DNA from: Candidatus Doudnabacteria bacterium
Lineage (GTDB): Bacteria > Patescibacteriota > Doudnabacteria > UBA920
Assembly (NCBI GenBank): GCA_963837465.1
Contig: CAWINB010000001.1
Location: forward strand, 501,646-565,645
DNA length: 64,000 bases
Direction of reading: 5' to 3'
Position numbers and translations under genes: made by a program. The first letter of the stretch is position 1; each line of letters begins with the position of its first letter. Below the pieces are notes generated by a model. That model had not been told where the DNA came from, did no database searches, and saw only the letters and a program-made list of their open reading frames with translations. Positions 1 through 64,000 of this stretch are shown here, in pieces.

Positions 1-2
1 AT

Positions 3-278
3 GAAGCCTTTGGCAAACTCCCCGCAGGAGCTTTAGACGGCTTGCTAAAAGACAAAGTAAAACTAACCGCTGTCCTTAGCTATCATGTTGTAGCCGGAAA
101 ATTAACAGCCAAAGACCTTAATGACGAATCAGCTGCCAAGACTGAGCAGGGTACAAATATAGCCATTACCGAAAAAGGCGGCATGATTCTGATTAACAAT
201 GCCAAAATTTTACAGACGGACATTGAATGCACCAATGGCATAATTCATGTTATTGATACAGTGTTAATGCCGAAATAA
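3..278 (+). CDS. Fasciclin (FAS1) domain protein, N-terminus cut by window edge
   Basis: Reading frame is open back to base 3 (EAFGKLPAGALDGLLKDK...). FAS1 hallmarks are present: LxxxLxYHVVxG near the start and NGIIHVIDTVLMP at the C-terminus. Confidence 0.7.
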   Translation, partial: EAFGKLPAGALDGLLKDKVKLTAVLSYHVVAGKLTAKDLNDESAAKTEQGTNIAITEKGGMILINNAKILQTDIECTNGIIHVIDTVLMPK

Positions 279-302
279 TTTTATAAAAGAAAGGAATTAT
301 CT

Positions 303-548
303 ATGTGGCACAATTATGCAATTTTACCGTTTTCTCCAGGTGTAAGAATTTTGTTGGCTCTTGTAGTAATTTGGAGTTTGATTTGGAAAGGCATCGCCTT
401 GTGGAAAGCTGCCCGTAACTCCCAAACCGCGTGGTATGTCATTTTGCTTATCGTAAATACCGCAGGCATTTTGGAAATAGTATATATTGTTTTCTTTAGC
501 AAAAAGGGTTCTTCCGGTAATCATCAGACACCGCAGACCCTGGTTTAA
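303..548 (+). CDS. small hydrophobic membrane protein, hypothetical
   Basis: 81-aa ORF with two predicted TM helices (LLALVVIWSLIW, VILLIVNTAGILEIVYIVFF). It follows the FAS1 gene on the same strand. Confidence 0.4.
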   Translation: MWHNYAILPFSPGVRILLALVVIWSLIWKGIALWKAARNSQTAWYVILLIVNTAGILEIVYIVFFSKKGSSGNHQTPQTLV

Positions 549-596
549 CAAAATCGCAAAGAAGCCAAATAGAAGCCCAATTAAAAAGGAGAATTT

Positions 597-758
597 ATGA
601 GCAAAGCATTCAAGAAAAAAGTGCTAAAAATGCACCATACGATTAAAGAACTCGGGCACAAAGTTCAAAAAATTAACGAGCCGTTTTTAATGCTGGCTGA
701 ACCACAAAATTTACTTAGCTTGCAATATACCAACCTAAAAACAGATAGTGATGAATAA
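597..758 (+). CDS. small hypothetical protein (53 aa)
   Basis: ATG lies 7 nt after AAAGGAG. The ORF MSKAFKKKVLKMHHTIKELGHKV... was read by hand and is too short to appear in the supplied track. Confidence 0.3.
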   Translation: MSKAFKKKVLKMHHTIKELGHKVQKINEPFLMLAEPQNLLSLQYTNLKTDSDE

Positions 759-799
759 GGCTAGGCTTTTGCATCCGTAAGTATAACTAAATTACATTT

Positions 800-1204
800 A
801 TGAAAGGTTTTAACACAAATATCGAAAAAGGCACTTTGGAAAATAATAATTTCCGCAAAGTTCTATATACTGCCAAACACAGCCAGCTGGTATTAATGTG
901 TTTAAAGCCCCACGAGGAAATCGGCATGGAGGCCCATGAAGACAACGACCAGTTTTTTCGTTTTGAACAGGGGCAGGGCAAATGCGTTATTGACGGAAAC
1001 GAATATACGGTTGCTGACGGTTCAGCCATCATAATTCCAGCCGGAGCCGAGCACAACGTTATTAACACTTCAGAAACACAAGAACTTAAGATGTACACCA
1101 TTTATTCTCCGCCCCATCATAAAGACGGCATCGTGCGTACGACCAAACTAGAGGCTGAAGCAAAGGAAAATGACGAAGATTTTGACGGCGTTACGACTGA
1201 ATAA
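800..1204 (+). CDS. cupin-domain protein
   Basis: Both cupin motifs are recognisable: G(x)5HxH...E (EIGMEAHEDNDQFF) and PAGAEHNVIN. Confidence 0.65.
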   Translation: MKGFNTNIEKGTLENNNFRKVLYTAKHSQLVLMCLKPHEEIGMEAHEDNDQFFRFEQGQGKCVIDGNEYTVADGSAIIIPAGAEHNVINTSETQELKMYTIYSPPHHKDGIVRTTKLEAEAKENDEDFDGVTTE

Positions 1205-1218
1205 GTAATAAAAATTTT

Positions 1219-1458
1219 ATGTATAATATGGATGATAAAGCAGTAAATGAGTTAGCCAAGGGACTGGACAACATTGTCAGAAACGCCAGGACAATAATGG
1301 TAAACCCCGAAGACAACCACAACCGGCTTGAAGATATTATTAGCGTTGCCCAGCTCCAGTTAAAAAATTTGAAATTGGGCAAGTACAGAACAAAGGCAAC
1401 TCAACGTATGGCGAAGCCTCGTTTGGATAAGCCGAATAAAAAATTATGGACGATTTAG
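1219..1458 (+). CDS. hypothetical protein
   Basis: 79-aa ORF in a gene-dense, co-directional stretch. No recognisable motif. Confidence 0.35.
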   Translation: MYNMDDKAVNELAKGLDNIVRNARTIMVNPEDNHNRLEDIISVAQLQLKNLKLGKYRTKATQRMAKPRLDKPNKKLWTI

Positions 1459-1700
1459 GAACAAATTCTTCTGATCAAAAACAAATAGGCCACGCTTATA
1501 CTTGGCTTGGCGATCATGGGCAAGTAAGCTACAAGGAATTACAAAAGCTTGCACAGGCCGGCACTTCAGAATCCTTAGAGCGCTTGCATGGATTGGCGGA
1601 GGATAATAATATTCCTTACGACCAGACTACAGACCCTGTACTGTTGGCCGAGGAAATATATAGCGCAACGGAAGCCGATACCAATACTGGCGTAGAATAA
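1446..1700 (+). CDS. hypothetical protein
   Basis: 84-aa ORF that overlaps the previous ORF by 13 nt. No recognisable motif. Confidence 0.35.
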   Translation: MDDLGTNSSDQKQIGHAYTWLGDHGQVSYKELQKLAQAGTSESLERLHGLAEDNNIPYDQTTDPVLLAEEIYSATEADTNTGVE

Positions 1701-1747
1701 AAATTTATCATGTCCTTATAACCCGAAACCATTATTTTTCAAACAAT

Positions 1748-1786
1748 ACTCCTTAGAAATCTGAGCTTTCTAAGGAGTTATAGATT
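1748..1786. terminator. intrinsic terminator-like hairpin between convergent genes
   Basis: ACTCCTTAGAAA-tctgagc-TTTCTAAGGAGT forms a 12-bp stem. It is followed by T-rich sequence and sits between the + strand gene ending at 1700 and the - strand gene ending at 1865. Confidence 0.5.
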
Positions 1787-1864
1787 TGGCAAAATAAAAA
1801 CTCCTCATCCGAAGACTGATGAAGTCAGACTATATTATAGGAGCCTCTGTATGCAATAAATAAA

Positions 1865-2236
1865 TTAATAACGATTTTTAAATTTATTTAAAATAAGGCC
1901 CGTCAGCCAATAGCAAAGGCGGTAAACTACTGAGCAAATTAAGTCAAAGTATGGATTAAACAAAACTTCCAGACCGTTCACTGTTATAATGATTGCTAAA
2001 ATTCCAAAATAAAATATGTGGTACAACAAACTCCCCAGCGTACCAGTCTCCCCAAGCATAGCTTTAACGGAAGCTATAATTAAGAAAACAAACAGGATCC
2101 CAAATGAATAAGGTAAGTAATGCAACACTGTGGGCATAGCAGCGGCAACGACCGAGCGAAGAAAAGCAATTGAATCCTCGGTAGTGGAAGCTTCAATTTG
2201 CTGGAAAAAGGTTGCTGGAAAAAAAGCTTGTGCCAT
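1865..2236 (-). CDS. hypothetical membrane protein
   Basis: 123-aa ORF with several hydrophobic helices (ILFVFLIIASV, FGILAIIITV). Confidence 0.4.
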   Translation of the reverse strand: MAQAFFPATFFQQIEASTTEDSIAFLRSVVAAAMPTVLHYLPYSFGILFVFLIIASVKAMLGETGTLGSLLYHIFYFGILAIIITVNGLEVLFNPYFDLICSVVYRLCYWLTGLILNKFKNRY

Positions 2237-2242
2237 ACTCAG

Positions 2243-3052
2243 CTAAATCTTTTTAAATTGTGGGTCGCCAGCTAACTCAATTGGATAATGGTTACAAATT
2301 GAGGGCAACTTGTAACTCAACTGAACATGCGGGGTAAGGGTCAGCTGGTTTCCATCGTAAGATAAATATACCAGTCGATTTTGGATCCGGCTCCAGCCGG
2401 TAATAAGGTCAACGGCAATACCGACTGCGCTAGACGCTAAAATACCGTTTGGCCAGATGACTTGTGGTCGATGGCCAGCGACGCCATATTTGCTAGCCTC
2501 TAAAGCTAAATTATCTTCGGTTATAAATCCAAAACATTTCATACAAAGACTGTCCGGCATAGATAAAATAACCTGCCCTACCATCCGCGGAGGTTGGTCT
2601 TTGACTTGGAAAACGTCCATGCCGATATCAATATAAGGAATAAAATAACGGCGAGCGCAATTCTCCAACTCATCACGTTCTTTGAAGGAGTCAACGCAGC
2701 CAAAAATAATATCACATTTGCGCAATAACTCCGGAGCTTCCTGCCACCGATTGACGATTGTCTGAATTTTAGCTGCCGGCTGAAGTCCTAATATTAGCCG
2801 CTGTGCGATGACAATCTTTAATGCGTTATTATCTACGTCTGCCTTGGTTGCGCCTACTGTCCGGTTTAAATTTGACTCATCAATGGTTTGAGGGTCACAT
2901 AAGACATAATTCAAAAAACCAATGTGGGCCAATTGTTGGACAATGTGGGAGCCGCCTCCGCCCAAACCTATTATGCCAACCGTAGTAGCCGCTATAATTT
3001 CTTCTAACCGCGCGCCGAGAAACGACTGGCGGGAGTACCTGTCTTTAGACAT
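2243..3052 (-). CDS. E1-like ThiF/MoeB-family activating enzyme (BilD-like)
   Basis: RYSRQ start motif, so the start is placed at MSKDRYSRQ (3052) rather than the track's upstream Met. A Rossmann GLGGGGS loop and a CxxC (CMKC) are present. It is the last gene of the Ubl-E2-JAB-E1 operon. Confidence 0.75.
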   Translation of the reverse strand: MSKDRYSRQSFLGARLEEIIAATTVGIIGLGGGGSHIVQQLAHIGFLNYVLCDPQTIDESNLNRTVGATKADVDNNALKIVIAQRLILGLQPAAKIQTIVNRWQEAPELLRKCDIIFGCVDSFKERDELENCARRYFIPYIDIGMDVFQVKDQPPRMVGQVILSMPDSLCMKCFGFITEDNLALEASKYGVAGHRPQVIWPNGILASSAVGIAVDLITGWSRIQNRLVYLSYDGNQLTLTPHVQLSYKLPSICNHYPIELAGDPQFKKI

Positions 3053-3545
3053 ATGAAATTGAAGGATAGCCAATAATTGATATTTTACTAACCAAAACTG
3101 ACATGTGGCTGCCTGGAAACCAGGCATGACACAGTACATTATTGGAGCTTAATAACATTAATCCATGTGGTGCGTCGGGGCCAACCACTTGGAAACTGGG
3201 TATTAACGGGAGAATCCCGGCGATGTCAGTACCGCTGGGTTGTGGTTTACCAAAACCTGGGTGTAGGTGGACATGGAAGGCGCAAGCTCCTGTGTCCAAA
3301 ATTTTTTGCATTACCGCACGTATTGCCGCCGTGTTAATATGTGCGCCAACGGTGTTGTCAAACACATAATTTTTATCCGGAACCGGCCAATATTCGGTAA
3401 ATAATAAAAATTTTTCATCAGGGGAGACGGTGCCGATGCGGGCAAAGGCAAAACCAACCCGTTCGTGTGCAATTGGGTGCGGCCTTTGTAGATCCATTAG
3501 CATCTTATTGTACAGCGGCGCTGTTAATTTTGCCCTAACTATCAT
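3045..3545 (-). CDS. JAB/MPN (JAMM) metallopeptidase (BilC-like)
   Basis: JAMM motif elements are present: E (HERVGF), HVHLH, and SGTD. An ATGA start/stop overlap joins it to the upstream gene. Confidence 0.75.
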   Translation of the reverse strand: MIVRAKLTAPLYNKMLMDLQRPHPIAHERVGFAFARIGTVSPDEKFLLFTEYWPVPDKNYVFDNTVGAHINTAAIRAVMQKILDTGACAFHVHLHPGFGKPQPSGTDIAGILPLIPSFQVVGPDAPHGLMLLSSNNVLCHAWFPGSHMSVLVSKISIIGYPSISYV

Positions 3546-3892
3546 GAATGAGGAGTTAAATGATCTGAGAGTATTTGGGCTAGGCGTAGATTCTCCTGCC
3601 TTGTCTTCCAGGAAATTGCATGCCAGTTTTTTTCTAAGATTCTTACCCCATCAGCGTTCCAATTCGGGTTTTGTAGTCCCGGAAATCTGACTTTTTGGGA
3701 GAAGAATATTCTAGATAAGTAGCCGTCACGGGGCTCAGGGCAAAGTAAAGCGTCTACGGTATCCGGCGTAGACCCTTCACAAAGCTTTAGCTGCTGTAGT
3801 AGGATGTAAGTAAGGCCACCTTCTTCCGCTATGGATAAGGTGGAACAGAATGGCTTCAACTCTTCGAGTTGGTCGGTTGGTAAATTGCGCAT
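3542..3892 (-). CDS. E2-like (UBC-fold-like) protein, non-canonical (BilB-like)
   Basis: Its position between the Ubl and JAB genes matches the Bil/6E gene order. FPGLQNPNWNADGVRIL resembles the HPN-x-G-x-IC flap of UBC enzymes, but the canonical Cys position holds Arg. Confidence 0.45.
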   Translation of the reverse strand: MRNLPTDQLEELKPFCSTLSIAEEGGLTYILLQQLKLCEGSTPDTVDALLCPEPRDGYLSRIFFSQKVRFPGLQNPNWNADGVRILEKNWHAISWKTRQENLRLAQILSDHLTPHS

Positions 3893-3896
3893 AGGT

Positions 3897-4151
3897 TTAG
3901 GAAGATGAACTGCCTTTAGGGTGACTTATAAAAATTTCCCCACCTTTGATGTCGACCGTACCATCATCAGGCAATAACTTTAACTTGCCGTCGATGTTTT
4001 CCAGCAAGTCATCGGCCAGGGGGACGTGGCCGAGCTCTTTCAGTCCTTCCACTTTGTGTGGACCGCGACGGACGCGATAGTCTGTCCCATTAATTTTAAT
4101 TTCCACTAACTCTGGTTTGGGCTCAAGCCCGTTGTCTGTTTCTTGGGTCAT
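3897..4151 (-). CDS. small ubiquitin-like beta-grasp protein (BilA-like), C-terminal G followed by an SSSS tail
   Basis: 84 aa with a ThiS/MoaD-like beta-grasp pattern (VEIKINGTDYRVRRG). It is the first gene of the operon and ends ...HPKGSSSS. Confidence 0.5.
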   Translation of the reverse strand: MTQETDNGLEPKPELVEIKINGTDYRVRRGPHKVEGLKELGHVPLADDLLENIDGKLKLLPDDGTVDIKGGEIFISHPKGSSSS

Positions 4152-4167
4152 ATTTATCCCAGTGCTC

Positions 4168-4235
4168 CTAAATATTTAGTTATAAGGGTGGGAGCGACGC
4201 CGATATATACTTATTTTACTAGTGGGACTTTAAAA
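4168..4235. promoter_or_regulatory. candidate operator palindromes in the divergent intergenic region
   Basis: CTAAATATTTAG is a perfect 12-bp palindrome and GACTTT-aa-AAAGTC an inverted repeat. Both lie between the divergently transcribed Ubl operon and the XRE gene. Confidence 0.35.
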
Positions 4236-4327
4236 AGTCAATAATAACTATGTCAACTACATAAACATAGTAAATAGAGGCCTTTTGCTGTGCCTGTAAC
4301 AAGTTATCCACAGATACGTTTATATAA

Positions 4328-4355
4328 TTGACTCCCCTTGTTAAAATGTTATAAT
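4328..4355 (+). promoter_or_regulatory. sigma70-like promoter for the XRE/ImmA genes
   Basis: TTGACT, a 16-nt spacer, then TGtTATAAT (extended -10). It lies about 10 nt upstream of the 4364 start. Confidence 0.45.
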
Positions 4356-4363
4356 AAAATTAC

Positions 4364-4729
4364 ATGATTCTTGAAGAAAAGCTTTACGAAATTATTGGAG
4401 AACGGCTCGCAGCACGGCGCAAGGAAATTAACATGACCCAAGATGCCATTGCCGAAGCAGTTGAACTAGAGCGCACCTCCATCACCAATATTGAAGCGGG
4501 CAGGCAAAAGGCTCCTTTGAGCTTGTTGTATAGACTTTGTGCTGCTCTGAAGGTTGACCCTCTTACAATTTTGCCCACAAACAAGGAAGTGGCGGATGAC
4601 CGCACCGTGACTTTTGGCGTTGGCGAAAAAAAGGAGGAGATCCCGGTTAGCGTCAGTGGCATAAATGCGGATATCTCTGATCAGATGCATAAAAATATAG
4701 GACAACTTTTGGATAAAATTAATAAATAG
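4364..4729 (+). CDS. XRE-family helix-turn-helix transcriptional regulator
   Basis: HTH_XRE pattern INMTQDAIAEAVELERTSITNIEAGRQKAPLSLLYRLCAAL. Confidence 0.8.
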   Translation: MILEEKLYEIIGERLAARRKEINMTQDAIAEAVELERTSITNIEAGRQKAPLSLLYRLCAALKVDPLTILPTNKEVADDRTVTFGVGEKKEEIPVSVSGINADISDQMHKNIGQLLDKINK

Positions 4730-4736
4730 AAAAAAT

Positions 4737-5258
4737 ATGTCTATCAGAGCAAAGCAAATGGCAAAAAAAATTCTTGCGGAATCTAACAGCAAAGCGCCGG
4801 TGGATGTTGAAGCCTTGGCTAAAACTCATGGCATTCCGGTAGAGCAACAGGCTTATGACGACGAAGTATCAGGAATGTTAGTCGTAAAAGACGGTAAAGC
4901 TATTATTAGTATCAATAAAAAGCATTCTGATAATCGAAAACGTTTTTCAATCGCTCACGAGCTCGGACATTATTTTTTACATAAAAATTTAGCTAATGTT
5001 TTTGTAGATAAATCAATAGTTTTTTTGCGTGATAAAAAGGCTTCTGACGGGACGCAATTACAAGAAATTGAAGCAAATGTTTTTGCTGCAGAGCTGTTAA
5101 TGCCGGAAAGTGATTTACGAGCAAAGGTTAAAAAGAACCCTTTAGATTTAGAAAATCCAAAAGATTTTAAAAAATTAGAGAGTATTGCCAAAAAATTTAA
5201 AGTTAGCTCTCAGGCGCTCACGATTCGTTTAACCCGGCTCGGCTTAGTTACAGCCTAG
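4737..5258 (+). CDS. ImmA/IrrE-family zinc metallopeptidase
   Basis: HEXXH motif (IAHELGHYFLH). It lies immediately downstream of the XRE gene, the classical ImmR/ImmA or CapH/CapP arrangement. Confidence 0.8.
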   Translation: MSIRAKQMAKKILAESNSKAPVDVEALAKTHGIPVEQQAYDDEVSGMLVVKDGKAIISINKKHSDNRKRFSIAHELGHYFLHKNLANVFVDKSIVFLRDKKASDGTQLQEIEANVFAAELLMPESDLRAKVKKNPLDLENPKDFKKLESIAKKFKVSSQALTIRLTRLGLVTA

Positions 5259-5539
5259 TTTTTGACATAAGCGCTTGCTGAGGTGTATAATAATTTTATC
5301 TAATAGTGTACGGGATGAGTTTGGGGGTTAATCAGGTCGATCTTTAGCCACAAACTCTAGCACCCTTACTGCTTCAACTACGAAAGAAATAATAAAAAAT
5401 AAAATATCTATTAACGAAATAAGTTAATGGTCATATAACAACCTAAATAAAATCCTTCCCCATCTTAGATGGAAGGTGTTTTTGATTTGTAATCAAACTC
5501 CATAATAAAATATAAAATATTCAACTAACTTAAACTAAT

Positions 5540-6892
5540 ATGTCAAAACTTAATAATGTGACAGATAAAATCGCGGTGGAATACGTGGCGCTTAGTTCAT
5601 TGCGCTCACCTGAGATTAACCCTCGTCAGTGGACAAAAGAAGCAACTGCCCAGTTGGAAGAAAGTATAACTTCGTTTGGCGTGATTGATCCATTGTTAGT
5701 AAATAGCGCCCCAAAGCGCAAAGGTGTCATTATTGGCGGCAATTTCCGGGCTAAAGTTGCAAAAAAGCTTGGCATTAAAGAAGTGCCGGTAGTGTGGATT
5801 AATATTCCTGATTTGAAAAGGGAAACCGAGCTTTTGCTGAGAATGAATCGTAACGTCGGGGACTGGTCCTACTCCCTGTTGGCGGAGTTTGACCCGGATC
5901 TTCTTAAAAGTGTCGGTTTTTCTAGTGTGGAGATGGATAATATTTTTGCTATAGACGATACCCCGGAACAGTTCGACCTTCAGAAGGAATTGGCCAAGCT
6001 CGATATAAAAAAGGTTACTATTAAAAAGGGCGAGATTTATGAAATCGCCGGGTGCCGGTGCATGTGCGGCGATTCAACTGTGGAGAGCGACGTGTTAAAA
6101 CTTTACGGCAAGGAGCGTGCCGATTTAATTTTAACGGACCCTCCTTACCGACTTTCCTATCTAAAAGCCGGTAAGCGCGGAGGTAAACCAGTTGAAGGCT
6201 TTGGAGCTAAAAAGAACCGCAAATATTTGGAAACCGACGAATTACCCGCCGATTTTACCGAACGCTGGATGTCTAATATGGCAAAAGTAGTCAAAAAGGA
6301 TTTCCAGATTATTTGCTATGAAAACTGGAAGAACATTCGGGAAATTTGGAACTGTATGGAGCAGCAGGGATGGAAAGTCAAAAATATGCTGGTCTGGCAT
6401 GTGCCTACAAGGAATCAGGGTTTTGCGGGCAAGCATAAGTTCTTTTCCAAGCACGATATCGCAATTGTAGGGGCTGCTGATAAGTTAAAATTCAACTTTG
6501 AGAAAGAGGCGGGCGAACTGCAAAATGATTATGAGACGGCGTTGTATGCTATTTCGGGAAAACCGTTTTGGGAATCTTACCAGAAAGGTAAGAAATACTG
6601 CCCAACCGATTTCCTGGAATTCAACGCCGCGGATAAAAAATCATCAGGGCAGGCCATCATATTCGGAGTTAAACCGGTGGAAATTTTACTTCCTTATGCC
6701 AAAGTGTTATCCCAAAGAGGCGACATTATTGCCGAACCTTTCGGCGGTAGCGGTTCTACGGCCGCAACCGCCATTCGGCTACACCGCCGCTGTTTTTTGA
6801 TGGAAAAATCCCCAGTGTACCTTTCAGTCATATTGAACCGGCTAGAAAGATTAAGCGGGCAGAAAGCGCAGAGGGTCTATGCAGAAAAGTAA
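5540..6892 (+). CDS. ParB-like nuclease domain fused to a DNA N6/N4 methyltransferase
   Basis: N-terminal ParB motif (IIGGNFRAKVAKKLG), DPPY catalytic motif (LILTDPPYRL) and C-terminal EPFGGSGSTAATA SAM motif. Confidence 0.85.
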   Translation: MSKLNNVTDKIAVEYVALSSLRSPEINPRQWTKEATAQLEESITSFGVIDPLLVNSAPKRKGVIIGGNFRAKVAKKLGIKEVPVVWINIPDLKRETELLLRMNRNVGDWSYSLLAEFDPDLLKSVGFSSVEMDNIFAIDDTPEQFDLQKELAKLDIKKVTIKKGEIYEIAGCRCMCGDSTVESDVLKLYGKERADLILTDPPYRLSYLKAGKRGGKPVEGFGAKKNRKYLETDELPADFTERWMSNMAKVVKKDFQIICYENWKNIREIWNCMEQQGWKVKNMLVWHVPTRNQGFAGKHKFFSKHDIAIVGAADKLKFNFEKEAGELQNDYETALYAISGKPFWESYQKGKKYCPTDFLEFNAADKKSSGQAIIFGVKPVEILLPYAKVLSQRGDIIAEPFGGSGSTAATAIRLHRRCFLMEKSPVYLSVILNRLERLSGQKAQRVYAEK

Positions 6893-7328
6893 AAGGCAGG
6901 AAACAATCATCAAACGCCAGGCCAGGGAAAAATCCGCACTGTTGGAAAAATTTCGGCGCATGCCTATCTTACAGATTGCTTTGGATCAGACCAGAGTCAG
7001 CCGAAGCACCTATTATAGGTGGCTCGATGAAGACGAGCAGTTTAAAACTAATGCCGCAGAATCGATCGCTGAAGGCGAGCAGTTTATAACCGAGCTCAGT
7101 GAATCAAAATTATTGTCGCTAATAAACAAGGAACATTTTCCGGCCATACATTTGTGGCTCCGCTCACATCATTCTAAATATGCCAACAAGCTGGAACTGT
7201 CGGGAAGCATCAAACAACCTCGGGACGAAATGAATGAGGAAGAGTTCGGCATGTTCGCTCAGGCTCATAGTTTGTCCGGCTTTTCGCTGCCGCCGGATTT
7301 TGAAATAAAAAATAAAAAATTAAATTAA
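6879..7328 (+). CDS. terminase small-subunit-like HTH protein
   Basis: The HTH signature TRVSRSTYYRWL is typical of phage TerS-type proteins. It sits between the ParB-MTase and TerL-like genes. Confidence 0.55.
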   Translation: MQKSKRQETIIKRQAREKSALLEKFRRMPILQIALDQTRVSRSTYYRWLDEDEQFKTNAAESIAEGEQFITELSESKLLSLINKEHFPAIHLWLRSHHSKYANKLELSGSIKQPRDEMNEEEFGMFAQAHSLSGFSLPPDFEIKNKKLN

Positions 7329-7340
7329 GTCTGTAACCAT

Positions 7341-9413
7341 ATGATGCTAGAAAACTCTGGCTTCGTCATGGAAGCCATCAGGAGTAACCGACTGATAAGA
7401 CGTAAATTCGCCAAACACAGCCATCCGTTGTTTTTCTTAATTTACCTGTCCCGGTATATTAAGAAACCAACAGCCGCTTTTCAGCGGGAAATATTCTCCA
7501 TAACCTCCAATAAAAAACTGGACTTTATTGTCATCACGGCCTTTCGCGGCTCCGCCAAGTCCACGATCTGTACCACATCTCTGCCCATTTACTCCATAAT
7601 CAGCGGCAAGGCGCACAACATAGTCATCGCCAGCCAAACCCAGCTCCAAGCCCGCTCCCACTTGGCCGACATTAAAGCCGAGTTGGAAAGCAACGAACTT
7701 TTGGCCAACGACCTTGGACCATTTAAGGAAACGTCGGATCAATGGGGTGCTTACGCTTTGACCTTCAAAGATTATGACGCCCGCATTATGTGCGTGTCCA
7801 CGGAAACCGCTGTGCGCGGCATTAAGTTTAAAGAGTACCGTCCGGATTTAATAATCCTGGACGACATTGAGGATATTAATTCCACCCGAACCAAAGAAGC
7901 AAGGGACAAAATTCACGCCTGGTTTACCGGCGAGATTATTCCGCTGGGCGACCCCGCTACTAAAATTATCGTGCTTGGAAATTTCCTTCACGAGTACTCT
8001 TTAGTCGGCAGATTGAGGTCGGAAATTCAAAGCGGAAAACGCTCCGGTGTATTTAAGTGCTATCCGCTTGTGGACGACGACGGTAATTGTTTGTGGCCGG
8101 GCATGTATCCAACGCCCGAAGCTGTGGAAACCCAAAGGCGCAAGATAAATGACGAGCCTACGTGGCAGCGAGAATACTGCCTTAAAATCATGGAAAGCGA
8201 TGCTAGGCTGATTACGTTAGAACAAATGCACTTCTATGACAAGGTGCCGCCTAAGGATCAATACCACGGATATCTCTACACCTGGATTGGCACTGACTTT
8301 GCCGTCGGGCAAAACGACTGGAACGACTTTACCGCCGTGGTTACTTTTCAGGTTCACCATTTTAGGGGCAAGCTTCAAATTTATGTCTTACCGGATATTA
8401 TCAACAAGCGTTTGGATTTTGACCAGGCTATCGCGGCCATGCAGCAAATTTTAGATACCGTGGGCGAGCCGGAAAAAACCAAAATGATATTGGAAACTAA
8501 TGGTATTCAACTAGCCTACTACCAGCATATGCTTGGTAAGGGCTACCACCAAGTAGTACCAGTAAAAAGCAGTAACGACAAACTATTCAGAATCCAGCCG
8601 GTTATTAATTTGATTAAAACCGGAGAAATTTTATTGCCGAGAACCGGAGCGCAGGAGTTAATTTATCAGCTGCTGGATTTTCACAATACCATCCACGAAG
8701 ATCTTTGTGACGCTACCTCAATTGCCATAGGCCGGATTATAGAGGACATCACGACCAACAATCGCGGCCAGCGGCCACAGAGCTATTATTACGGCGGCAA
8801 AGACGGCCCGTATGTCAGCGAAGATCGGATAGCTCGGCTTAAAGCGGGTAAATTGGAATTTCCAATCCATAAGGAAGAAGACTGGGTAAAGCTGCGACCT
8901 TGGCAGACGCACCACTTAAACAGCATTCCGGAATATCAAAAAATTTCCAAGTGTAGCATCAACTATGCCCACATGCAGGAAAGTTTCTGTAGCCTGAAGC
9001 AAAAGATATATGACCGCTGGTATTATTACGATAACCTGGAAATGTATAGTGTAGGAGATCATACAGTCGGGCTTGAAGACGTGGAAGCCCCGCGCCTTTA
9101 TATTCTCATGGATCTGAAGTATTTTCCCAAATACTTGCCCTCGCTTATGGATTTATTCGGCCAGCCTTTTGAGCAGGATGAAGGAATGGTGACCTGGAAC
9201 GTTCAGCAGTTTTACCCATCAGAACATGTCATAGAGCTTTATCTGGTAGGTAAAGATTGTAAAGAGGCTCTAACTATAGCGCGCTTCTATAGTGAGCTGG
9301 GTAGACGACATTATTTTAACGTCTCACAAACTGATGGGTCGCTTCGCGATTACGTAAAAAGAAAGTTTGAGTTTATGAATAAAACATTGGCCGCTCGGCC
9401 GCTGTCATTCTAG
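7341..9413 (+). CDS. phage terminase large-subunit-like ATPase-nuclease, with a C-terminal extension domain
   Basis: Deviant Walker A (AFRGSAKST), Walker B (LIILDDIED) and an RNaseH-like nuclease region (WIGTDFAVGQNDWNDFTAVV). The C-terminal ~180 aa is homologous to the separate ORF at 59771-60307. Confidence 0.7.
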   Translation: MMLENSGFVMEAIRSNRLIRRKFAKHSHPLFFLIYLSRYIKKPTAAFQREIFSITSNKKLDFIVITAFRGSAKSTICTTSLPIYSIISGKAHNIVIASQTQLQARSHLADIKAELESNELLANDLGPFKETSDQWGAYALTFKDYDARIMCVSTETAVRGIKFKEYRPDLIILDDIEDINSTRTKEARDKIHAWFTGEIIPLGDPATKIIVLGNFLHEYSLVGRLRSEIQSGKRSGVFKCYPLVDDDGNCLWPGMYPTPEAVETQRRKINDEPTWQREYCLKIMESDARLITLEQMHFYDKVPPKDQYHGYLYTWIGTDFAVGQNDWNDFTAVVTFQVHHFRGKLQIYVLPDIINKRLDFDQAIAAMQQILDTVGEPEKTKMILETNGIQLAYYQHMLGKGYHQVVPVKSSNDKLFRIQPVINLIKTGEILLPRTGAQELIYQLLDFHNTIHEDLCDATSIAIGRIIEDITTNNRGQRPQSYYYGGKDGPYVSEDRIARLKAGKLEFPIHKEEDWVKLRPWQTHHLNSIPEYQKISKCSINYAHMQESFCSLKQKIYDRWYYYDNLEMYSVGDHTVGLEDVEAPRLYILMDLKYFPKYLPSLMDLFGQPFEQDEGMVTWNVQQFYPSEHVIELYLVGKDCKEALTIARFYSELGRRHYFNVSQTDGSLRDYVKRKFEFMNKTLAARPLSF

Positions 9414-9557
9414 GCTTGCCAAAACTGGACTTCCTATGGCCTTTGCGGTACCGTGTGCCTTGGAAAAGACGAATAAAAAATTAAGCGATCCGAAGGCTCT
9501 TTGTAGCCCGGCCAGCTAATAATGGAGTTTGAAATAACGAGAAAATTGTAATATACT

Positions 9558-9752
9558 GACTTTAACAATTTAATCAATCTAAGTAGCCTAAACCCGGCAG
9601 CAATGCCGGGCATGGCGAACAGTGAAATAAACTCTATGAAAATACTGAACCCGTCGTTCAGCTACTTTTCATAGAGTCGTATACCCGAAAGGGGCTACGG
9701 ACCCGCAAGGGTCATGCTGGCGGCGGGCTTTGTGCTATCTGCCAGCAAGAAA
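9558..9752 (+). ncRNA. conserved structured RNA leader, copy A, upstream of a PH-domain gene
   Basis: Elements in order: a GNRA-capped hairpin CCCGGCA-GCAA-TGCCGGG; CATGGCG; a covarying outer stem around the conserved ACTGAACCCGTCGTTCAGC hairpin; ATACCCGAAAGGG; a GCAA-capped hairpin; then ATGCTGGCGGCGGGCTTTGTG. The same architecture recurs at 41558 and 60488 with compensatory changes. Confidence 0.5.
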
Positions 9753-9767
9753 GGATAAATATACAAT

Positions 9768-10226
9768 ATGGAACCAATGGAATTAAAAGGCCAAAATGGC
9801 ACGCTCGTTATCACTGACGCGGGTGTAACCATTAAAAAAGGTCTCAAAGGATTTTTCTTAGGAGGCGGTAAGATGGGAGACAAAACTATCCCCTACTCCT
9901 CCATCGCCGCGGTGCAATTTAAAAAGGCTGGGGCGATAGCTGGCTATATACACTTAAGTTTAGTTGGGGGTATAGACTCAAGCACCAACGTGCTGATGAT
10001 GGCTAACGATGAGAACACCGTAACTTTCCAGATATGGGGCGGTAAGAATAAGAAATTTGAGGAAGGTAAAAATATCATCGAGCAAAAGATGATGGCAGCC
10101 AAATCCGGCGGCGCCCACCACAAATCAGAAGCCGATGACCTAGAAAAGTTTGCCCAGTTGAGGGATAAAGGAGTTATTACCGAGGATGAATTTCAACAGA
10201 AGAAAAAACAGCTGCTTGGTTTATAG
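9768..10226 (+). CDS. bacterial PH-like domain protein with C-terminal SHOCT domain
   Basis: The GTLVITDAGVTIKK...YIHLSLVGG region is typical of bPH/YokE-like proteins. The C-terminal LEKFAQLRDKGVITEDEFQQKKKQLLGL is a SHOCT signature. A GAAAGGA RBS is present. Confidence 0.6.
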   Translation: MEPMELKGQNGTLVITDAGVTIKKGLKGFFLGGGKMGDKTIPYSSIAAVQFKKAGAIAGYIHLSLVGGIDSSTNVLMMANDENTVTFQIWGGKNKKFEEGKNIIEQKMMAAKSGGAHHKSEADDLEKFAQLRDKGVITEDEFQQKKKQLLGL

Positions 10227-10292
10227 CCATTAATAACTTTTAATTGGAAGGACTCGGCCTTAGGGCCGTGTTCTTCAGTTCCAAAAACCCTT

Positions 10293-11138
10293 ATGTCCAC
10301 AAAAGGCCTTACCATACTGCTGCCGGACGGCGACCCCAACGGCATTAAAATCATTGAAGTCAACGGCTGGGTTGGCAAGGCCATTATTATCCCGAGGGCT
10401 AAGCTTAAGTTCATTAAAGACCGGCCGGAAAGCAATTTGCCAGCCTTGTATTTTTTGTTCGGCGAGAATATGGACGAGACCAAGCCCAGTGTTTACATTG
10501 GGGAAACTGAACTCTGTTACCAGCGGTTAACCAACCATGAAAGTAATAAGGATTTCTGGAACTTAGCCATTATTTTTATTGGCAGTTTGGATAAGGCCGA
10601 TGTCAGATACTTAGAAAATAAAGCCGTGCAGGAAGCCCACAGCTCTGGCCGCTATCTTATGACCAACGGTAACTCCCGTAACGAGAATACCTTATCGGAG
10701 TTTAAAAAATCAGCAGCTGATAGCTATTTTGAAAGTATTAAGTTTGTAATGGCGGTACTCGGTTATACACTGTTTGAACCCATAATTACCGACACCCACC
10801 ACGCTGAAGAAATCTATTACTTAAAAGCCTCTGGCGCGGAAGCCAAAGGCAGTCTTTTGGATACAGGAGAGTTTATTGTTTTTAAGGGCTCTACCGTGCG
10901 CCTGGCTGAAGTGCCGTCCATGCAGGGCACGGGTGGCTCTAAGCTTCGGCAGCTGATGAGCCGTGAGGATGACGGTAGGCTAAAGAAGATTAACGACGAG
11001 GCCTATCAACTGACCCAAGACGTGGTTTTTACCAGCCCAAGCCTGGCTGCAGATGTTATAACCGGCAGATCCAGCAACGGCTGGATTTCGTGGAAGGATA
11101 GTCAGGGCCGGACTCTGGATGAGAATAAAAGGAAATAA
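10293..11138 (+). CDS. GIY-YIG-like nuclease N-domain with DUF4357-like C-terminal domain
   Basis: LYFLFGEN...VYIGETE...RLTNH matches the GIY-(x13)-YIG-R pattern. The C-terminal NGWISWKDSQGRTLDE is a conserved tail. The protein is nearly identical to the 61201-62046 product. Confidence 0.55.
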   Translation: MSTKGLTILLPDGDPNGIKIIEVNGWVGKAIIIPRAKLKFIKDRPESNLPALYFLFGENMDETKPSVYIGETELCYQRLTNHESNKDFWNLAIIFIGSLDKADVRYLENKAVQEAHSSGRYLMTNGNSRNENTLSEFKKSAADSYFESIKFVMAVLGYTLFEPIITDTHHAEEIYYLKASGAEAKGSLLDTGEFIVFKGSTVRLAEVPSMQGTGGSKLRQLMSREDDGRLKKINDEAYQLTQDVVFTSPSLAADVITGRSSNGWISWKDSQGRTLDENKRK

Positions 11139-11147
11139 AATAGCTTA

Positions 11148-11855
11148 CTAATTCCAAATTTTTAAACCCCATCCACTAACTTTTCCTGTTAAACTCTTTG
11201 CAAATAAAGGCCAATAAATTTTTAAGTATGCATTTTTTTCAGCTAGCTTTTCTACATCAAGATCTTTATTGCTTACACCGATCCAAATAGCACTATTTAA
11301 AGACGTTGCCACTAAGTCAGTTGCCTGTAAAAGTGAATTGGTATCGTCATTAGAAAAAATAAGCCAAGAGCAAAGCCTATTTTTATATGGATCCTTCTTA
11401 TCAGATGTAACCCAGCTTTGACTGTCATTTTGAATGTGTTTAAAAAACTTTTTTGTCAGGTTAGCCTCAGTCTTATGGTCAAGATTGTCCATAACTACCA
11501 AACCTGTTTCGTCATTTTTTTTCAAAGATAAAAAAAATCGTTCAATCAAAAAATCTAAAGCGCCGAGATAAGTATCGCTAATTTTTCTTTCCGATTTCAT
11601 ACTATACTCACCAAGGTAAACAGCGCGGGCTTCAACTTTATATTTTTTTAATACTGAAAATATTTCTTCGGTAATTTTTAATTTTTGAGTTTGATTTAAT
11701 TTATTCTTGCGCGCTGATTTTAAAGTACTTATAGTATGCCTTTCTCCAATTTTTTCCAATTCGGTTGCCGCTTTTATTAAATCGTTGGCGTCAAAAATCA
11801 ATCCGCACAATACAAAATAAGCACGGCCTCGTTGGCCATCTTTGCAAATATCCAT
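11148..11855 (-). CDS. hypothetical protein
   Basis: The start is placed at MDICKDGQRGRAYFVL. The longer track ORF runs antisense through the MTase fragment. Low GC with no recognisable motif, and it replaces the 5' half of the copy-2 MTase. Confidence 0.4.
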   Translation of the reverse strand: MDICKDGQRGRAYFVLCGLIFDANDLIKAATELEKIGERHTISTLKSARKNKLNQTQKLKITEEIFSVLKKYKVEARAVYLGEYSMKSERKISDTYLGALDFLIERFFLSLKKNDETGLVVMDNLDHKTEANLTKKFFKHIQNDSQSWVTSDKKDPYKNRLCSWLIFSNDDTNSLLQATDLVATSLNSAIWIGVSNKDLDVEKLAEKNAYLKIYWPLFAKSLTGKVSGWGLKIWN

Positions 11856-12470
11856 AAAGCGGCCAAGGATGACTTTTCCATTATTGTATACGAAAACTGG
11901 AAAAACATCCGGACAATTTGGGGCGAGATGGAAAAATACTGGAAGGTAAAAAATATGATTGTTTGGCACTTGCCCAACCGTGTGCAAGGATTTTCCGCTA
12001 AATATAAATTCTTTAACAAGCACGACATTGCCATGGTCGGCAGCGGCGACAGCGACAAAGAATACAATTTGGAGTCTGAAGAAGACGGATTGCAGAACGA
12101 ATACGACACAGCTCTTTACGGCATTTCCGGCAAACCGCAGTGGGAATCGTACGCCAAAGGTAAAAAATATTGCCCGACGGACTTTATTGAGTATGTGGCC
12201 AGTGACGAAAAAAGTTCGGGCCAGGGCGTAATTTTTGGTACCAAACCAATTGAGATTCTCATTCCCTACATTAAGGTATTAACCAAACGCGGCGATTTAA
12301 TTTTGGAACCGTTTGGCGGCAGTGGCAGTACTTTGATTGCCGCAACCAAAATGAAGCGCCGCTGCTGCATTATGGAAAAGTCGTCGGTTTATGCTGAAGT
12401 AATTATTAAGCGCTGGGAAAAGCTCACGGGCCAAAAAGCCCAGCGGATAATAGCAGGAAGGGAAACCTAA
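11832..12470 (+). pseudogene. 5'-truncated ParB-MTase (C-terminal methyltransferase half only)
   Basis: It aligns to residues ~235-450 of the 5540 and 56445 products (IVYENWKNIRTIWGEME...EPFGGSGSTLIAAT) but lacks the ParB domain and the DPPY motif. Confidence 0.6.
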
Positions 12471-12474
12471 AACT

Positions 12475-13017
12475 ATGGATGAACCCAATGACATTGTTAT
12501 GCTTCCCAACCCGGAAGGTAGTGGTAACTATTCCAGCTCCGCTGACATGAAGCAGGATAAGCAAAAAGAGTTGATGGTCGAGCAGCTCAAGAAAACGCCA
12601 ATCGTGCAGGTGGCATGCGAAAAATTAGGAATTGGCCGGAGTTCCTACTACAGGTGGCGGCAAGAGGATAAAAAATTTGAGAAAGATTGTGACGACGCGA
12701 TTAAAGAAGGTCGAAACTTGGTAAATGACGTTGCCGTATCGCAGCTGTTAAGCGCCATAAGAACCGGCAATATGACGGCAATAATGTTTTGGTTAAAACA
12801 TTTTGACGAAAACTTTAAAACCAAAATTGAAATTTCGGGATCAGTCAAGCAGGTACGTGAGGAGCTTACCGAAGAAGAGATGGCTCTTTTTCTTGAGTCC
12901 TTAAAACTTGCCGGCTTTTCCGAAAAGCAAATTAATATTAATTCTAATAAGGAGACAAACGACAATGATCAACCTAGAGAAACTTCCGTTCCTGATCGAC
13001 CCGATCAGGAAAAGTAG
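12475..13017 (+). CDS. terminase small-subunit-like HTH protein (copy 2)
   Basis: GRSSYYRWRQEDKKF HTH signature. Paralogous to the 6879 and 57785 products. Confidence 0.55.
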   Translation: MDEPNDIVMLPNPEGSGNYSSSADMKQDKQKELMVEQLKKTPIVQVACEKLGIGRSSYYRWRQEDKKFEKDCDDAIKEGRNLVNDVAVSQLLSAIRTGNMTAIMFWLKHFDENFKTKIEISGSVKQVREELTEEEMALFLESLKLAGFSEKQININSNKETNDNDQPRETSVPDRPDQEK

Positions 13018-14443
13018 GCTGCTTAGGCGCAAGTTCGCCAAGCGCAGTCACCCTATGTTTTTTCTGCTGTACTTAGCCAAATATATGACTAAGCCCACAG
13101 CAGAGTTTCAGCGTGAAATTTTCACGCTCACCGAAGACAAGAAACTGGACTTTCTTGTCTTAACCGCCTTTCGCGGTTCTGCTAAGTCCACAATCTGCAA
13201 TACCTCACTGGCTATCTGGTCAGTAGTTAGCGGCCGGGCTAACAACATTATTATTGCCAGCCAGACCAGACAGCAAGCCAGACAACATCTAGCGAATATT
13301 AAAAAGGAATTAGAAACTAATGATTTACTCCGCAATGACCTCGGTCCGTTCGAGGAAGAATCGGACGAATGGGGTGCATTCGCGATTACCTTTAAGGATT
13401 ACGATGCCCGCATTATGGCCGTTTCCACCGAACAGGCCATCCGTGGTATGCGCTACAAACAATATCGACCCGAAATAATAATATTGGATGATATTGAAGA
13501 CGTTAATTCTACCAGAACCAGAGAAGCCCGAGAGAAAATATACAACTGGTTTACTTCGGAAATTGTGCCATTGGGAACGCCGGATACCAGAATTATTGTC
13601 CTTGGTAACTTTGTTCACGAATATTCTTTAGTAGGCAGACTGATGGCGGAAATTCAAAGCGGCCAGCGACTTGGTATGTTTAAGCGTTACCCGTTAATTA
13701 ATGACGAAGGTTTGTGCATTTGGCCGGGAATGTATCCGAATGATGCGGCCATTGAAGCCTTTAGGAAAAAAGTTGGCGATGAGGCAACTTGGGAGCGGGA
13801 GTACAAACTTAATATTATAGCTGCCGGAGAAAAGCTAATTCCACTGGAATGGATTAAGTTTTACGAAGAGTTGCCTTCAAGGAAAAAATCGCGCGATTAC
13901 TCTTATACTTCTTGTGCAGTAGACTTAGCAATTGGCGAGAATGAAACCAATGACTGTACGGCTATCGTTTGCGGGCAAGTCCACCGCCCAGACGGCAACC
14001 TGAAAGTTTATATTCTAGCCAATCCCACCAACGCGCGTCTAAATTTTCCTAAAGCCATAGAAGCCATGAAAAATACCCTAAACGTTTTAGGCGAACAAGG
14101 CCGCACCAAAATGTTTATTGAAACCGTAGGTTTTCAAGAAGCCTATTACCAATATATGTTTGAAAACGGTTACAGACAAGTTGAGGGCGTTAAAGTTACA
14201 ACAGATAAACGCACCAGACTTGCGCTTACAACCAAACTGATTAAAGAGGGCGTAATCGTGTTTGCTAAAACTGGTTGCGATGAACTTATCCAGCAATTAG
14301 TTGGCTTCGGCAAAGAGCATCACGACGATTTAGCCGACGCGTTCAGCATGTTAATTATGCAAATCATGAAAGAGCATGAGGAAGGAGCTGGTTTTAGGGC
14401 TTGGCTAAAATTCTGCGAACGGAACGGCGGACCGTGGCTATAA
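12965..14443 (+). CDS. terminase large-subunit-like protein (copy 2, no C-terminal extension)
   Basis: Start placed at MINLEK by alignment to MMLENSG of copy 1. AFRGSAKST, IIILDDIED, and about 75% identity to copy 1 over the core. Confidence 0.7.
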   Translation: MINLEKLPFLIDPIRKSRLLRRKFAKRSHPMFFLLYLAKYMTKPTAEFQREIFTLTEDKKLDFLVLTAFRGSAKSTICNTSLAIWSVVSGRANNIIIASQTRQQARQHLANIKKELETNDLLRNDLGPFEEESDEWGAFAITFKDYDARIMAVSTEQAIRGMRYKQYRPEIIILDDIEDVNSTRTREAREKIYNWFTSEIVPLGTPDTRIIVLGNFVHEYSLVGRLMAEIQSGQRLGMFKRYPLINDEGLCIWPGMYPNDAAIEAFRKKVGDEATWEREYKLNIIAAGEKLIPLEWIKFYEELPSRKKSRDYSYTSCAVDLAIGENETNDCTAIVCGQVHRPDGNLKVYILANPTNARLNFPKAIEAMKNTLNVLGEQGRTKMFIETVGFQEAYYQYMFENGYRQVEGVKVTTDKRTRLALTTKLIKEGVIVFAKTGCDELIQQLVGFGKEHHDDLADAFSMLIMQIMKEHEEGAGFRAWLKFCERNGGPWL

Positions 14444-14470
14444 ATGTGGCTAAAATTTGAAGGCCAAAAA

Positions 14471-14505
14471 TAAAACGCCGAATTTATTCCAGCGTTTTAT
14501 TAATA
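14471..14505 (+). terminator. intrinsic terminator after TerL-like copy 2
   Basis: AAAACGC-(13 nt)-GCGTTTT stem followed by ATTAATAA. Confidence 0.5.
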
Positions 14506-14678
14506 ACTATATTTCCTTTTTGGAAAAAACTAAATTTAACTTTCTCCAACAAGGAGGCAAGGGAAGGATGTGCAGTCCTCCCTTGCCAGCTTGAGTGCGT
14601 AAACTTTTATTTTTGTAGGTCGAGTTTGTGGCTCTCGACCTGTTTGAATTCCGCTGCCACAAAGCGGTTGCCCTTTTA

Positions 14679-15284
14679 TTAGGGTTTGCTGAGCTCGGCA
14701 ACATCTTCTGGATCATTGCCGTTGAACTGGAAGTCCTGTGCCCAGCATTGGCGATGAAGTTCGGTAATGGGGCCAAATATCAGCCCGTCTTCCCGAATTA
14801 ATATCTCTATCGCCGTCTCGAGCGTGTGCCGCTCCTGCCCATACTGGTGCATAGCGGCATATTCGCGGACTGTGGGATGGCCGCCTTGACCTAAGGGCAC
14901 AGCACCGATAAGTGCCATAACCCCTCGAGCAAAAGCGCTGCGCTTGTAAGTTGATGCTCGTGGCATCCGCTCCAGCGCAATCCTATGCAGCTCTCCCCAC
15001 TGTGACGTGGGGAAAACAAACACCAGATGCTGCCACTCTCCGGTCTCCGGATCCTGACCTTCTATGTCAGTCAAGACATCGAACTTCTCAATTATCTTGA
15101 CCTCGACCAGTTCCCCGGATATAAGCCCGAAAACCTCGTGGGGATTGAATTCATCATCCCATGCCCCTTGAACGAAATATCGGGCTCCGCACTCACACTC
15201 GTAAGTGATATTATAGTCTGCCGGAATCTCCAGCTTACGCTGACAGAACTGACAGACTATTTCTGGTAAGTTCGCCCTGTCCAC
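14679..15284 (-). CDS. zinc-ribbon domain protein, hypothetical (last gene of the higher-GC cluster)
   Basis: N-terminal CQFCQRK...YECECGARY Cys4 ribbon. It shares the high GC content of the genes upstream of it. Confidence 0.45.
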   Translation of the reverse strand: MDRANLPEIVCQFCQRKLEIPADYNITYECECGARYFVQGAWDDEFNPHEVFGLISGELVEVKIIEKFDVLTDIEGQDPETGEWQHLVFVFPTSQWGELHRIALERMPRASTYKRSAFARGVMALIGAVPLGQGGHPTVREYAAMHQYGQERHTLETAIEILIREDGLIFGPITELHRQCWAQDFQFNGNDPEDVAELSKP

Positions 15285-15343
15285 TTTTATTCTTCCTTTC
15301 TTGCGCTGGTTGCGCTCCTAGGGTGAAAGGGATTGGAGATAAA

Positions 15344-17230
15344 CTACTGCGCGGCTTTGAGCGCGACAAGAGCGACAGCGGTTGGATTATTCCACGACCC
15401 GACTGTGAAGACCTCGTCACACAACTCCACCGCATACTTCGGATTTCCAGAAGCCGAAACGATGCCTACCACCTTCACATTTTTATCGTGGGCGATGGCA
15501 TACACCGACGGTGCCGGAAAACCACTATCCAAGAAATCCCCGAACACCATTATGGTAGTATTCGGCAGGGCCTGGCGGATAGCCAGTTCAAGCCCTCGAG
15601 CATAGGAAGTACCAAAACCCGGCTGCAGCATAAGAATGCCGTCAATAACGACATCTACATCTGACTCCGGAGTCGGAACAACCACAGCTGGATGATCAGC
15701 GAACACCGTCAACCCAAAGGTTGCGCCCTTGGGTCCGTAGTAAAGAGCAGTGGCTTGTGCCGCAGCCATTGCTGACTGCATCCTGCCCTCGTGCCCCATA
15801 GAACCGCTCGTGTCAAACACGAACAGCAGGTTTGGAGCGTCGGTGCTCACGCGCTTTTGGCGAATTTCGGCGAGGTCGTCAACCGCGCCGCCACTTGCCA
15901 AGGCTTCCTCCATTGTCCGAAGCTCGTCTAACGGAGCTTCAAAGTGGAGACCGCGAAGCAAGTCTACCTGCTCGCCAGCACGGCTCATTGTCTGCGCCCC
16001 GTCTTCCACCTCGTCAAATTGTGAGATAGCTTTAAGAGCGCTTAAATGAGATATGCCTTTGAGCAATCGGTATTCAGGTCCGCCGCGAACTCGATGCTGG
16101 GGAGGGATGGTTGTCCACCGCTCCAACAACTCGATTCGCTTTTCGCCGCTAAGTCCGCGCAAGAGTGGCATCATCTTCACCAACTCCTGTGGGATATCCG
16201 CCGAAATACTTAGCTCGGGCATTCCGTCGCCCTTGCCACCTAAGGCACCGCCGCTAGTCGCCGCACCCGTTTCCGGACTCGGAGAATCTAACTGCACTGC
16301 CTGTTTGATGACTTCGGGTTTCTCGGATTGCACTATTGCCTTTTGACCTCGGACCTTAGCTTCAAAGCTGCCGTCCAGAGCCTTCAGGTCAAACCGTGCC
16401 TGCCCTTGGCTGTTGGCGAGTTCCTGCGAAATTTCACCTGCGGTCTTAATTCCATCCGCAGTCAGAAATTCCTTTGTTGGATCAGAACCAAGTAACTTGG
16501 CTAAGCTCGTGGTGTTAACCACGGCTTTGCCTTGTCCCGGCTCTTTCGCAGGATTTTGCTTTTGCCCTTGCGAGGAAGATTGAGACGAGGTTGAACCTTC
16601 AGCCTGATTTTGGTCTTGATCAGCTTGCGCCGAACTTTGACCTTTACCAGACTTAGGCTGTCTTCTCGACTCCCGGCGAAGACTGGCACAAAAAGATTCT
16701 GTGCTAAAATCAGTATCGCCATTTTCTCCCGAACCACTTTGCGTCGATGGTTTTCCAGGCTTGCCCGACTGTGAAGTGGGTTTGCCTTGGGAATCAGACT
16801 GGGACTGTTTGTCGCCCCCACCTTTCTCGGATGAAGGCTGTGGCTGTCCCGAATCTGAAATCTGACTCTCTACTTCTGCTTGCGCATAGGCTGAATCAGA
16901 CTTTTCATCTTTTTGGTCGCTGCTGTTTGCCTCCGAAGGTTCGCCGGAATTTTCCTGCTGGTTTTCGCCTTCTCCTTGTTCAGGATTAGTTTCATCCGCA
17001 GGATTATCTTCCGATTCCTCTGAAGACTCTCCGTCCGGGCTTTGTGAGCCTGGGGGTGAATCATCATCCGGCGTTGCTCCTCCGGAGGCTGCTAAGGGCG
17101 GTTGGATGTTCCTCCGAACACCTCGTGAAGGATCTTCGTGATCCAAGTGTCGGCAGTTTCTCCGTTCATCGTAACGTCGGGCGTAATTTCCACCCGCCCA
17201 CGATACACACGGCAACCGACGCTGATGCAA
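15344..17230 (-). CDS. von Willebrand factor A (vWA) domain protein with long acidic/Ser/Gln-rich low-complexity N-region
   Basis: MIDAS motif LLFVFDTSGSMG. The N-terminal 138 nt overlap the upstream AAA+ gene, and the true start is uncertain. Confidence 0.7.
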   Translation of the reverse strand: MHQRRLPCVSWAGGNYARRYDERRNCRHLDHEDPSRGVRRNIQPPLAASGGATPDDDSPPGSQSPDGESSEESEDNPADETNPEQGEGENQQENSGEPSEANSSDQKDEKSDSAYAQAEVESQISDSGQPQPSSEKGGGDKQSQSDSQGKPTSQSGKPGKPSTQSGSGENGDTDFSTESFCASLRRESRRQPKSGKGQSSAQADQDQNQAEGSTSSQSSSQGQKQNPAKEPGQGKAVVNTTSLAKLLGSDPTKEFLTADGIKTAGEISQELANSQGQARFDLKALDGSFEAKVRGQKAIVQSEKPEVIKQAVQLDSPSPETGAATSGGALGGKGDGMPELSISADIPQELVKMMPLLRGLSGEKRIELLERWTTIPPQHRVRGGPEYRLLKGISHLSALKAISQFDEVEDGAQTMSRAGEQVDLLRGLHFEAPLDELRTMEEALASGGAVDDLAEIRQKRVSTDAPNLLFVFDTSGSMGHEGRMQSAMAAAQATALYYGPKGATFGLTVFADHPAVVVPTPESDVDVVIDGILMLQPGFGTSYARGLELAIRQALPNTTIMVFGDFLDSGFPAPSVYAIAHDKNVKVVGIVSASGNPKYAVELCDEVFTVGSWNNPTAVALVALKAAQ

Positions 17231-18267
17231 GTGTCCGGCGTGATGACTTCACTCCCCGAAAGGAGCGAATACACAGCCGACTCCTGCAACAAATCGATAT
17301 AAGAACGGGGGCCGGCAACTACCTTAAACTTTCCGGAGAAATCCGTAAAGTTAGGCAATTGCGTTTGCGTGAGCTTCGTCACCGTGGCGCAGCCACGGAT
17401 AATTTGCTCGTCTATATTGAGCAGCCCGCCGAGACCTTTCTCGGCAACGAAACTACGAACGGCCAAAAGGTCGGCCGGGTCGCAATGCGTGACGGACGGT
17501 AAAGTCCGTTTTGCACCGCTGCCAATTCGGCGGAGAACTTCCACGTCTTCGTCGATTGGGAGAAATCCCAGCTCGACAACCGACGTGAATCTGTCCTTTA
17601 CCGAAATCGGAATGGGTTGAGCACTCGGATCATACTTCTTGGTGTTAGCCGTAGCGAACAACGTAAAGTTGAGATCCTTCGTGCCAACACCTTCCACGGA
17701 CACCTGCTGTTCCTCCATGATTTGAAGGAGACCGAATTGTGCCCTTGCAGGCACTTTATCAATCTCATCAAAGTGGAAGAATCCAGGCATTCCTGTTACC
17801 GTGTCTGCGAGGAATGACCGGACGGTTTGAAGTGCGTTTACAAACTGCAAACGTCCTTCGCCATCGTATTCCGACTTCCGCCGAGAAAGAAATTCCTCGG
17901 GCGTCAAGTCGGAACGTCCCTGCACGCGGTCGTAAACCACGTGCCCACCGTTCATTGCGCCCACAAGCTTTGACGCACCCTTCATCAGGGTGGTCTTTGC
18001 GAGGCCCGGGGCGGAGAACACCAACAGGTGTCCCTTAAGCCCGAGAGCCCGACGGAACAGTGCGCAGACCAACGAGTCTTTCAACTCGCTGTAGCCCACA
18101 ACAATCTCGTCCAGTCCCGACCGCAAGGATCGGAACGAATCAACAACGTTCAGTAACTGTTTCATCTTTTTTCCTTTTTGCCCCGACTGCCTACCCAGCC
18201 GGAGCCAATTGAATTTGGTATACCGGCGGGTGTAGGCCCGCCAAAAGCAGAAAGGAACCCCGAACAT
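17092..18267 (-). CDS. MoxR-like AAA+ ATPase
   Basis: Walker A-like SAPGLAKTTLMK and Walker B FFHFDEIDK. It is paired with the downstream vWA gene. Confidence 0.7.
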   Translation of the reverse strand: MFGVPFCFWRAYTRRYTKFNWLRLGRQSGQKGKKMKQLLNVVDSFRSLRSGLDEIVVGYSELKDSLVCALFRRALGLKGHLLVFSAPGLAKTTLMKGASKLVGAMNGGHVVYDRVQGRSDLTPEEFLSRRKSEYDGEGRLQFVNALQTVRSFLADTVTGMPGFFHFDEIDKVPARAQFGLLQIMEEQQVSVEGVGTKDLNFTLFATANTKKYDPSAQPIPISVKDRFTSVVELGFLPIDEDVEVLRRIGSGAKRTLPSVTHCDPADLLAVRSFVAEKGLGGLLNIDEQIIRGCATVTKLTQTQLPNFTDFSGKFKVVAGPRSYIDLLQESAVYSLLSGSEVITPDTCISVGCRVYRGRVEITPDVTMNGETADTWITKILHEVFGGTSNRP

Positions 18268-18432
18268 AGGGGAAACTCACATATTATTTTTTACATAATA
18301 CACGAGTTAAACCAAATATTCAGTTGTCAAAGATCAATCTTGAGTGTTTCAACCCAAGCGCCAGGCGGCTCCTGTTAGGGCAACAGGGCTTTGTTCCCCC
18401 GGTGTCCACCTGGCGTTTAAGTTGAATAAGTC

Positions 18433-18478
18433 GGTCGGGAGAATAAAAGATTGTGCAAATCTTTTATTCTCCCACTCC
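18433..18478. other. perfect 16-bp inverted repeat within the intergenic region of the operon
   Basis: GGGAGAATAAAAGATT-gtgcaa-ATCTTTTATTCTCCC. No U-tract follows on either strand. Confidence 0.5.
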
Positions 18479-18581
18479 GAGTGCTAAACACCGAGATTCA
18501 CGCCTTGCTCGGTTTGGCGACAGGGTTCATGCCTTCTCCTCTATGGCGATCGGTTTTAAATAAAACCGGCAAAATTTTCTT

Positions 18582-18962
18582 TTAGTTTTTCACCTCCTGT
18601 TTTAACCGCTTGCGGAGTTGGGAAGCCAACTGGGCTTCTTGTTTCTTTAAAGCGGTTATAAACTCCCGACGGACATCGTGTCCGTCCGCCGCCGAAACCT
18701 GTTTGCGTTGTTTGAGACAACGTAACAGTTCGGTCAAGCGGTAAGCTTCTTCCGGCGTATCGGGGCCGGAAGCAACGAGCCGAACATCAGCGGCGAACTT
18801 TTCGGGCAACGTCACATAGAACGTAACGTTGCCGAGAGTGATGGCGGTTTTACCCTCGATGCTGACTTCAGAACCGGAGCTTTGCCCCGACTCTTCCATC
18901 ATATCGATTGGCTCGTCGCCATACTCTTCAGATAGAAGGTTTTGCCAATTGAAACTAGACAT
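18582..18962 (-). CDS. hypothetical protein
   Basis: 126-aa ORF whose start overlaps the helicase stop by 8 nt. No recognisable motif. Confidence 0.4.
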   Translation of the reverse strand: MSSFNWQNLLSEEYGDEPIDMMEESGQSSGSEVSIEGKTAITLGNVTFYVTLPEKFAADVRLVASGPDTPEEAYRLTELLRCLKQRKQVSAADGHDVRREFITALKKQEAQLASQLRKRLKQEVKN

Positions 18963-21081
18963 GGCTCACCTCCTGCGAAAGAGCAGACTCGGCAATCCGC
19001 CGGAATCGAGCCTCGGTGACACCGAGGACTCCGGCGACTTTGCCGCAGGTCCCGTTGGGCGGGAAGCCCGTTTGGGACCAGAGCGATTTAGCGATACAAC
19101 GGAGACTGGCGTCGTCAAACACCAACTCACTGTTTTCGCCTTCCTCGCTGATCGGCTTTGCGGCGCCGAATGTCGGGCCGCAGTTGCGGATGATGCGTTT
19201 GACCGCACTGCGCGGAAGGACGGAAGCCAGCTTTGCAGCCAGTTCCACCTGTCCGAACAGGAAACGATCAGCAACATCAGATTTGAATTGCCGCTGGAAT
19301 TCGTCGCTTGCGTTGTTGAAACGCAAGAACGAAAACGTAAGTTCCAGCAGTCGCGAGACGTAATCAACGAGCTCGCGAACAGCCCACGGCACTTTAACCG
19401 TGTAGGCTGTCATACCGAACGTGATCACTTGATCAACGATTTCGGGATCCATCTGCGCCTTATCCCGAAGGACATAGTTGGCGCAGACTTCGGTCAACCG
19501 CCGCACCCAGGTTTCGTATTCGGCGTTCTCGGAGCGACAAAGCTCCTCAATTGCCTTATACTCATCCGGATGCATTCCGAGCCGAGCCAGTCGTTGGCCT
19601 CGGTCGGTGAGCACGATCATCTTGCCGACGGGCATCGCGAATTGCTCCGCGATGAGCCGACGAATGATGCGCTCGAACTGCTCCACGAGTGGCTGGGTTT
19701 CAGCCAGCGTAGAGCCGAAGTAGGTTTGCCGGAGAAACCCAACGAGTTTCTGCGCCGACGTGTAACCGAGCTGCATAAGCCCGGCAACGTGCGACGTAAG
19801 AAAATACTCGTTGTAAAGGCGGCTTTCGATTTTGGAAGCCTTCTGTTTGAGCAGAGACTCCTGAATCTCAACCACCTCAATCTCTGAAGTTGCTACCACC
19901 CAGCCGTAGCCGATGGTATCAAACTGCGGACGGCCTGCTCGACCGAGAGCCTGCCAGAAACGGCTTGCAGAAATGAGCTGACGCTCACCGCCGCCTTCCG
20001 GTTCCTGATGGATGCTCTCGATGATGACGTGCCGGGCAGGGAGGTTAACTCCCTGAACCAAGGTCTCGCAGCACACCACGATTGGAAGTTTTCCAGCCAA
20101 CGCAAGCTCAAATACAAGCTCACGCTCTTGCTGGGAACATCCGCCGTGATGTAGACCGACACCTTTTGGCAACGTAGCCTTAAGTGTGGTCGTAAAGTCG
20201 CCTGCCTCGTTAGGCAAGGACTTCGCCGAAGTTTCCAGTTCGCTATTGCCGTAACCCAGCCTCTCGGCTAAGTGTTCGGCAATTTTTCTCGCCCGCTCCC
20301 GATAAGGAGTGTAGACGAGAATTGGAGACTGGTCGTCGTTGTCGCGGATGTAATCCACAACTTCGGCAACCCGCGCTTCCGTGTTGGCGAATCCGGACAA
20401 TTGGCGGTTAGCGAGACCCTTGTTACCCTCGGTAAAAGCGACGTTGGTAATTTCGTCTCCGTAGTCATTGACATCGGAATCGAAATGCACCACACGAGTC
20501 ACCAAGGGAACCGGACGAACGTCCGACTTGACCACCGCGGCGTTGAGCCAGGCGGCCAATTTCGGTTCGTCCTGTTCGTGAATGGTGGCGGAAAGCCCGA
20601 CGATTCGGACTTTCGGGTAGAGCTGACGCAATTTGGTAATGATCAGCTCGGTTTCCGGATCGAGATTGTGAATCTCATCCAGAACCACCATTGGGCAGTG
20701 ATGCCCGAAGTTGGGGTCGTTGTGGAGGATGACGCCGAGTTTCCACGGCGTTAGAACCCTCATCTGCGATGAACGGAAGCTGCCGATTGAGAGGGAATAA
20801 TCTTTATTTCCCACTCTCACGTTAGCCTCCGGAAACCGCTGACGGAGCCAGTCGGCCTTTTCAAAACACAAGGCACGAGTCGGCTCTACTACCACGCCCT
20901 TACCGGCGATTTCCAAGCCGGTGAATCCGGACTCGGTCTTGCCAGCGCCAGTCGGGGCGATAACTAGGATGTTTCGGTTGGTATCGCGCAACAGGTTTTC
21001 GGCCTGTTGCTGATACTCGTAGAGAGTGATGTTGGGTGTCATACTACTGCACCTCCTCGAGGGTTTTGAGACCCTCGCCAT
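18955..21081 (-). CDS. SF2 DExH-box helicase (Hel308/Ski2-like)
   Basis: Walker A APTGAGKTE, DEIH box (VVLDEIHNLD), SAT-like motif, and motif VI QALGRAGRP. Confidence 0.8.
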   Translation of the reverse strand: MARVSKPSRRCSSMTPNITLYEYQQQAENLLRDTNRNILVIAPTGAGKTESGFTGLEIAGKGVVVEPTRALCFEKADWLRQRFPEANVRVGNKDYSLSIGSFRSSQMRVLTPWKLGVILHNDPNFGHHCPMVVLDEIHNLDPETELIITKLRQLYPKVRIVGLSATIHEQDEPKLAAWLNAAVVKSDVRPVPLVTRVVHFDSDVNDYGDEITNVAFTEGNKGLANRQLSGFANTEARVAEVVDYIRDNDDQSPILVYTPYRERARKIAEHLAERLGYGNSELETSAKSLPNEAGDFTTTLKATLPKGVGLHHGGCSQQERELVFELALAGKLPIVVCCETLVQGVNLPARHVIIESIHQEPEGGGERQLISASRFWQALGRAGRPQFDTIGYGWVVATSEIEVVEIQESLLKQKASKIESRLYNEYFLTSHVAGLMQLGYTSAQKLVGFLRQTYFGSTLAETQPLVEQFERIIRRLIAEQFAMPVGKMIVLTDRGQRLARLGMHPDEYKAIEELCRSENAEYETWVRRLTEVCANYVLRDKAQMDPEIVDQVITFGMTAYTVKVPWAVRELVDYVSRLLELTFSFLRFNNASDEFQRQFKSDVADRFLFGQVELAAKLASVLPRSAVKRIIRNCGPTFGAAKPISEEGENSELVFDDASLRCIAKSLWSQTGFPPNGTCGKVAGVLGVTEARFRRIAESALSQEVSHV

Positions 21082-21823
21082 TCAGCACTCTCTGCGGCCC
21101 GCCAGCCTGAACCACCTCGCCTGGGAGAACATCCCGGAGGTTGATGAATTCAAACGAGCGAGCGTTGCCATTGTTTCCAATGGTGCGCCGAATGTGCTCG
21201 GCGCGAGCAAACGAAGAGACGCGGTCTTTCCGGCGGTCGTAGACCGTGATGCGATTGGCGATATCAATCGCCACCGCACCGGTCACCTCCCGTTCGGGAA
21301 GACTGCCGAGCATCACCACGACGTTGCCGCTGAACAGGACTTTATCTTGCTGTCCTTCCCAGCGAATATCGTAGCGGCTACCCGGCGTTGCAATCCACCA
21401 TACCCCGTTTTCATTCACCCCCTCAATTTTGGCGATAAACGCCGGTTGGGGGTTAATGATGGGCTCGGCTCCTTTCGGGCCGATGGTGAACCGCAGCTCT
21501 CCCTTCAGGTCTTTGACTTCGCCCGCGTCATGCGGGTAAAGACGAACCATCAGGTTGTCGCGCGACCGGCACTTCTTGCCGGTTCCGGCGTCGATGAAAT
21601 CGACGGCGGCCTCACTCTCCGCATGTAGCCGGTAAACTTCACCGGCCAAGGGGCGCTGACGATCGCGAATTTTCAGCTTTGACGGGAACATTCCCGCATC
21701 GCCGCTAATCGCAAACGTCGTCAGCTTCAGAACGTCCCCTGCCTTCATGTGCTGCGGGGGACACAAGCGGAGAGATTGAATCAGCTCCGCGGAAATCGTG
21801 ACAAAGGCTGTGTAGCGAGCCAT
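21044..21823 (-). CDS. hypothetical protein overlapping the helicase start, possible nuclease partner (HamA-like?)
   Basis: AAGGAG RBS 6 nt before the ATG. A possible PD-(D/E)xK arrangement (VDFID ... GEVKD). It overlaps the helicase gene by 38 nt. Confidence 0.4.
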   Translation of the reverse strand: MARYTAFVTISAELIQSLRLCPPQHMKAGDVLKLTTFAISGDAGMFPSKLKIRDRQRPLAGEVYRLHAESEAAVDFIDAGTGKKCRSRDNLMVRLYPHDAGEVKDLKGELRFTIGPKGAEPIINPQPAFIAKIEGVNENGVWWIATPGSRYDIRWEGQQDKVLFSGNVVVMLGSLPEREVTGAVAIDIANRITVYDRRKDRVSSFARAEHIRRTIGNNGNARSFEFINLRDVLPGEVVQAGGPQRVLNGEGLKTLEEVQ

Positions 21824-21843
21824 GACAACTCCTTACCCGAAAT

Positions 21844-21972
21844 TCAGACCCTCGGGACCGGGGGAAAGTAAGCCAATACTACGCCACCTTCGGCATTGAA
21901 CACTAGCCGGGGCGGATTATTTTTGAGCTGTTCCAAGGCGGCTTCAAAAGCCGTCTCGTCTTTCTCTTTCAT
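21844..21972 (-). CDS. possible small ORF (42 aa)
   Basis: Hand-translated MKEKDETAFEAALEQLKNNPPRLVFNAEGGVVLAYFPPVPRV, with an AGAGGTG RBS. Weak evidence. Confidence 0.2.
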   Translation of the reverse strand: MKEKDETAFEAALEQLKNNPPRLVFNAEGGVVLAYFPPVPRV

Positions 21973-22027
21973 GACACCTCTTGTCCGATATTTCCATTTG
22001 AACCGTCGGACTGCGGGTCAATGCCCT

Positions 22028-22942
22028 TTACTTTCCCTTTTGGGGATCGTATTGGACAAGCCTGCCTTCGGGAATTTTTACGCGGTCTTTATTGTTAACA
22101 TTGACCACGAAAAACCCCCGCTTCCTAGACTTGAAAGCTGTTTCGGGTGTTATCCCAAACAGGTCTGCCAAGGCCTTCCCGGGCTTTCCTTTTTCTTCTT
22201 CCGTCAGATATACAACCCCAACGGCAGTAAGTAGGCCAGAAGCTTTAAAGTCAGGATGAAACCACCCCAACCTCTTAGCTCTCCAAGCGGCACTGCGAGA
22301 AATGTTGTAGCCTTTCGACTTCAACTGCTCCCACAGTGGATCTAGGGAAAGTTGCCGTTCGGCTTCGGTTAGGATTATCCGACCTGCTTCATCAGCAGGT
22401 TTGGATTTGCCAGCCATAAGCCGTTTTAGGCCACGAGCCATATTGATCCGTTTGGTCTGGTTAGGATCGGTTCTCTCCTGAAAAGGAAAAATCTCCGGGT
22501 CTTCCCCAACCATTTCGCGACAGGCCGCAACCATAGACTTTATTTGCGTCAGGAGTGCCGTAAAGGCAACATCCTTTTCTTCCGCAAGCTCAGCCACAGT
22601 TGATCCGGTTAGCCATTCAAGAAAGAGCTTATAGGCATCTTCCCCAAAGGCTTCCTGGACTATTATGGCGACCAGCGACCAAAGTTCTTCAATAATCGCG
22701 ATCCTTTCGGGATTGCGAAAATCAGGAACATACTTGGCCTCGATGTCAGTAGGTCGCATATCATCAGCACCCGGCAGGGCGGAGAATTGCTTCTCACCCC
22801 ACAAAGCACCGACCCTATCCAACCGGTCTTCCAGCTGCTGGTCTTGGTAAAGAGCAGTGATTTCATCACTCCTCTTTTTCTGTTCGGCCAAAAGTTGCTT
22901 GCGTTGTTGGCGCAAGGTTTCTTTAACGTTTTGCAGCGTCAT
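22028..22942 (-). CDS. hypothetical protein, first gene of the higher-GC minus-strand cluster
   Basis: 304-aa ORF with the same elevated GC as the genes downstream of it. No recognisable catalytic motif. Confidence 0.45.
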   Translation of the reverse strand: MTLQNVKETLRQQRKQLLAEQKKRSDEITALYQDQQLEDRLDRVGALWGEKQFSALPGADDMRPTDIEAKYVPDFRNPERIAIIEELWSLVAIIVQEAFGEDAYKLFLEWLTGSTVAELAEEKDVAFTALLTQIKSMVAACREMVGEDPEIFPFQERTDPNQTKRINMARGLKRLMAGKSKPADEAGRIILTEAERQLSLDPLWEQLKSKGYNISRSAAWRAKRLGWFHPDFKASGLLTAVGVVYLTEEEKGKPGKALADLFGITPETAFKSRKRGFFVVNVNNKDRVKIPEGRLVQYDPQKGK

Positions 22943-24271
22943 TTTCTATCCTCCTTTCTTGAGCGTCAGGTTCTAAGACCTTAGTGCCCTGGAGGATGTG
23001 GACTCCACTATATATAGAGGCCATATCCTCCAAAGCATCGCTAAGAAAGAAGTTTGCACTATTGATTCTTTTTTTAAAGAACAAAATTTGGCAAAATAAA
23101 AACCCTGAAAAAGCTTCAGGGCTTAAATATTATTGCCAAACTTCAGACCACAATTATTTTATGGCCTAAAGAGTAGGGGCGAGAAAGTTGAGTAGACTTC
23201 TCGCCCGATTTGCACCGGGCTAAGTTTTTAGACTTGCTTCAGTGCGAGTGAGTGTAAGTTGGTTTCAATCCCTTCTAACGAGGACCTTATCTATGGCTCT
23301 GACTAACTAACATCAGAGTTGCAATTAAAACCATTGCTGCCAGCAAAGCAGCTCCTTGAAAGAATTAGGAATGATTCCAAAAAACTTCTTTCAAGATTGA
23401 GAACAAGAGAGTTTCAATCACTCGTCCGTCCGAAGACGGACTTGCCGTCTTCTCACCCAAAGGTGAGGACCGACCCCGAATGGGGCATTGATTGAGCTTA
23501 CTCTGCTGGCAGCGTGGTGGTTTTGTGATTTTGACTTAAACTTGCATCCCTGTAAATGGACAGTTTAGACTTTCACCAAACCACAACGCTGACAACAAAG
23601 ATCTTATTAGCTATTATCCCTCTTTAAAATTTAAATGAACTTTACGATAGTTCTCACTATGCCCTGTAAATATAGCAAGGACTGTTCCCCGCGTTTTCTA
23701 GAAATTTGGCCAATCGGACAGGTATCTTGGTTTTTGATATCTGATGATTTAATTGACCAACATTTTTTTGAAAATGCAGGGTGCACTCATTGCTAGGTAT
23801 CGGCAAGCGGCCAGAGGCGTCCCTCCTGTAAGGGACACCACTAAGCACTTTAATAACTTAACCGGCTTTAGCGGAAAGTCGCTCTTCCCAAATATTTCTA
23901 CTTGAGACGGGGATGTCTTTGGGGTTATTCACTCCCATCGCTATCCTTTAAGCAAGACTTTGTGATGTAAAGAACTAACTCTCCTCTGCACCGTCCCTTG
24001 CGGGACAGTGGTTTAATGGAGAGGAGACTGAAGGGGATGTTCCCGGTAAACTTCTATGGGCAAAGTTTATAAGGCTTCCCTTCATTCCTCTCTCCGTTAG
24101 CTATTTATTTGTTAAGGTGCTTTGCTTGGTTTTTTATGTTGACTAAACAGTATATACCTAAATACTCAAAGCGTCAATACTATGCTGATAGTAATATAGC
24201 CCATTTATGATTATGCCTATAAATAAATACCTATTTTTGGCTTATTTTCATATATAAGTGTCAGAATAGAC

Positions 24272-24300
24272 TTGACAACATTCTAAAAAGGGTATATAAT
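24272..24300 (+). promoter_or_regulatory. consensus sigma70 promoter
   Basis: TTGACA, a 17-nt spacer, then TATAAT, ending 24 nt before the 24325 ATG. Confidence 0.55.
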
Positions 24301-24324
24301 ACTAATATAATTAACATTATTACT

Positions 24325-25134
24325 ATGGAAATCCCAAATATCGCCAAATACTTAGAAATCTTTGAAAAATTAGGCCTAAATAAGAACGAGGCCCAAATTT
24401 ACGAGCTTTTGCTTAACTCCGGCCCATTAGGCGTAAAACCCATTCTTTTTAGAACAAAGCTAAAAAGAGGGAACGCTTACTATCATTTAGATAGCCTAAA
24501 AGCTAAAGGGTTAGTGGAAACTCAGACAGAGCGTGGTAAAACCATATTTATTGCCAAACACCCCGAACAGCTAGAGCTGCTTTTGGCACAACAAAAAGCC
24601 GCCTTAGCGGCGGCGGAAGAAGATCTGCATAAAACCTTGCCTGGCTTACGGAGTATGTTTCAACTAGCCACTACTAAACCGGGGGTAAAGTTCTTTGAGG
24701 GCAAGGACGGGATTATCCAAATTTACGAAACCTTGCTGGCACAAAGCCAAAGTATTGATAGTATAGAAGACAAAGGGGAGATGGTTGGTTTTTTTGCCGA
24801 TTATGTTAAGGAGTTTATTGCCAAGCGCATTAAGCAAAAAATCTTTAACCGGGTTATCGCGCCTTCTGCCAGCCCCATTAATGTAAGTTCGCCAAAGGAA
24901 TATAGGGAAGCTAGGTTGTTGCCAGCGGGGCAATTTCCTTTCCGCATGGATATTAAAATTGTCGGTAACTTGGTTTCTTTAATCTCTTTTCAAAAAGATA
25001 ACCCTGTAGGTATATTAATTGAAAATAAGGAAATCGCAGAAAACTACAAAATGCTTTTTGAATTGTTGTGGAAATTTCTTGAGCCGAAGACTGGGTTAAG
25101 AACCACGCCTGCTCAAACCTCAAGCGGCCAATAA
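24325..25134 (+). CDS. TrmB-family transcriptional regulator
   Basis: N-terminal TrmB wHTH (LGLNKNEAQIYELLLNSGPLGVKPI) and a C-terminal TrmB-like sensor region. Confidence 0.65.
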   Translation: MEIPNIAKYLEIFEKLGLNKNEAQIYELLLNSGPLGVKPILFRTKLKRGNAYYHLDSLKAKGLVETQTERGKTIFIAKHPEQLELLLAQQKAALAAAEEDLHKTLPGLRSMFQLATTKPGVKFFEGKDGIIQIYETLLAQSQSIDSIEDKGEMVGFFADYVKEFIAKRIKQKIFNRVIAPSASPINVSSPKEYREARLLPAGQFPFRMDIKIVGNLVSLISFQKDNPVGILIENKEIAENYKMLFELLWKFLEPKTGLRTTPAQTSSGQ

Positions 25135-28122
25135 AGTTTGGCTAGCTCTTTCTGCCGTCCTACCAGTTTTGTCTAAACTTTGCAAATATTGTGTATCTTG
25201 CATTACTTCCTTTAACGGTTTAATTTCAAAGCCGGGCAATTTAAATTTTTCAGCTAAATTTTTAGAAGATCCTTGTTTGGTGACAATCATAGCCAATGGC
25301 ACACGGTCTTGTCTTAAGTCTTGTCCTTCAAAGCCCGGGCCTAAAACAACCAAGGCCTCGAAAGGTTCGCGTTTTTGCGATAACACCGATTCAAGTTCAT
25401 GGAAACGATAGTAGTACCCGTCTAGGTCGCGGATGCTGTCGTCTATAATTACCCCTTGTGAAGCCATTCTGTCTGTTAAGTTGCTTAGAAATTCCGTATA
25501 TTTTTCTCCGCTGGCAAAAACGGTAGATCTTGTTGCTAATTCAACATCCAACTGATTTGGCAACAGGCGTTTGATATCGGATAAATCTCCAATCATAACG
25601 TTGGCCGGGAAAGCTTGGATGAATTGATGATAATCGGCTTCTTGCCAGTTTGGCCTCAAGTAACCGGTAATATTATTTTCTAAAGCATTTTTAGCCTTCT
25701 GAAATGCTGGTGATTGGTCGGCAACTTGTATTTTATAAGGATAAGTCGTGTTGCCATTAGCGTCACGAACGCTGGTTTGGTCAGGAACGGCTTGAGCCAG
25801 ACGGAGATTTTCCTGTATTTGAGGTAGAATGGTTTTTAAGGCATTAATATCAGTAGCCAAAGACTTTCTGTATTCAGGATTATAAGAAAAATTATCTTTT
25901 GAGGTTTCACCTTTAGCAACTACAATACATTTATAAATAAAGTCCGCAAGTCTACTTCTGTCTTCGGCGCTTAATTCTAACCCTGTTGCAGCTTGTAGGG
26001 CTTCAAAGTCAATTAACTTTTCAACTACTGACGCGAGAGGGTAGTAAATTTTATCCGATAGGGCTAACTCATTATATAAATTGGCCAAACCCGCCCGTGC
26101 GCGTTCTTCTTTACTAACTCCGCTTCCAGGCCCTATTTCCAAAAGTTTTTGGTTGGGTTTTTGAGCGGATTTTTCTTTTAGAAAACCTGCGAGGTCAATA
26201 CCAAACCTTCTGTCATAGTCAGCCATGCTTCGGTCTACACGCCAATGAATTTCCGGAATCGGTTCCAGTCTGCCCATTCGGGCCAGTGTAGATAAAGTAA
26301 TGGCTCGTTTTTCAGGATCCTTGAGCAGGCCAGCCAAAACCAACGCTTGCTGACTTTCAAATTGAGATAAGTCAACTTCTTTTCGCTCCAACAGGTAAGC
26401 AATATCTTTAAATTGTGAACGAATGACTTGTTCATCCGGTCGGGTTTGTTGTAACTCAGCAACAAAACGGTTAACGGAATCTACAGATAAAGTTTTACTT
26501 CTTTTTAATTCTCCACCCAACTCTGACAGAAAATCTTTGGCACGGGACATTAATGAACTTTCTATATCTTGTTGGCTGTAATGAACGCCAGGATACTTTT
26601 GCCGCATTTCTGTAAACGCCGTAGCCGCGGTCTGTTTAGCAGCGTCTAAAAATTCATTATAAGTTGTAAAAATTGTATTCGCGGTATTTTTTTGTTTCCC
26701 AAGCTCTAAAATGGCGTGGCCTAAGTTAGTATCGTAATCCAAAGATAGAAAAGTCCTAACGCCCGGCAAACCATATTGTTTGGCAAATTGAGTCAGTTTT
26801 GCTTCGCTGGTTTTTTCCAAAAGTGCCCGTGCCAAAACGAGCTGCTCGGCCCAAGGCAGGTTGTGAATTCCAATGCCCGCTTCCTGAAAAAAGCTAGTGA
26901 CTTTTCCCAAAACAAATTCAGGATCGTCTAAAGGCCTGAGCCGTTTATAATATTCGGCAGGATTTTCTCCCAACCTAGGTTTTAAATAGCTAGTAATAGA
27001 ATATTCTCTTACCCGATCTTTCATTTGCTTCCCCCCTATAATAGTATTCGTGGAAACATTCTTTGCTGTTGGTTCTTGTCCTCGTTCAATCAAGCGCCGT
27101 TTAACAGATTCCTGAATTTGCCCTAATTCTTCAGAACCTAAAAGAGGAAATGTTGCAACTATAGTTTTCTTTCCCTGTTCTTCTTTAACGATTGCGGCTG
27201 TTTGTTTGTCTAAGAGCCTTGCGGTCATGTGTTCAGGATCAATTTCTATACCTGTCCCTACTAATTTTTGTCTCCCAACATAATAATTAGCATATTGTCC
27301 GTCAGCATTGGAGAAAGAAACGTTTGGAGCTTTAGGGTTTAACCTTCTTTCATGTACATTAAACTCCGCTGCGGTCCGACTGCCAGCCAAAACACGAAAA
27401 TCAGATCTTTGCAACAGTCCTCCTTCCAGCAAATGTGGTAAATACTTAGTTGCAAACTTTAGAGGGTTGCCATCAAAACTTAACAATTTTTTATCTTCCA
27501 CGGTCTGTGGCTTTATACCCGCGAATTCATGAATCATAGAGGCGCTAAAAGGTACGCGCTGGCCACTAACCGGATGGGTTACTATTAGCCTGCCATCATT
27601 ACCTCGTTCGGCTTGCCATTTGCGAAGTGTGGTCGCAATGGCCATTTCGGCTAAATTAACTTGCTCTCCAGAATCCAAAACAAATGCTCCCGTCCACGAT
27701 TGATGTTTTTGTCCTAATTCCCAGGGTTCCAATAGGGCGGATTTGTTTCGCTCTGCATAACTATTCTGTCCTGTTGCCAACAAATCTTCCACATTTGCTG
27801 GCGTTGCCATCACAGGTCGCGCTATAGCTTTTTCGGCCGGAGTATTTTCTGTTTCTGATTTTGCTAAGCCGTTTGTGGAAGCTAAGACTCTTACCATATC
27901 AGGTTGCGTCATTTTTTTACTTGCGACATATATTTCATCTCGGGATGACCAATGCTTTAATTTTTCAACATCAAAAACAGGCTGTCCTGCTTCATAAGCC
28001 AGAACGCCGTATTTAGCCAAGCCTGCCAAAACACCTGCTTTGGTTTTTTCCTGTCCCTTAGGTTGTTCGGCAGGATTGGTTTGAATTTCAGACTCTGCTA
28101 CCGAACCATATTCAGCTCTCAT
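25120..28122 (-). CDS. large hypothetical protein (1000 aa) with an internal Rossmann/SAM-MTase-like motif
   Basis: LLEIGPGSG resembles SAM-MTase motif I. The rest is unrecognised. Convergent with the TrmB gene. Confidence 0.45.
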   Translation of the reverse strand: MRAEYGSVAESEIQTNPAEQPKGQEKTKAGVLAGLAKYGVLAYEAGQPVFDVEKLKHWSSRDEIYVASKKMTQPDMVRVLASTNGLAKSETENTPAEKAIARPVMATPANVEDLLATGQNSYAERNKSALLEPWELGQKHQSWTGAFVLDSGEQVNLAEMAIATTLRKWQAERGNDGRLIVTHPVSGQRVPFSASMIHEFAGIKPQTVEDKKLLSFDGNPLKFATKYLPHLLEGGLLQRSDFRVLAGSRTAAEFNVHERRLNPKAPNVSFSNADGQYANYYVGRQKLVGTGIEIDPEHMTARLLDKQTAAIVKEEQGKKTIVATFPLLGSEELGQIQESVKRRLIERGQEPTAKNVSTNTIIGGKQMKDRVREYSITSYLKPRLGENPAEYYKRLRPLDDPEFVLGKVTSFFQEAGIGIHNLPWAEQLVLARALLEKTSEAKLTQFAKQYGLPGVRTFLSLDYDTNLGHAILELGKQKNTANTIFTTYNEFLDAAKQTAATAFTEMRQKYPGVHYSQQDIESSLMSRAKDFLSELGGELKRSKTLSVDSVNRFVAELQQTRPDEQVIRSQFKDIAYLLERKEVDLSQFESQQALVLAGLLKDPEKRAITLSTLARMGRLEPIPEIHWRVDRSMADYDRRFGIDLAGFLKEKSAQKPNQKLLEIGPGSGVSKEERARAGLANLYNELALSDKIYYPLASVVEKLIDFEALQAATGLELSAEDRSRLADFIYKCIVVAKGETSKDNFSYNPEYRKSLATDINALKTILPQIQENLRLAQAVPDQTSVRDANGNTTYPYKIQVADQSPAFQKAKNALENNITGYLRPNWQEADYHQFIQAFPANVMIGDLSDIKRLLPNQLDVELATRSTVFASGEKYTEFLSNLTDRMASQGVIIDDSIRDLDGYYYRFHELESVLSQKREPFEALVVLGPGFEGQDLRQDRVPLAMIVTKQGSSKNLAEKFKLPGFEIKPLKEVMQDTQYLQSLDKTGRTAERASQTLLAA

Positions 28123-28258
28123 AAAGATATTATAACTTATTTTGGCTATAAATTAAATAGAAAACTAGGGCTTTTCCCTAGCTTTCAGGGGTCTAGACAA
28201 GGCACGTGGGTTGCGTCATCAATGTGTTGTAAGCCTTAATCATAGAAAGGAGCAACAT

Positions 28259-29644
28259 ATGCAAGAACTAACGACAAGCCCGGCGGTGGGTTTGGCTAAC
28301 CAAATTGCAGCGCCACCCCCAGGAGTTAAATACTGCCTTTATGCAAGGAAGTCCAGCGAGGACGACGAACGGCAAGCTTTAAGTATAGACAGTCAGATTA
28401 AAGAGATGCTGGCGGCCGCAGAGCGGGATGGATTGAACATAGCGGAAGTCAGGAAAGAAAGTCATTCGGCCAAAGCCTCAGGTTGCAGGCCGGTATACAA
28501 TCAACTAATAAATGAAATCAGAGCAGGATTTTTTAACGGCATCCTAACCTGGGCACCAGACAGGCTAAGTAGAAACGCTGGGGACTTGGGAGCCATAGTA
28601 GACTTGATGGACCAAGGGTTGCTTAAGGAAATCCGGACACACGGCCAAAGATTTTCCAACTCGCCGAATGAAAAGTTTTTATTAATGATTTTGTGTAGCC
28701 AAGCCAAACTTGAGAACGACAACCGCGGCATCAACGTAAAACGCGGACAACGGAGTAAGCTGGAGATGGGTCACCGTCCATGCCTGGCACCTCTTGGGTA
28801 CCTCAACGAAAAACTAACGACCAGAGGTGAAAGTAAAATACTTATAAATGCCGAACGAGCCCCAATCATAACAGAAATGTTTAATAAGGTAGCTTTTAAA
28901 CACTACACAGGGCGGGACTTATTTGAATGGATAAATGAGGAAACAAATTTTATCACAAGGGCAGGCAAGAAAATAGCTTTAAGTGTAATTTATCGGGTGC
29001 TGCAAAATTCATTTTACTATGGCAAGTTTGAATGGCCGGTCGGATCTGGCAAGTGGTATGACGGAAAACATAAACCGTTGATAACCAAAGAGCTGTTCGA
29101 CAAAGTCAGGGAAAATTTAACGATAGCGCCAAAGTCCAGGCCGGGAACAAAAGAGTTTAATTTTACCAAGCTCATGCGCTGCGGATCTTGTGGATCGGGC
29201 ATAACAGCCGAGGAAAAATTTAAAAAGCTGAGTGATGAGACAGTCAATAGGTATGTTTACTATAAATGTACAAAGTTTGCCAACCATGAGTGTGACGAGC
29301 CGTCAATTCGAGAGGAGGAGCTGACGACCCAGCTACTGGACTTAATGGACAAGATCGACCTAGACGAGCTGGGAGCCAGGAAAAAAGTGCAGGAGGAAAT
29401 TGAGAAGTATAAGAGGTTCAGCCAAGGGGTTTTCGGAAAAATGTTGACTCAGGAATACCACGTGCCGCAGGTTGACGTGAAGAATTATGCAAAATTTGTA
29501 CTGCAAAATGGAACGAGGGATGAAAAGCGCGACTTGCTGGCTTGCCTAAAATCCAAGATATTTTTAAAGAAACAGAAAATTTATATCGACAAAAAGCGAG
29601 CTAAGGAAACCGGTAGCGGAGAGATGGGAATCGAACCGAGTTAA
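28259..29644 (+). CDS. large serine recombinase (resolvase/invertase N-domain, recombinase domain, zinc ribbon)
   Basis: Start placed at MQEL after an AAAGGAG RBS. Catalytic YARKSSEDDERQALSIDSQ, a recombinase domain and a CGSCGSG...C ribbon. Confidence 0.85.
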   Translation: MQELTTSPAVGLANQIAAPPPGVKYCLYARKSSEDDERQALSIDSQIKEMLAAAERDGLNIAEVRKESHSAKASGCRPVYNQLINEIRAGFFNGILTWAPDRLSRNAGDLGAIVDLMDQGLLKEIRTHGQRFSNSPNEKFLLMILCSQAKLENDNRGINVKRGQRSKLEMGHRPCLAPLGYLNEKLTTRGESKILINAERAPIITEMFNKVAFKHYTGRDLFEWINEETNFITRAGKKIALSVIYRVLQNSFYYGKFEWPVGSGKWYDGKHKPLITKELFDKVRENLTIAPKSRPGTKEFNFTKLMRCGSCGSGITAEEKFKKLSDETVNRYVYYKCTKFANHECDEPSIREEELTTQLLDLMDKIDLDELGARKKVQEEIEKYKRFSQGVFGKMLTQEYHVPQVDVKNYAKFVLQNGTRDEKRDLLACLKSKIFLKKQKIYIDKKRAKETGSGEMGIEPS

Positions 29645-29675
29645 ACATTGGAAAAATAGCAGAAATAGGCAAAAC

Positions 29676-29712
29676 AAAATCACGGAACATTTGTTCCGTG
29701 ATTTTGTATTTG
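29676..29712. terminator. bidirectional intrinsic terminator
   Basis: AAAATCACGGAAC-attt-GTTCCGTGATTTT, a 13-bp stem flanked by an A-run and a T-run. It lies between the convergent serine recombinase gene and the 29858 gene. Confidence 0.55.
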
Positions 29713-29857
29713 TTCGGATCGAACAAGTTTTTCAGTACAAATGCCACAGGGCATCTGGGTCAGTTTGCACAGAAAAATTTGGCTCGCCTTTGTCGACCGC
29801 ATTAGAACCTACTATCTACAAAAGGAAATAGCAATAAGCGCTTAAAGGTAGCCGCTC

Positions 29858-30448
29858 TTATTTAGTTTTTTTTGTTTTTGCCGTAGTAATTTCTCCGTAC
29901 AGTTTAAGCAAAACTCTGCTTAAACGTTCTAAATCATTTTCCAGCTCCTTTTGATTTTCTTGCGTAACTTTATGTAATTCCCCTATGTCCAAAACAAAAC
30001 TAACCTTACTTTCCGGATAACGAAAGACATCGTTCAAGTCATCGCTTATGTCGCTATGCGATGTTAAAAATGAATCCCAAAATTTTAACTTGTAATATTT
30101 ATTACTTAATTCTAATAATTCCGGCAAGTAAGGGGAACTTTTTATACCTAAAGCGGAGAAGGCATTTTTTATTTCGTCTTGCAGTTGAGCATTATCGTGG
30201 ATTGCAGAAAATTCTTGAGTGATTCGGATATTTAGAGCTTTGAATAGCAATTCTATTGCGTGTTTTAAACACCAAATTATTGGTATTAACAATAATTTAT
30301 CAGTATAAATAGATCCTTCACGAAAGGCGTCTTTGGGTACATGGTGCGCATCATTTAATTCAAGAAGTCCAATACGGGATAGCTCCAAATATGCTTCGCA
30401 ATATTTAATCCAATTTACGAACCAAGCCTTACTTTTAATTTTTGTCAT
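29858..30448 (-). CDS. hypothetical protein (gene 4 of the four-gene operon)
   Basis: 196 aa, low GC, on the same strand as the three genes upstream of it. No recognisable motif. Confidence 0.45.
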   Translation of the reverse strand: MTKIKSKAWFVNWIKYCEAYLELSRIGLLELNDAHHVPKDAFREGSIYTDKLLLIPIIWCLKHAIELLFKALNIRITQEFSAIHDNAQLQDEIKNAFSALGIKSSPYLPELLELSNKYYKLKFWDSFLTSHSDISDDLNDVFRYPESKVSFVLDIGELHKVTQENQKELENDLERLSRVLLKLYGEITTAKTKKTK

Positions 30449-30485
30449 AGTATTAAGTTAATGCCGAAGCTATTATTTAGTGGCT

Positions 30486-31112
30486 TTAATCCGTAAGTAA
30501 TTTTTCTATTGGAAATTCGGTCATTCCGGGATTTGGCCAGAATTCTCCAATAGTTACCGTTTTTTCAAACTTCAAAATAAATTTAATGCTGTCTAGGGGG
30601 TAAGAGGTAGTTATAATGGATCGTCTTATTTCGTCTGTATCTATTTCGCCGCCAAACTCCAAAACAAGAAGCAAGGAAACAGGGGTCTTAGCGTACTTGT
30701 TTGGTATGTTGTTTATAAACCTAATTAAATCTTGAGTACTTTTTTCATTAGGATTTTTTCCAAATCTTTTTAATTGAAAAGCGGGGCCTTTTGATTCATG
30801 ATCGGTAAGAGTGCCCTTAACAATCGCAATGTCTACGGGAGTCGCGCTCTCCAAGTAACTTCTGAAAACTGTTTCAATTTCGGCAGCCGAGAAGGTTGAT
30901 TTTTTCGGGACTAAATTCGTCTTATTTTTTTTGAGTTCAAAACCGATTAAGGTTGGTGATTTCCATAGATCCTCAAAAAATTTACTAAGGACAATAGCAA
31001 TCACCAGTTCGTAGTCTTTCGATCCTGGGCCGTGACCAAATTTCCTTAAAAAATCCCTTATGGTACTCCGTTCAACAAAAACATACTCATCTAAAATCAT
31101 AAAATTAGGCAA
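30486..31112 (-). CDS. hypothetical protein (gene 3 of the four-gene operon)
   Basis: 208-aa ORF, 17 nt downstream of the 1224-aa gene. Confidence 0.45.
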   Translation of the reverse strand: MPNFMILDEYVFVERSTIRDFLRKFGHGPGSKDYELVIAIVLSKFFEDLWKSPTLIGFELKKNKTNLVPKKSTFSAAEIETVFRSYLESATPVDIAIVKGTLTDHESKGPAFQLKRFGKNPNEKSTQDLIRFINNIPNKYAKTPVSLLLVLEFGGEIDTDEIRRSIITTSYPLDSIKFILKFEKTVTIGEFWPNPGMTEFPIEKLLTD

Positions 31113-31129
31113 CTAGCATTAAAATATTT

Positions 31130-34100
31130 TTAATGAGTGAAGTTTTTTAGCCCCCAATATTTACTTGGATTTTTTTCAAACAGCACTTTAAGCATCTTTT
31201 TCGCACGCGAGTCAGTTTTGTTTTGTTTAAGTAATTCTATTACCGGTTCAGTTTCGTGAATATCGAATTCCTTCGGAAAAGAAGCAATCAGGCTAACCGC
31301 TTTTAGAAAATGTTCAAGGCCGAAAATCTTATAAATTTTTTCCAAAATTGCAAAATTATCCATTTCCGGCCACCAGTACATTCCACGATAGGTTTCGTCC
31401 TTAATATTCGTAGGATTTTTCAAAGTTTCTTCATAAAATTTAGATTCGGTGGTTAGGCACTGGATGTATAAATCATACCACTCTTTAGTGCCAAATTTAC
31501 TCCCAATAGCTTCATTTATGGCCATGTACAAAATACCAAATACACGATGTTCATATTTATCGTTTAGCATTTTGAAATACTTTAAGGATATGGCTATTTC
31601 TTTTTCTTTAATAACCCCGTTCGAACCATCGCGCACCGGCTTTTCAGATACTGCGGCAAACTTGAACAAGTTTTTTCTGTCTTTAACTTTGGCAAAAATT
31701 TGTTTTATTAAATCCTCAAAAGGCTTACTGTCCCACGGTTGAAGATCGTCATATAAGCCTGGGCGAGCCCATTTCCAATTTTTATAATCATCCTTTCGGT
31801 ATTCTGCATAATAGATAAACAGAGGGGCGGATTCATCCAGCGTTTCTTCTGGAAAACCAGCAAGTGTTCGTACCAAATACAACGCCCTCGCATGGCTTAG
31901 AGCCCTAATGCTGTCAAAGGGTTGTAAAATACTTCTGACCAAAGATTTTTGGACGTTATCCCTGACATTTTTAGGAGCATTTTTTACTTTGTCAAGCATA
32001 CCAAAGGCTAAACCCTCGACTTCTTTTGATAATTTAAGGGCATCCACCACATCGTCGCTGAAAAATAAAGTATCACGCTTGTCCGGCAAGACGGTCAAAC
32101 GATTTTTTGCCAGCTGTGATAGCGCAAAACAAGCCATGTGCAAGACGTAATAATTATCGTCCTCGCACAAGATTTTTGTAAGATCAATAGTTTGCCGCAA
32201 GTAACTTCTGCCGTCTAATACCGCACATTTCATTAGCTCCCAGCCGCACCAGCCGCGAACTGAAGTTATAGAGTGAGTCTCTTCGCCTTTTTTTACGATT
32301 CTATAGTGCTCATTGTACTTATTTTTTCGATCATCAGGATCTTGCCCGGGTAAATAGGGATCAGGGTCTTTTATAAAAACTTTAATGATCCTGAGAGCCT
32401 CGGCAATTTTCTTTTTTGTTGCGAGCCGGCCGGCAAATTGTACTAGGGCACTACGTGCGCCAGCGTTAGTAATTTTAATCTTTAGTTTGTTAACGTCATT
32501 GTCAAATTTGTTTAAAAATGGGTCTACAAAATCATTATAAATTTTCATTAACAAATCTGAATCGTCTGAATCGTCATTGCCCTGACTGTTAAAAATACTG
32601 TAGCACAAAACTACTTGCTGACTAAGACTTAGTTTAGGTTTCGAGCCTAGTTCATTGATTATTGCTAAAGCCCTTGGATAGCCTTCGGGTTTGGAAAAAA
32701 TTTTATTTAAAAGCTGTGCTGCGGTAAAGCCGCCTAATTTATCACTTTTATCCGCCCCAAAATAACTATTAAATAAAAAACATTTAAATAATTCGGTTGC
32801 AAAATCAAAATCGCTGTCTAAAAGCTGAGTGATAGAATCGATAGAATCATGTAAACTTAAAAAAAAGCGCTTAGTGTAATAATCGGAGCTACAAAACCAT
32901 TTTTTCATCTCTTGTTTTGCAGGTTCGTAACCCTTAGTGGATTTAGCTAATTGGGTCACTATCTGTTCCACAAAAGCGTTTACTGGTACGTTAAATTTTT
33001 TGATTGTTAACTCAACTAATCTCCACTTTTTTTCGATTGAAAGAGAGGCTTGATTGATTACAGCTTGGTAAATCAAATCACGTTTATGAGGTATACCTCT
33101 TTTGGACAAAATGAACTCTTTCAAAATTTCAAATGCTTCTTCTGAAACCTCACTGTTAGTGCTTGCATATCTATCTAAGACAATTGGATAGACGGCCCGA
33201 TTTAAAAAATCTGGTCGCTGCTTGCTAACTTTTCTTTCAGGGTTGATACACCTTTGCTTTATAAGTTGCCAATTTTTATTTGGATTTGAGTCGTAAAATT
33301 TTCTCAAGGCTGGACTCAAAATGTAGATAAAATGGCGGTCATAAGCATGGTAGCCGCCACTATATGAAATACCCCCGCCCATATGCTCCCACCCCTTAAA
33401 GGCAACTCTGCGATCAAATTTTCTGTAAAATTTATCGTACTGATCTACTATAATTTTTACTAACTTTTCAAAGCGGGTAAAAAAGTCTTTTTTAATAAAC
33501 CCCTCTTGGAGCCAGTCTCCCAAAATAGAATAAATTTCCGAAGGTGCATAAAAGGTAAATTCTCCGTCATCCTCGGTAATATTAAAAGACGTGATAATTA
33601 AATCAAATATTTTTTGCTTTAATTTATCGCCAGCAAGACTGTAAATCTCATGCAGTACCTTACAAACCTCGCCTTTTTCCCACTCCTTGCGATCGTGACC
33701 GTTATCTTTTAAATAGAAAAATGCTTTCTCATTAAAAGTTATAAGATTTTTAAGAACTAAAAATGCGTCCTCTAGATAGCGCTTACCTTGTTTACTCGCA
33801 ATAATTTTTTTTACAATTTTTGTTACATCAACTTCAAGAAAATCTGCTTGATAAAACCTTCTAAGGATTTTAGTTTTAGTATCCAAAAAATTCAAAACAA
33901 ATTTTATATTTTTTTCACTATTGAGATTTTGCTCAAAGATCCGGCTCAAGCTAAAAGAAAATCTATAAACCTTGTATAATTGCCAAATTTCACCCCAATC
34001 CTGAAGATTTCTAATCTTTTTTTGTGATAAGCGATCCAAAATAAATGAAGCTAAGGATGGCTTCGCTGAGATTGCCGCTAACTGGCCGCTGGCCCAAACC

Positions 34101-34804
34101 GGCGAAAGATTATTTTCAAGAGCATCAATTACATTTTTAAACTGGATTTCTGTTTTAACTCTAGCATCGTCAAAATACCCACTATATTCTTTTGCTTTCT
34201 GCCTAATATCAGCCACGTTTTTTAGCACCTCTTCACGGGTAAATTTTGCCCCTTTACTTGAGCCTTCATAAATCTTGCGAATAAGTATGCTGTCGCACTT
34301 AGCCTCAAGCTCATCTTCTGGCAACCAAAAATCTAACAGTTCGCTAAATAATGAATATACAGTCAATTGGTTTGCGGTTTGGTCAACCACCCAAAAACGA
34401 ACTTTTTCAAGGACGATTATCTCCTCTTCAGTAAATTTTTTCTTTTTAAATTTTGGCGCTATAAATTTACTCCAGTATTTTATATTTTCAACATCTTTAG
34501 ATAATTTTTCATCCAGCTTTGTGCAAATAATAAGTATTTCGTCCTTGTCATCTATAGTTTTTTTTAGGAGGATGTTGGAAAGGATCTCTTTTAAATTTGA
34601 ATAGCTTAAAGGTTTTGATCTGGCCTTGGATTCACAAATAATTTTTTTACCATCTTTAAAAACAAGATTAAAATCTTGAAAGCCGGGAGTCTCTAGTTCA
34701 ATATACAAAAAATTACCATTCCTTAAATACTGTAAAAATAAGGACATGGCTGCCCATGATTGAGCGTTGATCCCTTTATAGTTGCTTTGACCTGGTATTT
34801 TCAT
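31130..34804 (-). CDS. very large hypothetical protein (1224 aa), possible N-terminal PD-(D/E)xK nuclease-like region followed by an extended helical body
   Basis: YIELETPGFQDFNLVFKDGKKIICESK gives a D...ExK arrangement. The remainder appears all-helical and repetitive. A 4-nt start overlap joins it to the upstream gene. Confidence 0.5.
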   Translation of the reverse strand: MKIPGQSNYKGINAQSWAAMSLFLQYLRNGNFLYIELETPGFQDFNLVFKDGKKIICESKARSKPLSYSNLKEILSNILLKKTIDDKDEILIICTKLDEKLSKDVENIKYWSKFIAPKFKKKKFTEEEIIVLEKVRFWVVDQTANQLTVYSLFSELLDFWLPEDELEAKCDSILIRKIYEGSSKGAKFTREEVLKNVADIRQKAKEYSGYFDDARVKTEIQFKNVIDALENNLSPVWASGQLAAISAKPSLASFILDRLSQKKIRNLQDWGEIWQLYKVYRFSFSLSRIFEQNLNSEKNIKFVLNFLDTKTKILRRFYQADFLEVDVTKIVKKIIASKQGKRYLEDAFLVLKNLITFNEKAFFYLKDNGHDRKEWEKGEVCKVLHEIYSLAGDKLKQKIFDLIITSFNITEDDGEFTFYAPSEIYSILGDWLQEGFIKKDFFTRFEKLVKIIVDQYDKFYRKFDRRVAFKGWEHMGGGISYSGGYHAYDRHFIYILSPALRKFYDSNPNKNWQLIKQRCINPERKVSKQRPDFLNRAVYPIVLDRYASTNSEVSEEAFEILKEFILSKRGIPHKRDLIYQAVINQASLSIEKKWRLVELTIKKFNVPVNAFVEQIVTQLAKSTKGYEPAKQEMKKWFCSSDYYTKRFFLSLHDSIDSITQLLDSDFDFATELFKCFLFNSYFGADKSDKLGGFTAAQLLNKIFSKPEGYPRALAIINELGSKPKLSLSQQVVLCYSIFNSQGNDDSDDSDLLMKIYNDFVDPFLNKFDNDVNKLKIKITNAGARSALVQFAGRLATKKKIAEALRIIKVFIKDPDPYLPGQDPDDRKNKYNEHYRIVKKGEETHSITSVRGWCGWELMKCAVLDGRSYLRQTIDLTKILCEDDNYYVLHMACFALSQLAKNRLTVLPDKRDTLFFSDDVVDALKLSKEVEGLAFGMLDKVKNAPKNVRDNVQKSLVRSILQPFDSIRALSHARALYLVRTLAGFPEETLDESAPLFIYYAEYRKDDYKNWKWARPGLYDDLQPWDSKPFEDLIKQIFAKVKDRKNLFKFAAVSEKPVRDGSNGVIKEKEIAISLKYFKMLNDKYEHRVFGILYMAINEAIGSKFGTKEWYDLYIQCLTTESKFYEETLKNPTNIKDETYRGMYWWPEMDNFAILEKIYKIFGLEHFLKAVSLIASFPKEFDIHETEPVIELLKQNKTDSRAKKMLKVLFEKNPSKYWGLKNFTH

Positions 34805-35406
34805 ACTGATAAAACTTGACCTTCACGAATTTTACTTTTAACTGAAGCGACTGCGGGGCGCTCTTTTTCCAAATAGCCCATAATTTTTTCACAGTAATTG
34901 GCGAAGTTGCTGCTACCGAAATTGTAATTTACATTCAATAAACGATTGTACTTTATTAGCAGATCCTCGATTAGACTTATAAAACGGTCGATATCGTATA
35001 TCCTAAAATTTGGCAACTGTTTTTTTCTTAGTAATTCAGAAATATAATCACGGGCATCTTGGTTAATTTTTCCCGAACAAGCAAAATAGAATTCTTCAAT
35101 GTGTATTTGAGATTTATTATCCAATGGACTAGTAAATTCTCTCACCGCTGCTTCCTCAATTGCCTTGGTCATTTTACGTACGTCGTTTTTTCCACTTTTT
35201 TTTACATCACCAATTTTTATAAACAGGCAGCAATGCTTGTGCTCGCCAAACAAATCTCTATAAGCAAAGTATACATCTTTGCCTTTCTCAAATGGCCCTT
35301 GGAAATCTTCTGCGGCGAAAGCACCAAGGGCTTTTAGCAAAGGAATAAAGACTTTAATCCTTACTCCATTTTCTGACAACCGTTTCAATTGTGCTCTTAT
35401 AGTCAC
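34801..35406 (-). CDS. hypothetical protein (gene 1 of the four-gene operon)
   Basis: 201 aa, translationally coupled to the 1224-aa gene by an ATGA overlap. Confidence 0.45.
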   Translation of the reverse strand: MTIRAQLKRLSENGVRIKVFIPLLKALGAFAAEDFQGPFEKGKDVYFAYRDLFGEHKHCCLFIKIGDVKKSGKNDVRKMTKAIEEAAVREFTSPLDNKSQIHIEEFYFACSGKINQDARDYISELLRKKQLPNFRIYDIDRFISLIEDLLIKYNRLLNVNYNFGSSNFANYCEKIMGYLEKERPAVASVKSKIREGQVLSV

Positions 35407-35414
35407 GTTTTAAA

Positions 35415-37118
35415 TTATATTATATTTAGCTGTAATCTTTTCTCTATTAGCCGCTTCCTTGCTTCTAGAAAACCATCAAAATTTGCGATGCTCCACTCGC
35501 CGCTGGGAATAAGGTGTTTTTGTAGCTCGGCCTTGTTGCTTCCGATTGATTGCGTCCATTCTTGAAAAGGGGTATTGGACTTTGTTTTGTTCTCAGTGCT
35601 GCCGATATACCGGATGTTATAGATCGAGTTAAACTTGTCTTCCGGGATCCCTGCCTTTTTTAACTCAGAGCGAGAAAAAATATGATCCTGTTCCGGTGCG
35701 TTGCCTTTCAGCCGGGGAGCAAAATTTATTGCGCCGCCGTAACAGATAGCCAAAACGAGATAGCTGTCCCGGGAATTGTAGGAAACGCGATCAAGATCCT
35801 CAGCAGTCACCTGGCCGAATTTTTTAGTTTCATTGCGGATTTTGTCTTTGATAGCTTCTGCCGGAAATTGATTACCAGGGTTCTGGTCTATTGCCTCTTT
35901 GCATTTATATAGCACTGTGTCCGACTGTCCGCCGAATACTCCGCTTAGCAGGGTGTTGATTAGCCAGACCCTGATTACCGTAATCTGAGCTTCCGAAATG
36001 CAGTTTTTCTCTTCGCCGATTCCTTTAATGTCATTCTTAAAAGCCCAATAGACGATAGGGATCAGGGCATTATGGCTTGGTATAGTTCGCTCGCTGGTAA
36101 GATAAAAACGGTCTAGCAGGTCAAAGACAAGCGAAATCGCGCCGCTAATTTTCACCCAATCTTTTTTTAACGTCTCGATTGTTTTTGGTTTGAAATTTTT
36201 TACCTTGTACAACAACTCTTCCGTGGTCGTTGCATATAGCAATAGGGTTGTTTTTAATATAAAATCGTTGGTAAATTTGTAACGATCTTTGTTGATCTTT
36301 GAAAGTAGCTCATCAAATTTTTCCCGCGCATCTCCCCACTTTGATTTAATAGTCGAGAACAACAGATCGGAGTACGTTAGCTCCGTTCCGCCCGAGTTCG
36401 TTCGCACAAAAATATCCAGTACCCGATCATAGTCCTGCACTGTTTCTGGATAATAATAGATTAGTTTTTCGGTTTTTAATTTATCGTATAGCTGGGCAAT
36501 GCCGTTTTTATGCTTGTCTGTTAGCTCAATCGAATACTCGTCTTTAATGCCCTGGGCCGTGTTGTTTATTTCCGAGAAAAATTTTTGGATGGAGTAAATG
36601 TCCTTTACCCTATACCAGAGTTTTCTAGGTCCGTCATCGTCAGCCTCCTCCAAAAAACTAGTACCTTTTTTCTTGTTAAAAAACTTAAACTCGTAGAGTA
36701 AATCGTCTTCACTTTCTTCCTCGCCGCTAAGGATATTGAAGTATAGTTCATATGGATTGGTATGAATAATATAGTTTCCTTTTAGTACCAAGAAAAAAGT
36801 CGTCAGCCGTTGTTGGCCATCAAGAACCAAAAGATACTCGCGCACCGGGTCGATGCTGGTGTCCTCCGTGTTAGTTTCTAGGCTTGTATCCACAAACCGA
36901 AGTTTTTTTATCTTTTCGTCCTGTAAATATTTCCCTTCAAGTCGCCAAAACAGGAATGTGCTAATTGGATAGTCGCGCATTATGGAATCAAAAAGCGCAT
37001 ATACCTGATCAGGCCGCCAGACGAAATTACGCTGAATATCAGGCAAAAAATATTTGCGATTTATGTCCTCGACAACCTCAGATATAGATTTTCTAGTATA
37101 GTCTTGAAGCATAAGCAA
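35415..37118 (-). CDS. GmrSD-like type IV restriction enzyme (DUF262 N-domain + DUF1524/His-Me C-domain)
   Basis: DUF262 signatures LPDIQRNFVW and DGQQRLTT. The C-terminal region ends with an HNH-like motif (HIFSRS). Confidence 0.8.
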   Translation of the reverse strand: MLMLQDYTRKSISEVVEDINRKYFLPDIQRNFVWRPDQVYALFDSIMRDYPISTFLFWRLEGKYLQDEKIKKLRFVDTSLETNTEDTSIDPVREYLLVLDGQQRLTTFFLVLKGNYIIHTNPYELYFNILSGEEESEDDLLYEFKFFNKKKGTSFLEEADDDGPRKLWYRVKDIYSIQKFFSEINNTAQGIKDEYSIELTDKHKNGIAQLYDKLKTEKLIYYYPETVQDYDRVLDIFVRTNSGGTELTYSDLLFSTIKSKWGDAREKFDELLSKINKDRYKFTNDFILKTTLLLYATTTEELLYKVKNFKPKTIETLKKDWVKISGAISLVFDLLDRFYLTSERTIPSHNALIPIVYWAFKNDIKGIGEEKNCISEAQITVIRVWLINTLLSGVFGGQSDTVLYKCKEAIDQNPGNQFPAEAIKDKIRNETKKFGQVTAEDLDRVSYNSRDSYLVLAICYGGAINFAPRLKGNAPEQDHIFSRSELKKAGIPEDKFNSIYNIRYIGSTENKTKSNTPFQEWTQSIGSNKAELQKHLIPSGEWSIANFDGFLEARKRLIEKRLQLNII

Positions 37119-37130
37119 TAAGTAAGTTAA

Positions 37131-39398
37131 TTATAATTTTTTTATATCGTTCAGCGCTTGCTCAATATTTCCATTATGCACTAAGAAAAAGTGTAATTTG
37201 TTTTTGCCCAACGACTGCCATGTTTCGGCCAGCGCAACTTTGTAAGCTGTGTCCTCGTTGCTAATCCGATCCTCGCCTTTCCATTCCAGTGCCAGAATAT
37301 TACCCTTTTTAGTTAAAGCTACAAAGTCCGGATAAAACTTATTTTTCTGCCAACCGTGCAAGAAAAACGGGTCCTTCTTTTCCCGGTTCCTAACCCAAAA
37401 TTCAATATTGGGCAGCGTATCCAAATCCAGCCTCTCTATGAAATTCAGCTCTTCCTTGTTTAATTTATCAATTTTGCGGTAATAATTTTTATTGAACTCC
37501 TGCGGTATTTCCTGCTCTATCGTGATGGTTTCCGGAAACGGCTCAAATGGCTGGGCTGTAATCTTTTTCTTGGCCAGCAAGGAGTCAAAACTCTTTTTGG
37601 CATAGGCGGCCAGAATGCCATCTATAACTGAAGCCAGCTTATCACAAAAGACATAGCGATTGACGGATAGCTCGGCCAGCGAGCGATGTTTAAGCTGATA
37701 GGTCAAAGCCTTTTCAATAAATTTGACCTTGTCGGATTGCTCAAGTAGGGTAAAGCGCAATTTTTTATCAAGCCATAGCATCAATTCCTGCTGCGAGGAT
37801 TTTCTAACGCTGTAAGGCAAGTTTAAAATCTGCTGCCGCCCTTTGATCCAGTGATCGCCCTGAATATCAATAACTGCGCGGCCGTCGCTGTCATAGTGAA
37901 TTTCAAAATCAAATTCGGCATTTTGTTTTGCCAACTCAAAATTATCACCGATCAACTCTTCAAAGGTAAGCGGCTCGTCGCCTAATGCCATCATAGGAAC
38001 GGCGAAATCTTTTTTGACAGCGCGTTCAATTACCCGGGGATCCTTTTGGTCTTTATCGGAAGCGTTAAGTATGTCAGCTTTGCTGTAACCGTTGTTTTCT
38101 AGGCCACCGATGATTTGGGAGGCCGCTTCATTAAAGTTACGAGCCGAGGCAAACACATAGCAGCGGTTTAACTCTTCCTGCTGTTTGCTCTTGGCATAAG
38201 GCATACGGATGATGCGGCCGATAATCTGTTCTACGGCTATCTTTGCGCCAATGTTGGCCAGAGAGATAAGCACATAGGCATAGGAGCAGTCCCAACCTTC
38301 AGCCAGAGCATTAACGGTAATAATGTAACGGATGGGGCATTTTTTGCTGAATAAATCTACTCCCTCTAACCCGTTCTTTTCCGATACTTTTATAGCTATT
38401 TCCTCTTCAGCTATTTTAAGTTTAAGCAAAAAATCCTTGACCTGCTCAACGGTTACATTGTTTTGGGTTTTGCTATTGGGCTGGGCTTGAATTAAAGCGA
38501 TGGGCCGAATGTATTCACCCTTGTTTTTCTTGGCAGTTTTTTCTAACTCTTCCCTCTGATGTAGGCCGCGCTGGAGAGCCTGCTCCCACTGGTTGGCACT
38601 TTCTAGCACAATGGGAATTTTAACCATCTGTTCTTCTTTTAGCTCTCCGGCGCCAATATTCACTAAAATATTGCTGCCGGAACGAGGGGTGGCAGTATAC
38701 TCAATAATAAAGTCTGGGTTTAATTCCTTTAAAAAATCAACTGATAGCTGAGTTTGGGTACGATGGCCTTCATCGATAACAACCAGCGGGTTATTAAGCC
38801 GGATGACATTTGCGAGAGAATAGACTACTGTGCCTTCCTCGTCTTTTTCAAGCCCCGAGTCGTCGCTGATATGCTGGAAATGATCTAGTAAATTGCCGTT
38901 CTCCTGATAAACTTTATATTTATTCTGTAAAGTTTTTTCTTTGCGGAAAGCCTCCAAGCTGGAAACAATTATGCAAAGGTTATCTTCTACATCTTCCTTG
39001 CGGATTCGCAACGCCTCTTCATTGGAAAATATCCGGATACCATTTTCAAAGGTTTCATCTAAAATTTGTCGGTGTGGATCATGCCGGTCTTTAAACTTTT
39101 TTAGGGTTTGGGTCTTAATGGCTTCCGACGGCACGAACCACATAACAATACCGCGCTCCATTTTGCTCTTTAACACGGAACTCATAATCTCGCCAAGTGC
39201 ATTACAGCCGACAAGGGTCTTGCCGCCGCCCGTGGGGATCTTTATGCAGACGTAAGGAACTTCGCCAAAAAATTCAGAGTTGTATGACTGCTCGGCGATT
39301 TCAATAAAGGCACGCTTGGCGCTACCTACCTCTTGCAGAGTTTTTAGATAAGCCCCAAGTTTGTCGAGCGCAATTTGTTGATATTTTTTAAGTTCCAT
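37131..39398 (-). CDS. res: Type III restriction enzyme Res subunit (SF2 helicase-nuclease)
   Basis: Walker A PTGGGKTLV, DEGH box (VVIDEGHRTQ) and helicase motif VI. Confidence 0.85.
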   Translation of the reverse strand: MELKKYQQIALDKLGAYLKTLQEVGSAKRAFIEIAEQSYNSEFFGEVPYVCIKIPTGGGKTLVGCNALGEIMSSVLKSKMERGIVMWFVPSEAIKTQTLKKFKDRHDPHRQILDETFENGIRIFSNEEALRIRKEDVEDNLCIIVSSLEAFRKEKTLQNKYKVYQENGNLLDHFQHISDDSGLEKDEEGTVVYSLANVIRLNNPLVVIDEGHRTQTQLSVDFLKELNPDFIIEYTATPRSGSNILVNIGAGELKEEQMVKIPIVLESANQWEQALQRGLHQREELEKTAKKNKGEYIRPIALIQAQPNSKTQNNVTVEQVKDFLLKLKIAEEEIAIKVSEKNGLEGVDLFSKKCPIRYIITVNALAEGWDCSYAYVLISLANIGAKIAVEQIIGRIIRMPYAKSKQQEELNRCYVFASARNFNEAASQIIGGLENNGYSKADILNASDKDQKDPRVIERAVKKDFAVPMMALGDEPLTFEELIGDNFELAKQNAEFDFEIHYDSDGRAVIDIQGDHWIKGRQQILNLPYSVRKSSQQELMLWLDKKLRFTLLEQSDKVKFIEKALTYQLKHRSLAELSVNRYVFCDKLASVIDGILAAYAKKSFDSLLAKKKITAQPFEPFPETITIEQEIPQEFNKNYYRKIDKLNKEELNFIERLDLDTLPNIEFWVRNREKKDPFFLHGWQKNKFYPDFVALTKKGNILALEWKGEDRISNEDTAYKVALAETWQSLGKNKLHFFLVHNGNIEQALNDIKKL

Positions 39399-39399
39399 A

Positions 39400-40815
39400 T
39401 TAGTAAACCCTTACCTCGTAAGGGATTTGTTTAAAGGTTAAATTATATTGGTCTAAAATTGTGTCATTGATCAGGCACTTGTCGGCGTAGACGACTTTTT
39501 GAAAGCCATCCTTTTTAAGTTTATTTAAAAACGACTTGCCTAAAATATTATTGCCCTTTTCCTTGTATAACAGGTAATATTCCGTTTCGTTAAACTGCCC
39601 AACAAAATTTCCACTAATCTCTTTTGGATTTATGTTAGTCTTGGTCTCGGTAAAATAAATATACGTGGCCAACTGGTTAAATTCGCATTCTTCATCAATC
39701 TGCCCCTGCTCGTTAAACAGCGGTTTACCAAGTTCGCAATATTCAAAGCCCTCTTTGTAGCCGTATTTTATGATAGCGCGTTTTACCCGTTCGGCCGTGA
39801 TATCTTTAGCAACCGCATCTTCCATTTCCACCATAATAAATTTACGATTGCCGCCATCTTCCTTATTTAAATCTAAAACCGCGTGGCCGGTGGTGCCGGA
39901 TCCAGCAAAGGAATCTAATATTAAGTCAGCATCTTTAGTTGCCAATTGTAGCATCCTTTTAATTAAACTCACTGGTTTTGGATAATCAAATGGCTGGTTC
40001 TCACCAAATATACTTTTTAGATCTTTTTTTGCTGAATCATTCGAACCAACCTCGCCGTGCTTCCATAAAGTTTTTGGCTTTAAGCCTTGTTGAACCTCCG
40101 TTAAGAATCTTTTCAAATTTGGAGTTGAGTCGCCGCTTTTTCCAAACCAAACCCTGTTTTCTTTTATTAAAATTAGCATATCTTCCTGTGCGTAAATCCA
40201 GTGCTTGTTAGGCGGCAAATTCCATACTCGTCCAGTTACAGAAGACTTGATTGGATAGCGGCCATTTTTTCGTTCCTCTTTTGCATACAAAGGAATTGCT
40301 TTCCAAGGCCCTCTAGGATCTTTGTCGGGATTAGAATACCGGGCGTCGGCCTCTTCCGACCTGGGCAATAAACCTAGTGGCTTAGTTTCTATTGATTTGG
40401 CATAAACAAAAATATACTCATGGCAATCGGAAATCATTTTTGAGTCATTTTTTGTTGTGTACATTTTTTCCCAAACTACCTGGGCAATAAAATTTTCCGC
40501 CCCGAAAATCTCATCCAACAATAACTTTAAATTGGCACCTTCCTTATCATCAATTGAAATAAAAATCACCCCCTCATCTGCCAATAAATCTCTTAACAAT
40601 TTCAGTCGGGGATACATCATACACAGCCATTTATCATGGCGATTTAAATCCTGCGACTCCGCGCCCACTACTTTGCCCAGCCATTTTTTTATTTTTGGCG
40701 AGTTAACTTTATCGTTATAAACCCAGCCTTCGTTGCCGGTATTATAGGGCGGATCAATGTAGATGCATTTTACTTTGCCACCATAAAAAGGCATCAGAGC
40801 CTTTAGGGCTTCCAA
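39400..40815 (-). CDS. mod: Type III restriction-modification Mod subunit (N6-adenine DNA methyltransferase)
   Basis: IYIDPPYNTG (DPPY) and SAM motif LDSFAGSGTTG. Lies 2 nt upstream of res. Confidence 0.85.
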   Translation of the reverse strand: MEALKALMPFYGGKVKCIYIDPPYNTGNEGWVYNDKVNSPKIKKWLGKVVGAESQDLNRHDKWLCMMYPRLKLLRDLLADEGVIFISIDDKEGANLKLLLDEIFGAENFIAQVVWEKMYTTKNDSKMISDCHEYIFVYAKSIETKPLGLLPRSEEADARYSNPDKDPRGPWKAIPLYAKEERKNGRYPIKSSVTGRVWNLPPNKHWIYAQEDMLILIKENRVWFGKSGDSTPNLKRFLTEVQQGLKPKTLWKHGEVGSNDSAKKDLKSIFGENQPFDYPKPVSLIKRMLQLATKDADLILDSFAGSGTTGHAVLDLNKEDGGNRKFIMVEMEDAVAKDITAERVKRAIIKYGYKEGFEYCELGKPLFNEQGQIDEECEFNQLATYIYFTETKTNINPKEISGNFVGQFNETEYYLLYKEKGNNILGKSFLNKLKKDGFQKVVYADKCLINDTILDQYNLTFKQIPYEVRVY

Positions 40816-40981
40816 ATTATCGCCGTGGACTATAAGGTTCTGGGAACTGTCGCCAACAGAATGCGCTTTTAACTTTTTTGAGGAGTCGGAAAGGAACCTC
40901 TTTGTCGTGATTAACTACAGCTTCCTTACCGATCCAATTTAATGTAGGCATAGGGAAATATGAGATTAAAGACTGCTGGAT

Positions 40982-41518
40982 TTACTTATGGTTGCTTTCA
41001 AACTCTTTGAGCAACTCCAAATAGTGTTTTTGAATAGGAAATGAAACCCACTTTTCAGTTAAAGGACTGATGTTTCCGGCATTTTCAACTATGGTATGGC
41101 ATGGCTGAAAATAAAAGCCCTCAAGCGAGGCCACAAACAGCCAAGGCGAGTGCCAGCGGCGGATTAAATCTTCGGCGATCTGTTTTATTTCATTGTTGTC
41201 CGGCCGGGCGCGATACTTGGTTTCTACCAGAAAAATTTTACCTTCAGTTGGAGCCACAAGAATAAAGTCAGGCGTGTGCCGGATGTCGGCCATGACTTCC
41301 TTATGCTCTTTGAGCAGATGTTGGTATTGAGCTAACTCCGGTGTTGAATATTCGTAACCAAATCGGAGGATAGTGTATTCTCCCATTTCTCGGAACATTT
41401 GTTCAAAAATAATTTCAGCGATTTTACCTTTTATCAACTCCCGGGAAAAGTCAGTGTGTGTGGACATAAAAAAGAATATCGTTACTTCTTGCCCATATTG
41501 TAGCATTTTTAAGGCCAT
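40982..41518 (-). CDS. small PD-(D/E)xK-fold-like hypothetical protein
   Basis: PDFILVAP...KIFLVETKYR gives D-x11-E-x-K spacing. Confidence 0.4.
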   Translation of the reverse strand: MALKMLQYGQEVTIFFFMSTHTDFSRELIKGKIAEIIFEQMFREMGEYTILRFGYEYSTPELAQYQHLLKEHKEVMADIRHTPDFILVAPTEGKIFLVETKYRARPDNNEIKQIAEDLIRRWHSPWLFVASLEGFYFQPCHTIVENAGNISPLTEKWVSFPIQKHYLELLKEFESNHK

Positions 41519-41557
41519 TATGCACTTTATAGTTAAGCCATAAAGTGGTATAATCCA

Positions 41558-41745
41558 AATAACAATTTAGCCTAAACCACGGGCAACCGCGGCATGGCAT
41601 TAACCAAGACTCATCCTAGGTACTGAACCCCGCGTTCAGCGCTCTAGGATGAGCCATACCCGAAAGGGTGTGGGCCGTAAGGCCAGCTGGCGCGGGGCTT
41701 TGTGATTATATACACAATATTCCTACGTCGGCAGAAAGAAAAAGC
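41558..41745 (+). ncRNA. conserved structured RNA leader, copy B
   Basis: TGgTATAAT extended -10 lies immediately upstream. The architecture matches copy A, with compensatory substitutions in the outer stem (CTCATCCTAG/CTAGGATGAG) and in the distal hairpin (GGCCGTAAGGCC). Confidence 0.5.
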
Positions 41746-41751
41746 TAAACT

Positions 41752-42213
41752 ATGGAGTATCAAAAAGTTTGGGAAAAAGTATTAAACCCAGACGAAAAAG
41801 TGGAGTATGAGTTTTCTTTCAGCAATAAATACCGGAAAATGGTGCTAATTGTTTGGTCTATTGTTAGCCTCCTATTTTTATTATTTCACGTGATTTTGCT
41901 TGCCATTTTTATATTTTTAATTGTTTTATTCTGGTGGTATAGAGTGAAAATAGCCAACGCCTATGCTTTCACTGACAGAAGGGTAGTGGTTCACAAGGGA
42001 TGGCTGTCTACCAAAACCACGACTATTGACTACGACAAAATAGTGGAGGTTTCTGTTAAAGAGCCTTTCACTGAACGTAAGTTTTATGGCAGCGGTGACC
42101 TCTATATAAAAACCGCGGGCAATATAATACATGACTTAACTCTTGCCCATATAAACGCTCCTTACGAAGTAAAAAAGAGATTAGATCAATTAAGAAACAA
42201 CTATTTAAAATAA
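41752..42213 (+). CDS. bPH_2 (YdbT-like) bacterial PH-domain membrane protein
   Basis: An N-terminal TM hairpin (MVLIVWSIVSLLFLLFHVILLAIFIFLIVLFWWY) is followed by a PH-like region. Confidence 0.6.
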   Translation: MEYQKVWEKVLNPDEKVEYEFSFSNKYRKMVLIVWSIVSLLFLLFHVILLAIFIFLIVLFWWYRVKIANAYAFTDRRVVVHKGWLSTKTTTIDYDKIVEVSVKEPFTERKFYGSGDLYIKTAGNIIHDLTLAHINAPYEVKKRLDQLRNNYLK

Positions 42214-42254
42214 GATGGGATTGGTAATTTCCGTCCCCAGAAAGGAAAATTTTT

Positions 42255-43013
42255 ATGAACGGTTTGTTTGTGCTTTTATTTCTACTCTCAATCGCAGGAT
42301 TGATAGCAGGACTGATTAAGCCCGCGTGGTTTAATAAATTATTTGCAGGGAAAGCTAATAGGAAAAATACCGCTTTGGCCTTTGGTATTGCCATGGTCGT
42401 ATTTTTGATATTGATCAGCGTTACAAGTCCAAAAAGTAATATAGCCAGCCAACAAGCGAATGTGCAACCCCAGCAGCAGGCCGCCACGATAAGTCAAAAT
42501 GCGGTTATTCCTTCTACCACAAACACAAGCAGCCCTGCAACTGCCAAAGCGATAGCCCCGGCAGCCTCACCAAAGACAATCAAAGCTGCTCCAATTATTC
42601 CTGCCAACCCTCAACCAAAACAGCCAGCGGCTACTACACCTGCGCCTGTTGCAACCCCGCAGCCAACTCCAACTCCAACTCCACAAACAGACAATCAAAA
42701 TACTTCACCAGTATCAAATGAAACAGTTAGTCAAACAAATGCTGTTGCAAAAGCAAAAGATTATTTAAATTACTCAGCATTTTCTCATGATGGACTGGTT
42801 GCTCAATTGGAGTACGACCAATTTTCACAGGCCGATGCGGTTTATGGGGCAGATAATTCCGGTGCTGACTGGGATGCGGAGGCGGCTGCAAAGGCCAAAG
42901 ACTACATGAGCTATTCAGCTTTTTCACGCGGCAGTTTAATTGCACAGTTGGAATATGATAAGTTCACACAAGAACAAGCAGAGTACGGAGCTAACTCGGT
43001 TGGACTACAATAG
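42255..43013 (+). CDS. membrane-anchored protein with two Ltp-like (phage superinfection-exclusion lipoprotein) repeats
   Basis: Two N-terminal TM segments, a Pro/Thr/Ala-rich linker, then two repeats: AKAKDYLNYSAFSHDGLVAQLEYDQFSQADAVYGA and AKAKDYMSYSAFSRGSLIAQLEYDKFTQEQAEYGA. Confidence 0.6.
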   Translation: MNGLFVLLFLLSIAGLIAGLIKPAWFNKLFAGKANRKNTALAFGIAMVVFLILISVTSPKSNIASQQANVQPQQQAATISQNAVIPSTTNTSSPATAKAIAPAASPKTIKAAPIIPANPQPKQPAATTPAPVATPQPTPTPTPQTDNQNTSPVSNETVSQTNAVAKAKDYLNYSAFSHDGLVAQLEYDQFSQADAVYGADNSGADWDAEAAAKAKDYMSYSAFSRGSLIAQLEYDKFTQEQAEYGANSVGLQ

Positions 43014-43032
43014 GATAAATAAAATCGCTAGC

Positions 43033-43797
43033 ATGAACTCATTTAAAGACATCGCATACGAAATCCTGCGTGAATCAAACAAACCTTTGCATAGCAAAGA
43101 CATAACTGACATCGCCCTTAAACGCGGCTGGTTAAAAACGGCCGGCAAGACGCCGGAAGCGACCATGAACGCCACCATCCTTGTCGATGTTAATTCCAAA
43201 AAGGAAAAATCCCGATTTATTAAAACCGGCCCTTCCACTTATGCCTTAAATCTTCAGTTTGTGGAAACCCCTGCCACGGTAGCGGCCGAAGTCAAAGAAC
43301 AAAAAATATTCAAGATTGCCGAAGGCATATCCGAACGGCAAAAAGGCGACATCACCGAAGCCCGGGTAGCGGAATTGATAACGCTATATGGGGAGAGGTG
43401 CCTAGCCTGCTACCGGCCAATCTCGGACGATGAGGGCATCGATATTATCGTCAAAGAAAAAGGTGTGCCCAAGATTATGTACCTACAAGTTAAAAGCCGG
43501 TTTGGGGACGACTCCGGAGAAGCGTTCACAGCTACGGTAAAAACCCATAACGTAGTGGATAGTTTTTCCATGGGCATAATCTTCTGCTTTTTTGATACCG
43601 AGCGCGGCGATCTTTGGGACTATCTGTGGTTCGTGCCTGCTCCGGATTTTCTTAAAAAAGCCAACCGTTTGAGCGAGGGCAACCTGCTGGGCTTTGTGGC
43701 GGGCCGAAAGAAAAAGGAGTCCAACAAGTGGGACGAATATTTGATCGACAAGCGCGAACTGGCTAATACGATTATCCAGCAAATGAAGCGAATATAG
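43033..43797 (+). CDS. HARE-HTH N-domain protein with C-terminal restriction-endonuclease-like region
   Basis: Start placed at MNSFKDIAYEILRESNKPLHSKDITDIAL...GKTPEATMNATI (HARE-HTH signature). The C-terminal DIIVKEKG...YLQVKSR resembles a nuclease core. Confidence 0.5.
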   Translation: MNSFKDIAYEILRESNKPLHSKDITDIALKRGWLKTAGKTPEATMNATILVDVNSKKEKSRFIKTGPSTYALNLQFVETPATVAAEVKEQKIFKIAEGISERQKGDITEARVAELITLYGERCLACYRPISDDEGIDIIVKEKGVPKIMYLQVKSRFGDDSGEAFTATVKTHNVVDSFSMGIIFCFFDTERGDLWDYLWFVPAPDFLKKANRLSEGNLLGFVAGRKKKESNKWDEYLIDKRELANTIIQQMKRI

Positions 43798-43874
43798 GCC
43801 AGCCACGGTCGCCACAAGTATTGTTATTCCGACTAACTTAATCAGCGCAGACGACCTGTGGGTTTGAATTAAAA

Positions 43875-44270
43875 ATTATTCGGGCAATTAAGATGAGTGA
43901 AACAAACCGGTGAAACATTGAGAAATTACCCAAAAGATTCCCCCAAACAGTTTTCAGAACTCAATATACCCCTGATTTGGCGGGCGTCTCGGAGACAATT
44001 CCCCAAAATTTCCCCAAGGGTCTAAAATCAGCATATCAACGACAACAAAAAAGAACTATACTGCCATACCATAAAATTATTCAGGCAATTAAAGCCAGTG
44101 AAGCCATTGCCAGATTACCCAAAGGATTACCCAACAGAGTTTTATGATCACATATACCGCTGATTTGGCGGGTCAACGGGACACAATTACCCAAAATTTA
44201 CCCAAAGGTTTATTTCGGCTCAGAATGACCAAAAAGATGACCAACATATAAATAAAGAAGGTTATGGGCC
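43875..44270. repeat. two tandem ~200-bp degenerate repeats containing paired direct hexamers (TTACCCA/TTCCCCA) at ~11-bp spacing
   Basis: Units begin ATTATTCGGGCAATTAAG (43875) and ATTATTCAGGCAATTAAAG (44075). Internal sites include ATTACCCAAAAGATTCCCCCA, ATTCCCCAAAATTTCCCCA, ATTACCCAAAGGATTACCCA and ATTACCCAAAATTTACCCA. Confidence 0.6.
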
Positions 44271-44344
44271 TATTAACAAGCCTATTTTAGGGTAAGTGAA
44301 CAAAACGTGAACACCTCGTTTTATTGCAAAGCATACGGGTTATT

Positions 44345-44720
44345 TTTACATGACTAAATGCCCAAAAATGTGCCCATTGATAAGAAAAACATGAAATAAA
44401 GCCTTTTAACAAGGGTGTTTTGGGCAGGTGTGCCCAAAAAATGCCCAGCCCGCAAAATGCGAGCCTCTAAAATTGCACAAAAAAATGCACAGTGGCTGTG
44501 TAAGACATAAAAATAACCTTTTAACGAGGGTATTTTAAGTGGTACTGCACAAAAATTGCACACCTTTAAAAAATTACTATCTCCTCATTAAGAGGGTTAA
44601 TAATTTTCTCGAACCTGCTGACCCGTGGCCCTTTATGAAAAAAATACACACCGCCACTGTAAAGAGGCATAACAGCGCAATTATAAGGGGTATTTTAAGA
44701 CGATTACACAAAAATTACAC
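44345..44720. repeat. second array of degenerate tandem repeats with paired hexamers separated by A-tracts
   Basis: Sites: TGCCCA-A5-TGTGCCCA, TGCCCA-A6-TGCCCA, TGCACA-A7-TGCACA, TGCACA-A5T-TGCACA and TACACA-A5T-TACACA. The unit CCTTTTAACRAGGGTRTTTT recurs three times. Confidence 0.55.
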
Positions 44721-44766
44721 AGGTTAAAAATGGTTAAATTAAGAAGTAGGAGTTATAATTCCTCGT

Positions 44767-45663
44767 ATGAACACGGGGAACAAAAAAATATCAAAATTAC
44801 CAAGAATTCCGAAATACCAAAATCGAATATGGCATTTGAACGGTAAGTTAATGCTAATTTTGGTAGCGGTACCAGAATTTCAAAGGGAGATAAAAGCCCT
44901 ACGCAATAACGCAGATTTTAATATTCTCAGCCTTAACAAAGGCATACTTATAACCCATCCATTCCCAAATAGTGACCTATCAAGGAAAAGGGTTGAGGGG
45001 AAGATGTTAGATCGCTTTGAAGTTATATTCAACTGGTACAAGTCCAGGGGATATTTTGCCAGCAGTGATATGAGCAATCCTATAATGGCTAAGCTCGGCG
45101 AAGATCCATTTTTTACTGAGCTAAAAAGAATCGGTAAAAAATTCCACCTACCATACGAATTTTACTGCGATGCTTTTTCAGGAATTTCTGCCTATGTTTT
45201 AACTGGCCGGGCGGCGGCCCCAAGTAAGTATCCTGAAATCAGGGAAAACATGTCAGATGAAGAAAGACACCTACGCCGGTTATTGTACGAAAATAGCAAA
45301 GCGCGGATAAAGGAGTTTGAAACTAAATACCCCTTATTGCTAAAAATATTAGAGAGAACAGGTAAGCCAATACTTCGAAAAGGTAAAGATCCCTACGAAG
45401 GGTACATCAAGGAGCACTGGCAAAATTATGATAAATTAGGAAAATGGAAAAAACGTGAAATCAAATACGGACTTAAAAACTCCTCTGAACTCAAATTGTC
45501 AAGGGGTATAAAAAAATGGTCACAACCTACCACTCGCAAGATTGTCAAGAGGAGTGGTTATTCCGTAGAAAACCTCAAAACGTTTAAAAAAGACGTCAAT
45601 AAATTAACGATAAGTATATTCGGTTTTCCTATCGACGAACAAACAGTTTCTGGTAAAAAATAA
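44767..45663 (+). CDS. hypothetical protein
   Basis: 298-aa ORF downstream of the repeat arrays. Lys-rich, with no recognisable motif. Confidence 0.45.
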   Translation: MNTGNKKISKLPRIPKYQNRIWHLNGKLMLILVAVPEFQREIKALRNNADFNILSLNKGILITHPFPNSDLSRKRVEGKMLDRFEVIFNWYKSRGYFASSDMSNPIMAKLGEDPFFTELKRIGKKFHLPYEFYCDAFSGISAYVLTGRAAAPSKYPEIRENMSDEERHLRRLLYENSKARIKEFETKYPLLLKILERTGKPILRKGKDPYEGYIKEHWQNYDKLGKWKKREIKYGLKNSSELKLSRGIKKWSQPTTRKIVKRSGYSVENLKTFKKDVNKLTISIFGFPIDEQTVSGKK

Positions 45664-45761
45664 AAATCGGCCTTTATACTCACGACTGAAAAAACCTGAT
45701 GCTATATTAGCGTTAGGTTTTTAATTATGGCGAAAGTCTACGGGTCAAAATCTGCTCTCGC

Positions 45762-45968
45762 ATGGGCGGCGCCATCCCCGTGGACAACGCCCAGTCGACA
45801 GCAGATTTTTTTATGCAATTATCAGAACAGGCGTTAAAAGAATTTGAGGAAATCTGGCAACATGATCACCCGGGGAAAATACTATCCCGGGAAGAGCTTT
45901 TTAAAATTGCAAATAAAGTTATTCATATTGTTGAAATTTTATATGTTGATGCTGGGGATTTGGAGTAA
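45762..45968 (+). CDS. small hypothetical protein
   Basis: 68-aa ORF. Confidence 0.3.
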   Translation: MGGAIPVDNAQSTADFFMQLSEQALKEFEEIWQHDHPGKILSREELFKIANKVIHIVEILYVDAGDLE

Positions 45969-46244
45969 AGTAATTTAAATTCTAAATCCGCGGTATTAAC
46001 CGCATACAATTTACGACAAGAGGTCGTCGGCGAGTCCTCTATAAAAAACCGGCCGAAACCTTTCTGGTGCGTAGATTCAAATCCCCGACCCGAGTGCCGA
46101 CTTCTCGACGGGGTCCTTCATCTGCGCGGCAGGAAGTAACACGATAAACTTTGCCAGACAACAATTCAGAATTGAAGACTCTGACTGGCTGAAAGGTTAT
46201 CAATAACGTAAATATTTAATAACTAATAATTAAATCCTGATTAT

Positions 46245-46460
46245 ATGAAGGTAAAAAAAGTCGCCTACTCCGATTTGTTAACAAATAAACAAATTAACAG
46301 CTCTACTTTAGTAAGAATCCCTATAGAGCTTCATCAAAAATTAAAAATAGAGGCTGCATGCATGGGCAAAACAATCAAGGGTATTGTAACTCAAGTCATT
46401 GAAGCACATTTCAAACAAAACAGCGAAATAACTAAAAACTTGACTTATAAAAGGTATTAA
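46245..46460 (+). CDS. small ribbon-helix-helix-like DNA-binding protein upstream of the serine recombinase
   Basis: A beta-strand (VRIPIEL) followed by two helices (HQKLKIEAACMGKTIKGIVTQVIEAHF), the Arc/CopG-like pattern. Confidence 0.4.
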   Translation: MKVKKVAYSDLLTNKQINSSTLVRIPIELHQKLKIEAACMGKTIKGIVTQVIEAHFKQNSEITKNLTYKRY

Positions 46461-46495
46461 GGTATTTATATGTTAACAGCATTAACCAATTCTTT

Positions 46496-48277
46496 ATGGA
46501 AAATGGTAACAAAAAAATTAAATATTTCCTTTATTGCCGAAAAAGTTCCGAGGCCGAGGATCGGCAAGTCGCTTCCATCGAAGCGCAGATTGACGAGTTG
46601 GAAAAACTTGCCCAAAATTTGAAACTGGAAATTGTCGACATTATTAGGGAAACCAAATCAGCCAAAGCCCCTGGCAGGCAACTATTCAATAGCATGATCG
46701 CACGGATTGATAAAGGCGAAGCCCAGGGAATAATTTGTTGGAAACTTGACCGCCTGTCCAGAAATCCTGTTGACGGAGGTTTAATAAGCTGGATGCTCCA
46801 GCAAAACACAATAAGACACATTCAAACGTATGGTGGCAGTTACTATCCGACTGATAATGTCGTAGTTATTGCCGTCGAACTTGGTGTCGCCAACCAGTAC
46901 GTGCGGGACTTGTCAGTAAACGTTAAGCGCGGTTTTAGGAAAAAACTACAGGACGGAAATCCGACAGGGATGGTTCCCCAAGGTTACTTAAATAGTATGA
47001 CCTTGGAGCGAGGGTCCAACATAACTCTCAAAGATCACGAGCGCTTCCCGTTGGTGCGCCGGATGTGGAGCATGATGCTCAGCGGCAATTATAATCCGCA
47101 AGAGATTCTAAAGATTGCAAATGGCGAATGGGGCTACAAAACACTGAAGCGAAAGAAACTCGGCGGCAAAGCGCTGTCACGCAGCTCCATTTACCAAATG
47201 TTCACAAACCCTTTTTATTACGGCTTTTTACTGGAACACAAAACCGGCGAGTTACACCAGGGTAGCCACGAGCCGATGGTCAGCAAAGAGGAATTCGACA
47301 AGGTGCAGATCTTATTAGGCAGCAAGGGAATGAAACGCGCTCCGCACACTAAGCAATTTGCCCATACCGCCCAAATTGGATGTGGCACCTGTGGCTGCCA
47401 AATTTGCGCCCATGAAAAGTTTCAGATTATTTGCAGCGTTTGTAAATTTAAATACGCCTATAACCTAGATATCCATCCTTGTTGTCCCAACTGCAAAACC
47501 AAAGTTAAGGATATGAAAAAACCAAAGATCCTGCACTACGTTTATTACGGCTGTAGCCGGCGCAAAAATACCGAAACCTTTTGTTGTGCGGAACGCTCAA
47601 TTCAACAGGAAGAGCTGGAGGGGCAAATTAAAAAATATTTGTCGACAATAACCATCAGACAGGAATACGTGGATTGGGCACTGAAGCATTTAGAGGAATC
47701 AAAAAGCGATAAGGCCCAAACTAAAGTGTCCATAGCGGAGTCACTGGAAAAGGCTTTGGCTGATGTTGAAAAAAGATTGGACGGCCTAGTAGAGATGAGG
47801 TCGTTAAAAGAGCTTAGCCAAGAGGAATTCCTCGCGAGAAAACAGCCGCTGGATGCCGAACGGCAGCGAATCAGGGACTTAGTGGCAAAACAAAAGAAGA
47901 GCGGACAGAATGGCAATTTTCAAACGACAAAGGCGCTGACGTTCGCCGAGCGGGCGCTGCGGGAGTACGATAAAGGCGACCTTAACAAGAAACGGGCTAT
48001 AGTTGCCGAGTTAGGTTCGAACCTAACTTTATCCGCCAAAAACCTTAGTGTTTCCGCCGAAGAACCGTTCCAAATCCTAGTTGAGGCGACAAAGTGTATA
48101 GCCGACTTAAACCCTACGTTCGAACCTGCAATTCAAGCTGTGAATAAAAGAGAAAAGCACGCTTTAGGCGTGCTTAATCCCACTTGGCTCAGCGGCTGGA
48201 TTGCGGTCGCCCCTTTGGGCAACTTTCGGAGGCTTTTTGGAGGCCTGCGCTGGGCACTCGGGTCAGAGGTTTTTTGA
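46496..48277 (+). CDS. large serine recombinase
   Basis: Catalytic YCRKSSEAEDRQVASIEAQ, a recombinase domain, and an extended Cys-rich zinc ribbon (CGTCGCQICAHEKFQIICSVC...CCPNC). Confidence 0.85.
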   Translation: MENGNKKIKYFLYCRKSSEAEDRQVASIEAQIDELEKLAQNLKLEIVDIIRETKSAKAPGRQLFNSMIARIDKGEAQGIICWKLDRLSRNPVDGGLISWMLQQNTIRHIQTYGGSYYPTDNVVVIAVELGVANQYVRDLSVNVKRGFRKKLQDGNPTGMVPQGYLNSMTLERGSNITLKDHERFPLVRRMWSMMLSGNYNPQEILKIANGEWGYKTLKRKKLGGKALSRSSIYQMFTNPFYYGFLLEHKTGELHQGSHEPMVSKEEFDKVQILLGSKGMKRAPHTKQFAHTAQIGCGTCGCQICAHEKFQIICSVCKFKYAYNLDIHPCCPNCKTKVKDMKKPKILHYVYYGCSRRKNTETFCCAERSIQQEELEGQIKKYLSTITIRQEYVDWALKHLEESKSDKAQTKVSIAESLEKALADVEKRLDGLVEMRSLKELSQEEFLARKQPLDAERQRIRDLVAKQKKSGQNGNFQTTKALTFAERALREYDKGDLNKKRAIVAELGSNLTLSAKNLSVSAEEPFQILVEATKCIADLNPTFEPAIQAVNKREKHALGVLNPTWLSGWIAVAPLGNFRRLFGGLRWALGSEVF

Positions 48278-48514
48278 AGGGATTTTGGACAGGAAAATAG
48301 ACATAAATAGACAGTACAGTGGCCCTGTGTTTGTATGTCTATTTATAACCAATTTTAGGCTTATTTATAAGGAAAATTGGACTTAGACTGTGTCTATTTC
48401 ACGTCTAAAGATTTTTTGCTACTGCCACAGTCCCCCAATTAGGCCCTTAAGGTTAGGTTAAGTTTATCTACTCTATATTTTCTGTTATAATAAAGAAAAA
48501 TAAATCTTTTCTTT

Positions 48515-51172
48515 ATGAGTTCTGAACAAAGGGATGGTCAACATCCTATGTTCGATAAAATAGAGCGGGCCGCAGTAGTCGAAGAGCCTCATCCCAAGCC
48601 TGAAGTTCAAGGCAATCCTGAAGCCAGGGCGGAAGAGCTTTTTGCTTTATGGCAGGATTTTCGCCGCGCTAGCATCGACTCACATATTAAACGTCGTAAG
48701 TATAAAAAAGAGCATCCGACGGAAGAATTTAATGACCCAAACGGCGACAAATTAAACAAAGTTCGCTCGGCTCTTTCGGAACGCTGGAGCGACCCCGCTG
48801 TCCAGGCTCTATTTAAAAAAAGAGTCGGCGAAGCAGCTGTGGAATGGGGCAAAATTAAGAAGCCGTTAAAGGAATACAAAACTATCCAAAGCGGCCTGCA
48901 AGCCTCTCAAGCAGACTTAGAAAAACTATACCGGGAAGTTTTTGAACACCGGGGCAAAGACCCGGATGAGTTAACGCAGATCCAGATTGCCGAACTTTCC
49001 GCCCAAGCTGACTCCCAAAAAAACCAAGTCGAAGCAATGGAACAAAGCAGCCCGGAATTGTCGGCGCAGCTTTCTTTTGAACGGTTAAAAGATTATCAAA
49101 AACAATTGTCGCGGGACGGTTTTATCTGGACGGCATCACGGGAAAAATATTTTGAAAAAATTATTGACCATTTGGTTGTAGTAAACCAAAATCGGCCCCT
49201 GCTTTTAGCCGGGGAAACCGGCACCGGCAAAACCCGATTGGCGCGTGCCGTATCCAAAAGGCTTACCGGCAAAAATCCCTATGAAGTCGGTGAAGAAGCC
49301 AAGACGGATATTCGCCCCTTATTAGGTTCACGGGCGATTGATGAAAAAGGTTCTTATATCAATTACGGCCAACTGGGACAGGCCCTAAGCGGCAAAGAAA
49401 CTTCGCGGGATACCAAACCCGGAGCCGGCGGTATTTTTTATATGGACGAAATGAACGGCTATCCGGGCGACGCCTTGCGTTCACTGGTTAAGCAGATTTC
49501 CGGCAGAAGGCCCGGGGAAGAAATCACTTTTGCGGCCTGGGCCGGACAGAAAGAAAAGCTGTCGCAGGATTTTGGTTTTTTAGGCTCGGCTAATTTGCCT
49601 TCCGAAAAGCATCCTGACCGCGCTGATTTGCCTGTTGAAGTTGCCCGCGAACTGGGGTCTCTTGAAATTGATTATCCTCCGCAGTCGGCCGAAGACCCTG
49701 AACTCTACGAAATGATGTTGGCTGGTTTGATGGATCAAAACGGCAGAATTCGCGTGCCGCAGGAAGCCTTGGCCCCTGAATACGAAGATGTCGTTGATGC
49801 GGCCACCAAAGAAAAACATAAGCGATTAAAAACCGAACCCGAATCCGGCGGCGCATTGTGGCGGTTTGCCAACTTGGTTGCCGATGTTCAAAAAAGCTAT
49901 AAAGGCCAGGACAATGCCTTAACGTCAACTTTAAGGGACGCATCTCATTTGCGGGCGGCGGTTTTGGATCCCGGCTTGGTGCTGTCGTGGCTGGCGGCTT
50001 ACAGAAAAGCGGCAATGCGTCGTAATGTTGATTTGCAGACATTCTTGGGTGAAAAACTGGAAACCTGGGCGGGACAGAAAATTTATCCCGAGGAAGACAG
50101 AAATTTGCTTAAACAATTCGTTGTTAAATTTAACCTTGAAACTCCCGACCGTCCGGTTAACCATAAACAAACAATTTTATCCCCGGCGGAAATAGGCAGG
50201 CTGTCGCCGCGCGTGCCCAGGGAAGCCCAAATCATGGAAAACGAGGCACGCCCTACCGAAGCCATGGCAATTTTGGAAAATGGCACCCAGGTTTTGTACA
50301 ACCTGGAAAGCAAGAACCCGGCAAGCGGCAGCCGTGTCGTGAAAAAGGGCGATCGCAGCCGCCAGACTTTTGTGTTTAAAGGTTTTGTTATAGGAGAGCC
50401 GCGGGATCATGCTTTAATAGAAAGCTCCACCGGCAAGCTGGAAACCGTCAGCCCTTCTGACTTTGCAAGGAATTGGGAAGCCGCCTCTTTAGGTTTCAGT
50501 GAAAAATTTGAAGGGCGGGAAATTAAACTGGATGTGCTGGAAGCCAGGGCGAAATCCGAGAAGTTTTATAAAGAACATAATTTAAGCGAATTTGCGGCCA
50601 ACTTACCCAAAGATATCAGGTTCTCCCCGGATAGCGAAGCCAAGATCAGGGAAGCTTTAAAAATGGGTTTTGACAGGGCTATGGTTTTACCCGCAACTTC
50701 GGTTCAGGGCCAGTATCAAGACAAGCTGTTGACTGAAATGCAGGCTGGCTACGCCACTGCCGACCAATTCTGGTCTGAAAAACCTAAAACCGTGGCTACT
50801 CGAAACCGTCCGGCTAAAGCCTACCTGTTTCTTTACAGCAGCGGAGCGATACCGCAGGAAACCAAAAATTTAAACCAGACTCAAACCGAAGCGCTATTCC
50901 GCCAAAAACACTGGAATGGCTTAACACTGGCCGAATTCCGCCTGACCGAGCGGCTGCATTTTGAAGCTGACGGAAACCACAATTTCCATAGCTGGAATAA
51001 CGACGCCAAGCTTTCGAACTGGACTAGGCTTTTAGATAGCGCTGATGCTTCTGGTGCCGCGGCTGCCCGCTGGAATCCGGACAATTCGCGCGTCTATTTC
51101 TACTGGCGCGATCCGGCGTCTGTCCATCCGAGGTTGGGCGCCCGTCCCGCGGTCGTTGTAGAAATCCTTTAG
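48515..51172 (+). CDS. DGR target protein: AAA_5/MoxR-like ATPase with C-terminal variable (CLec/FGE-like) region
   Basis: Walker A LLAGETGTGKTRLA. The C-terminal 40 codons coincide with the VR, whose differences from the TR fall on TR adenines. Confidence 0.8.
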   Translation: MSSEQRDGQHPMFDKIERAAVVEEPHPKPEVQGNPEARAEELFALWQDFRRASIDSHIKRRKYKKEHPTEEFNDPNGDKLNKVRSALSERWSDPAVQALFKKRVGEAAVEWGKIKKPLKEYKTIQSGLQASQADLEKLYREVFEHRGKDPDELTQIQIAELSAQADSQKNQVEAMEQSSPELSAQLSFERLKDYQKQLSRDGFIWTASREKYFEKIIDHLVVVNQNRPLLLAGETGTGKTRLARAVSKRLTGKNPYEVGEEAKTDIRPLLGSRAIDEKGSYINYGQLGQALSGKETSRDTKPGAGGIFYMDEMNGYPGDALRSLVKQISGRRPGEEITFAAWAGQKEKLSQDFGFLGSANLPSEKHPDRADLPVEVARELGSLEIDYPPQSAEDPELYEMMLAGLMDQNGRIRVPQEALAPEYEDVVDAATKEKHKRLKTEPESGGALWRFANLVADVQKSYKGQDNALTSTLRDASHLRAAVLDPGLVLSWLAAYRKAAMRRNVDLQTFLGEKLETWAGQKIYPEEDRNLLKQFVVKFNLETPDRPVNHKQTILSPAEIGRLSPRVPREAQIMENEARPTEAMAILENGTQVLYNLESKNPASGSRVVKKGDRSRQTFVFKGFVIGEPRDHALIESSTGKLETVSPSDFARNWEAASLGFSEKFEGREIKLDVLEARAKSEKFYKEHNLSEFAANLPKDIRFSPDSEAKIREALKMGFDRAMVLPATSVQGQYQDKLLTEMQAGYATADQFWSEKPKTVATRNRPAKAYLFLYSSGAIPQETKNLNQTQTEALFRQKHWNGLTLAEFRLTERLHFEADGNHNFHSWNNDAKLSNWTRLLDSADASGAAAARWNPDNSRVYFYWRDPASVHPRLGARPAVVVEIL
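51048..51169 (+). repeat. DGR variable repeat (VR)
   Basis: 122 bp matching the TR at 51412-51533 with 14 mismatches, 13 of them at TR adenines. Confidence 0.8.
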
Positions 51173-51411
51173 TCTTTGTATTTTAATGTTTTCTTTTTTT
51201 ATTTTTGTTTTTATCCTCGAAAATTTTTTATTTTAACCTTTCGGCTAATGAAACCACTCTGCAAAGAGATTGGTTCGCCGACTCTCAATCCATAAACGGA
51301 TTGAACAAGACAGTAAACAACGACGTTCCTTGTGAGAATACCGGTCAGGGATAGCTCCGCGGAGTGTCCCGCGCGTTATGGATGGATCAAGGAATACGGG
51401 GCGGGTGGGCC

Positions 51412-51533
51412 CTTCTGGTGCCGCTAATGCCAACTGGAATCCGGACAATTCGCGCGTCAATTTCAACTGGAACGATCCGGCGAATGTCAATCCGAAGTTG
51501 GGCACCCGTCCCGCGGTCGTTGTGGGCATAGGG
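51412..51533 (+). repeat. DGR template repeat (TR)
   Basis: Non-coding copy with AAC-rich codon positions (ANANWNPDNSRVNFNWNDPANVNPK if translated). Confidence 0.8.
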
Positions 51534-51534
51534 G

Positions 51535-51903
51535 TTATCTGTTACCCGGCTGGTTGCGGATGTATTTGATCCAACCGCTGAGCATTTTGCTTATCTCCTC
51601 CAAATTGGCCATCAGCTGGTAAAATTGGGTGTTGACGATAATGTTGTTTTCACAACACAGCCGTACCAGCAATTTGCATAACTCGCATTTGGAATAAGCT
51701 TTCAGCAGGCCGCTTTCCCGGAGCGGCAGGGGCATGGCATTGGCCTCAAAAATATATTCCAGTATGGCTAAAAGGGAACGATCCAGCACCTGGCCCAAAG
51801 TATAACGCAACGGTTTGGGAAAGTCGGCCAGCAGGGGCAAAAGGATTTGATAGGTTTTATAAGTTTTAACCACCACCGGCGGTTCAAAGGAAGTTTGGGT
51901 CAT
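51535..51903 (-). CDS. avd: Avd-like four-helix-bundle accessory protein (IVS/Avd family)
   Basis: FPKPLRYTLGQVLDRSLLAILEYIFEAN matches the Avd/IVS pattern FPKxExYxLxxQxxR...NIxEG. On the opposite strand to the TR and RT. Confidence 0.7.
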   Translation of the reverse strand: MTQTSFEPPVVVKTYKTYQILLPLLADFPKPLRYTLGQVLDRSLLAILEYIFEANAMPLPLRESGLLKAYSKCELCKLLVRLCCENNIIVNTQFYQLMANLEEISKMLSGWIKYIRNQPGNR

Positions 51904-52902
51904 ATGGACTTATTGCCTTTTAATAAATTTGCAAAAGTTGAAAATCTTTATGATGCTTGGGATCGCTTCACGCCCGGCAAACGGGAGCGCCCGGATGTGG
52001 TGGCCTTTGAGCGCCGCTTGGAAAACCAACTGCAACAGCTTTCGGAGGATTTAAGCGGCGGGCTTTATGTGCACGGGGACTATAAAAGTTTTTTTGTGCG
52101 CGACCCGAAGTTCAGGATTATACACAAAGCCAAAGTCAGAGACCGGGTTGTGCATCAGGCGCTTTACAGCGTACTCTACCGGCTGTTTGACCGGCGGTTC
52201 TATTTTGATTCGTATTCGTCCAGGGTTGGCAAAGGTACCCAGGCGGCGGTGCTCCGAGTCTGGGAATTTATTCGAAAGGAAAGCAGTAATTTTAACCAGC
52301 AGGCTTATGTTTTGCATGGCGATGTTGATGATTTTTTTGCCAGCGTTGACCACCAGATTTTATTAACGTTTATCCGCAAACGCCTTAAAGAGCCAAATTA
52401 TTTGCGGCTTTGCACGACCATAATTGACAGTTTCCATGTCACCCCGGGCAAAGGAGTGCCGCTGGGCAATTTGACCTCGCAGATTTTCGCCAATATTTAT
52501 CTGCACGAATTGGATTACTTTGTGAAGCAGACTTTGGGCGTGGAAAAGTATGTCAGGTACAACGACGACTTTTATTTAGTCAGCAAAGATAAATCCGAAC
52601 TTTCCGGCTTGAGCCTGACCATCAGGCGGTTTTTAGCTGAAAAGTTAACGCTGTCTTTGCCGGAGGAAAAAACAATACTCAGAAGCCTAAACAACGGCGT
52701 GGATATTTTGGGGGTGGTGGCTTTTCCTTACGGGCTGGTGCCAAGAAAAAGAGTCAGGACGGCGGTTTTGGAAGTGGCTGCGCAAGCCCGAAAAACAGGA
52801 TATAATAGCTATGTGGTCAAACAGCTGAATTCATATATTGGTTTGCTGGGAATTTCCAAGAGTTTTTTACTGAAAGAACGCTTGCGTTTAAGCATCGGTT
52901 AA
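51904..52902 (+). CDS. DGR-type reverse transcriptase
   Basis: LGNLTSQIFANIYL (the DGR-specific SQ motif), catalytic YVRYNDDFYL, and motif A LHGDVDDFF. Confidence 0.85.
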   Translation: MDLLPFNKFAKVENLYDAWDRFTPGKRERPDVVAFERRLENQLQQLSEDLSGGLYVHGDYKSFFVRDPKFRIIHKAKVRDRVVHQALYSVLYRLFDRRFYFDSYSSRVGKGTQAAVLRVWEFIRKESSNFNQQAYVLHGDVDDFFASVDHQILLTFIRKRLKEPNYLRLCTTIIDSFHVTPGKGVPLGNLTSQIFANIYLHELDYFVKQTLGVEKYVRYNDDFYLVSKDKSELSGLSLTIRRFLAEKLTLSLPEEKTILRSLNNGVDILGVVAFPYGLVPRKRVRTAVLEVAAQARKTGYNSYVVKQLNSYIGLLGISKSFLLKERLRLSIG

Positions 52903-52914
52903 TTATTTTAGTTT

Positions 52915-55491
52915 ATGGGTCCAGAAACAAGAAATTTTGAGCAGCCGGAGGCAGGAAATTTTGACGCTAAAGCCGCTTTGCAGAAAGCGCGAGGCCGACT
53001 TATCGGGCAGGCTTTAAAATCGCGCGAAGGTATTGCCGGTCTTAAGGCTTGGCGGTCTTTATCTAACAGAAGCAAAGGGGTACGGCAGGCCAGAACTGTG
53101 TTTGAAAACCTTTCGGCTTACGACTTAGCCGTTTCCGGCAACCCCGAGCAAGCCGGGGCGTTTGGCGCGGAGATGGCCAACAAAACAAGTTTGGGAAGCG
53201 GCAGAGTACAGGAACTCCTGTCCTGCTTTGAAGCCAAGCAATTGGGAGCGACATTGCCGGAAGTCCGGCCTGAAGTCCGGCAAATTTTCCAGAATGTTTT
53301 AAAGAGCAGGTCCACGGAGGGCGAGGTTGACGTCGCCCAAGTCATGTCTTCGGCCAACGTGTCTTTAGGCGGCAAGTTCCAGTGGTTTGAATCCCGCTTG
53401 GCTTCGGCCATAGATTTTTTGGAGCGCAAGGATTTGGAAGAGGCCAGAGCCGAAGCTGAAAAGCCAATACCTCCGGAAATCCAAGAACAGAAAGAGCAGA
53501 GCCCACAAAGCAATCTGCCTCCGCCTCAGGAAGACAGCCTGACGCCCAGTATGGACGAGATGGAAACCTCAAAGGAAAACGAGCCCGGAGCATATTTTAA
53601 AGTGCGGCCTTTTTACGGCGGCTATTATCGCGGCGATGATTTTGACATATGGGACGAGAAGGTCATGAAGTGGAAAAAGTCGGCAAGTATGCTCTCTGAA
53701 TTTACCAGCCCTGCCATAGAAGAGAAAAGTCGTAAGGTCTTTTCCGGCAGCGTCCAAGGCGGCAGACGCACGGTATTGCCCATGCCTTATGGTTTTGCGC
53801 CGGATGTTTCCAGTCTGCGGACCCAGGGCAACGAGACTGTAACCATATTGGCTGACGGACACGGCAGTTTTGTTGTTGACGCTGCCAGAGCTTCGGGAGT
53901 GATTACCTTTTCTCTGGAAATAGCAAAAACCCAAGAAAGTTTAAGGGAAGCAGCGCGGGCAAAATCCAAAGCCGCGACTTATAAATTTTCTCCCGGTACT
54001 GATGCTAAACTTGCAGAGATAACTCAAGGCAAACATTCCATTATGGATCAGGCGCGCTCTGCTAAGGCTTATGTTAAGAAGCTCTTAAAATATTCCAATG
54101 ATTCAAGCTTTAACAACATATACAGAACTGGCGATCCGGCAGGTTATTTTTCAAGAATTGAACAGCACGAAGAGGCTGACTGCGATGTGGCCAACACTTA
54201 TTTCGTGGCTTTGCTGCGGCGTCTTGGAATGGAGGCAAGATTAGTTTCCGGCCATTACGTCAAAGTTAAGGATAAGCAGAATGCGGCGGTTATTTCTTCG
54301 GGTACCGGCCACGCTTGGGCGGAAGTTTGGGATGGGCGGGCTTGGCAGCGCCTTGATGCCACGCCGCCGGGCGATCCTAATATGGACGATGAGGAAATAG
54401 ACGAGCAAAGCTCTGACGCGGCTATGGAAGGCGACTTTGGCGAACAGGAGGCTCCGGAGTTAAGCGATGAGGAATTGGAGCAATTAATCACTGAAGCCCA
54501 AGAAGCTTTGGAAAAGAAGGAACGGGAACCGGAAGAATTAGCGGCTTTAAACTTTGCCGAACAAGCGGGTTGCAGCCCTGAAGAAGCCAAGCAGATACTA
54601 AAACGTATTACTGAAGCGCGAGAGAAGAGGGACAAACAGGGAAGGAATATCAGGGCAAGATTATTGGCTGAATGGCAAAAAATAATCCAGGATAATTTGA
54701 TTGACAGAACCCGCTACACCGCGCCTATACGAATGTCCAGAGGGGAAGAATTGGTTGACCCGGTGGAAACGGTATTGGACTTGCGCGCCGGTGAAGCTGA
54801 TCCGACCGGTTTTTCCAAGCATGAACGTAAGACTGAAAAGGAACAGATTTACGGCGGCTTTGACGCTTTTCTGGTAGTGGACAAAAGCGGCTCTATGGCA
54901 GAAACTGACGGCTCAAGCGGCAGGCCAAAGTGGGAAGACCAGCAGGTCTTTAGCTTTTTGCTGATGGATTCAATGTACGCCGCCGCGCAGGAATTTAAGC
55001 GGCAGAAAATAAAGCTGATTTCGCCGATGGATGTCAGGGTGGCTTTAGTCAGTTTTAACGCCGGGGGCGGCAGGGTTGAATTGCCGCTGGGCACCGCTTG
55101 GGGGCCTAAGGAACAACTGCAAGTTTGGAAAGCATTGCAGGAGAATGTGGGCGGAGGCACCCCGGATCATTTGGGCTTACAAACCGTTAAGAAGATGATT
55201 GAGCAAGATGCCGTTAACTTGCAACAAAGTAAACAGCGGCTTCGTTTGGTATTGGTATCCGCCGATGGCGGCAGCGACAGCGTACCCGCCACTATCTCGG
55301 CCAAGGAAGACTTAAAGTCAGCGGGCGTGGTGGTGAAAGCCGCGGGTATCGGTTCCGGTGCCAGCCAGGTAATTGCCACTTATACGCCGGACGGCAGCAA
55401 TTTGGCCAGCTTTGCCGATGCTCCGGATTGGGCGGCCGAAGAAATCATTACTCAGGCCAAACTTTTAAATCCGAAAAAAGTTAAAAGGTAA
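52915..55491 (+). CDS. vWA-domain protein with transglutaminase-like cysteine protease region
   Basis: Transglutaminase-like triad elements (EADCDVANTYF, GHAWAEVWD) and a C-terminal vWA MIDAS motif (FLVVDKSGSMAETDG). Confidence 0.75.
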   Translation: MGPETRNFEQPEAGNFDAKAALQKARGRLIGQALKSREGIAGLKAWRSLSNRSKGVRQARTVFENLSAYDLAVSGNPEQAGAFGAEMANKTSLGSGRVQELLSCFEAKQLGATLPEVRPEVRQIFQNVLKSRSTEGEVDVAQVMSSANVSLGGKFQWFESRLASAIDFLERKDLEEARAEAEKPIPPEIQEQKEQSPQSNLPPPQEDSLTPSMDEMETSKENEPGAYFKVRPFYGGYYRGDDFDIWDEKVMKWKKSASMLSEFTSPAIEEKSRKVFSGSVQGGRRTVLPMPYGFAPDVSSLRTQGNETVTILADGHGSFVVDAARASGVITFSLEIAKTQESLREAARAKSKAATYKFSPGTDAKLAEITQGKHSIMDQARSAKAYVKKLLKYSNDSSFNNIYRTGDPAGYFSRIEQHEEADCDVANTYFVALLRRLGMEARLVSGHYVKVKDKQNAAVISSGTGHAWAEVWDGRAWQRLDATPPGDPNMDDEEIDEQSSDAAMEGDFGEQEAPELSDEELEQLITEAQEALEKKEREPEELAALNFAEQAGCSPEEAKQILKRITEAREKRDKQGRNIRARLLAEWQKIIQDNLIDRTRYTAPIRMSRGEELVDPVETVLDLRAGEADPTGFSKHERKTEKEQIYGGFDAFLVVDKSGSMAETDGSSGRPKWEDQQVFSFLLMDSMYAAAQEFKRQKIKLISPMDVRVALVSFNAGGGRVELPLGTAWGPKEQLQVWKALQENVGGGTPDHLGLQTVKKMIEQDAVNLQQSKQRLRLVLVSADGGSDSVPATISAKEDLKSAGVVVKAAGIGSGASQVIATYTPDGSNLASFADAPDWAAEEIITQAKLLNPKKVKR

Positions 55492-55624
55492 AAGGTAAAA
55501 CAAAAAATCGCTATGGAAAATTTTCAAACATAGCCTTGCAAAGTTTTTTATTTCTATGATTGTAAGGGAAAGATGCTTGAGGGGAACCCTTAAAACACTT
55601 ACAGCCATTTTTATTTGATTTCAT

Positions 55625-55733
55625 TGTCGCTGAGGTTTTGCCGGTAGGTGGAGATACAAAAAGGGTCCCCCACCTACCGGCGGCAACCTTTCGGATGCCG
55701 TCCACCTGTCCTTGCGAACAGGCACCTCAGCGA
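55625..55733. other. nested-helix structured element in an intergenic region
   Basis: Outer pairing GTCGCTGAGGT ... ACCTCAGCGAC encloses GCCGGTAGGTGG ... CCACCTACCGGC (11 bp). GTCGCTGAGG occurs a third time at 55761. Confidence 0.35.
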
Positions 55734-56444
55734 CGAGTGGCGGTTGGGAGACCGTCTTTATGTCGCTGAGGATGAAGCCATATCCGAAATTAGATTTCGG
55801 GGTTAGGCGATGGTGAAATGTGCTTATATTATATATAAATTTTGCGGGTTAGGCAACGAGATTGGTTGTATTAAAAATTACCAGAATTGGTAGTGCTTCC
55901 GTTGGACGACTGTGCCAGTGTTACGGACTTAAGTAGTATTTTAACATTCAATAGTGATACCTAAGCGGCGCCAAAAAAATTTAGCAATTATTGACTGTGG
56001 AATTTAAACTCTGGCTATGCCCACGATTCCTTAAATGCCCTGTAGGTCTTAGTGTTCAACCTTATTGCCCTAATCCTGTGAATTGCCAGTTTGAGGTATC
56101 ATCTGGCCTAAGGCAACGGGCTTACTTCAGGTATCATGTGGGATGGCACAAGTCTTAAGTTTGACAGTCAAATTAAAAAGAGTTACTATATTTATATACA
56201 GCCATCGTGAACTAGAAAGTGTATGGTTTAGGTTTTCCAAAAGAGTCCCGGAGTCGAAACCTCTTCGGGAAAATTCGGCCATATTGCTCTAAAACGGAAA
56301 ATAATAAAAAATAAAATATCCAATTAATATTTAAAGTTTGATGGATTAATAAAACTTAATAAGACCATCCAATCAGAATGGACGGCAGTTTTTTGCTATG
56401 CGGAAAACTAAAACAATCAAGTATCAAAATTAAAGTTATAACCC

Positions 56445-57788
56445 ATGAAAGAAAAATTATTAAGCGAGCTTAAGTTGAAAGTTGAGTATGTGTCAGTGGC
56501 TGCGCTGAAACCCAGCGAGTATAATCCACGCAAATTCTCCAAAGAGCAGTTTGAGCAGCTAAAAACTAGCATTAAAGAGCACTCCTTGGTAGAGCCTTTG
56601 GTGGCGAACTCCGCGCCGAATAGAAAGAACATTTTAATAGGAGGACACGGTAGGTTAAAAGCCGCCAAGGAATTGGGGCTTAAAACCGTGCCGGTGGTTT
56701 ACGTCAGCATTCCCGATATCGAGACCGAGAAGGATCTAAACGTGAGACTGAATAAGGCGGTCGGAGAATTTGATCTGGAGTTGCTGTTAAAGAATTTCAG
56801 CGAGGAATTTTTGTCCGGAGTTGGATTTTCCAGTGAGGAATTGGATAAAATTTTTGCTGTTGAGGAGATACCGGAATTATTTGATCTGGAAAAAGAACTT
56901 AAGAAACTCAATATTCAAAAGGTCAGCGTTAAACAAGGTGACGTCTACGAGATTGCCGGTTGTCGGGTTATGAACGGTAACAGTACCGTTGAAGCCGATA
57001 TGATAAAACTCATGGACGGCCAGAGGGCGGATATGTGTTTGACGGACCCACCTTATTTACTAGACTACCTACACGGCAAAAAGAAAAAAGACGCTACTAA
57101 AGGTTTTGGCCTTAAGCGTGATCGTACCTATCTAGGGACTACGGAACTGCCGGAAAATTTTACCGACCTGTGGATGGCTAGTATCGCCAAAATCCAAAAG
57201 CCGGATTTCTCTATTATAGTTTATGAGAATCCAAAGAACCTGCGAACCATCTGGAACGCTTTAGAAAAGTATTGGAAATACCGTAACACTATAATTTGGC
57301 ATCTGCCAAATCGGGTACAGGGCTTCTCCGCTAAGTATAAGTTTTTCAACAAATGGGACTTCGCCATGGTCGGTACCTCCGGTCAGGTGTCCTTAAACGA
57401 CGAGCCGGAAAAGGATGCGCTATTGCAAGAGGAGTATGAGTCCGCTTTATTTGCCACCTCCGGCAAGCCGCATTGGGAGTCTTATGCCAAGGGCAAAAAG
57501 TATTGCCCGACTGACTTTATTGAGTATAAAGCGTCGGATAAAAAATCATCGGGCCAAGGAATAATCTTTGGCACTAAGCCAGTGGAGATTCTGATTCCAT
57601 ATATTAAGGTGCTGACTAGGCGTGATGAATTGATAGTGGAACCGTTCGGGGGGTCGGGGTCAACAGCGGTAGCAGCCATAAAAATGAAGCGCCGTTGTTA
57701 CCTGATGGAAAAATCTAACGTCTACACGGAAGTCATATTGAACAGACTTTCGAAGTTAACCGGGCAAAAGCCAAGGAGGGTGGCATGA
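56445..57788 (+). CDS. ParB-like nuclease domain fused to DNA methyltransferase (copy 3)
   Basis: ParB motif ILIGGHGRLKAAKELG, catalytic CLTDPPYLLDYL, and EPFGGSGSTAVAA. Confidence 0.85.
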   Translation: MKEKLLSELKLKVEYVSVAALKPSEYNPRKFSKEQFEQLKTSIKEHSLVEPLVANSAPNRKNILIGGHGRLKAAKELGLKTVPVVYVSIPDIETEKDLNVRLNKAVGEFDLELLLKNFSEEFLSGVGFSSEELDKIFAVEEIPELFDLEKELKKLNIQKVSVKQGDVYEIAGCRVMNGNSTVEADMIKLMDGQRADMCLTDPPYLLDYLHGKKKKDATKGFGLKRDRTYLGTTELPENFTDLWMASIAKIQKPDFSIIVYENPKNLRTIWNALEKYWKYRNTIIWHLPNRVQGFSAKYKFFNKWDFAMVGTSGQVSLNDEPEKDALLQEEYESALFATSGKPHWESYAKGKKYCPTDFIEYKASDKKSSGQGIIFGTKPVEILIPYIKVLTRRDELIVEPFGGSGSTAVAAIKMKRRCYLMEKSNVYTEVILNRLSKLTGQKPRRVA

Positions 57789-58225
57789 GCCGGAAAAATT
57801 ACCAACAGGCAAAACAAAAAGCGGCCGTTATCGAACAGCTAAAAAAATTTCCGATTGTTCAGTTAGCCGTTCAGAAGGCCGGAGTATCCAGACCCAGTTA
57901 TTACCAATGGCGGAAACAGGATGCGGAATTCGCTAAAACCGCGGATGAGGCCATGGCCGAAGGCATCCTGTTTATTAACGACATCGCCGAAGGTAATATG
58001 ATATCTCTGATAAACGAAAAGGACATGCGAAGCATTCGTTTTTGGCTCACGCACCGTCATCCCGTCTATGCCGCAAAACTGCAGCTCGAAGGGAAGTTGG
58101 AGTTATCGGACGAGGCTTTAAGTAGCGAGCAGCAGGAAATCGTAGACAGGGCCTTGGGATTGCTCGCCGGGGATAAAAGCCAACTCGGCGAACAAAAAGG
58201 AGGCAACCATGAACCTCACGCCTGA
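57785..58225 (+). CDS. terminase small-subunit-like HTH protein (copy 3)
   Basis: GVSRPSYYQWRKQDAEF HTH signature. Confidence 0.55.
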   Translation: MSRKNYQQAKQKAAVIEQLKKFPIVQLAVQKAGVSRPSYYQWRKQDAEFAKTADEAMAEGILFINDIAEGNMISLINEKDMRSIRFWLTHRHPVYAAKLQLEGKLELSDEALSSEQQEIVDRALGLLAGDKSQLGEQKGGNHEPHA

Positions 58226-59738
58226 CATCACTGAGCGGATGGGTAAAGATGCCGGTATCCGCCGCGCCATAACAAAAAAGAGCCATGAAGCTTTCTTTGC
58301 CTTCTATCTGCCGCATTACTTAGAGTACCAAAGCGCATTGTTCCATCACGAGCTGTTTGCCGCTACCGAAGACAGGACTGCTAAACTTTTGGTCGTCCAA
58401 GGTTTTAGGAACAGCGGCAAATCAACAATATTATCTTTGTCTTTTCCCCTTTGGCTCGCCATAAGCGGGCAGGCGCAGGAAATCATCATCATTTGCAAAA
58501 ACCAGATGTTGGCCAGACATGCGATGAAAAATATTCAGGCAGAATTAGAAGAGAATGAACAGCTAACCAAGGATTTTTATCCCTTTGATTTTAGGGAGGA
58601 TGCCTCGGACGCTTACATCGTAAGCTTAAAACGCTACCGCGCCGAAATCGTGGCCGTTTCCCGCGAGCAAAGCGTGCGCGGCTTAAAACATCGGCAGTAT
58701 AGGCCACAGGCTATTATTATTGACGATCCGGATGACATCGGGTCGGTAAAAACTTTGGAAAGCCGGGAGAATACCTGGCAATGGATGATGCGGGATATTG
58801 TGCCATTGGGGGATAAAAATACCAGAATTGTGGTTATCGGTTCGCCGCTTCATGGCGATTCGCTGATTATGCGCCTACACGATAAGATCGAAAGCGGACA
58901 GATGCGGGGACTGTCCATGCGCATTCCCATTCTTGACCAAAACGGCAAACCCGCTTGGCCTGCCAAATTTCCGACTCAGAAGGAAATCCAAGAGGAGAAA
59001 ATGAAGATGGATGAGATCAGTTGGAACAGGGAAATGATGCTGTTGCTTACTCCTGAGCTCGGACAGCTGGTCACCTTAGAGGACATAGTTAAGTATAATA
59101 ACCTACCTCCCCGTGCGAGTACTTGCGGCTATATTGCCACCTGGTCGGGAGTGGACTTCGCCATCGGCCAGAAGCCGGGCAGCGATTATACGGCTATCGT
59201 GACAATACAAATACATGTCGTTAATGGAAAGCTGAAAATTTACGTCCTGCCGAACCCCGTTAACCGCCACTTGGATAATTATGGCAATATCGCCGCCATG
59301 AAGCAGGTAATCGACAATGCCAAACAAACAGGCCACAGCAAAATGTTTATGGAGGCCAACTTATTTCAAGTTTCGTTTTACCAGCAGATGATCGGCGCTG
59401 GCTATAACCAGATAGCGCCAGTTACGGTCAGTGGTGATAAGCTAACAAGGTTACAACCGACAGCTATGATGATCAAGGATGGTCGGCTACTATTTCCCAA
59501 AGAGGGCTGCCGTGACCTCATTTTCCAACTGGTAGATTTTGGCTCGGCACGCAAAGACGATTTGGCGGATGCCTTGAGCTTGGTCGTCAATGAAGCTATT
59601 AACGAACATAATAAAAATCTCTCGCTGTACGGTTACTTGGATTGGGTAGAATCTAACGGCGGACCGTATATGGACATTGACGGCAGCAAACCGACCAGGA
59701 GATTTCAAAGCCTCATCCCGGAAGGCCAAGAAGAATGA
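58209..59738 (+). CDS. terminase large-subunit-like protein (copy 3, canonical Walker A)
   Basis: GFRNSGKST (GxxxxGKST), Walker B IIIDDPDD, and nuclease-region similarity to copies 1 and 2. Confidence 0.7.
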   Translation: MNLTPDITERMGKDAGIRRAITKKSHEAFFAFYLPHYLEYQSALFHHELFAATEDRTAKLLVVQGFRNSGKSTILSLSFPLWLAISGQAQEIIIICKNQMLARHAMKNIQAELEENEQLTKDFYPFDFREDASDAYIVSLKRYRAEIVAVSREQSVRGLKHRQYRPQAIIIDDPDDIGSVKTLESRENTWQWMMRDIVPLGDKNTRIVVIGSPLHGDSLIMRLHDKIESGQMRGLSMRIPILDQNGKPAWPAKFPTQKEIQEEKMKMDEISWNREMMLLLTPELGQLVTLEDIVKYNNLPPRASTCGYIATWSGVDFAIGQKPGSDYTAIVTIQIHVVNGKLKIYVLPNPVNRHLDNYGNIAAMKQVIDNAKQTGHSKMFMEANLFQVSFYQQMIGAGYNQIAPVTVSGDKLTRLQPTAMMIKDGRLLFPKEGCRDLIFQLVDFGSARKDDLADALSLVVNEAINEHNKNLSLYGYLDWVESNGGPYMDIDGSKPTRRFQSLIPEGQEE

Positions 59739-59770
59739 ATGGCACTTAAAAACACCGCTTTGCGGTTTTT

Positions 59771-60307
59771 TTAAGTTGGCTTCTTTACAGACAGTAGCGC
59801 CCTATTCATAAATTCGTATTTGGTTTCTAGATATTGGCGCAAAAGGTCGTAATCATCAAACAGTATTTTTTGATAATCTTTTTTTAATTTTTTGTCGGCC
59901 TTTATGACCTCAAAAAAATTTTTATAATCGTGAGGCTCCTGGGCGCGGTGGTGGGCTAAATATACCTCGATAATGCGGCCGTTAGGCCACGGTAAGCCAT
60001 CCTGCCAGATAACGACTTCCGGAAGTTGCTGTATAGGCGGCCTAGGGAAGAACTTGTTGAATTGAGGGATATATTTAGGAAAGTCTTTGGGGTCGCCAAG
60101 GACATACAGTTTTGGCGCTTCTTTGGCCAACAGCCCCATTCCCCATTCGTCAATCCACCAAATTTTAAGTTCCGGGAAAAAGCGAGAAATATTGGAACGT
60201 ATGGAATCAATCTCGTTTAGCAAATTCAGCGACACGATTCCGCGTTTGGGCAGCGGCTGGTCTGCCGGTGCTTCCTCTATATGATCTTTTTGCCATTGGG
60301 TAAGCAT
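59771..60307 (-). CDS. stand-alone homologue of the TerL-copy-1 C-terminal extension domain, inverted
   Basis: APKLYVLGDPKDFPKYIP...RIIEVYLAHH...KYEFMNRAL aligns to APRLYILMDLKYFPKYLP...HVIELYLVGK...RKFEFMNKTL at the end of the 7341-9413 product. Confidence 0.5.
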   Translation of the reverse strand: MLTQWQKDHIEEAPADQPLPKRGIVSLNLLNEIDSIRSNISRFFPELKIWWIDEWGMGLLAKEAPKLYVLGDPKDFPKYIPQFNKFFPRPPIQQLPEVVIWQDGLPWPNGRIIEVYLAHHRAQEPHDYKNFFEVIKADKKLKKDYQKILFDDYDLLRQYLETKYEFMNRALLSVKKPT

Positions 60308-60487
60308 GAAATTGTATTTAAAACTTACAATTTATTATAGCTTTTTAGGGGGATTTTATAAAGCTGGACTTACTTAAGGGTTTGCGGTACCGTGTGCCTT
60401 GGAAAACTATTAAATAAAACCAAGGGTGTTTAAGTCTGCCCAGCTAAAATGGAGATTGAAATAAGCGGAAAATGATAGTATAATAAC

Positions 60488-60680
60488 TTTAACAATTTAA
60501 TCAAAGTAGCCTAAACCCGGCACAATGCCGGGCATGGCGAATAACCAAAACCTATAGAAAGTACTGAACCCGTCGTTCAGCTATCTTTCTATAGGTCATA
60601 CCCGAAAGGGTGTGGGCTCGCAAGAGCCATGCTGGCGGCGGGCTTTGTGTTGTCCGGATGCCAGCAGAAAGGTTATAAAC
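60488..60680 (+). ncRNA. conserved structured RNA leader, copy C
   Basis: A TATAAT box at 60479 precedes it. The architecture matches copy A, with outer stem CCTATAGAAAG/CTTTCTATAGG and distal hairpin GCTCGCAAGAGC. Confidence 0.5.
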
Positions 60681-60682
60681 TT

Positions 60683-61114
60683 ATGACTGAAGATTTGGTG
60701 CAAGCTATTGGCAGTAGAGGTAGAAAATTATTAGCAGAAAATATTGGATCAGATGAAAAAGTTTTGGTTCAACTGCAAGGCGCTTTTGGACAAGTTTTAG
60801 TAGTGACAGATAAACGGTTCTACATTATCAAATGGGGTTTTATGACCGGCAGTACTTTTGGCGGCCGATGCCTGGCGTTTGAGTATAAAAATATTAGTGG
60901 CGTGAAAATTACCAAGAATTTTGCCACGGGGTTATTTGAAATTGTCACCCCGGGCAACCAAGATACCCAAAAAAGCTACTGGGGATCCAATAATCGCAAT
61001 AATGCTAATAAAGCTGATAATATAGTGGTATTTCGCAGAAAGAGCTTTGGCCCGTTCCAGCAAGCCGCAAACCTGGCCAGGGATTTAATTAACCAAGCTC
61101 ATAATAAAAATTAA
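60683..61114 (+). CDS. bacterial PH-like domain protein (divergent paralogue of the 9768 product)
   Basis: Start placed at MTEDL after GAAAGG. The track ORF begins 54 nt earlier, inside the conserved RNA sequence. The LVVTDKRFYIIKWG...GLFEIVTPG region is PH-like. Confidence 0.5.
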   Translation: MTEDLVQAIGSRGRKLLAENIGSDEKVLVQLQGAFGQVLVVTDKRFYIIKWGFMTGSTFGGRCLAFEYKNISGVKITKNFATGLFEIVTPGNQDTQKSYWGSNNRNNANKADNIVVFRRKSFGPFQQAANLARDLINQAHNKN

Positions 61115-61200
61115 CCACGCAGTTTTACCTTAGTTTAAAAACAATATTAATTCAGAAGAACCCGGCCTTCGAGCCGTGTTCTTCAGTTCCCAAAACCCTT

Positions 61201-62046
61201 ATGTCCACAAAAGGCCTTACCATACTATTGCCAGACGGTGATCCCAACGGCATTAAAATTATTGAAGTTAACGGTTGGGTTGGCAAGGCCATTATTATCC
61301 CGAGGGCCAAGCTTAAATTTATTAAAGATCGACCGGAAAGTAATCTGCCAGCACTGTATTTTTTGTTTGGAGAGAATATGGATGAGACCAAACCCAGCGT
61401 TTACATTGGGGAAACCGAAACCTGTTACCAGAGATTGACTAATCATGAAAGCAATAAGGATTTTTGGAATTTAGCCATTATTTTCATTGGCAGTTTGGAT
61501 AAGGCAGATGTCAGGTATCTAGAAAACAAAGCCGTGGAGGAAGCCCAAAGTTCCGGCCGCTACCTGATGACCAATGGTAATTCCCGTAATGAAAATACCT
61601 TATCCGAGTTTAAAAAATCAGCGGCAGACAGTTATTTTGAAAGTATTAAGTTTGTCATGGCAGTGCTGGGTTACACTTTGTTTGAGCCGGTCTTTGCAGA
61701 TACCCATACAGCCGACGAAGTATATTATTTAAAAGCCTCTGGCGCGGAAGCCAAAGGCAGTCTTTTGGATACAGGAGAGTTTATTGTATTTAAGGGCTCT
61801 ACCGTGCGCTTAGCCGAAGTGCCTTCTATGCAAGGCACAGGCGGCTCAAAGCTTAGGCAGCTAATGAGCCGGGATGATGATGGCAGGCTTAAAAAAGTTA
61901 GCGACGAATCCTATCAGTTAACCCAAGATGTAGTCTTTACCAGCCCAAGTCTGGCTGCGGACGTGGTTACTGGCAGATCCAGCAACGGCTGGATATCATG
62001 GAAAGATAGCCAGGGGCGAACACTGGATGAGAATAAGAGGAAGTAG
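61201..62046 (+). CDS. GIY-YIG-like nuclease N-domain with DUF4357-like C-terminal domain (copy 2)
   Basis: Nearly identical to the 10293-11138 product over the full 281-aa length. Confidence 0.55.
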   Translation: MSTKGLTILLPDGDPNGIKIIEVNGWVGKAIIIPRAKLKFIKDRPESNLPALYFLFGENMDETKPSVYIGETETCYQRLTNHESNKDFWNLAIIFIGSLDKADVRYLENKAVEEAQSSGRYLMTNGNSRNENTLSEFKKSAADSYFESIKFVMAVLGYTLFEPVFADTHTADEVYYLKASGAEAKGSLLDTGEFIVFKGSTVRLAEVPSMQGTGGSKLRQLMSRDDDGRLKKVSDESYQLTQDVVFTSPSLAADVVTGRSSNGWISWKDSQGRTLDENKRK

Positions 62047-62050
62047 TTTA

Positions 62051-63517
62051 TTATTTATACTTTTCAAACCATTCAAACAGAATTTCGGTAGCCCTAACAT
62101 CATCCTCGTTATAATCAATAATATCTTGCAGTACTTTAGGGTCATTTTCTTCCAGCCATTTTTCATACCAAAAAATGCTTTGCGCACCGCCAGCTTTAGC
62201 GTCACGCCATTTGAAGTTGATAAATTTAGATTTGGCGATATCTTTAATGGAATAGAAGTAAAGTGGAAAAATCACACTTTCTTTTCTCGTAGTTTCCAAG
62301 TCAAATAATCTGGAATGAAAATTGTTGAACTCTGGAGATCCGCCATAATTTTCTGCCAGTTTGGAAGTCCAAGTTTTTTCATAGTTTGCATAATGATAAA
62401 TTATGTATTCTTTAGGCAAAATTTTTAGCCACTGTATAAAGTCATCCCACATTTCTTTTTCTTGCTCAGGCTGTTCAGCTAAAAAATAAAGAAAATATTT
62501 ACCTTGTTCCGGATATTTTTTTACTTTTCCAACTTTGGCATAGTCAAAATTCGGATCACCGGAAATCCAAAACCCGAATAGATATTGCACTTGCAATAAC
62601 GGGTCTCCTTCAATATCAAAAAATAGCTTCAGTTTAGCCGTTGGCAATTGTGGTTTGGCCAGCCATTTTAGCTCGCCTGCTGCAAGGCTTTGGGCTTGCA
62701 GTTTTATCCTATCCAAGGTTTCTGGTGAGCATTGTGGAATTTTAGGCAGCGATGCCACGTCCATTTTCGCGGCATCTGCAACTGTATTAATGCCGCATTC
62801 GCGTAAAGCTGGATGAGATCTGGCATCCAGTTTATAAATGAGGGCTATGTCATTTTTTTCCTCAGCTTCAGCTACACATTTTTTGTACCAGGGGCTGTCT
62901 TTACAGGTGGAAACTAATTTCAGCGGCGGTTTCTTGCCCCTCAAGATATCTAAAATTTGATTGGTTCTTTCTATGGCTTTTTCCGTGTCCTTTACTTCTG
63001 GATCAAACAATACTGTTTCTTTGTCTTTATTGATAATACCCATACCCTTGGGAAAGGCGCCTTGCAACTGTTCAAGGATAATGCCGTAAATTATTAATTG
63101 GTATTTTTGATCAGGATCGATTTCCTTGGATGACTTAATGTCGATAGGTGTGTATAAATAATTGCCAAATTTTGATTTACCTGGAATTTTTTTTAATAAG
63201 TCCGGTCTGCCACGATAAATAACATCATCCGCTTGGTATTGTATTTCGCCCTGGTAAATCAATTCGGATCCAGACTGCATTAAAGTTAGAGTGGCTTCAA
63301 AAGCCTTGGCCGGGTCTGCAGTCTTTACAGATACAAAATCCAAGTCTTTAATATATTCTTTTTCATGCAACACCCCTTTTTCAAAAAGCTTCAGAGTCAA
63401 TTCTGGAAGTTTGTCCTTATCCTTTGGGTCGCTAAAATAATCGTGCCAGATCCAATGAGGGCATCTGGAGTATTGGAAAAATAACGATGGGGTAAAAATA
63501 ATCTTCTTACTTTGCAT
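62051..63517 (-). CDS. TM0106-family RecB-like nuclease (PD-(D/E)xK N-domain with Cys cluster, RNaseH-like C-domain)
   Basis: N-terminal QYSRCPHWIWHDY with GRPDLL...TPIDIKSSK, and C-terminal FFDIEGDP with YNEDDVRAT. Both are typical of this family. Confidence 0.65.
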   Translation of the reverse strand: MQSKKIIFTPSLFFQYSRCPHWIWHDYFSDPKDKDKLPELTLKLFEKGVLHEKEYIKDLDFVSVKTADPAKAFEATLTLMQSGSELIYQGEIQYQADDVIYRGRPDLLKKIPGKSKFGNYLYTPIDIKSSKEIDPDQKYQLIIYGIILEQLQGAFPKGMGIINKDKETVLFDPEVKDTEKAIERTNQILDILRGKKPPLKLVSTCKDSPWYKKCVAEAEEKNDIALIYKLDARSHPALRECGINTVADAAKMDVASLPKIPQCSPETLDRIKLQAQSLAAGELKWLAKPQLPTAKLKLFFDIEGDPLLQVQYLFGFWISGDPNFDYAKVGKVKKYPEQGKYFLYFLAEQPEQEKEMWDDFIQWLKILPKEYIIYHYANYEKTWTSKLAENYGGSPEFNNFHSRLFDLETTRKESVIFPLYFYSIKDIAKSKFINFKWRDAKAGGAQSIFWYEKWLEENDPKVLQDIIDYNEDDVRATEILFEWFEKYK

Positions 63518-63537
63518 ATGTAATTTAGGGAATAATT

Positions 63538-63888
63538 TTATATCGGAAAAATTACTACAATTGCCGCGCCCGGATACTTCCGCGACGGGAAAGCCGTTTC
63601 AATTTTGCCTTGAACGGTTAAATCCTCAAGTTCTTTCTGTACAACCTGCTGCAATACGCCTGTGCCTTTGCCATGGACAATCCGGCAGAAGGATTCACCT
63701 GAATCGGCCATGTGACTGATATAACCATAAACATTAAGAGAAGCTTCCTGCGCGATCTGGCCGTGAAGATCCAACTCTGGCAATTCACCGGAGCGGTCGG
63801 CTATTTCCGCATGGGTCCGTCTGATTTGTTGTTCGCTAACGTTATCTACCGGCGGCAGGCCTTTATTGGGATTTTTATCTCGGCGCAT
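63538..63888 (-). CDS. Smr-domain protein
   Basis: LDLHGQ ... HGKGTGVL is the Smr signature. Confidence 0.6.
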   Translation of the reverse strand: MRRDKNPNKGLPPVDNVSEQQIRRTHAEIADRSGELPELDLHGQIAQEASLNVYGYISHMADSGESFCRIVHGKGTGVLQQVVQKELEDLTVQGKIETAFPSRKYPGAAIVVIFPI

Positions 63889-64000
63889 AATTATTTGGGT
63901 TTATGGTATTGTAAAGACTTTTCCGCCGGGGAGATGCCGCCTAAGGCTTTGTGGGGAAAATAATTCCAAGCGTCAATGACCACTTCCACAATATCGTTCA

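Follow-up and report, generated by a model that had tools for sequence, protein, structure and literature searches.

Phage satellites such as PICI and P4 combine an integrase and a repressor with packaging-redirection genes and defense hot spots (PMC10085698, PMC9122126). The classical PICI/SaPI, PICMI and VEIMEs, which are small and integrative, encode a master repressor, an integrase, a packaging-redirecting small terminase (TerS) and defense cargo but no structural proteins (PMC10085698, PMC9618062); they use the large terminase (TerL) of the helper and usually have their own primase-replicase. Only one described satellite family, cfPICI, has both TerS and TerL, and its members also have major capsid, protease, portal and head-tail adaptor/connector and steal only tails (PMC10085698). 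SCC elements are cargo islands moved by large serine recombinases (Ccr) that accrete in tandem at one locus. In temperate tailed phages, the late operon starts with a ParB-methyltransferase (ParB-MTase), TerS and TerL.

Although much of bacterial diversity belongs to the Patescibacteria, very little is known of the mobile elements and phages in this group. We analyzed 64,000 nt, one strand, of Candidatus Doudnabacteria bacterium (GCA_963837465.1 CAWINB010000001.1:501646-565645), hereafter the window. It holds three modules of one gene order, ParB_N::MTase, TerS-like protein and TerL, with ORFs exactly where an earlier note had placed them (Table 1). These modules point to an apparently undescribed family of widespread mobile elements in CPR/Patescibacteria that join a packaging enzyme, a repressor, an integrase and defense genes, with no shell genes. 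We found no published description of the family.

How does such an element compare with the known systems? It resembles the integrative cfPICI in its repressor, its integrase and its possession of both TerS and TerL, but it has none of their capsid, protease, portal or adaptor/connector genes, uses a large serine recombinase, always comes with a ParB-MTase and is found in Patescibacteria. Unlike PICI/SaPI, it encodes TerL, and no replication gene (primase, helicase or Rep) was recognized in its backbone. Transport of cargo by a large serine recombinase and tandem accretion recall SCC, which, however, has no terminase, ParB-MTase or cleavable repressor switch; the best NCBIfam matches of the window recombinases are CcrB, CcrA and XisF, far under the equivalog cutoffs (107 versus 900 bits). 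With the tailed phages it shares the three genes, their order and a TerL of T7/phrog_38 type whose sister clade consists of true phages. In those phages (L146 and L149), genes for portal, protease or scaffold, and capsid come after TerL, whereas in the element cargo and the recombinase take that place.

Three divergent packaging modules

The window TerLs match the phrog_38 large terminase (E values of 1e-65 to 1e-81) and Terminase_6C, and T7-type TerLs in the PDB at 1e-7. They have the ASCE ATPase and RNaseH-like nuclease of a large terminase; GKST, DD, D316, E382 and D451/D454 do not vary across the family, and Walker A, Walker B and the acidic nuclease residues are preserved in all three copies. 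The true start of the module 2 TerL is probably the ATG near 12965. The module 1 TerL is a fusion of the TerL part (residues 1-475) with an extra C-terminal domain (residues ~518-685) homologous to the ORF at 59771-60307 (-), and the same fusion was found in P0012.

The TerS-like proteins are small HTH proteins encoded just upstream of TerL, with matches to PHROG small-terminase families at 1e-6 to 1e-8; PF13022 passes its cutoff for module 2 alone (36.1 versus 27.9 bits). The AF2 model of the module 3 protein consists of an HTH and a long helix. Foldseek with the TerS model returned no significant match, the top ones being the TerS of phBC6A51, NV1 and Sf6. These modest profile matches suggest that the proteins are putative small terminases.

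The module 1 ParB-MTase has the TDPPY, FGGSGST and ParB GGxxR motifs. The module 2 MTase is 5'-truncated, as described earlier, with no ParB remnant upstream. Because it has neither the ParB half nor the DPPY motif, it is probably inactive, judging from its sequence. ParB-MTases of modules 1 and 3 are 56% identical, and the module 2 MTase is 64 to 71% identical to the others; TerL identity is 58% between modules 1 and 2 and 40% between either of these and module 3. TerS identity, at 36%, falls below the 40 to 75% given in the earlier note.

Table 1. Features of the window, with positions counted from its first nucleotide
Feature	Position	Strand	Evidence or remark
XRE-type HTH	4364-4729	+	Pfam HTH_3, 3e-9
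M78/ImmA-like metallopeptidase	4737-5258	+	Pfam Peptidase_M78, 5e-25
Module 1 ParB_N::N6/N4 DNA methyltransferase, intact	5540-6892	+	ParB_N + N6_N4_Mtase; family HMM 474 bits
Module 1 TerS-like HTH protein	6879-7328	+	PF13022, 9e-6; phrog_24579 TerS; family HMM 146 bits
Module 1 TerL, 690 aa	7341-9413	+	phrog_38, 1e-78; Terminase_6C; conserved motifs
LOOT RNA copy 1	9585-9713	+	Rfam RF03000, 63 bits; 5' leader of next PH-like gene
SHOCT/DUF4429 (PH-like) gene	9768-10226	+	Cargo cassette 9768-11138
GIY-YIG/DUF4357 gene	10293-11138	+	PADLOC candidate PDC-S14; cargo cassette 9768-11138
DUF3800 cargo gene	11148-12023	-	Pfam, 4e-10; abuts and overlaps truncated module 2 start
Module 2 MTase fragment	11832-12470	+	C-terminal MTase part only, from profile position 36
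Module 2 TerS-like HTH protein	12475-13017	+	PF13022; PHROG TerS families
Module 2 TerL, intact	12908-14443	+	phrog_38, 9e-81; Terminase_6C; family HMM 673 bits; motifs intact
Cargo between module 2 TerL and recombinase	14679-28122	-	
Large serine recombinase	28211-29644	+	Resolvase, Recombinase, Zn_ribbon_recom; family recombinase HMM 673 bits
"Headless" element cargo	29858-41518	-	
LOOT RNA copy 2	41569-41684	+	Rfam, 60 bits
LOOT-led cargo	41752-43797	+	bPH_2 protein; Ltp-type surface lipoprotein (superinfection-exclusion type); HARE-HTH protein
Second large serine recombinase	46496-48277	+	593 aa, divergent; family HMM 430 bits
Cargo upstream of module 3	48515-55491	+	Includes AAA_5 protein, with the DGR variable region as its 3' end
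DGR VR	51048-51159		
DGR TR	51412-51523		
bAvd	51535-51903	-	
DGR RT	51847-52902		RVT_1
VWA/transglutaminase protein	52915-55491	+	
LOOT RNA copy 4	55679-55809	-	Rfam, 49.5 bits; no substantial ORF downstream
Module 3 ParB_N::MTase, intact	56445-57788	+	ParB_N + N6_N4_Mtase
Module 3 TerS-like HTH protein	57785-58225	+	phrog_4044, 2.5e-7; family HMM 173 bits
Module 3 TerL, intact	58209-59738	+	phrog_38, 4e-65; Terminase_6C; motifs intact
178-aa ORF	59771-60307	-	Homologous to module 1 TerL C-terminal domain
LOOT RNA copy 3	60508-60628	+	Rfam, 70 bits
PH-like gene	60629-61114	+	Cargo cassette 60629-62046
GIY-YIG/DUF4357 (PDC-S14) gene	61201-62046	+	Cargo cassette 60629-62046

A recurrent backbone from repressor to recombinase

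The TerL family was found in at least 398 species genomes, mostly Patescibacteria going by their MAG labels; in a sampled subset (n = 80), 53 MAGs were labelled CPR and 14 had non-CPR labels. Clustering at 90% identity splits the TerS family into at least 1,946 groups, and against 50,697 phage records the TerL family reached no more than 27% identity. We observed the same backbone layout in about 140 related loci (82 genome loci and about 60 IMG/VR contigs), so that the stand-alone packaging modules without structural genes described in the earlier note are seen again in other genomes.

The backbone, about 6 kb long, has a conserved order. A divergent LexA/CI-like repressor is followed by a small ORF, the ParB-MTase (sometimes with a second MTase), TerS and TerL, then by 0 to 9 cargo genes and, in the same orientation as the operon from the small ORF to TerL, a large serine recombinase. 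ParB-MTase was present in 78 of the 82 genome loci, TerS in 75, TerL in 80 and the recombinase in 61; in 28 loci the recombinase lies directly 3' of TerL. The divergent gene, with LexA_DNA_bind and Peptidase_S24, was found in 28 loci. Of the small ORFs, c5 had no Pfam family and c11 only a below-cutoff DcpS_C match. Upstream of module 1, the slot of the LexA/S24 repressor is taken by the XRE/M78 pair, which by position and by analogy with ImmR/ImmA may be the switch of the module 1 element.

Variable cargo was located 3' of three backbone genes, those for the repressor, TerL and the recombinase, directly at their ends; it includes CBASS (Cap15, SMODS), Thoeris-like ThsB TIR, type III RM, HEC-05, PDC-S14, DGRs and LOOT-led small genes. 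The family appears to be a major carrier of defense systems and DGRs in reduced Patescibacteria genomes. Backbones about 87% identical at the nucleotide level were found in unrelated flanks in three species genomes, and several divergent copies share a contig elsewhere (L011/L039, L089/L118, L117/L127, L129/L130 and L144). Circular forms were seen in 0 of 52 whole-contig loci. The recurring backbone supports one option of the earlier note, an undescribed mobile unit. That note had recognized the packaging modules but missed the repressor and the large serine recombinase, which also belong to the unit, and its account included neither tandem accretion nor the Patescibacteria context.

Tandem elements in the window

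The window is a tandem build-up of three or four elements of this family: module 1, without a recombinase of its own; module 2, with the recombinase at 28211-29644; a headless element; and module 3. In the module 2 element, cargo of about 14 kb separates the packaging genes, with their truncated MTase, from this recombinase, a canonical family member and presumably the integrase of the element. The family's TerL-cargo-recombinase layout suggests, by analogy, that the intervening cargo lies inside the element. This cargo holds a VWA protein, a MoxR-type AAA_3 ATPase, a HamB-like DEAD helicase, a TrmB regulator on the + strand, and proteins without assignment, one of 1000 aa.

The headless element carries two small unassigned genes, a 1224-aa unassigned gene, a 201-aa ORF, HEC-05 (GmrSD-like), type III RM res and mod, and a 178-aa ORF. 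Its T3mod and T3res belong to the TerL-to-recombinase cargo clusters of L023, L033, L042 and L093, and the TerL-recombinase interval of L009 has a homologue of its 178-aa ORF. The second recombinase is presumed to be its right end. Upstream of module 3, the DGR has RT, Avd and TR/VR, with 14 of 15 TR/VR mismatches at TR adenines. A search of the window junctions revealed neither att sites nor direct repeats. Multi-element islands are built by this family, and the one analyzed here makes up about 9% of a roughly 0.7-Mb genome.

Proposed mechanism and competing explanations

We propose, with a probability of about 0.45, that every module supplies the packaging functions of a compact integrative element acting as a helper-capsid-hijacking, SOS-inducible satellite with its own terminase holoenzyme; satellite-type hijacking is, we infer, the best mechanism. 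DNA damage or helper-phage infection would inactivate the cleavable repressor (LexA/CI-type S24 in most genomes, the XRE plus M78/ImmA-like pair before module 1), after which the operon would be expressed and the recombinase would excise or integrate the element. TerS would recognize a pac site in the element, and TerL would cut the DNA and pump it into procapsids of a co-infecting or co-resident helper phage. Modification by ParB-MTase could protect the DNA in the next host. Such a satellite would bring the whole terminase holoenzyme and no shell, and would spread defense cargo between cells. Several points count against this mechanism. The element TerL would have to dock onto a foreign portal, which is demanding, and no described satellite has TerL without capsid and portal genes, per the cfPICI description (PMC10085698). 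No helper phage was identified, and the lack of att sites, of circular loci and of a recognized replication gene, together with the modest TerS matches, weighs the same way.

Are the modules instead the left ends of ordinary prophages, with structural genes recently deleted or beyond the window, or products of serial prophage decay? Their gene order is typical of phages, the module 2 MTase is truncated, module 1 has no recombinase of its own, and IMG/VR calls many such contigs viral. Nevertheless, we regard this explanation as extremely improbable. A Pfam search found no portal, capsid or tail gene anywhere in the 64-kb window, consistent with the earlier observation that none follows any module, and within about 200 nt of the modules lie opposite-strand cargo or a LOOT cassette and no truncated portal genes. 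A survey of 143 ORFs 3' of TerL from 80 loci, phylum-wide, revealed no recurrent portal, capsid or tail family, and the recombinase comes right after TerL in the 28 loci noted above; the same approach, as a positive control, found portal, protease, MCP and adaptor beside the sister-clade TerLs L146 and L149. This search of related genomes and a TerL phylogeny had both been suggested in the earlier note. In an NJ tree without support values, all element-context TerLs form one clade, apart from true phage TerLs and sister to the L146/L149-type phage clade. Median dN/dS was 0.027 to 0.062 across all six backbone genes, which indicates strong purifying selection on every one of them, and catalytic motifs are intact. 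The hallmarks of prophage remnants (relaxed selection, random gene loss, degraded motifs) were thus absent, the module 2 MTase being the only truncated gene. Serial decay and three ordinary prophage left ends both fail on the same minimal gene set across the phylum, the intact motifs and dN/dS of about 0.03 to 0.06.

The methyltransferase is always paired with an ATPase-nuclease, defense genes dominate the surroundings, several divergent copies occur per genome as for other defense genes, and no circular or excised forms were seen. These observations would fit a terminase-derived anti-phage or interference module that sits on a serine-recombinase island and does not transfer the element. It could be RM-like, in which case the MTase would mark self, TerS would bind DNA, and TerL would cut unmarked DNA as a nuclease driven by ATP, or it could be a decoy that competes for the portal or concatemers of an invading phage and blocks packaging. 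Packaging interference by satellites and prophages is an established defense principle (for example, 10.1101/2025.02.27.640495). However, the triad nearly always shares an operon with an integrase, opposite a cleavable repressor of prophage type, an arrangement that marks an inducible mobile element rather than constitutive defense, and phage late operons ordinarily begin with these three genes. TerL enzymes are not known to translocate DNA without a portal, which also counts against such a module, and we consider it unlikely. Quite unlikely, in our judgment, is a repurposed terminase, in which the triad would be a capsid-free, methylation-gated, ATP-driven DNA cutter guarding the tiny CPR genome by restriction or packaging interference; the recombinase would then merely move the island, and the family would be a new defense class, not a satellite. 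We hold it to be very unlikely that the modules are part of a dispersed, domesticated GTA-like system or a split-locus prophage, with head and tail genes elsewhere in the genome and their products provided in trans by the host cell. In the source genome our structural survey covered 64 kb, and for each relative the flanking ±10 kb; it thus leaves room for more distant loci, and dispersed GTA loci are known in Alphaproteobacteria. Yet the multiple divergent copies, their spread into unrelated flanks, the operon integrase and the variable cargo are unlike a domesticated single-copy host system, and CPR genomes are small, with prophage-like structural clusters reported to be uncommon outside oral TM7 (10.1101/2020.04.29.069278).

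If the modules are indeed packaging cores of satellites, they would represent a new hijacking strategy, in which the whole terminase is brought and the shell alone is stolen, and helper phages of CPR bacteria would have to be abundant though unseen. Prophage calls made from TerL in CPR genomes, like many IMG/VR "viral" contigs, probably reflect these elements rather than phages.

LOOT RNA as a leader of cargo genes

The earlier note had described a tail of RNA leader, PH gene and GIY-YIG/DUF4357 gene after modules 1 and 3. This tail is real, and its leader is the LOOT RNA (RF03000); the window has four LOOT copies rather than two, all at 49.5 to 70.2 bits and over the gathering threshold of 46.4 bits. 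LOOT homologues occurred in 39 related element loci, and all phage loci lacked them. Their position as a 5' leader is general across loci, and the genes they lead encode small surface proteins. This orphan RNA thereby gains a genomic context, as the 5' leader of element cargo genes.

The PH-like genes of the two tails match SHOCT/DUF4429 or bPH_3, and the GIY-YIG/DUF4357 genes match PF14267 at 1e-19 and PADLOC PDC-S14 at 2e-87. Identity between the two DUF4357 genes reaches 95%, against only 36 to 58% for the modules themselves. The cassette at 60629-62046 and the region 9421-10531 have DNA repeats in common at 84 to 87% identity.

Gene content of the three modules

All nine module open reading frames (ORFs) of an earlier note on this DNA were recovered where it had placed them. 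Searches against Pfam and PHROGs identified ParB_N and N6_N4_Mtase domains in the ParB-methyltransferase (ParB-MTase) genes of modules 1 and 3. The module 2 gene retains the distal MTase part only: it lacks the DPPY motif and the entire ParB half, confirming the proposed 5' truncation, and no ParB remnant was found upstream. The MTase motifs TDPPY and FGGSGST and the ParB GGxxR box are retained in modules 1 and 3. The three large ORFs matched the large terminase family phrog_38 (E values of 1e-65 to 1e-81) and Terminase_6C. An alignment of 20 sequences revealed that Walker A (GKST), Walker B (DD), and the nuclease residues D316, E382, and D451/D454 are invariant in all three window TerLs. The three TerS-like proteins (146 to 180 aa) matched PF13022 and PHROG small-terminase families at E values of 1e-6 to 1e-8; the TerS profile found no match among PDB sequences, Foldseek returned no significant match to its fold, and no core protein reached NCBIfam curated cutoffs. 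Pairwise identities between modules were 56 to 71% for MTase and 40 to 58% for TerL, within the 40 to 75% estimated previously, and 36% for TerS, below that range.

The module 1 TerL has 690 aa, including an additional C-terminal domain of ∼170 aa with a homologue downstream of module 3, where it is encoded by a free, convergent gene. The same domain is fused to TerL in a database protein (P0012) and encoded by a free gene in a related locus (L009). Its fusion to TerL is a hint that the two are linked in function. An exact look-up found no identical database entry for the 690-aa protein.

Positions of modules, cargo, RNAs, and recombinases in the window
Feature	Position (strand)	Remark
ThiF/E1-like gene	1865-3892 (-)	with three small unknown ORFs
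XRE HTH and M78 peptidase pair	4364-5258	before module 1; Pfam
Module 1	5540-9413	ParB-MTase, 5540-6892
Module 1 TerL C-terminal domain	8780-9413
LOOT-containing DNA	9421-9739
LOOT RNA	9585-9713 (+)	Rfam
GIY-YIG/DUF4357 gene	10293-11138	PDC-S14
Module 2	11832-14443	MTase, 11832-12470
1,000-aa ORF	25120-28122 (-)	no Pfam or PADLOC match
Large serine recombinase	28211-29644	module 2 unit
Headless unit	29858-48277
1,224-aa ORF	31130-34804 (-)	no Pfam or PADLOC match
LOOT RNA	41569-41684 (+)	Rfam
Large serine recombinase	46496-48277	headless unit
DGR	48515-52902	VR, 51048-51159; TR, 51412-51523
LOOT RNA	55679-55809 (-)	Rfam; leads no real ORF
Module 3	56445-59738	ParB-MTase, 56445-57788
Free C-terminal-domain gene	59771-60307 (-)	convergent
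LOOT-containing DNA	60360-60654
LOOT RNA	60508-60628 (+)	Rfam
GIY-YIG/DUF4357 gene	61201-62046	PDC-S14
HEC-05		defense cargo, 6e-135
bPH_2, Ltp lipoprotein, HARE-HTH protein		window cargo

A conserved backbone in related genomes

The module 3 TerL had no relative above 27% identity among 50,697 deposited phage records. Homologues with 36 to 50% identity were found in a large protein collection, mainly in Patescibacteria and often on contigs of hundreds of kilobases, and the identical protein is encoded on a contig of 699,532 bp; the best match in species-representative genomes, among the matches listed, was 50% identical. Scanning one genome per species revealed at least 398 loci with this TerL family, and the labels of 80 sampled loci, as given in the records, were 53 CPR, 13 unclassified, and 14 other. 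Candidatus Microsyncoccus and three metagenomic contigs share one gene order without structural genes: restriction-modification (RM) or other defense cargo, ParB-MTase (sometimes with a second MTase), a small ORF, TerL, bPH_2 or GIY-YIG/DUF4357, a large serine recombinase, and then host genes.

We called and clustered ORFs in 82 genome loci. The divergent ∼215-aa gene carries LexA_DNA_bind and Peptidase_S24 domains. TerL and recombinase are separated by no gene in 28 loci, by 1 or 2 in 19, and by 3 to 9 in 10; where no recombinase was seen downstream, 12 of 22 loci have <5 kb of downstream sequence. Cargo adjacent to the backbone includes Cap15 and SMODS (CBASS), ThsB-type TIR, DUF4352, and SNase-like proteins and type III RM systems.

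Occurrence of components in 82 genome loci and median dN/dS
Component	Loci	Median dN/dS
LexA-like repressor (divergent ∼215-aa gene)	28/82	0.054
ORF cluster c11		0.062
ParB-MTase	78/82	0.042
TerS-like	75/82	0.038
TerL	80/82	0.030
Large serine recombinase	61/82	0.027
DGR reverse transcriptase	11/82

Ten loci, on contigs labelled Peribacteria and Peregrinibacteria, carry two divergent TerL genes in tandem before the recombinase, and a c22 protein upstream replaces LexA/c5.

Absence of structural genes

Can portal, capsid, or tail genes be found beside these terminases? The 143 ORFs downstream of TerL that encode 150 aa or more were compared, as one pool, with Pfam and PHROGs. Families matched by two or more were RT, DUF4352, SNase, Sie-like, bPH, ABC transporters, and similar ones; no portal, capsid, or tail family recurred. 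The three-gene module is not recurrently followed by a portal gene in relatives, and Pfam annotation of the remainder of the window likewise agreed with the earlier note that it holds no portal, capsid, or tail gene. As a positive control, two IMG/VR contigs (L146 and L149) whose TerLs are 32 to 34% identical to that of module 3 encode, after TerL, a portal (phrog_2662, 1e-98), a protease/scaffold, a major head protein (phrog_10), and an adaptor. In a neighbor-joining tree of 164 TerLs, which carries no support values, all TerLs with a ParB-MTase, TerS, or recombinase context form one clade, its sister is the clade of these two phages, and remoter phage TerLs fall outside. About 60 further IMG/VR "viral" contigs (TerL identity, 31 to 42%) have the element layout without structural genes, several with two copies. 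Since these contigs hold the element only, this family has probably inflated the number of viruses and prophages called from TerL in CPR data.

Selection and spread of the backbone

Median dN/dS values, calculated by the Nei-Gojobori method for 12 closely related pairs, were low for every component analyzed. In three species-representative genomes (L014, L020, and L021), a block of ∼6.05 kb is ∼87% identical at the nucleotide level within unrelated flanks and ends precisely at the stop codons of repressor and recombinase. Cargo abuts both ends of this block, which therefore represents the backbone and not the ends of the element. Near-identical backbones differ in their cassettes (a CBASS cassette at 94% identity; SNase-LOOT, present in L041 and absent from L036). 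These comparisons of sequence indicate horizontal spread of the backbone with cargo hotspots, and the undescribed mobile unit that had been one earlier suggestion is supported.

In eight loci, a heavy-metal P-type ATPase gene, often with c34, lies 1 to 3 genes 3' of the recombinase. We did not accept it as a conserved integration site, because heavy-metal ATPases can be cargo themselves; it marks either a preferred integration neighborhood or metal-resistance cargo.

Interpretation of the element

We consider this an integrative satellite-like element and give a probability of about 45% to its being a satellite that supplies the whole terminase. Gene content, conservation, selection, spread, and the lack of structural genes are shown by the comparisons above; the life cycle we infer as follows. 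In temperate phages, satellites, and ICEs, the standard switch consists of a cleavable repressor opposite an operon with an integrase gene at its end; this arrangement predicts that inactivation of the repressor by SOS or a helper would induce the operon. The intact ATPase and nuclease motifs of TerL, together with TerS, predict that pac is recognized and the DNA cut and translocated into a procapsid, which would have to come from a helper phage because the element encodes none. ParB-MTase, whose gene often comes first in the late operons of phages, may modify the packaged DNA. Against a satellite stand the lack of a known helper phage, the weak evidence for a TerS fold, and a backbone in which we recognized no replication gene. 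Two further points against it are that a k-mer comparison across all expected window junctions returned only chance 12-mers and no att sites and that none of 52 whole-contig loci had the terminal direct repeats of circular forms. The length of the C-terminal tail of TerL, a proxy for portal docking, is uninformative (21 aa in the phage sisters and 19 to 117 aa in elements).

The triad could instead be a terminase-derived defense or interference module, which we judge unlikely; if the terminase does act without a capsid, there is a real chance of something more unusual than a satellite-like element. A GTA-like system with its structural genes elsewhere seems quite improbable to us. That the modules are prophage remnants is hardly credible: low dN/dS and the presence of the backbone in unrelated flanks rule out random decay, and with it the serial prophage decay once considered. 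Nor do the modules appear to be the left ends of ordinary prophages, given purifying selection and the lack of a recurrent structural family downstream in relatives.

The only described satellites with terL are cfPICI, which also carry genes for the capsid, the portal, and connectors (PMC10085698). At most TerS is present in classical PICIs, in VEIMEs, and in minimalist satellites (PMC10085698, PMC9618062). With SCC elements, the element has nothing in common beyond large serine recombinases and accretion in tandem. We found no description of the element in the part of the Patescibacteria/Saccharibacteria literature that we covered, including the TM7 pangenome paper.

Tandem accretion in the window

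Judged by the layout common to the family, the window consists of elements accreted in tandem. The module 1 unit comprises the XRE/M78 regulators, the triad, a LOOT/PH/PDC-S14 cassette, and DUF3800, without a recombinase of its own. The module 2 unit combines the truncated MTase and intact TerS and TerL with ∼14 kb of minus-strand cargo (including a VWA protein, a MoxR-type AAA protein, and a HamB-like helicase) and a canonical recombinase (673 bits to the family HMM). A headless unit follows, with type III RM cargo, a 178-aa gene, a LOOT-led bPH_2/Ltp cassette, and a recombinase. Its RM clusters are those found between TerL and recombinase in four related loci, and the 178-aa gene has a homologue in the same interval of L009. 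Module 3 is preceded by AAA_5 and a diversity-generating retroelement (DGR) and followed by a LOOT/PH/PDC-S14 cassette; its recombinase may be situated past the end of the window. The only long repeats found across the window belong to the DGR (its TR/VR pair), the LOOT cassette, and the paralogous genes. Similar divergent multicopy arrays recur on other contigs. The ThiF/E1-like gene at the island's left edge has weak PADLOC E1-E2 matches and may, with its neighbors, form a ubiquitin-like conjugation-type defense cluster. Two cargo ORFs are very large and without annotation (1,000 and 1,224 aa).

LOOT RNA, cassettes, and the DGR

The RNA leader, PH gene, and GIY-YIG/DUF4357 gene that the earlier note described after modules 1 and 3 correspond to LOOT (Rfam RF03000), PH-like, and PDC-S14 matches. 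Every plus-strand LOOT copy in the window has a PH-like gene 3' of it. A covariance model made from the four window copies detected LOOT in 12 element loci from IMG/VR and 27 of the 82 genome loci; the true-phage loci yielded none. LOOT immediately adjoins the recombinase gene in 17 of 39 cases. LOOT is classed as an sRNA in Rfam. Its typical position, 40 to 70 nt upstream of a small same-strand cargo ORF (DUF4352, c38, SNase-like, bPH, or c23), makes it look like a cis 5' leader of such genes, tied to the element.

The two window GIY-YIG/DUF4357 proteins are 95% identical (PADLOC PDC-S14, 2e-87), and the LOOT-containing DNA beside them is ∼85% identical, whereas the neighboring terminase modules are just 36 to 58% identical. 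That the cassettes are far more alike than the modules suggests that elements have recently exchanged cassettes or undergone gene conversion with one another.

In the window DGR, VR forms the 3' end of an 885-aa AAA_5 gene and not of the VWA/transglutaminase gene 3' of the RT. The DGR is of the active type, and TR adenines account for 14 of its 15 TR/VR mismatches.

Follow-up and report, generated by a model that had tools for sequence, protein, structure and literature searches.

Diverged LOOT-GIY-YIG units follow phage terminase modules on both sides of a patchwork of defence and mobile genes in Candidatus Doudnabacteria

Gene content of the terminase modules

The window (the complete 64,000-nt stretch analysed here) carries a module with the order ParB-methylase, small terminase, large terminase, LOOT, variable gene, and GIY-YIG nuclease (PDC-S14), twice in full and once truncated. 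The 1.7-kb repeat which a sequence-only reading had noticed at both ends of a 49-kb region is the 3' part of this larger module. In total, there are three terminase modules and four copies of LOOT.

A regulatory pair (4364-5258, + strand; Pfam) is encoded upstream of module 1: an HTH_XRE protein (4364-4729) and an ImmA/IrrE-like M78 peptidase (4737-5258). Module 1 itself consists of the ParB_N plus N6_N4 DNA methyltransferase MT1 (5540-6892, +; Pfam, PHROG 498), a small-terminase-like HTH protein (6879-7328, +; PF13022, with a weak match to a small terminase PHROG), and the 690-aa large terminase TerL1 (7341-9413, +; PHROG 38, E = 1e-78). The C-terminal extension of TerL1 (about 170 aa, 8886-9413) is homologous to a 178-aa gene on the opposite strand (59771-60307, -; 28% identity, E = 1e-17). 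In module 2, the methyltransferase is truncated to the equivalent of aa 244-450 (11832-12470, +), its 5' half being absent from the window. A small-terminase-like HTH protein (12475-13017, +) and a 511-aa large terminase (12908-14443, +; PHROG 38, E = 9e-81; 58% aa identity to TerL1) follow, and neither LOOT nor GIY-YIG comes after the latter. Module 3 comprises a ParB_N plus N6_N4 methyltransferase (56445-57788, +; Pfam; 56% aa identity to MT1), a small-terminase-like HTH protein (57785-58225, +), and the 509-aa TerL3 (58209-59738, +; PHROG 38, E = 4e-65; 40% aa identity to TerL1). The terminases also match terminases from PDB, and Walker A, Walker B, and the first nuclease Asp are invariant. 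No structural proteins were matched among the window ORFs, and the terminase modules are devoid of portal and capsid genes.

The LOOT leader, the slot genes, and the GIY-YIG nuclease

The RNA leader proposed from the sequence proved to be real and corresponds to the Rfam family LOOT (RF03000). Four window copies exceed the Rfam gathering score of 46.4 bits: A (9585-9713, +; 63.2 bits), B (41569-41684, +; 59.9 bits), C (60508-60628, +; 70.2 bits), and D (55679-55809, -; 49.5 bits), an orphan which is divergent from module 3 and has no ORF downstream. The fold has multiple hairpins with conserved GNRA-type tetraloops. Copies A and C are preceded by a conserved intergenic region (9415-9584, +, and 60354-60507, +, respectively) with the same best-scoring promoter at equivalent positions (TTGAAA-17-TATACT, 9529-9557, +; TTGAAA-17-TATAAT, 60456-60484, +), and -10 boxes precede copies B and D. 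In copy A, a 26-mer with the hairpin GCCTTGG/CCGAAGG comes before the promoter. This 26-mer, TTTGCGGTACCGTGTGCCTTGGAAAA, is an exact match between copies A and C. Given that the predicted -35 box follows only after about 88 nt, the leader transcript probably does not include the 26-mer. An extra 3' hairpin of the leader, P6, is followed by the SD-like box GAAAGG (A: 9715-9747, +, -19.3 kcal/mol, z = -3.6; C: 60630-60666, +, -22.5 kcal/mol). Each of the seven copies examined has P6 (-18.6 to -23.3 kcal/mol), and the related locus L009 shows a compensatory change in it.

Slot gene A codes for a PH-like DUF4429 plus SHOCT protein of 152 aa (9768-10226, +; Pfam), whose family has 173 homologues, the named ones being mostly from CPR. 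Slot gene C codes for a PH-fold protein with a weak bPH_3 match (60629-61114, +). Its true start is likely at 60683 (MTEDLV...), as the ORF from 60629 overlaps the conserved P6 leader with its first 18 codons. As had been stated, the two are only distantly related (hhalign probability 98%, 21% identity) and SHOCT occurs in copy A. A conserved hairpin is located upstream of the GIY-YIG start (A: 12-13 bp, 19 nt upstream, 10247-10276, +, -20.8 kcal/mol; C: 61155-61184, +, -16.5 kcal/mol). The GIY-YIG/DUF4357 (RAMA) nucleases (A: 10293-11138, +, Pfam, PADLOC PDC-S14 with E = 2e-87; C: 61201-62046, +, Pfam, PDC-S14 family) have 281 aa each and share 95% aa identity. PDC-S14 is a candidate defence family of PADLOC.

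Cargo between and beyond the copies

Variable cargo starts directly 3' of each GIY-YIG gene, in other genomes too. After copy A, this is a DUF3800 gene (11148-11855, -), the listed ORF of which extends to 12023, with the first ca. 57 aa being antisense of the module 2 methyltransferase fragment. A high-GC block (14679-28122, -) carries a VWA and MoxR-like AAA pair, a HamB-like DEAD helicase (18955-21081), a TrmB regulator (on the + strand), and a 1000-aa protein. Large serine recombinase 1 (28211-29644, +; Pfam; 67% nt identity to the L009 recombinase) separates it from a low-GC defence block (29858-40815, -) with a 1224-aa protein, HEC-05/GmrSD (35415-37118), and the res (37131-39398) and mod (39400-40815) genes of a Type III R-M system. 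LOOT copy B leads genes (41752-43797, +; Pfam) for a bPH_2 protein (41752-42213), an Ltp lipoprotein (42255-43013), and a HARE-HTH protein (42940-43797). Large serine recombinase 2 (46496-48277, +; Pfam) and a diversity-generating retroelement (DGR; 48515-52902, +) follow, the latter with a target gene containing VR (51048-51159), TR (51412-51523), bAvd (51535-51903, -), and RT (51847-52902). A convergent Cas4-like plus RNase_H_2 (DUF2779-type) gene (62051-63517, -) begins 5 nt after the copy C nuclease; this DUF2779 neighbour type recurs in L002-L004, L006, and L007. Defence matches in the cargo (PADLOC) are Type III R-M, HEC-05, and the HamB-like helicase.

It is correct that most of the defence and mobile genes are located between copies A and C. 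Nevertheless, these copies do not mark the ends of a single 49-kb unit: between them there are one further terminase module, which is truncated, LOOT copies B and D, two serine recombinases, a DGR, and blocks of very different GC content (36-56%). The interval is a mosaic of defence and mobile genes, not one insert with a recently duplicated sequence at either end. Both serine recombinases may be parts of other inserts.

Divergence of the repeat copies

When the window was compared to itself using BLASTN, both pairs of flanks were recovered: 9421-9757 matches 60360-60675 on the leader side (78.1% nt identity over 342 nt, E = 4e-63), and 10230-11137 matches 61135-62045 on the GIY-YIG side (85.3% over 911 nt, E = 0); the similar segments as a whole are 9415-9757 with 60354-60675 (78%) and 10230-11138 with 61135-62046 (85%). 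No match was obtained between 9757-10230 and 60675-61135; the slot gene is at background nt identity. In a profile based on 60-nt windows of a global alignment of both copies, identity is 35-37% ahead of 9415/60354, with sharp edges, 60-80% in promoter and leader, 28-40% in the slot gene, and 80-98% in the GIY-YIG gene, and it drops to 37-47% directly 3' of the GIY-YIG stop codon. The flanks are, as expected from the sequence-only reading, much more similar than the interior, and the observation thus withstands the refuting comparison that had been proposed with it. Its term "near-identical" is adequate for the protein (95% aa identity of the nuclease) and for short stretches (the longest exact runs are 59, 35, 32, and 26 nt), whereas the DNA as a whole is only 78-85% identical.

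Independent contigs of short reads (run ERR10755945) cover window positions 1-10313 and 50647-61221 at 99.96-99.98%. Both end 21 nt inside the GIY-YIG gene, at the onset of the 35-nt identical stretch. Because copies A and C are found in independent contigs, each in its own context, they are not an artefact of a single assembly.

Related loci

The module recurs in loci L001-L011 with different slot genes and cargo. The contig L011, which comes from another metagenome, is collinear with module 1 up to the GIY-YIG stop codon, where homology stops. The MT1 homologues share 94% aa identity (dN/dS 0.036). dS between module 1 and L011 differs by gene (GIY-YIG 0.58, methyltransferase 1.08, PH 1.85, TerL saturated). 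In L009, the GmrSD gene is 87% identical to 35406-37223 of the window. The identity matrices of leader and nuclease are incongruent: LOOT from L010 is ca. 56% identical to the others, its GIY-YIG gene 86-87%. By these comparisons, the history of the modules is mosaic.

The suspicion that the gene between the conserved flanks is replaceable is supported, since relatives keep LOOT and GIY-YIG with five kinds of slot gene. Among close relatives (GIY-YIG genes 80-90% identical), these are PH-SHOCT (window copy A and L011), its distant PH homologue (window copy C), DUF4352 (L010), and a 92-aa ORF (L009); more distant relatives have a Zn-ribbon/OB-fold gene. With dN/dS 0.06 between slot gene A and that of L011, the gap between slots A and C is attributed to replacement by an old allele and not to fast drift.

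Module genes are under purifying selection (dN/dS 0.04-0.06). Truncation directly after TerL is found in at least seven independent loci with TerL proteins that are only 35-58% identical, and is thus old and stable. In the closest homologues on viral contigs (L301 and L302), TerL is likewise followed by cargo (Type I R-M and ThsB-TIR). The next closest (L303-L306) belong to normal phages, in which TerL is directly followed by genes for portal-MuF, protease, and capsid. None of the modules could be linked to an integrase, a replication gene, or an att site from which element boundaries might be defined.

A survey of 233 unique LOOT loci from CPR genomes and metagenomes revealed that LOOT heads transcription units: the nearest downstream gene is co-oriented in 171 of 185 cases, and the upstream gene is divergent in 120 of 192. 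The genes on either side are hypervariable (114 clusters among 178 and 132 among 183), and even copies with 85-95% identity differ entirely in what adjoins them to the left and to the right, their neighbours being unrelated. In CPR overall, LOOT rarely adjoins TerL (7/117) or GIY-YIG (2/131). The linkage is therefore lineage-specific, and the function of LOOT need not relate to the module. We infer that LOOT acts in cis on downstream genes. Against this, a T-run 30-50 nt downstream in about half of the copies elsewhere is compatible with a stand-alone sRNA, which is its classification in Rfam, and copy D lacks a downstream gene.

Interpretation

The similarity of the flanks, far above that of the interior, and the 95% identical nucleases might suggest a recent segmental duplication in this genome, or ongoing gene conversion, with a replaced or fast-diverged PH gene; exact runs of up to 59 nt could seed recombination. 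We consider this very improbable. The nuclease genes differ by a dS of 1.13, which is near saturation, and a dN/dS of 0.023 accounts for the similarity of the proteins. The dS of copy A to L011 (0.58) is lower than that to copy C, and copy C is closer to L011 (dS 0.83) and L010 (dS 1.08) than to copy A. The adjacent terminase and methylase proteins are merely 40-56% identical, and purifying selection on the slot gene within its type makes fast drift unlikely. Judged from these comparisons, repeats A and C are paralogous, old, and diverged copies of one conserved transcription unit, and of the options raised earlier, two insertions of related elements fits best, not recombination between the copies. 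The view of LOOT as an attC-like DNA recombination site with integron-type cassettes is the least credible one. A conserved structured element is indeed followed by variable co-oriented genes, and even closely similar copies have unrelated neighbours, but no integron integrase occurs among the window ORFs, the copies are 5-32 kb apart (start-to-start 31,984, 14,110, and 4,829 nt) rather than at every gene boundary, each has its own promoter, the upstream gene is usually divergent, unlike in cassette arrays, and tetraloops and fold indicate an RNA.

Two further scenarios are unlikely but deserve more weight. If the modules were remnants of three ordinary prophages which lost their structural genes, with LOOT, slot gene, and GIY-YIG as a phage moron, the ParB-methyltransferase-TerS-TerL order shared with real phages (L303-L306), the prophage-typical Ltp lipoprotein, ImmR/ImmA-like pair, and serine recombinases, and the viral assignment of L301, L302, and L059 by IMG/VR would be accounted for. 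Random decay, however, is not expected to spare exactly these three genes repeatedly, with one old and stable truncation point, intact TerL catalytic motifs, and purifying selection. Slightly less probable still is spread of the unit by the nuclease as a free-standing homing endonuclease, which would cut related elements devoid of it, with repair copying the gene and its neighbours and resulting in mosaic flanks and slot replacement. GIY-YIG is a classical homing-endonuclease fold (e.g., T4 Seg proteins and I-TevI), the gene is far more similar between elements than the terminase genes, and mosaic breakpoints cluster around it. On the other hand, its length is near-constant under very strong purifying selection (dN/dS 0.02), its family is flagged for defence-island enrichment (PDC-S14) and is widespread outside the module, adjoining R-M systems, and the C-terminal DUF4357/RAMA domain is typical of restriction-related proteins.

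We are highly confident about the module structure and its recurrence elsewhere, copy divergence, purifying selection, the variability of slot and cargo, and the mosaic history. As an overall explanation, for which our confidence is distinctly lower though we favour it, paralogous diverged units would reside on several related phage-derived, satellite-like islands that accreted side by side. Each unit consists of its own sigma-70-type promoter, a LOOT 5' leader with P6 hairpin and SD-like box that presumably acts in cis, a small exchangeable gene, the conserved hairpin, and the strongly constrained GIY-YIG/DUF4357 nuclease. In this lineage, probably Patescibacteria/CPR, the unit comes immediately behind a phage packaging module without structural genes (ParB-methyltransferase, small and large terminase), presumably the first part of a phage morphogenesis operon that breaks off at the place of the portal gene. 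The variable defence cargo starts directly 3' of the GIY-YIG gene or TerL. Mosaic patterns suggest that the elements of a population swap slot gene and cargo when homologous recombination takes place in their conserved flanks (leader, GIY-YIG gene, terminase module); serine-recombinase insertions would be a second route of exchange. That orphan TerS/TerL packages or mobilises adjacent DNA with phage help is a tentative part of this explanation and rather doubtful. Alternatively, the methyltransferase-TerS-TerL module could serve in interference or defence, or it could be the end of a prophage that decays slowly and still looks constrained.

Comparison with known systems

The gene order of L303-L306, with portal-MuF, protease, and capsid after TerL, is also that of phage FP_Mushu. 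Hotspots have been described for P2/P4 elements (PMC9122126). The putative role of orphan TerS/TerL would resemble packaging by satellites or in lateral transduction.

The repeat pair and the age of its copies

Comparison of the window with itself (BLASTN-type) revealed two collinear matches at an offset of ~50.9 kb, so that the repeats (copies A and C) which the sequence-only reading had placed on both sides of the ~49 kb interval are real. The leader-side match covers 9421-9757 and 60360-60675 (78% identity over 342 nt, E 4e-63), the GIY-YIG-side match 10230-11137 and 61135-62045 (85% over 911 nt, E 0). The exchangeable small gene located between the two matches, referred to here as slot gene (PH_A and PH_C), has no nucleotide match between the copies in this self-comparison. 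A global alignment profiled in 60-nt steps shows background identity (35-37%) before 9415/60354, 60-80% across the intergenic region and the RNA leader, 28-40% in the slot gene, and 80-98% in the 281-codon GIY-YIG gene, with background reached again a few bases past the stop codon. The flanks are thus more alike than the interior, with sharp edges. Their description as near-identical is appropriate for the GIY-YIG proteins (95% identity) and for the longest exact runs (59, 35, 32, and 26 nt) but not for the DNA overall.

An independent short-read assembly (run ERR10755945) contains two contigs which match window positions 1-10313 and 50647-61221 with 99.96-99.98% identity, which indicates that copies A and C each exist in their own context. 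Both contigs stop 21 nt inside the repeated GIY-YIG gene, at the onset of the 35-nt identical run, and the repeat is the cause of these assembly breaks. The invariant 26-mer quoted in the sequence-only reading (9442-9467 and 60381-60406) is ~88 nt upstream of the -35 box and thus probably outside the LOOT transcript; it provides the 5' arm for a hairpin (GCCTTGG ... CCAAGGC/CCGAAGG).

The GIY-YIG genes of the two copies have diverged with a dS of 1.13 at a dN/dS of 0.023, and their similarity thus represents constraint acting on an old divergence. Each copy has a closer relative elsewhere: the gene of copy A is closer to that on metagenome contig L011 (dS 0.58) than to copy C, and the gene of copy C is closer to those on L011 (dS 0.83) and on the Candidatus Doudnabacteria contig L010 (1.08) than to copy A. 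Recombination or gene conversion between the copies, which had been one of the suggested origins, is not supported by these values. A recent intragenomic duplication was likewise rejected, since copies A and C are neither mutual closest relatives nor low in dS. Near-identity at the protein level may thus reflect constraint instead of recent duplication. The other suggestion, two insertions of related elements, proved broadly right, with the copies being old, diverged paralogues. Recombination between them could in principle delete 50.9 kb and should be rare at 85% identity; no sign of it was seen.

In Pfam, the 281-aa protein matches DUF4357/RAMA and, weakly, GIY-YIG; it has no sequence match in the PDB. 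DUF4357 is associated with GIY-YIG and T5orf172 domains (PMC4619093). Over nearly its full length (residues 3-279) the protein matches the PADLOC HMM for PDC-S14 (E 2.3e-87), a candidate single-gene defence family with the same GIY-YIG and DUF4357/RAMA domains. It differs from most relatives, for which such a context was not seen, in being encoded by the second gene of an RNA-led operon behind a terminase module.

A conserved operon with replaceable genes

The PH genes of the two copies had been considered only distantly related, and this is corroborated at the profile level. PH_A carries DUF4429 and SHOCT domains and PH_C has a weak bPH_3 match (Pfam). They show no similarity by BLASTP, and the alignment of their homologue profiles has a probability of 98% (E 1e-13, 21% identity). 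The AlphaFold model of PH_C (pLDDT 82) matches bacterial PH-domain structures (3hsa, 3dcx). PH_A and its homologue from L011 share 79% protein identity at a dN/dS of 0.06, which represents purifying selection within one slot type. The 21% identity between PH_A and PH_C thus reflects replacement by an old allele, not fast drift. Between the slot gene and the GIY-YIG gene is a conserved 12-13-bp hairpin, 19 nt 5' of the ATG and devoid of a U-tract.

The source contig is 699,532 bp long, and the nearest named relatives are Patescibacteria. Contigs with a GIY-YIG protein that is 70-98% identical (L001-L011) share the order methylase, small HTH protein, large terminase (TerL, 512-681 aa), RNA leader (LOOT, see below), small gene, and GIY-YIG gene. 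The slot gene codes for a PH-SHOCT protein in L011, a DUF4352 protein in L010, a 92-aa ORF in L009, and a Zn-ribbon/OB-fold protein in L001 and L003-L008. The gene 3' of the GIY-YIG stop codon is usually convergent at a distance of 3-15 nt and varies as well: DUF3800 after copy A, a DUF2779-type gene after copy C, a 79-aa ORF followed by DUF2779 and Type ISP R-M genes in L001-L008, Trypsin/GmrSD/HNH/AAA genes in L009, and HEPN-AbiV and PIN-TPR genes in L011. The latter contig is collinear with the module preceding copy A from the methylase to the GIY-YIG stop codon, and homology stops exactly there. The operon is thus conserved, and both its first gene and the stretch 3' of the nuclease gene are replaceable.

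Judged by sequence divergence, gene histories are mosaic. Relative to L011, dS is 0.58 for the GIY-YIG gene, 1.08 for the methylase, 1.85 for the PH gene, and saturated for TerL (66% amino acid identity). The LOOT of L010 is only ~56% identical to the others, although this contig resembles copy A closely in the GIY-YIG gene (86-87%) and in the upstream region (80%); LOOT and slot gene of L010 were exchanged as one. A GmrSD/HEC-05 gene is shared between L009 (11787-13604) and the window (35406-37223) with 87% nucleotide identity and is at a different position relative to the terminase module, which indicates that cargo genes move between elements.

Terminase modules without virion genes

Upstream of copies A and C are genes for a protein with ParB_N and N6_N4 methyltransferase domains, a small HTH protein with similarity to small terminases (TerS), and a large terminase (modules 1 and 3, respectively). 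Protein identity between the two modules is 56% for the methylase, 36% for the HTH protein, and 40% for TerL. The latter matches PHROG 38 (E 1e-65 to 1e-81) and Terminase_6C, its profile matches terminase chains from the PDB, and K71/T73 and D172/D173 (Walker A and Walker B) as well as D316 (the first nuclease aspartate) are invariant. By profile match, Walker motifs, and a predicted RNase-H-like nuclease domain, the protein is identified as TerL. Module 2 (11832-14443) is truncated: the methylase is cut to its 3' half (11832-12470, equivalent to aa 244-450), the 5' half being absent from the window, and the unit of LOOT, slot gene, and GIY-YIG gene is missing. The first ~57 codons of the "DUF3800" ORF (to 12023) are the antisense of this methylase fragment.

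A ~170-aa domain at the C-terminus of TerL from module 1 (8886-9413, plus strand) corresponds to a separate gene on the opposite strand in module 3 (59771-60307, minus strand; 28% identity, E 1e-17), so that a local inversion is implied. Neither the extension nor the 178-aa protein has a match in Pfam or the PDB. In L010, an IS element (DDE_Tnp_1) separates this domain from TerL. Directly upstream of module 1 is an ImmR/ImmA-like pair (XRE HTH and M78 peptidase, 4364-5258), regulators which are typical for mobile elements.

No portal, capsid, or tail genes were detected among the ORFs of the window (Pfam, PHROGs). An ordinary prophage was rejected because no structural gene is matched beside the terminase, while the viral controls (IMG/VR contigs L303-L306 and the cultured phage FP_Mushu) do have such genes. 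The two closest IMG/VR homologues of TerL (L301 and L302, 37-38% identity) have the same order of methylase, TerS, and TerL, lack LOOT, and continue with Type I R-M and ThsB-TIR genes. The next-closest ones (L303-L306, 33-35%) are ordinary phages with the order ParB-methylase, TerS, TerL, portal-MuF, prohead protease, and capsid, and the packaging genes of FP_Mushu are similarly ordered. The window modules thus share gene order and gene families with this tailed-phage packaging operon up to TerL (PHROG 38) but have no portal, protease, and capsid genes; TerL is instead followed by LOOT, slot gene, and GIY-YIG gene or by defence cargo. This comparison indicates that the module is the first part of a phage packaging operon which breaks off exactly after TerL. 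No fewer than seven independent loci have kept it as an orphan, and defence or accessory genes take the place of the portal gene there. The orphan module is under constraint (relative to L011, the methylase has a dN/dS of 0.036 and the HTH protein one of 0.058).

The LOOT leader

The RNA leader belongs to LOOT (Rfam RF03000), which has four covariance-model matches in the window: LOOT A (9585-9713, plus strand, 63.2 bits), LOOT B (41569-41684, plus strand, 59.9 bits), LOOT C (60508-60628, plus strand, 70.2 bits), and LOOT D (55679-55809, minus strand, 49.5 bits). Each spans positions 1-121 of the full 121-position model and exceeds the curated gathering score of 46.4 bits. The motif was first listed in a survey (Weinberg et al. 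2017, PMC5737381), whose main text does not discuss it. Our literature search found text on LOOT solely in this survey and in the Rfam paper.

The copies have the same multi-hairpin fold and GNRA-type loops as the Rfam family. They differ in having an additional 3' hairpin (P6) and in their setting: Rfam types LOOT as an sRNA gene, whereas here and in 233 loci analysed it behaves as a promoter-proximal 5' leader of hypervariable genes. The best sigma-70-type matches of their regions are at equivalent positions before LOOT A (TTGAAA-17-TATACT, 9529-9557) and LOOT C (TTGAAA-17-TATAAT, 60456-60484), and TATAAT boxes are found ~20 nt upstream of LOOT B and D. P6 is directly 3' of the Rfam match in every copy examined (-18.6 to -23.3 kcal/mol) and shows a compensatory G-to-A/C-to-U change in L009. 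In most copies it precedes a GAAAGG-type box and the next gene's start codon, so that the slot gene of copy C probably starts at 60683, not at 60629. LOOT D is an orphan that has a -10 box of its own and, on the 3' side, a strong hairpin; it is convergent with the transglutaminase/VWA gene.

A three-block LOOT pattern was found at no fewer than 118 genome loci and 120 metagenome loci or more, with 233 unique contexts among the matches listed; the genome loci listed are nearly all from Patescibacteria MAGs. TerL is encoded upstream in 7 of 117 and GIY-YIG downstream in 2 of 131 of the loci listed, and the linkage in the window is thus lineage-specific. LOOT as a terminase-associated RNA per se was rejected because the loci listed show no general link to TerL or GIY-YIG. 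PH-type slot families account for 1 of the 178 LOOT-led genes elsewhere among the matches listed, and are thus a local feature. For the same set of listed matches, the nearest downstream gene is co-oriented in 171 of 185 cases (92%) and the nearest upstream gene divergent in 120 of 192. Genes on both sides are highly diverse in the matches listed (114 clusters for 178 downstream genes, 132 clusters for 183 upstream genes), and LOOT pairs with 85-95% identity have homologous neighbours, on either side, in only ~15%. Downstream products from the listed loci have a hydrophobic N-terminus more frequently (53%) than all genes in LOOT loci (24%), and their Pfam families are very mixed. Only a handful of the 114 LOOT-led gene clusters listed match PADLOC families, so that LOOT is not a leader specific to defence genes. 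LOOT typically begins a transcription unit in hypervariable genome regions.

LOOT may be a trans-acting sRNA, in line with its Rfam type, and two observations agree with this: LOOT D has no downstream ORF of 50 aa or more, and elsewhere a T-run, 30-50 nt 3' of the motif, is present in about half of the copies. The context statistics, on the other hand, favour a cis-acting leader, which is the most economical reading. A role of LOOT as an integron cassette site was rejected, as no tyrosine recombinase was found in the window and the copies, which are spaced by 5-32 kb, have individual promoters.

On viral contigs, the first LOOT pattern (17 bases) occurs at 51 loci. Only one of these, on the IMG/VR contig L059, is a full LOOT, so that contigs classified as viral do not typically carry LOOT. 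About 20 IMG/VR contigs (L017, L018, L030, L031, L043, L044, L047, L062, and others) carry a ~75-nt element which shares the first hairpin of LOOT (GCCTAAACC...GGCATGGC) and lacks the remainder. It scored 23-28 bits with model R1, which has 18 base pairs only, as MAFFT misaligned the central hairpin, and which served only as a screen. This element may be a different RNA with a LOOT-like 5' module.

The interval between the copies

The interval is composite. It comprises DUF3800, the truncated module 2, a high-GC block (50-56%; VWA/MoxR genes, a HamB-like helicase, a TrmB regulator), a low-GC block (36-42%; an unknown 1224-aa protein, HEC-05/GmrSD, a Type III R-M system), the LOOT-B operon (bPH_2, Ltp, HARE-HTH), a diversity-generating retroelement (DGR), the transglutaminase/VWA gene, and LOOT D. 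Two large serine recombinases are encoded, one between the high-GC and low-GC blocks and the other between the LOOT-B operon and the DGR; a further one is 4.9 kb after the module in L009. Gene content thus agrees with the claim that most defence and mobile genes of the window are between the repeats, which is so because several islands adjoin. That the repeats delimit an accessory hotspot is acceptable in the sense of two related elements but not of a single insert bounded by repeats, the islands being arranged side by side.

Within 18955-21823, the DEAD-box helicase matches Hachiman HamB models (E 1e-23), and the unannotated 259-aa ORF beside it could be the HamA partner. The DGR (48515-52902) is complete: its target is an 885-aa AAA_5 protein (VR 51048-51159), followed by TR (51412-51523), bAvd (51535-51903, minus strand), and a reverse transcriptase (RVT_1, 51847-52902). 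Thirteen of the 14 TR-VR mismatches fall on TR adenines. Two adjacent non-coding repeats of ~140-150 nt (43872-44024 and 44073-44212, 72-80% identical) are located between the HARE-HTH gene and a 298-aa ORF.

Possible function and relation to known systems

The repeats as such are nothing unusual, being paralogous modules from the backbone of a defence-island family. Of more interest are the context of LOOT and the recurrent orphan terminase module. An orphan Rfam family gains a concrete context, as a promoter-proximal leader before hypervariable accessory genes in CPR bacteria, and a selectively maintained terminase module devoid of virion genes heads defence cargo. We hold with moderate confidence that LOOT regulates downstream genes in cis, and likewise that genes are exchanged by homologous recombination in the conserved anchors together with recombinase-mediated insertion. 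Held with low confidence is a further role of the module, in which it would confer the specificity of packaging and act as the motor for the capsids of a helper phage.

It is conceivable, though rather improbable, that the orphan ParB-methylase/TerS/TerL module and the LOOT operon define an undescribed class of satellite-like mobile defence islands in CPR/Patescibacteria, with helper capsids, unidirectional cargo packaging, and LOOT as a cis leader. Such islands would bring their own complete terminase and borrow the capsids of helper phages. Packaging would proceed unidirectionally from the module into the adjacent cargo, and defence genes would be spread and shuffled. LOOT would be a cis regulatory leader, possibly responsive to a ligand or to infection, which switches on diverse accessory genes. 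If the module packages DNA, this would be a route of defence-gene exchange in an uncultivated episymbiotic phylum with poorly known mobile elements. Even if it does not, the region remains a defence hotspot that is well documented and has conserved anchors. In our literature search, no text was found that describes defence islands with an orphan TerS/TerL in CPR.

Classical PICIs are not known to have a large terminase; they carry a small one or a redirecting factor. PICI/SaPI satellites and the lateral transduction of defence islands (PMC12829572) resemble the window in having packaging genes without structural genes, accessory or defence cargo downstream of these, and related elements side by side. 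No integrase, primase, or AlpA core was identified beside the window modules. In P2-like prophages and P4-like satellites (PMC9122126), conserved backbone genes bracket sites where unrelated defence systems interchange, and the equivalents in the window are the slot between LOOT and GIY-YIG gene and the region 3' of the GIY-YIG gene. The window differs in having no P2/P4 genes, a probable CPR host, and a backbone which consists of the orphan terminase module, the RNA leader, and the PDC-S14 nuclease. With unrelated genes at the same position in related loci, the region is, as in these systems, a defence-island hotspot with conserved flanks.

Follow-up and report, generated by a model that had tools for sequence, protein, structure and literature searches.

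The question raised by this locus is the identity of an RNA that recurs three times within the 64,000-nucleotide stretch of DNA analysed here (the window), each time directly ahead of a gene taken to encode a PH-domain protein, and whether this RNA acts on the gene that follows it. The original prediction, made from the sequence alone, held it to be a structured RNA of a new family, either a cis-regulatory, riboswitch-like element or a small ribozyme.

The recurrent element is LOOT RNA

A scan of the window with Rfam 15 (cmscan) returned four matches above the gathering score, all of them to LOOT RNA (RF03000) and none to any other family. Each match covers positions 1-121 of the 121-position model and exceeds the gathering score of 46.4 bits (Table 1). 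The six helices (P1, P1a, P2, P2a, P3 and P4), the CCUAAAC...GCAUGG internal loop and the GAAA loop of the catalogued family are all present in the RF03000 alignments of the window copies, and minimum free energy (MFE) folds recover the same helices. The element in the window is LOOT RNA in four copies, and the claim of a new family falls with this result; the original prediction had itself named an Rfam match to a known family as the finding that would speak against it, and the covariance-model search that it proposed returned one. A permissive scan (E <= 1) gave nothing relevant beyond LOOT and a single chance miRNA match, and no known ribozyme family matched the window even at that threshold, leaving nothing in support of the small-ribozyme alternative.

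LOOT was first described by Weinberg et al. 2017 (PMC5737381) and has been listed by Rfam from release 14 onwards under the heading "metagenomic-based RNA" (PMC7779021); its published description comprises six helices and ~43 bp (PMC7657543) and is therefore one without a pseudoknot. Rfam types the family as "Gene; sRNA" and gives no function, and a literature search found no paper on LOOT function. The family is thus known, and the window copies are new members that a routine Rfam scan would annotate. What the catalogued family lacks, and what is described below, is a tail with a pseudoknot of at least 14 bp, an upstream ACAAUUUAAU motif and alternative pairings with the start region; this extended structure and the evidence for cis regulation appear to go beyond the record in Rfam, and some of these features may already stand in the original LOOT description. 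Their value lies in the standing of LOOT as a family without an assigned function, known only from uncultivated bacteria, and in the fact that regulation in the CPR is almost unstudied.

The remaining structural part of the original prediction is well founded. All the blocks that it listed are found in copies 1 to 3 (9558-9752, 41558-41745 and 60488-60680): a GNRA hairpin between GCCTAAACC and GCATGGC, then ACTGAACCCGYCGTTCAGC, ATACCCGAAAGGG and GCTGGCGSGGGCTTTGTG. The three copies share one order, in which the GCCTAAACC/GCATGGC hairpin is followed by a long helix with the inner ACTGAACCCGYCGTTCAGC hairpin, a CCCGAAAGGG hairpin, a variable GNRA hairpin and the tail GCTGGCGSGGGCTTTGTG. The arms of the enclosing helix differ among these copies yet remain complementary (CTCTATGAAAA/TTTTCATAGAG, CCTATAGAAAG/CTTTCTATAGG and CTCATCCTAG/CTAGGATGAG), and the distal GNRA hairpins vary as well (GACCCGCAAGGGTC, GCTCGCAAGAGC and GGCCGTAAGGCC). 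Seven of the 11 bp of P2 are changed from copy 1 to copy 3, whose sequences are otherwise 85-90% identical. The recurrence goes well past what chance would give, and the fold of the copy 1 leader has a z of -6.9 relative to shuffled sequences. Copies 1 and 3 are offset from each other by indels of 1, 3, 1 and 2 nt, so that they have no reading frame in common, as had been claimed. The fourth copy, absent from the original prediction, is a more divergent LOOT on the minus strand (55809-55679). A weak match of the extended model (R1, below) at 24824-24942 was treated as chance; it is without the receptor motif and lies inside an ORF.

Table 1. Positions of the four LOOT copies in the window, with their promoter-like sites, structural elements and downstream genes
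Copy	Feature	Position	Strand	Remarks
1	Promoter, sigma-70-like TTGAAA-17-TATACT	9529-9557	+	10/12 match
1	Leader motif AACAATTTAAT, at or near transcript 5' end	9564-9574	+	also in copies 2 and 3
1	LOOT core (P1 with CCUAAAC/GCAUGG internal loop, P1a, P2, P2a, P3 with GAAA loop, P4 with GNRA loop)	9585-9713	+	RF03000 63.2 bits, E = 1.6e-9
1	P2 arms	9632-9642 and 9666-9676	+	
1	Pseudoknot 5' strand UACUGAACCCGUCG (junction, P2a 5' strand, P2a loop)	9643-9656	+	covariation
1	Pseudoknot 3' strand CGGCGGGCUUUGUG	9721-9734	+	beyond Rfam model
1	Alternative hairpin P5 (5' strand UGCUGGC)	9715-9721 with 9741-9747	+	
1	Downstream gene, 152 aa	9768-10226	+	DUF4429 (PH-like) and SHOCT, faint bPH_6 (Pfam)
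2	Promoter-like TTTATA-17-TATAAT, TGG before -10 box	41526-41554	+	10/12 match
2	LOOT core	41569-41684	+	RF03000 59.9 bits, E = 9.4e-9
2	P2 arms	41610-41619 and 41644-41653	+	
2	Pseudoknot 5' strand UACUGAACCCCGCG	41621-41634	+	core CCCCGCG complementary to CGCGGGG
2	Pseudoknot 3' strand CGCGGGGCUUUGUG	41691-41704	+	
2	Downstream gene, 153 aa	41752-42213	+	bPH_2, 50.3 bits versus cut-off 22
3	Promoter, sigma-70-like TTGAAA-17-TATAAT	60456-60484	+	11/12 match
3	LOOT core	60508-60628	+	RF03000 70.2 bits, E = 3.7e-11
3	P2 arms	60551-60561 and 60585-60595	+	
3	Pseudoknot 5' strand UACUGAACCCGUCG	60562-60575	+	
3	Pseudoknot 3' strand CGGCGGGCUUUGUG	60636-60649	+	
3	Alternative hairpin P5	60630-60636 with 60660-60666	+	
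3	Downstream gene, 143 aa	60683-61114	+	bPH_3 below Pfam cut-off (19.4 versus 23 bits)
4	Promoter-like TTGCCT-17-TATAAT	55828-55856	-	10/12 match
4	LOOT core	55679-55809	-	RF03000 49.5 bits, E = 2.6e-6; extended model R1 51.5 bits
4	P2 arms	55771-55761 and 55734-55725	-	
4	Pseudoknot 5' strand GGUCUCCC	55753-55746	-	
4	Tail	55641-55680	-	pseudoknot 3' strand GGGGGACC at 55671-55664, then UUUUU
4	Alternative P5, CCGGUAGGUGG with CCACCUACCGG	55680-55670 with 55651-55641	-	
4	Exact 11-nt repeat of P2 5' arm, CCUCAGCGACA	55625-55635	-	abuts AUG
4	Candidate small ORF, 37 aa, Cys-containing, MKSNKNGCKCFKG...	55511-55624	-	fills gap before convergent gene ending 55491

A tail and a long pseudoknot beyond the Rfam model

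The wider family was sampled with the pattern GCCTAAACC-N8-30-GCATGGC-N50-80-CGAAAG, which yielded 120 metagenome loci and 5 viral loci; an earlier, looser pattern (GCCTAAACC-N8-24-GCATGGC) had given 240 loci, mostly chance matches, of which filtering rescued ~17 true ones, and a filter for the long helix left 137 distinct LOOT loci. Their sources are mostly MAGs of Patescibacteria/CPR and groundwater or sediment metagenomes, together with a few IMG/VR contigs. Of two alignments, A1 (MAFFT, 125 sequences) keeps the 126 of 135 loci that have a detectable tail, and A4, made independently, was built with the extended covariance model R1, fitted to the Rfam-like helices and not to the pseudoknot. 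P2 is 98.5% paired among 105 homologues, and most of its positions show all four Watson-Crick pair types; P2a is only 62.5% paired in the model-based alignment, a value that partly reflects register differences between subfamilies, and P2a and the long pseudoknot may either form together or alternate. The nucleotides that are invariant or nearly so in A1 are those of CCUAA(A)C/(GC)AUGGC, the GAAA loop and the pseudoknot, in a sample of the family that is biased by a search pattern demanding GCCTAAACC...GCATGGC...CGAAAG.

The Rfam model ends at the distal GNRA hairpin. Beyond it lies a conserved tail, GCUGGCGSGGGCUUUGUG, in which a G-rich part is followed by a U-rich stretch (CGGCGGGCUUUGUG in copies 1 and 3) and whose pairing with the P2 apical region spans 14 bp or more. 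The tail is complementary to this region in every locus and the two strands change together, the core variants being CCCGUCG:CGGCGGG (copies 1 and 3), CCCCGCG:CGCGGGG (copy 2, a compensated change), CUCUUCG:CGGAGAG, CCCAUCG:CGGUGGG and GGUCUCCC:GGGGGACC. Ten base pairs of the pseudoknot are 94.1% paired in A1, as against 46-61% when the partner columns are slid, and double-sided changes are found in all ten (220 cells), a result that was equalled in none of 500 shuffles. Four further pairs run into the U-rich tract and are 80% paired, compared with 41-62%; at one of them CG occurs 28 times, GU 28, AU 27 and UG 15. On A4 the 14 bp are 87% paired versus 45-56%. Every pair of the pseudoknot covaries. 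The duplex between the apical region and the tail of the same locus averages -23.6 kcal/mol, as compared with -14.4 kcal/mol for tails of other loci (p = 7e-61). On these comparative grounds the functional LOOT RNA is ~25-60 nt longer than the Rfam model. A sequence-based count also points to a possible 4-6 bp more between the 5' part of the tail and the P2a 3' strand (4.2 versus 2.6 consecutive pairs), which, if formed, would be topologically hard to combine with an intact P2.

The tract that ends the pseudoknot helix contains 6-8 T in 9 nt in most loci, and the helix that precedes it is the long-range pseudoknot; a terminator scan of copies 1 and 3 found no local GC-rich, short-loop hairpin right before the U tract at the tail. 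These features bear on a reading of LOOT as a stand-alone, trans-acting sRNA that has its own promoter and ends at the U-rich tract, the pseudoknot helix serving as terminator stem, and that acts elsewhere or binds a protein while the ORF behind it is reached by leaky read-through. The type assigned by Rfam is consistent with such an sRNA, as are the GC-rich helix with its A-rich 5' side and the T-rich run that follows, the great diversity of the downstream genes, and the architectural character of all the conserved nucleotides. Against it, the first six positions of the tract covary with the 5' strand as a structural helix, and a search of the window for trans targets of the P2 arms, allowing up to 3 mismatches, found none, the only repeat being in cis at copy 4. 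Further evidence against it comes from the sequences past the tract.

Leader position and pairings that reach the start codon

At 57% of 123 loci, as compared with 8% in the control, the 70 nt upstream of LOOT contain a sigma-70-like site with 9 or more of 12 positions matched, and the distance from the end of the -10 box to LOOT is mostly 14-24 nt across loci and 14-27 nt in the window copies. The -10-like boxes noted ahead of copies 1 to 3 in the original prediction are accordingly borne out as parts of promoter-like sites (Table 1). An ACAAYY motif (ACAAUUUAAU) stands 7-15 nt upstream of LOOT at 70 of 113 loci (62%, versus 4.8% in the control). A conserved GGTACC block that precedes copies 1 and 3 does not belong to the element, since the 117 other LOOT loci lack it.

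On the other side of the element an ORF on the same strand starts within 200 nt at 111 of 116 loci (96%), with a median spacing of 41 nt from the tail (IQR 30-52). This is too near to allow a separate promoter for the ORF, and by its position LOOT is therefore the 5' leader of that ORF and thus of a transcription unit. The same spacing, with no room for a second promoter past the tract, argues against a free-standing sRNA, and so does the finding that sequences past the tract covary with LOOT, both in the 3' strand of the hairpin P5 and in a copy of the P2 arm at the start site, which is unexpected if the RNA ended at the tract. The trans-acting sRNA is on this evidence considered unlikely.

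The first of these downstream pairings involves the tail, which is complementary, locus by locus, both to the apical region of P2 and to the strand just past the U-rich stretch. The resulting hairpin, P5, has a median of -13.75 kcal/mol within loci versus -10.7 kcal/mol for permuted pairings (p = 7e-6), and shows compensatory variants such as UGGCGG/CCGCCA, UGGUGGC/GCCACCA and CUCGUGGGG/CCCACGAG. P5 and the pseudoknot draw on the same tail nucleotides, and their energies are close: P2a together with P5 amounts to ~-21 kcal/mol, and the pseudoknot duplex to ~-26 kcal/mol before the pseudoknot penalty.

The second pairing involves the P2 arms. At 30 of 137 loci, compared with 0.85% of permuted pairings, a stretch of 9 or more nt (up to 15) from the P2 5' arm recurs without mismatch; in nearly all of the 30 the repeat stops 0-9 nt short of the ATG that opens the downstream ORF, and more than 20 different arm sequences are represented. 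A second 5' arm beside the start codon gives the P2 3' arm a partner through which it can mask the start site. If wobbles are counted as well, 23.5% of loci, versus 2.2%, have a duplex of -14 kcal/mol or lower between P2 3' arm and start region. The start-site mimic is absent from ~70% of loci, and the masking part of any mechanism is therefore not universal. In the window it is clear only at copy 4, where CCUCAGCGACA occurs at 55771-55761 in P2 and again beside the AUG; copies 1 to 3 have no clear mimic, and their possible pairing comes to 6-8 bp. When copy 4 is folded without its 5' half, the P2 3' arm is predicted to bind the repeat, which gives a fully nested structure of -72.5 kcal/mol with P3, P4 and P5 inside the new helix. 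The candidate 37-aa ORF that begins there had no family match in a profile search. Pairing of the 5' leader motif with the start region, although copies 1 and 4 show it when folded by MFE, was rejected as not locus-specific (p = 0.16).

A candidate translational gate and its genes

LOOT probably controls the gene behind it, and the account considered rather probable here is that it is a cis-acting, bistable 5' leader in which a native and an alternative fold gate translation. In the native fold P1, P2, the pseudoknot, P3 and P4 would form a compact structure, held together by the pseudoknot and by the receptor-like internal loop of P1 (CCUAAAC/GCAUGG) with the invariant GAAA loop of P3. This fold would occupy both the tail and the P2 3' arm, so that the start region would be free and translation on. 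In the alternative, nested fold the P2a hairpin and P5 would form, the tail pairing with the strand behind it, and in about a quarter of the members, including copy 4, the P2 3' arm would pair with the copy of the P2 5' arm that lies on the ribosome-binding region and start codon; the start site would then be masked and translation off. During transcription the native fold could form first because its partner strands are made first, and the competitor strands would emerge later. The U-rich end of the pseudoknot may serve in addition as a long-range intrinsic terminator or attenuator. As the switching signal, an effect on folding or of Mg2+, a protein, or 5' processing would be more likely than a metabolite.

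The GAAA tetraloop and its 11-nt receptor occur in group I and group II introns and in RNase P. The P1 loop of LOOT, CCUAAA(C)...(G)CAUGG (CCUAAC...AUAUGG in copy 4), resembles this receptor, which is written CCUAAG...UAUGG (bioRxiv 10.1101/2024.03.11.584472), except that an A/C pair stands where the canonical receptor has its G.U. From this resemblance, and from the invariance of the GAAA loop of P3, it is inferred that the P3 loop docks in the receptor-like loop of P1.

The cis-regulatory, riboswitch-like character claimed in the original prediction fares differently in its two parts, the cis reading being supported by position and by the alternative pairings and a classical metabolite riboswitch being unlikely. 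The fluoride, ZTP, preQ1 and SAM-II riboswitches are platforms in which the 3' strand of a pseudoknot has alternative partners. LOOT appears to resemble them in its 5' leader location, in a pseudoknot 3' strand with a neighbouring partner and in a ribosome-binding region that can be masked. If the LOOT fold were likewise an aptamer for a metabolite or ion, its complex pseudoknotted structure in a 5' UTR would be expected, and the mutually exclusive pairings (pseudoknot versus P5, and P2 versus the duplex of the P2 3' arm with the start site) would resemble an expression platform. However, the downstream genes form no coherent regulon. The 110 proteins encoded behind LOOT homologues fall into 83 Pfam families that include proteases, DNA methylases, restriction enzymes, zinc ribbons, Ltp and small membrane proteins, the commonest being Trypsin_2 (7), N6_N4_Mtase, DUF4352 and zinc ribbons (5 each) and tRNA_anti-like (3), with Ltp, Mrr_cat, HSDR_N and bPH_3 at 2 each; a metabolite-specific regulon is not evident among them. 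The conserved nucleotides, moreover, lie in the receptor-like loop, the GAAA loop and the pseudoknot and not in junctions capable of forming a pocket. With no shared theme downstream and no evident ligand pocket among the conserved nucleotides, a riboswitch of the classical kind that senses a metabolite or ion is judged very unlikely. LOOT differs from the riboswitches named also in the unusual length of its pseudoknot (14-19 bp), in a competitor strand that lies downstream of the U-rich tract, and in a start-masking strand that is the arm of a hypervariable helix and not a conserved sequence.

A different likeness is to the mRNAs of type I toxins such as hok, in which a distant segment pairs with the initiation region and keeps the start closed until refolding or processing. 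By analogy, LOOT leaders may share with hok the long-range pairing of the start site, and many LOOT-associated ORFs are small and encode proteins with an N-terminal hydrophobic segment. Unlike hok, LOOT has no antisense RNA partner, large enzymes are also found downstream, and the LOOT core has no counterpart in toxin mRNAs.

A leader of this kind need not switch at all. It could act as a 5' stabiliser or nuclease-resistant cap, its compact fold guarding accessory, phage and defence mRNAs from decay that depends on the 5' end, which would agree with its constant place at the 5' end of the transcription unit, its architectural conservation and its occurrence ahead of unrelated accessory genes. 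Such a cap leaves the locus-specific P5 and the start-site mimic unexplained, and 14-27 unstructured nt lie 5' of P1; it is regarded as decidedly unlikely. The bistable leader can be extended, tentatively and as a possibility that is more doubtful than the leader itself, to the family as a whole: LOOT would then be, instead of a free-standing sRNA, a "programmable" gate on translation, widespread in Patescibacteria and their phages and independent of the gene that it precedes; opening of the fold would let the P2 3' arm mask the start, the helix would be tuned to each gene, and the tail would be a hinge and maybe a long-range terminator. What LOOT gains from the comparison is a correction of its 3' boundary, very good support for a long pseudoknot, a leader position that is kept from locus to locus and locus-specific pairings extending to the start codon, and an "orphan sRNA" is turned into a testable hypothesis, that of a cis-acting switch before accessory, defence and phage-type genes in the CPR.

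The putative PH-domain genes that drew attention to this locus do lie directly behind copies 1 to 3, and the match of copy 2 to bPH_2 is firm; those of copies 1 and 3 are weak or to related domains only (Table 1). An exact-sequence look-up of the copy 1 protein gave no match, and a literature search found nothing on DUF4429 as a PH domain. The link does not extend to LOOT in general, bPH_3 being present in only 2 of the 110 downstream proteins of homologues, and is thus a local trait of this window.

The setting of the copies brings in one further explanation, namely that LOOT is a self-cleaving ribozyme or an RNA tied to the mobility of gene cassettes. Several copies occur in one genome region beside terminase and recombinase genes, the ORF behind copies 1 and 3 has been exchanged between conserved flanks, and the P2 arm recurs as a direct repeat. 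The absence of any ribozyme family match at E <= 1 and of a conserved unpaired core tells against this. The direct repeat is no target-site duplication either, as its left copy is contained in the conserved structure and P1 falls outside it; an origin in self-cleavage or cassette mobility is extremely improbable. The window itself holds three modules of ParB-methylase, small terminase and large terminase, as well as helicases, VWA, AAA_5 and transglutaminase proteins, a serine recombinase and an Ltp-type lipoprotein, with no tRNAs in the window. A 690-aa terminase encoded within it is closest to proteins from Patescibacteria/Paceibacterota MAGs, and the window accordingly looks like a stretch of a CPR-type genome rich in mobile-element and defence genes.

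Common flanks, motifs and a differing ORF

LOOT (Rfam RF03000) copies 1 and 3 are ~85-90% identical in upstream sequence, in the structured RNA itself and in the downstream DUF4357/GIY-YIG gene, and the ORFs between these common flanks have no detectable similarity to each other (BLASTP E = 62). P2, the long hypervariable helix, is altered at 7 of 11 bp between the two copies. Judged from sequence, the differing ORF looks like cassette-like exchange or extreme divergence of the PH-like protein. About 60 nt 5' of the promoters of these copies lies a conserved block that was not found upstream in 117 other LOOT loci, and which possibly represents an operator or the terminal part of some other element. 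A second motif, ACAAYY / ACAAUUUAAU, falls outside the Rfam model, about at the expected transcription start; it recurs in 70 of 113 related loci, 7-15 nt before the first LOOT nucleotide, and no locus-specific partner was found for it.

Features of the window associated with LOOT and of the methylase-terminase modules
Feature	Position	Strand	Remarks
Conserved 47-nt block	9421-9467; 60360-60406		85% identical; contains TTTGCGGTACCGTGTGCCTTGGAAAA and GGTACC palindrome
Conserved ACAAYY / ACAAUUUAAU motif	9564-9574; 41559-41568; 60491-60501		5' of LOOT
Compared stretches, copy 1 vs copy 3	9748-10231 vs 60667-61139
Promoter-like site, copy 4	within 55511-55856	-	TTGCCT-17-TATAAT
Cys-containing ORF behind copy 4	within 55511-55856	-	37 codons
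Three paralogous modules	5540-9413; 11832-14443; 56445-59738		all inside 64 kb

A fourth copy and a weak match

The original prediction listed three copies and lacked a fourth, on the minus strand, which with its promoter-like site and ORF occupies 55511-55856. The 5' arm of its P2 is repeated over 11 nt directly against the AUG of the small ORF, which is convergent with an 858-aa transglutaminase/VWA gene ending at 55491. The extended LOOT covariance model also gave a weak match (21.5 bits) at 24824-24942 (+), inside ORF 24325-25134; this was rejected as a chance match because it lacks the conserved CCUAAAC/GCAUGG internal-loop motif.

Terminase modules, viral contigs and other features

A LOOT-led gene comes after two of the three paralogous modules. 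Each module combines a ParB_N + N6_N4 DNA methylase with both a small and a large terminase; no further virion genes were recognised adjoining the modules. LOOT is also present on the predicted-viral contigs L135, L361 and L231, the last an IMG/VR contig with two copies (461-566 and 3685-3835), one of them weaker, a distribution that fits phages of CPR bacteria as carriers.

Two direct-repeat pairs, 43964-44024 / 44152-44212 (80% identical) and 51048-51159 / 51412-51523 (88% identical), occupy apparently intergenic stretches. The stretch 14000-22000, home to VWA and DEAD-box helicase genes, is a GC-rich island (0.50-0.56 versus 0.36-0.45 elsewhere) and may have been acquired separately.
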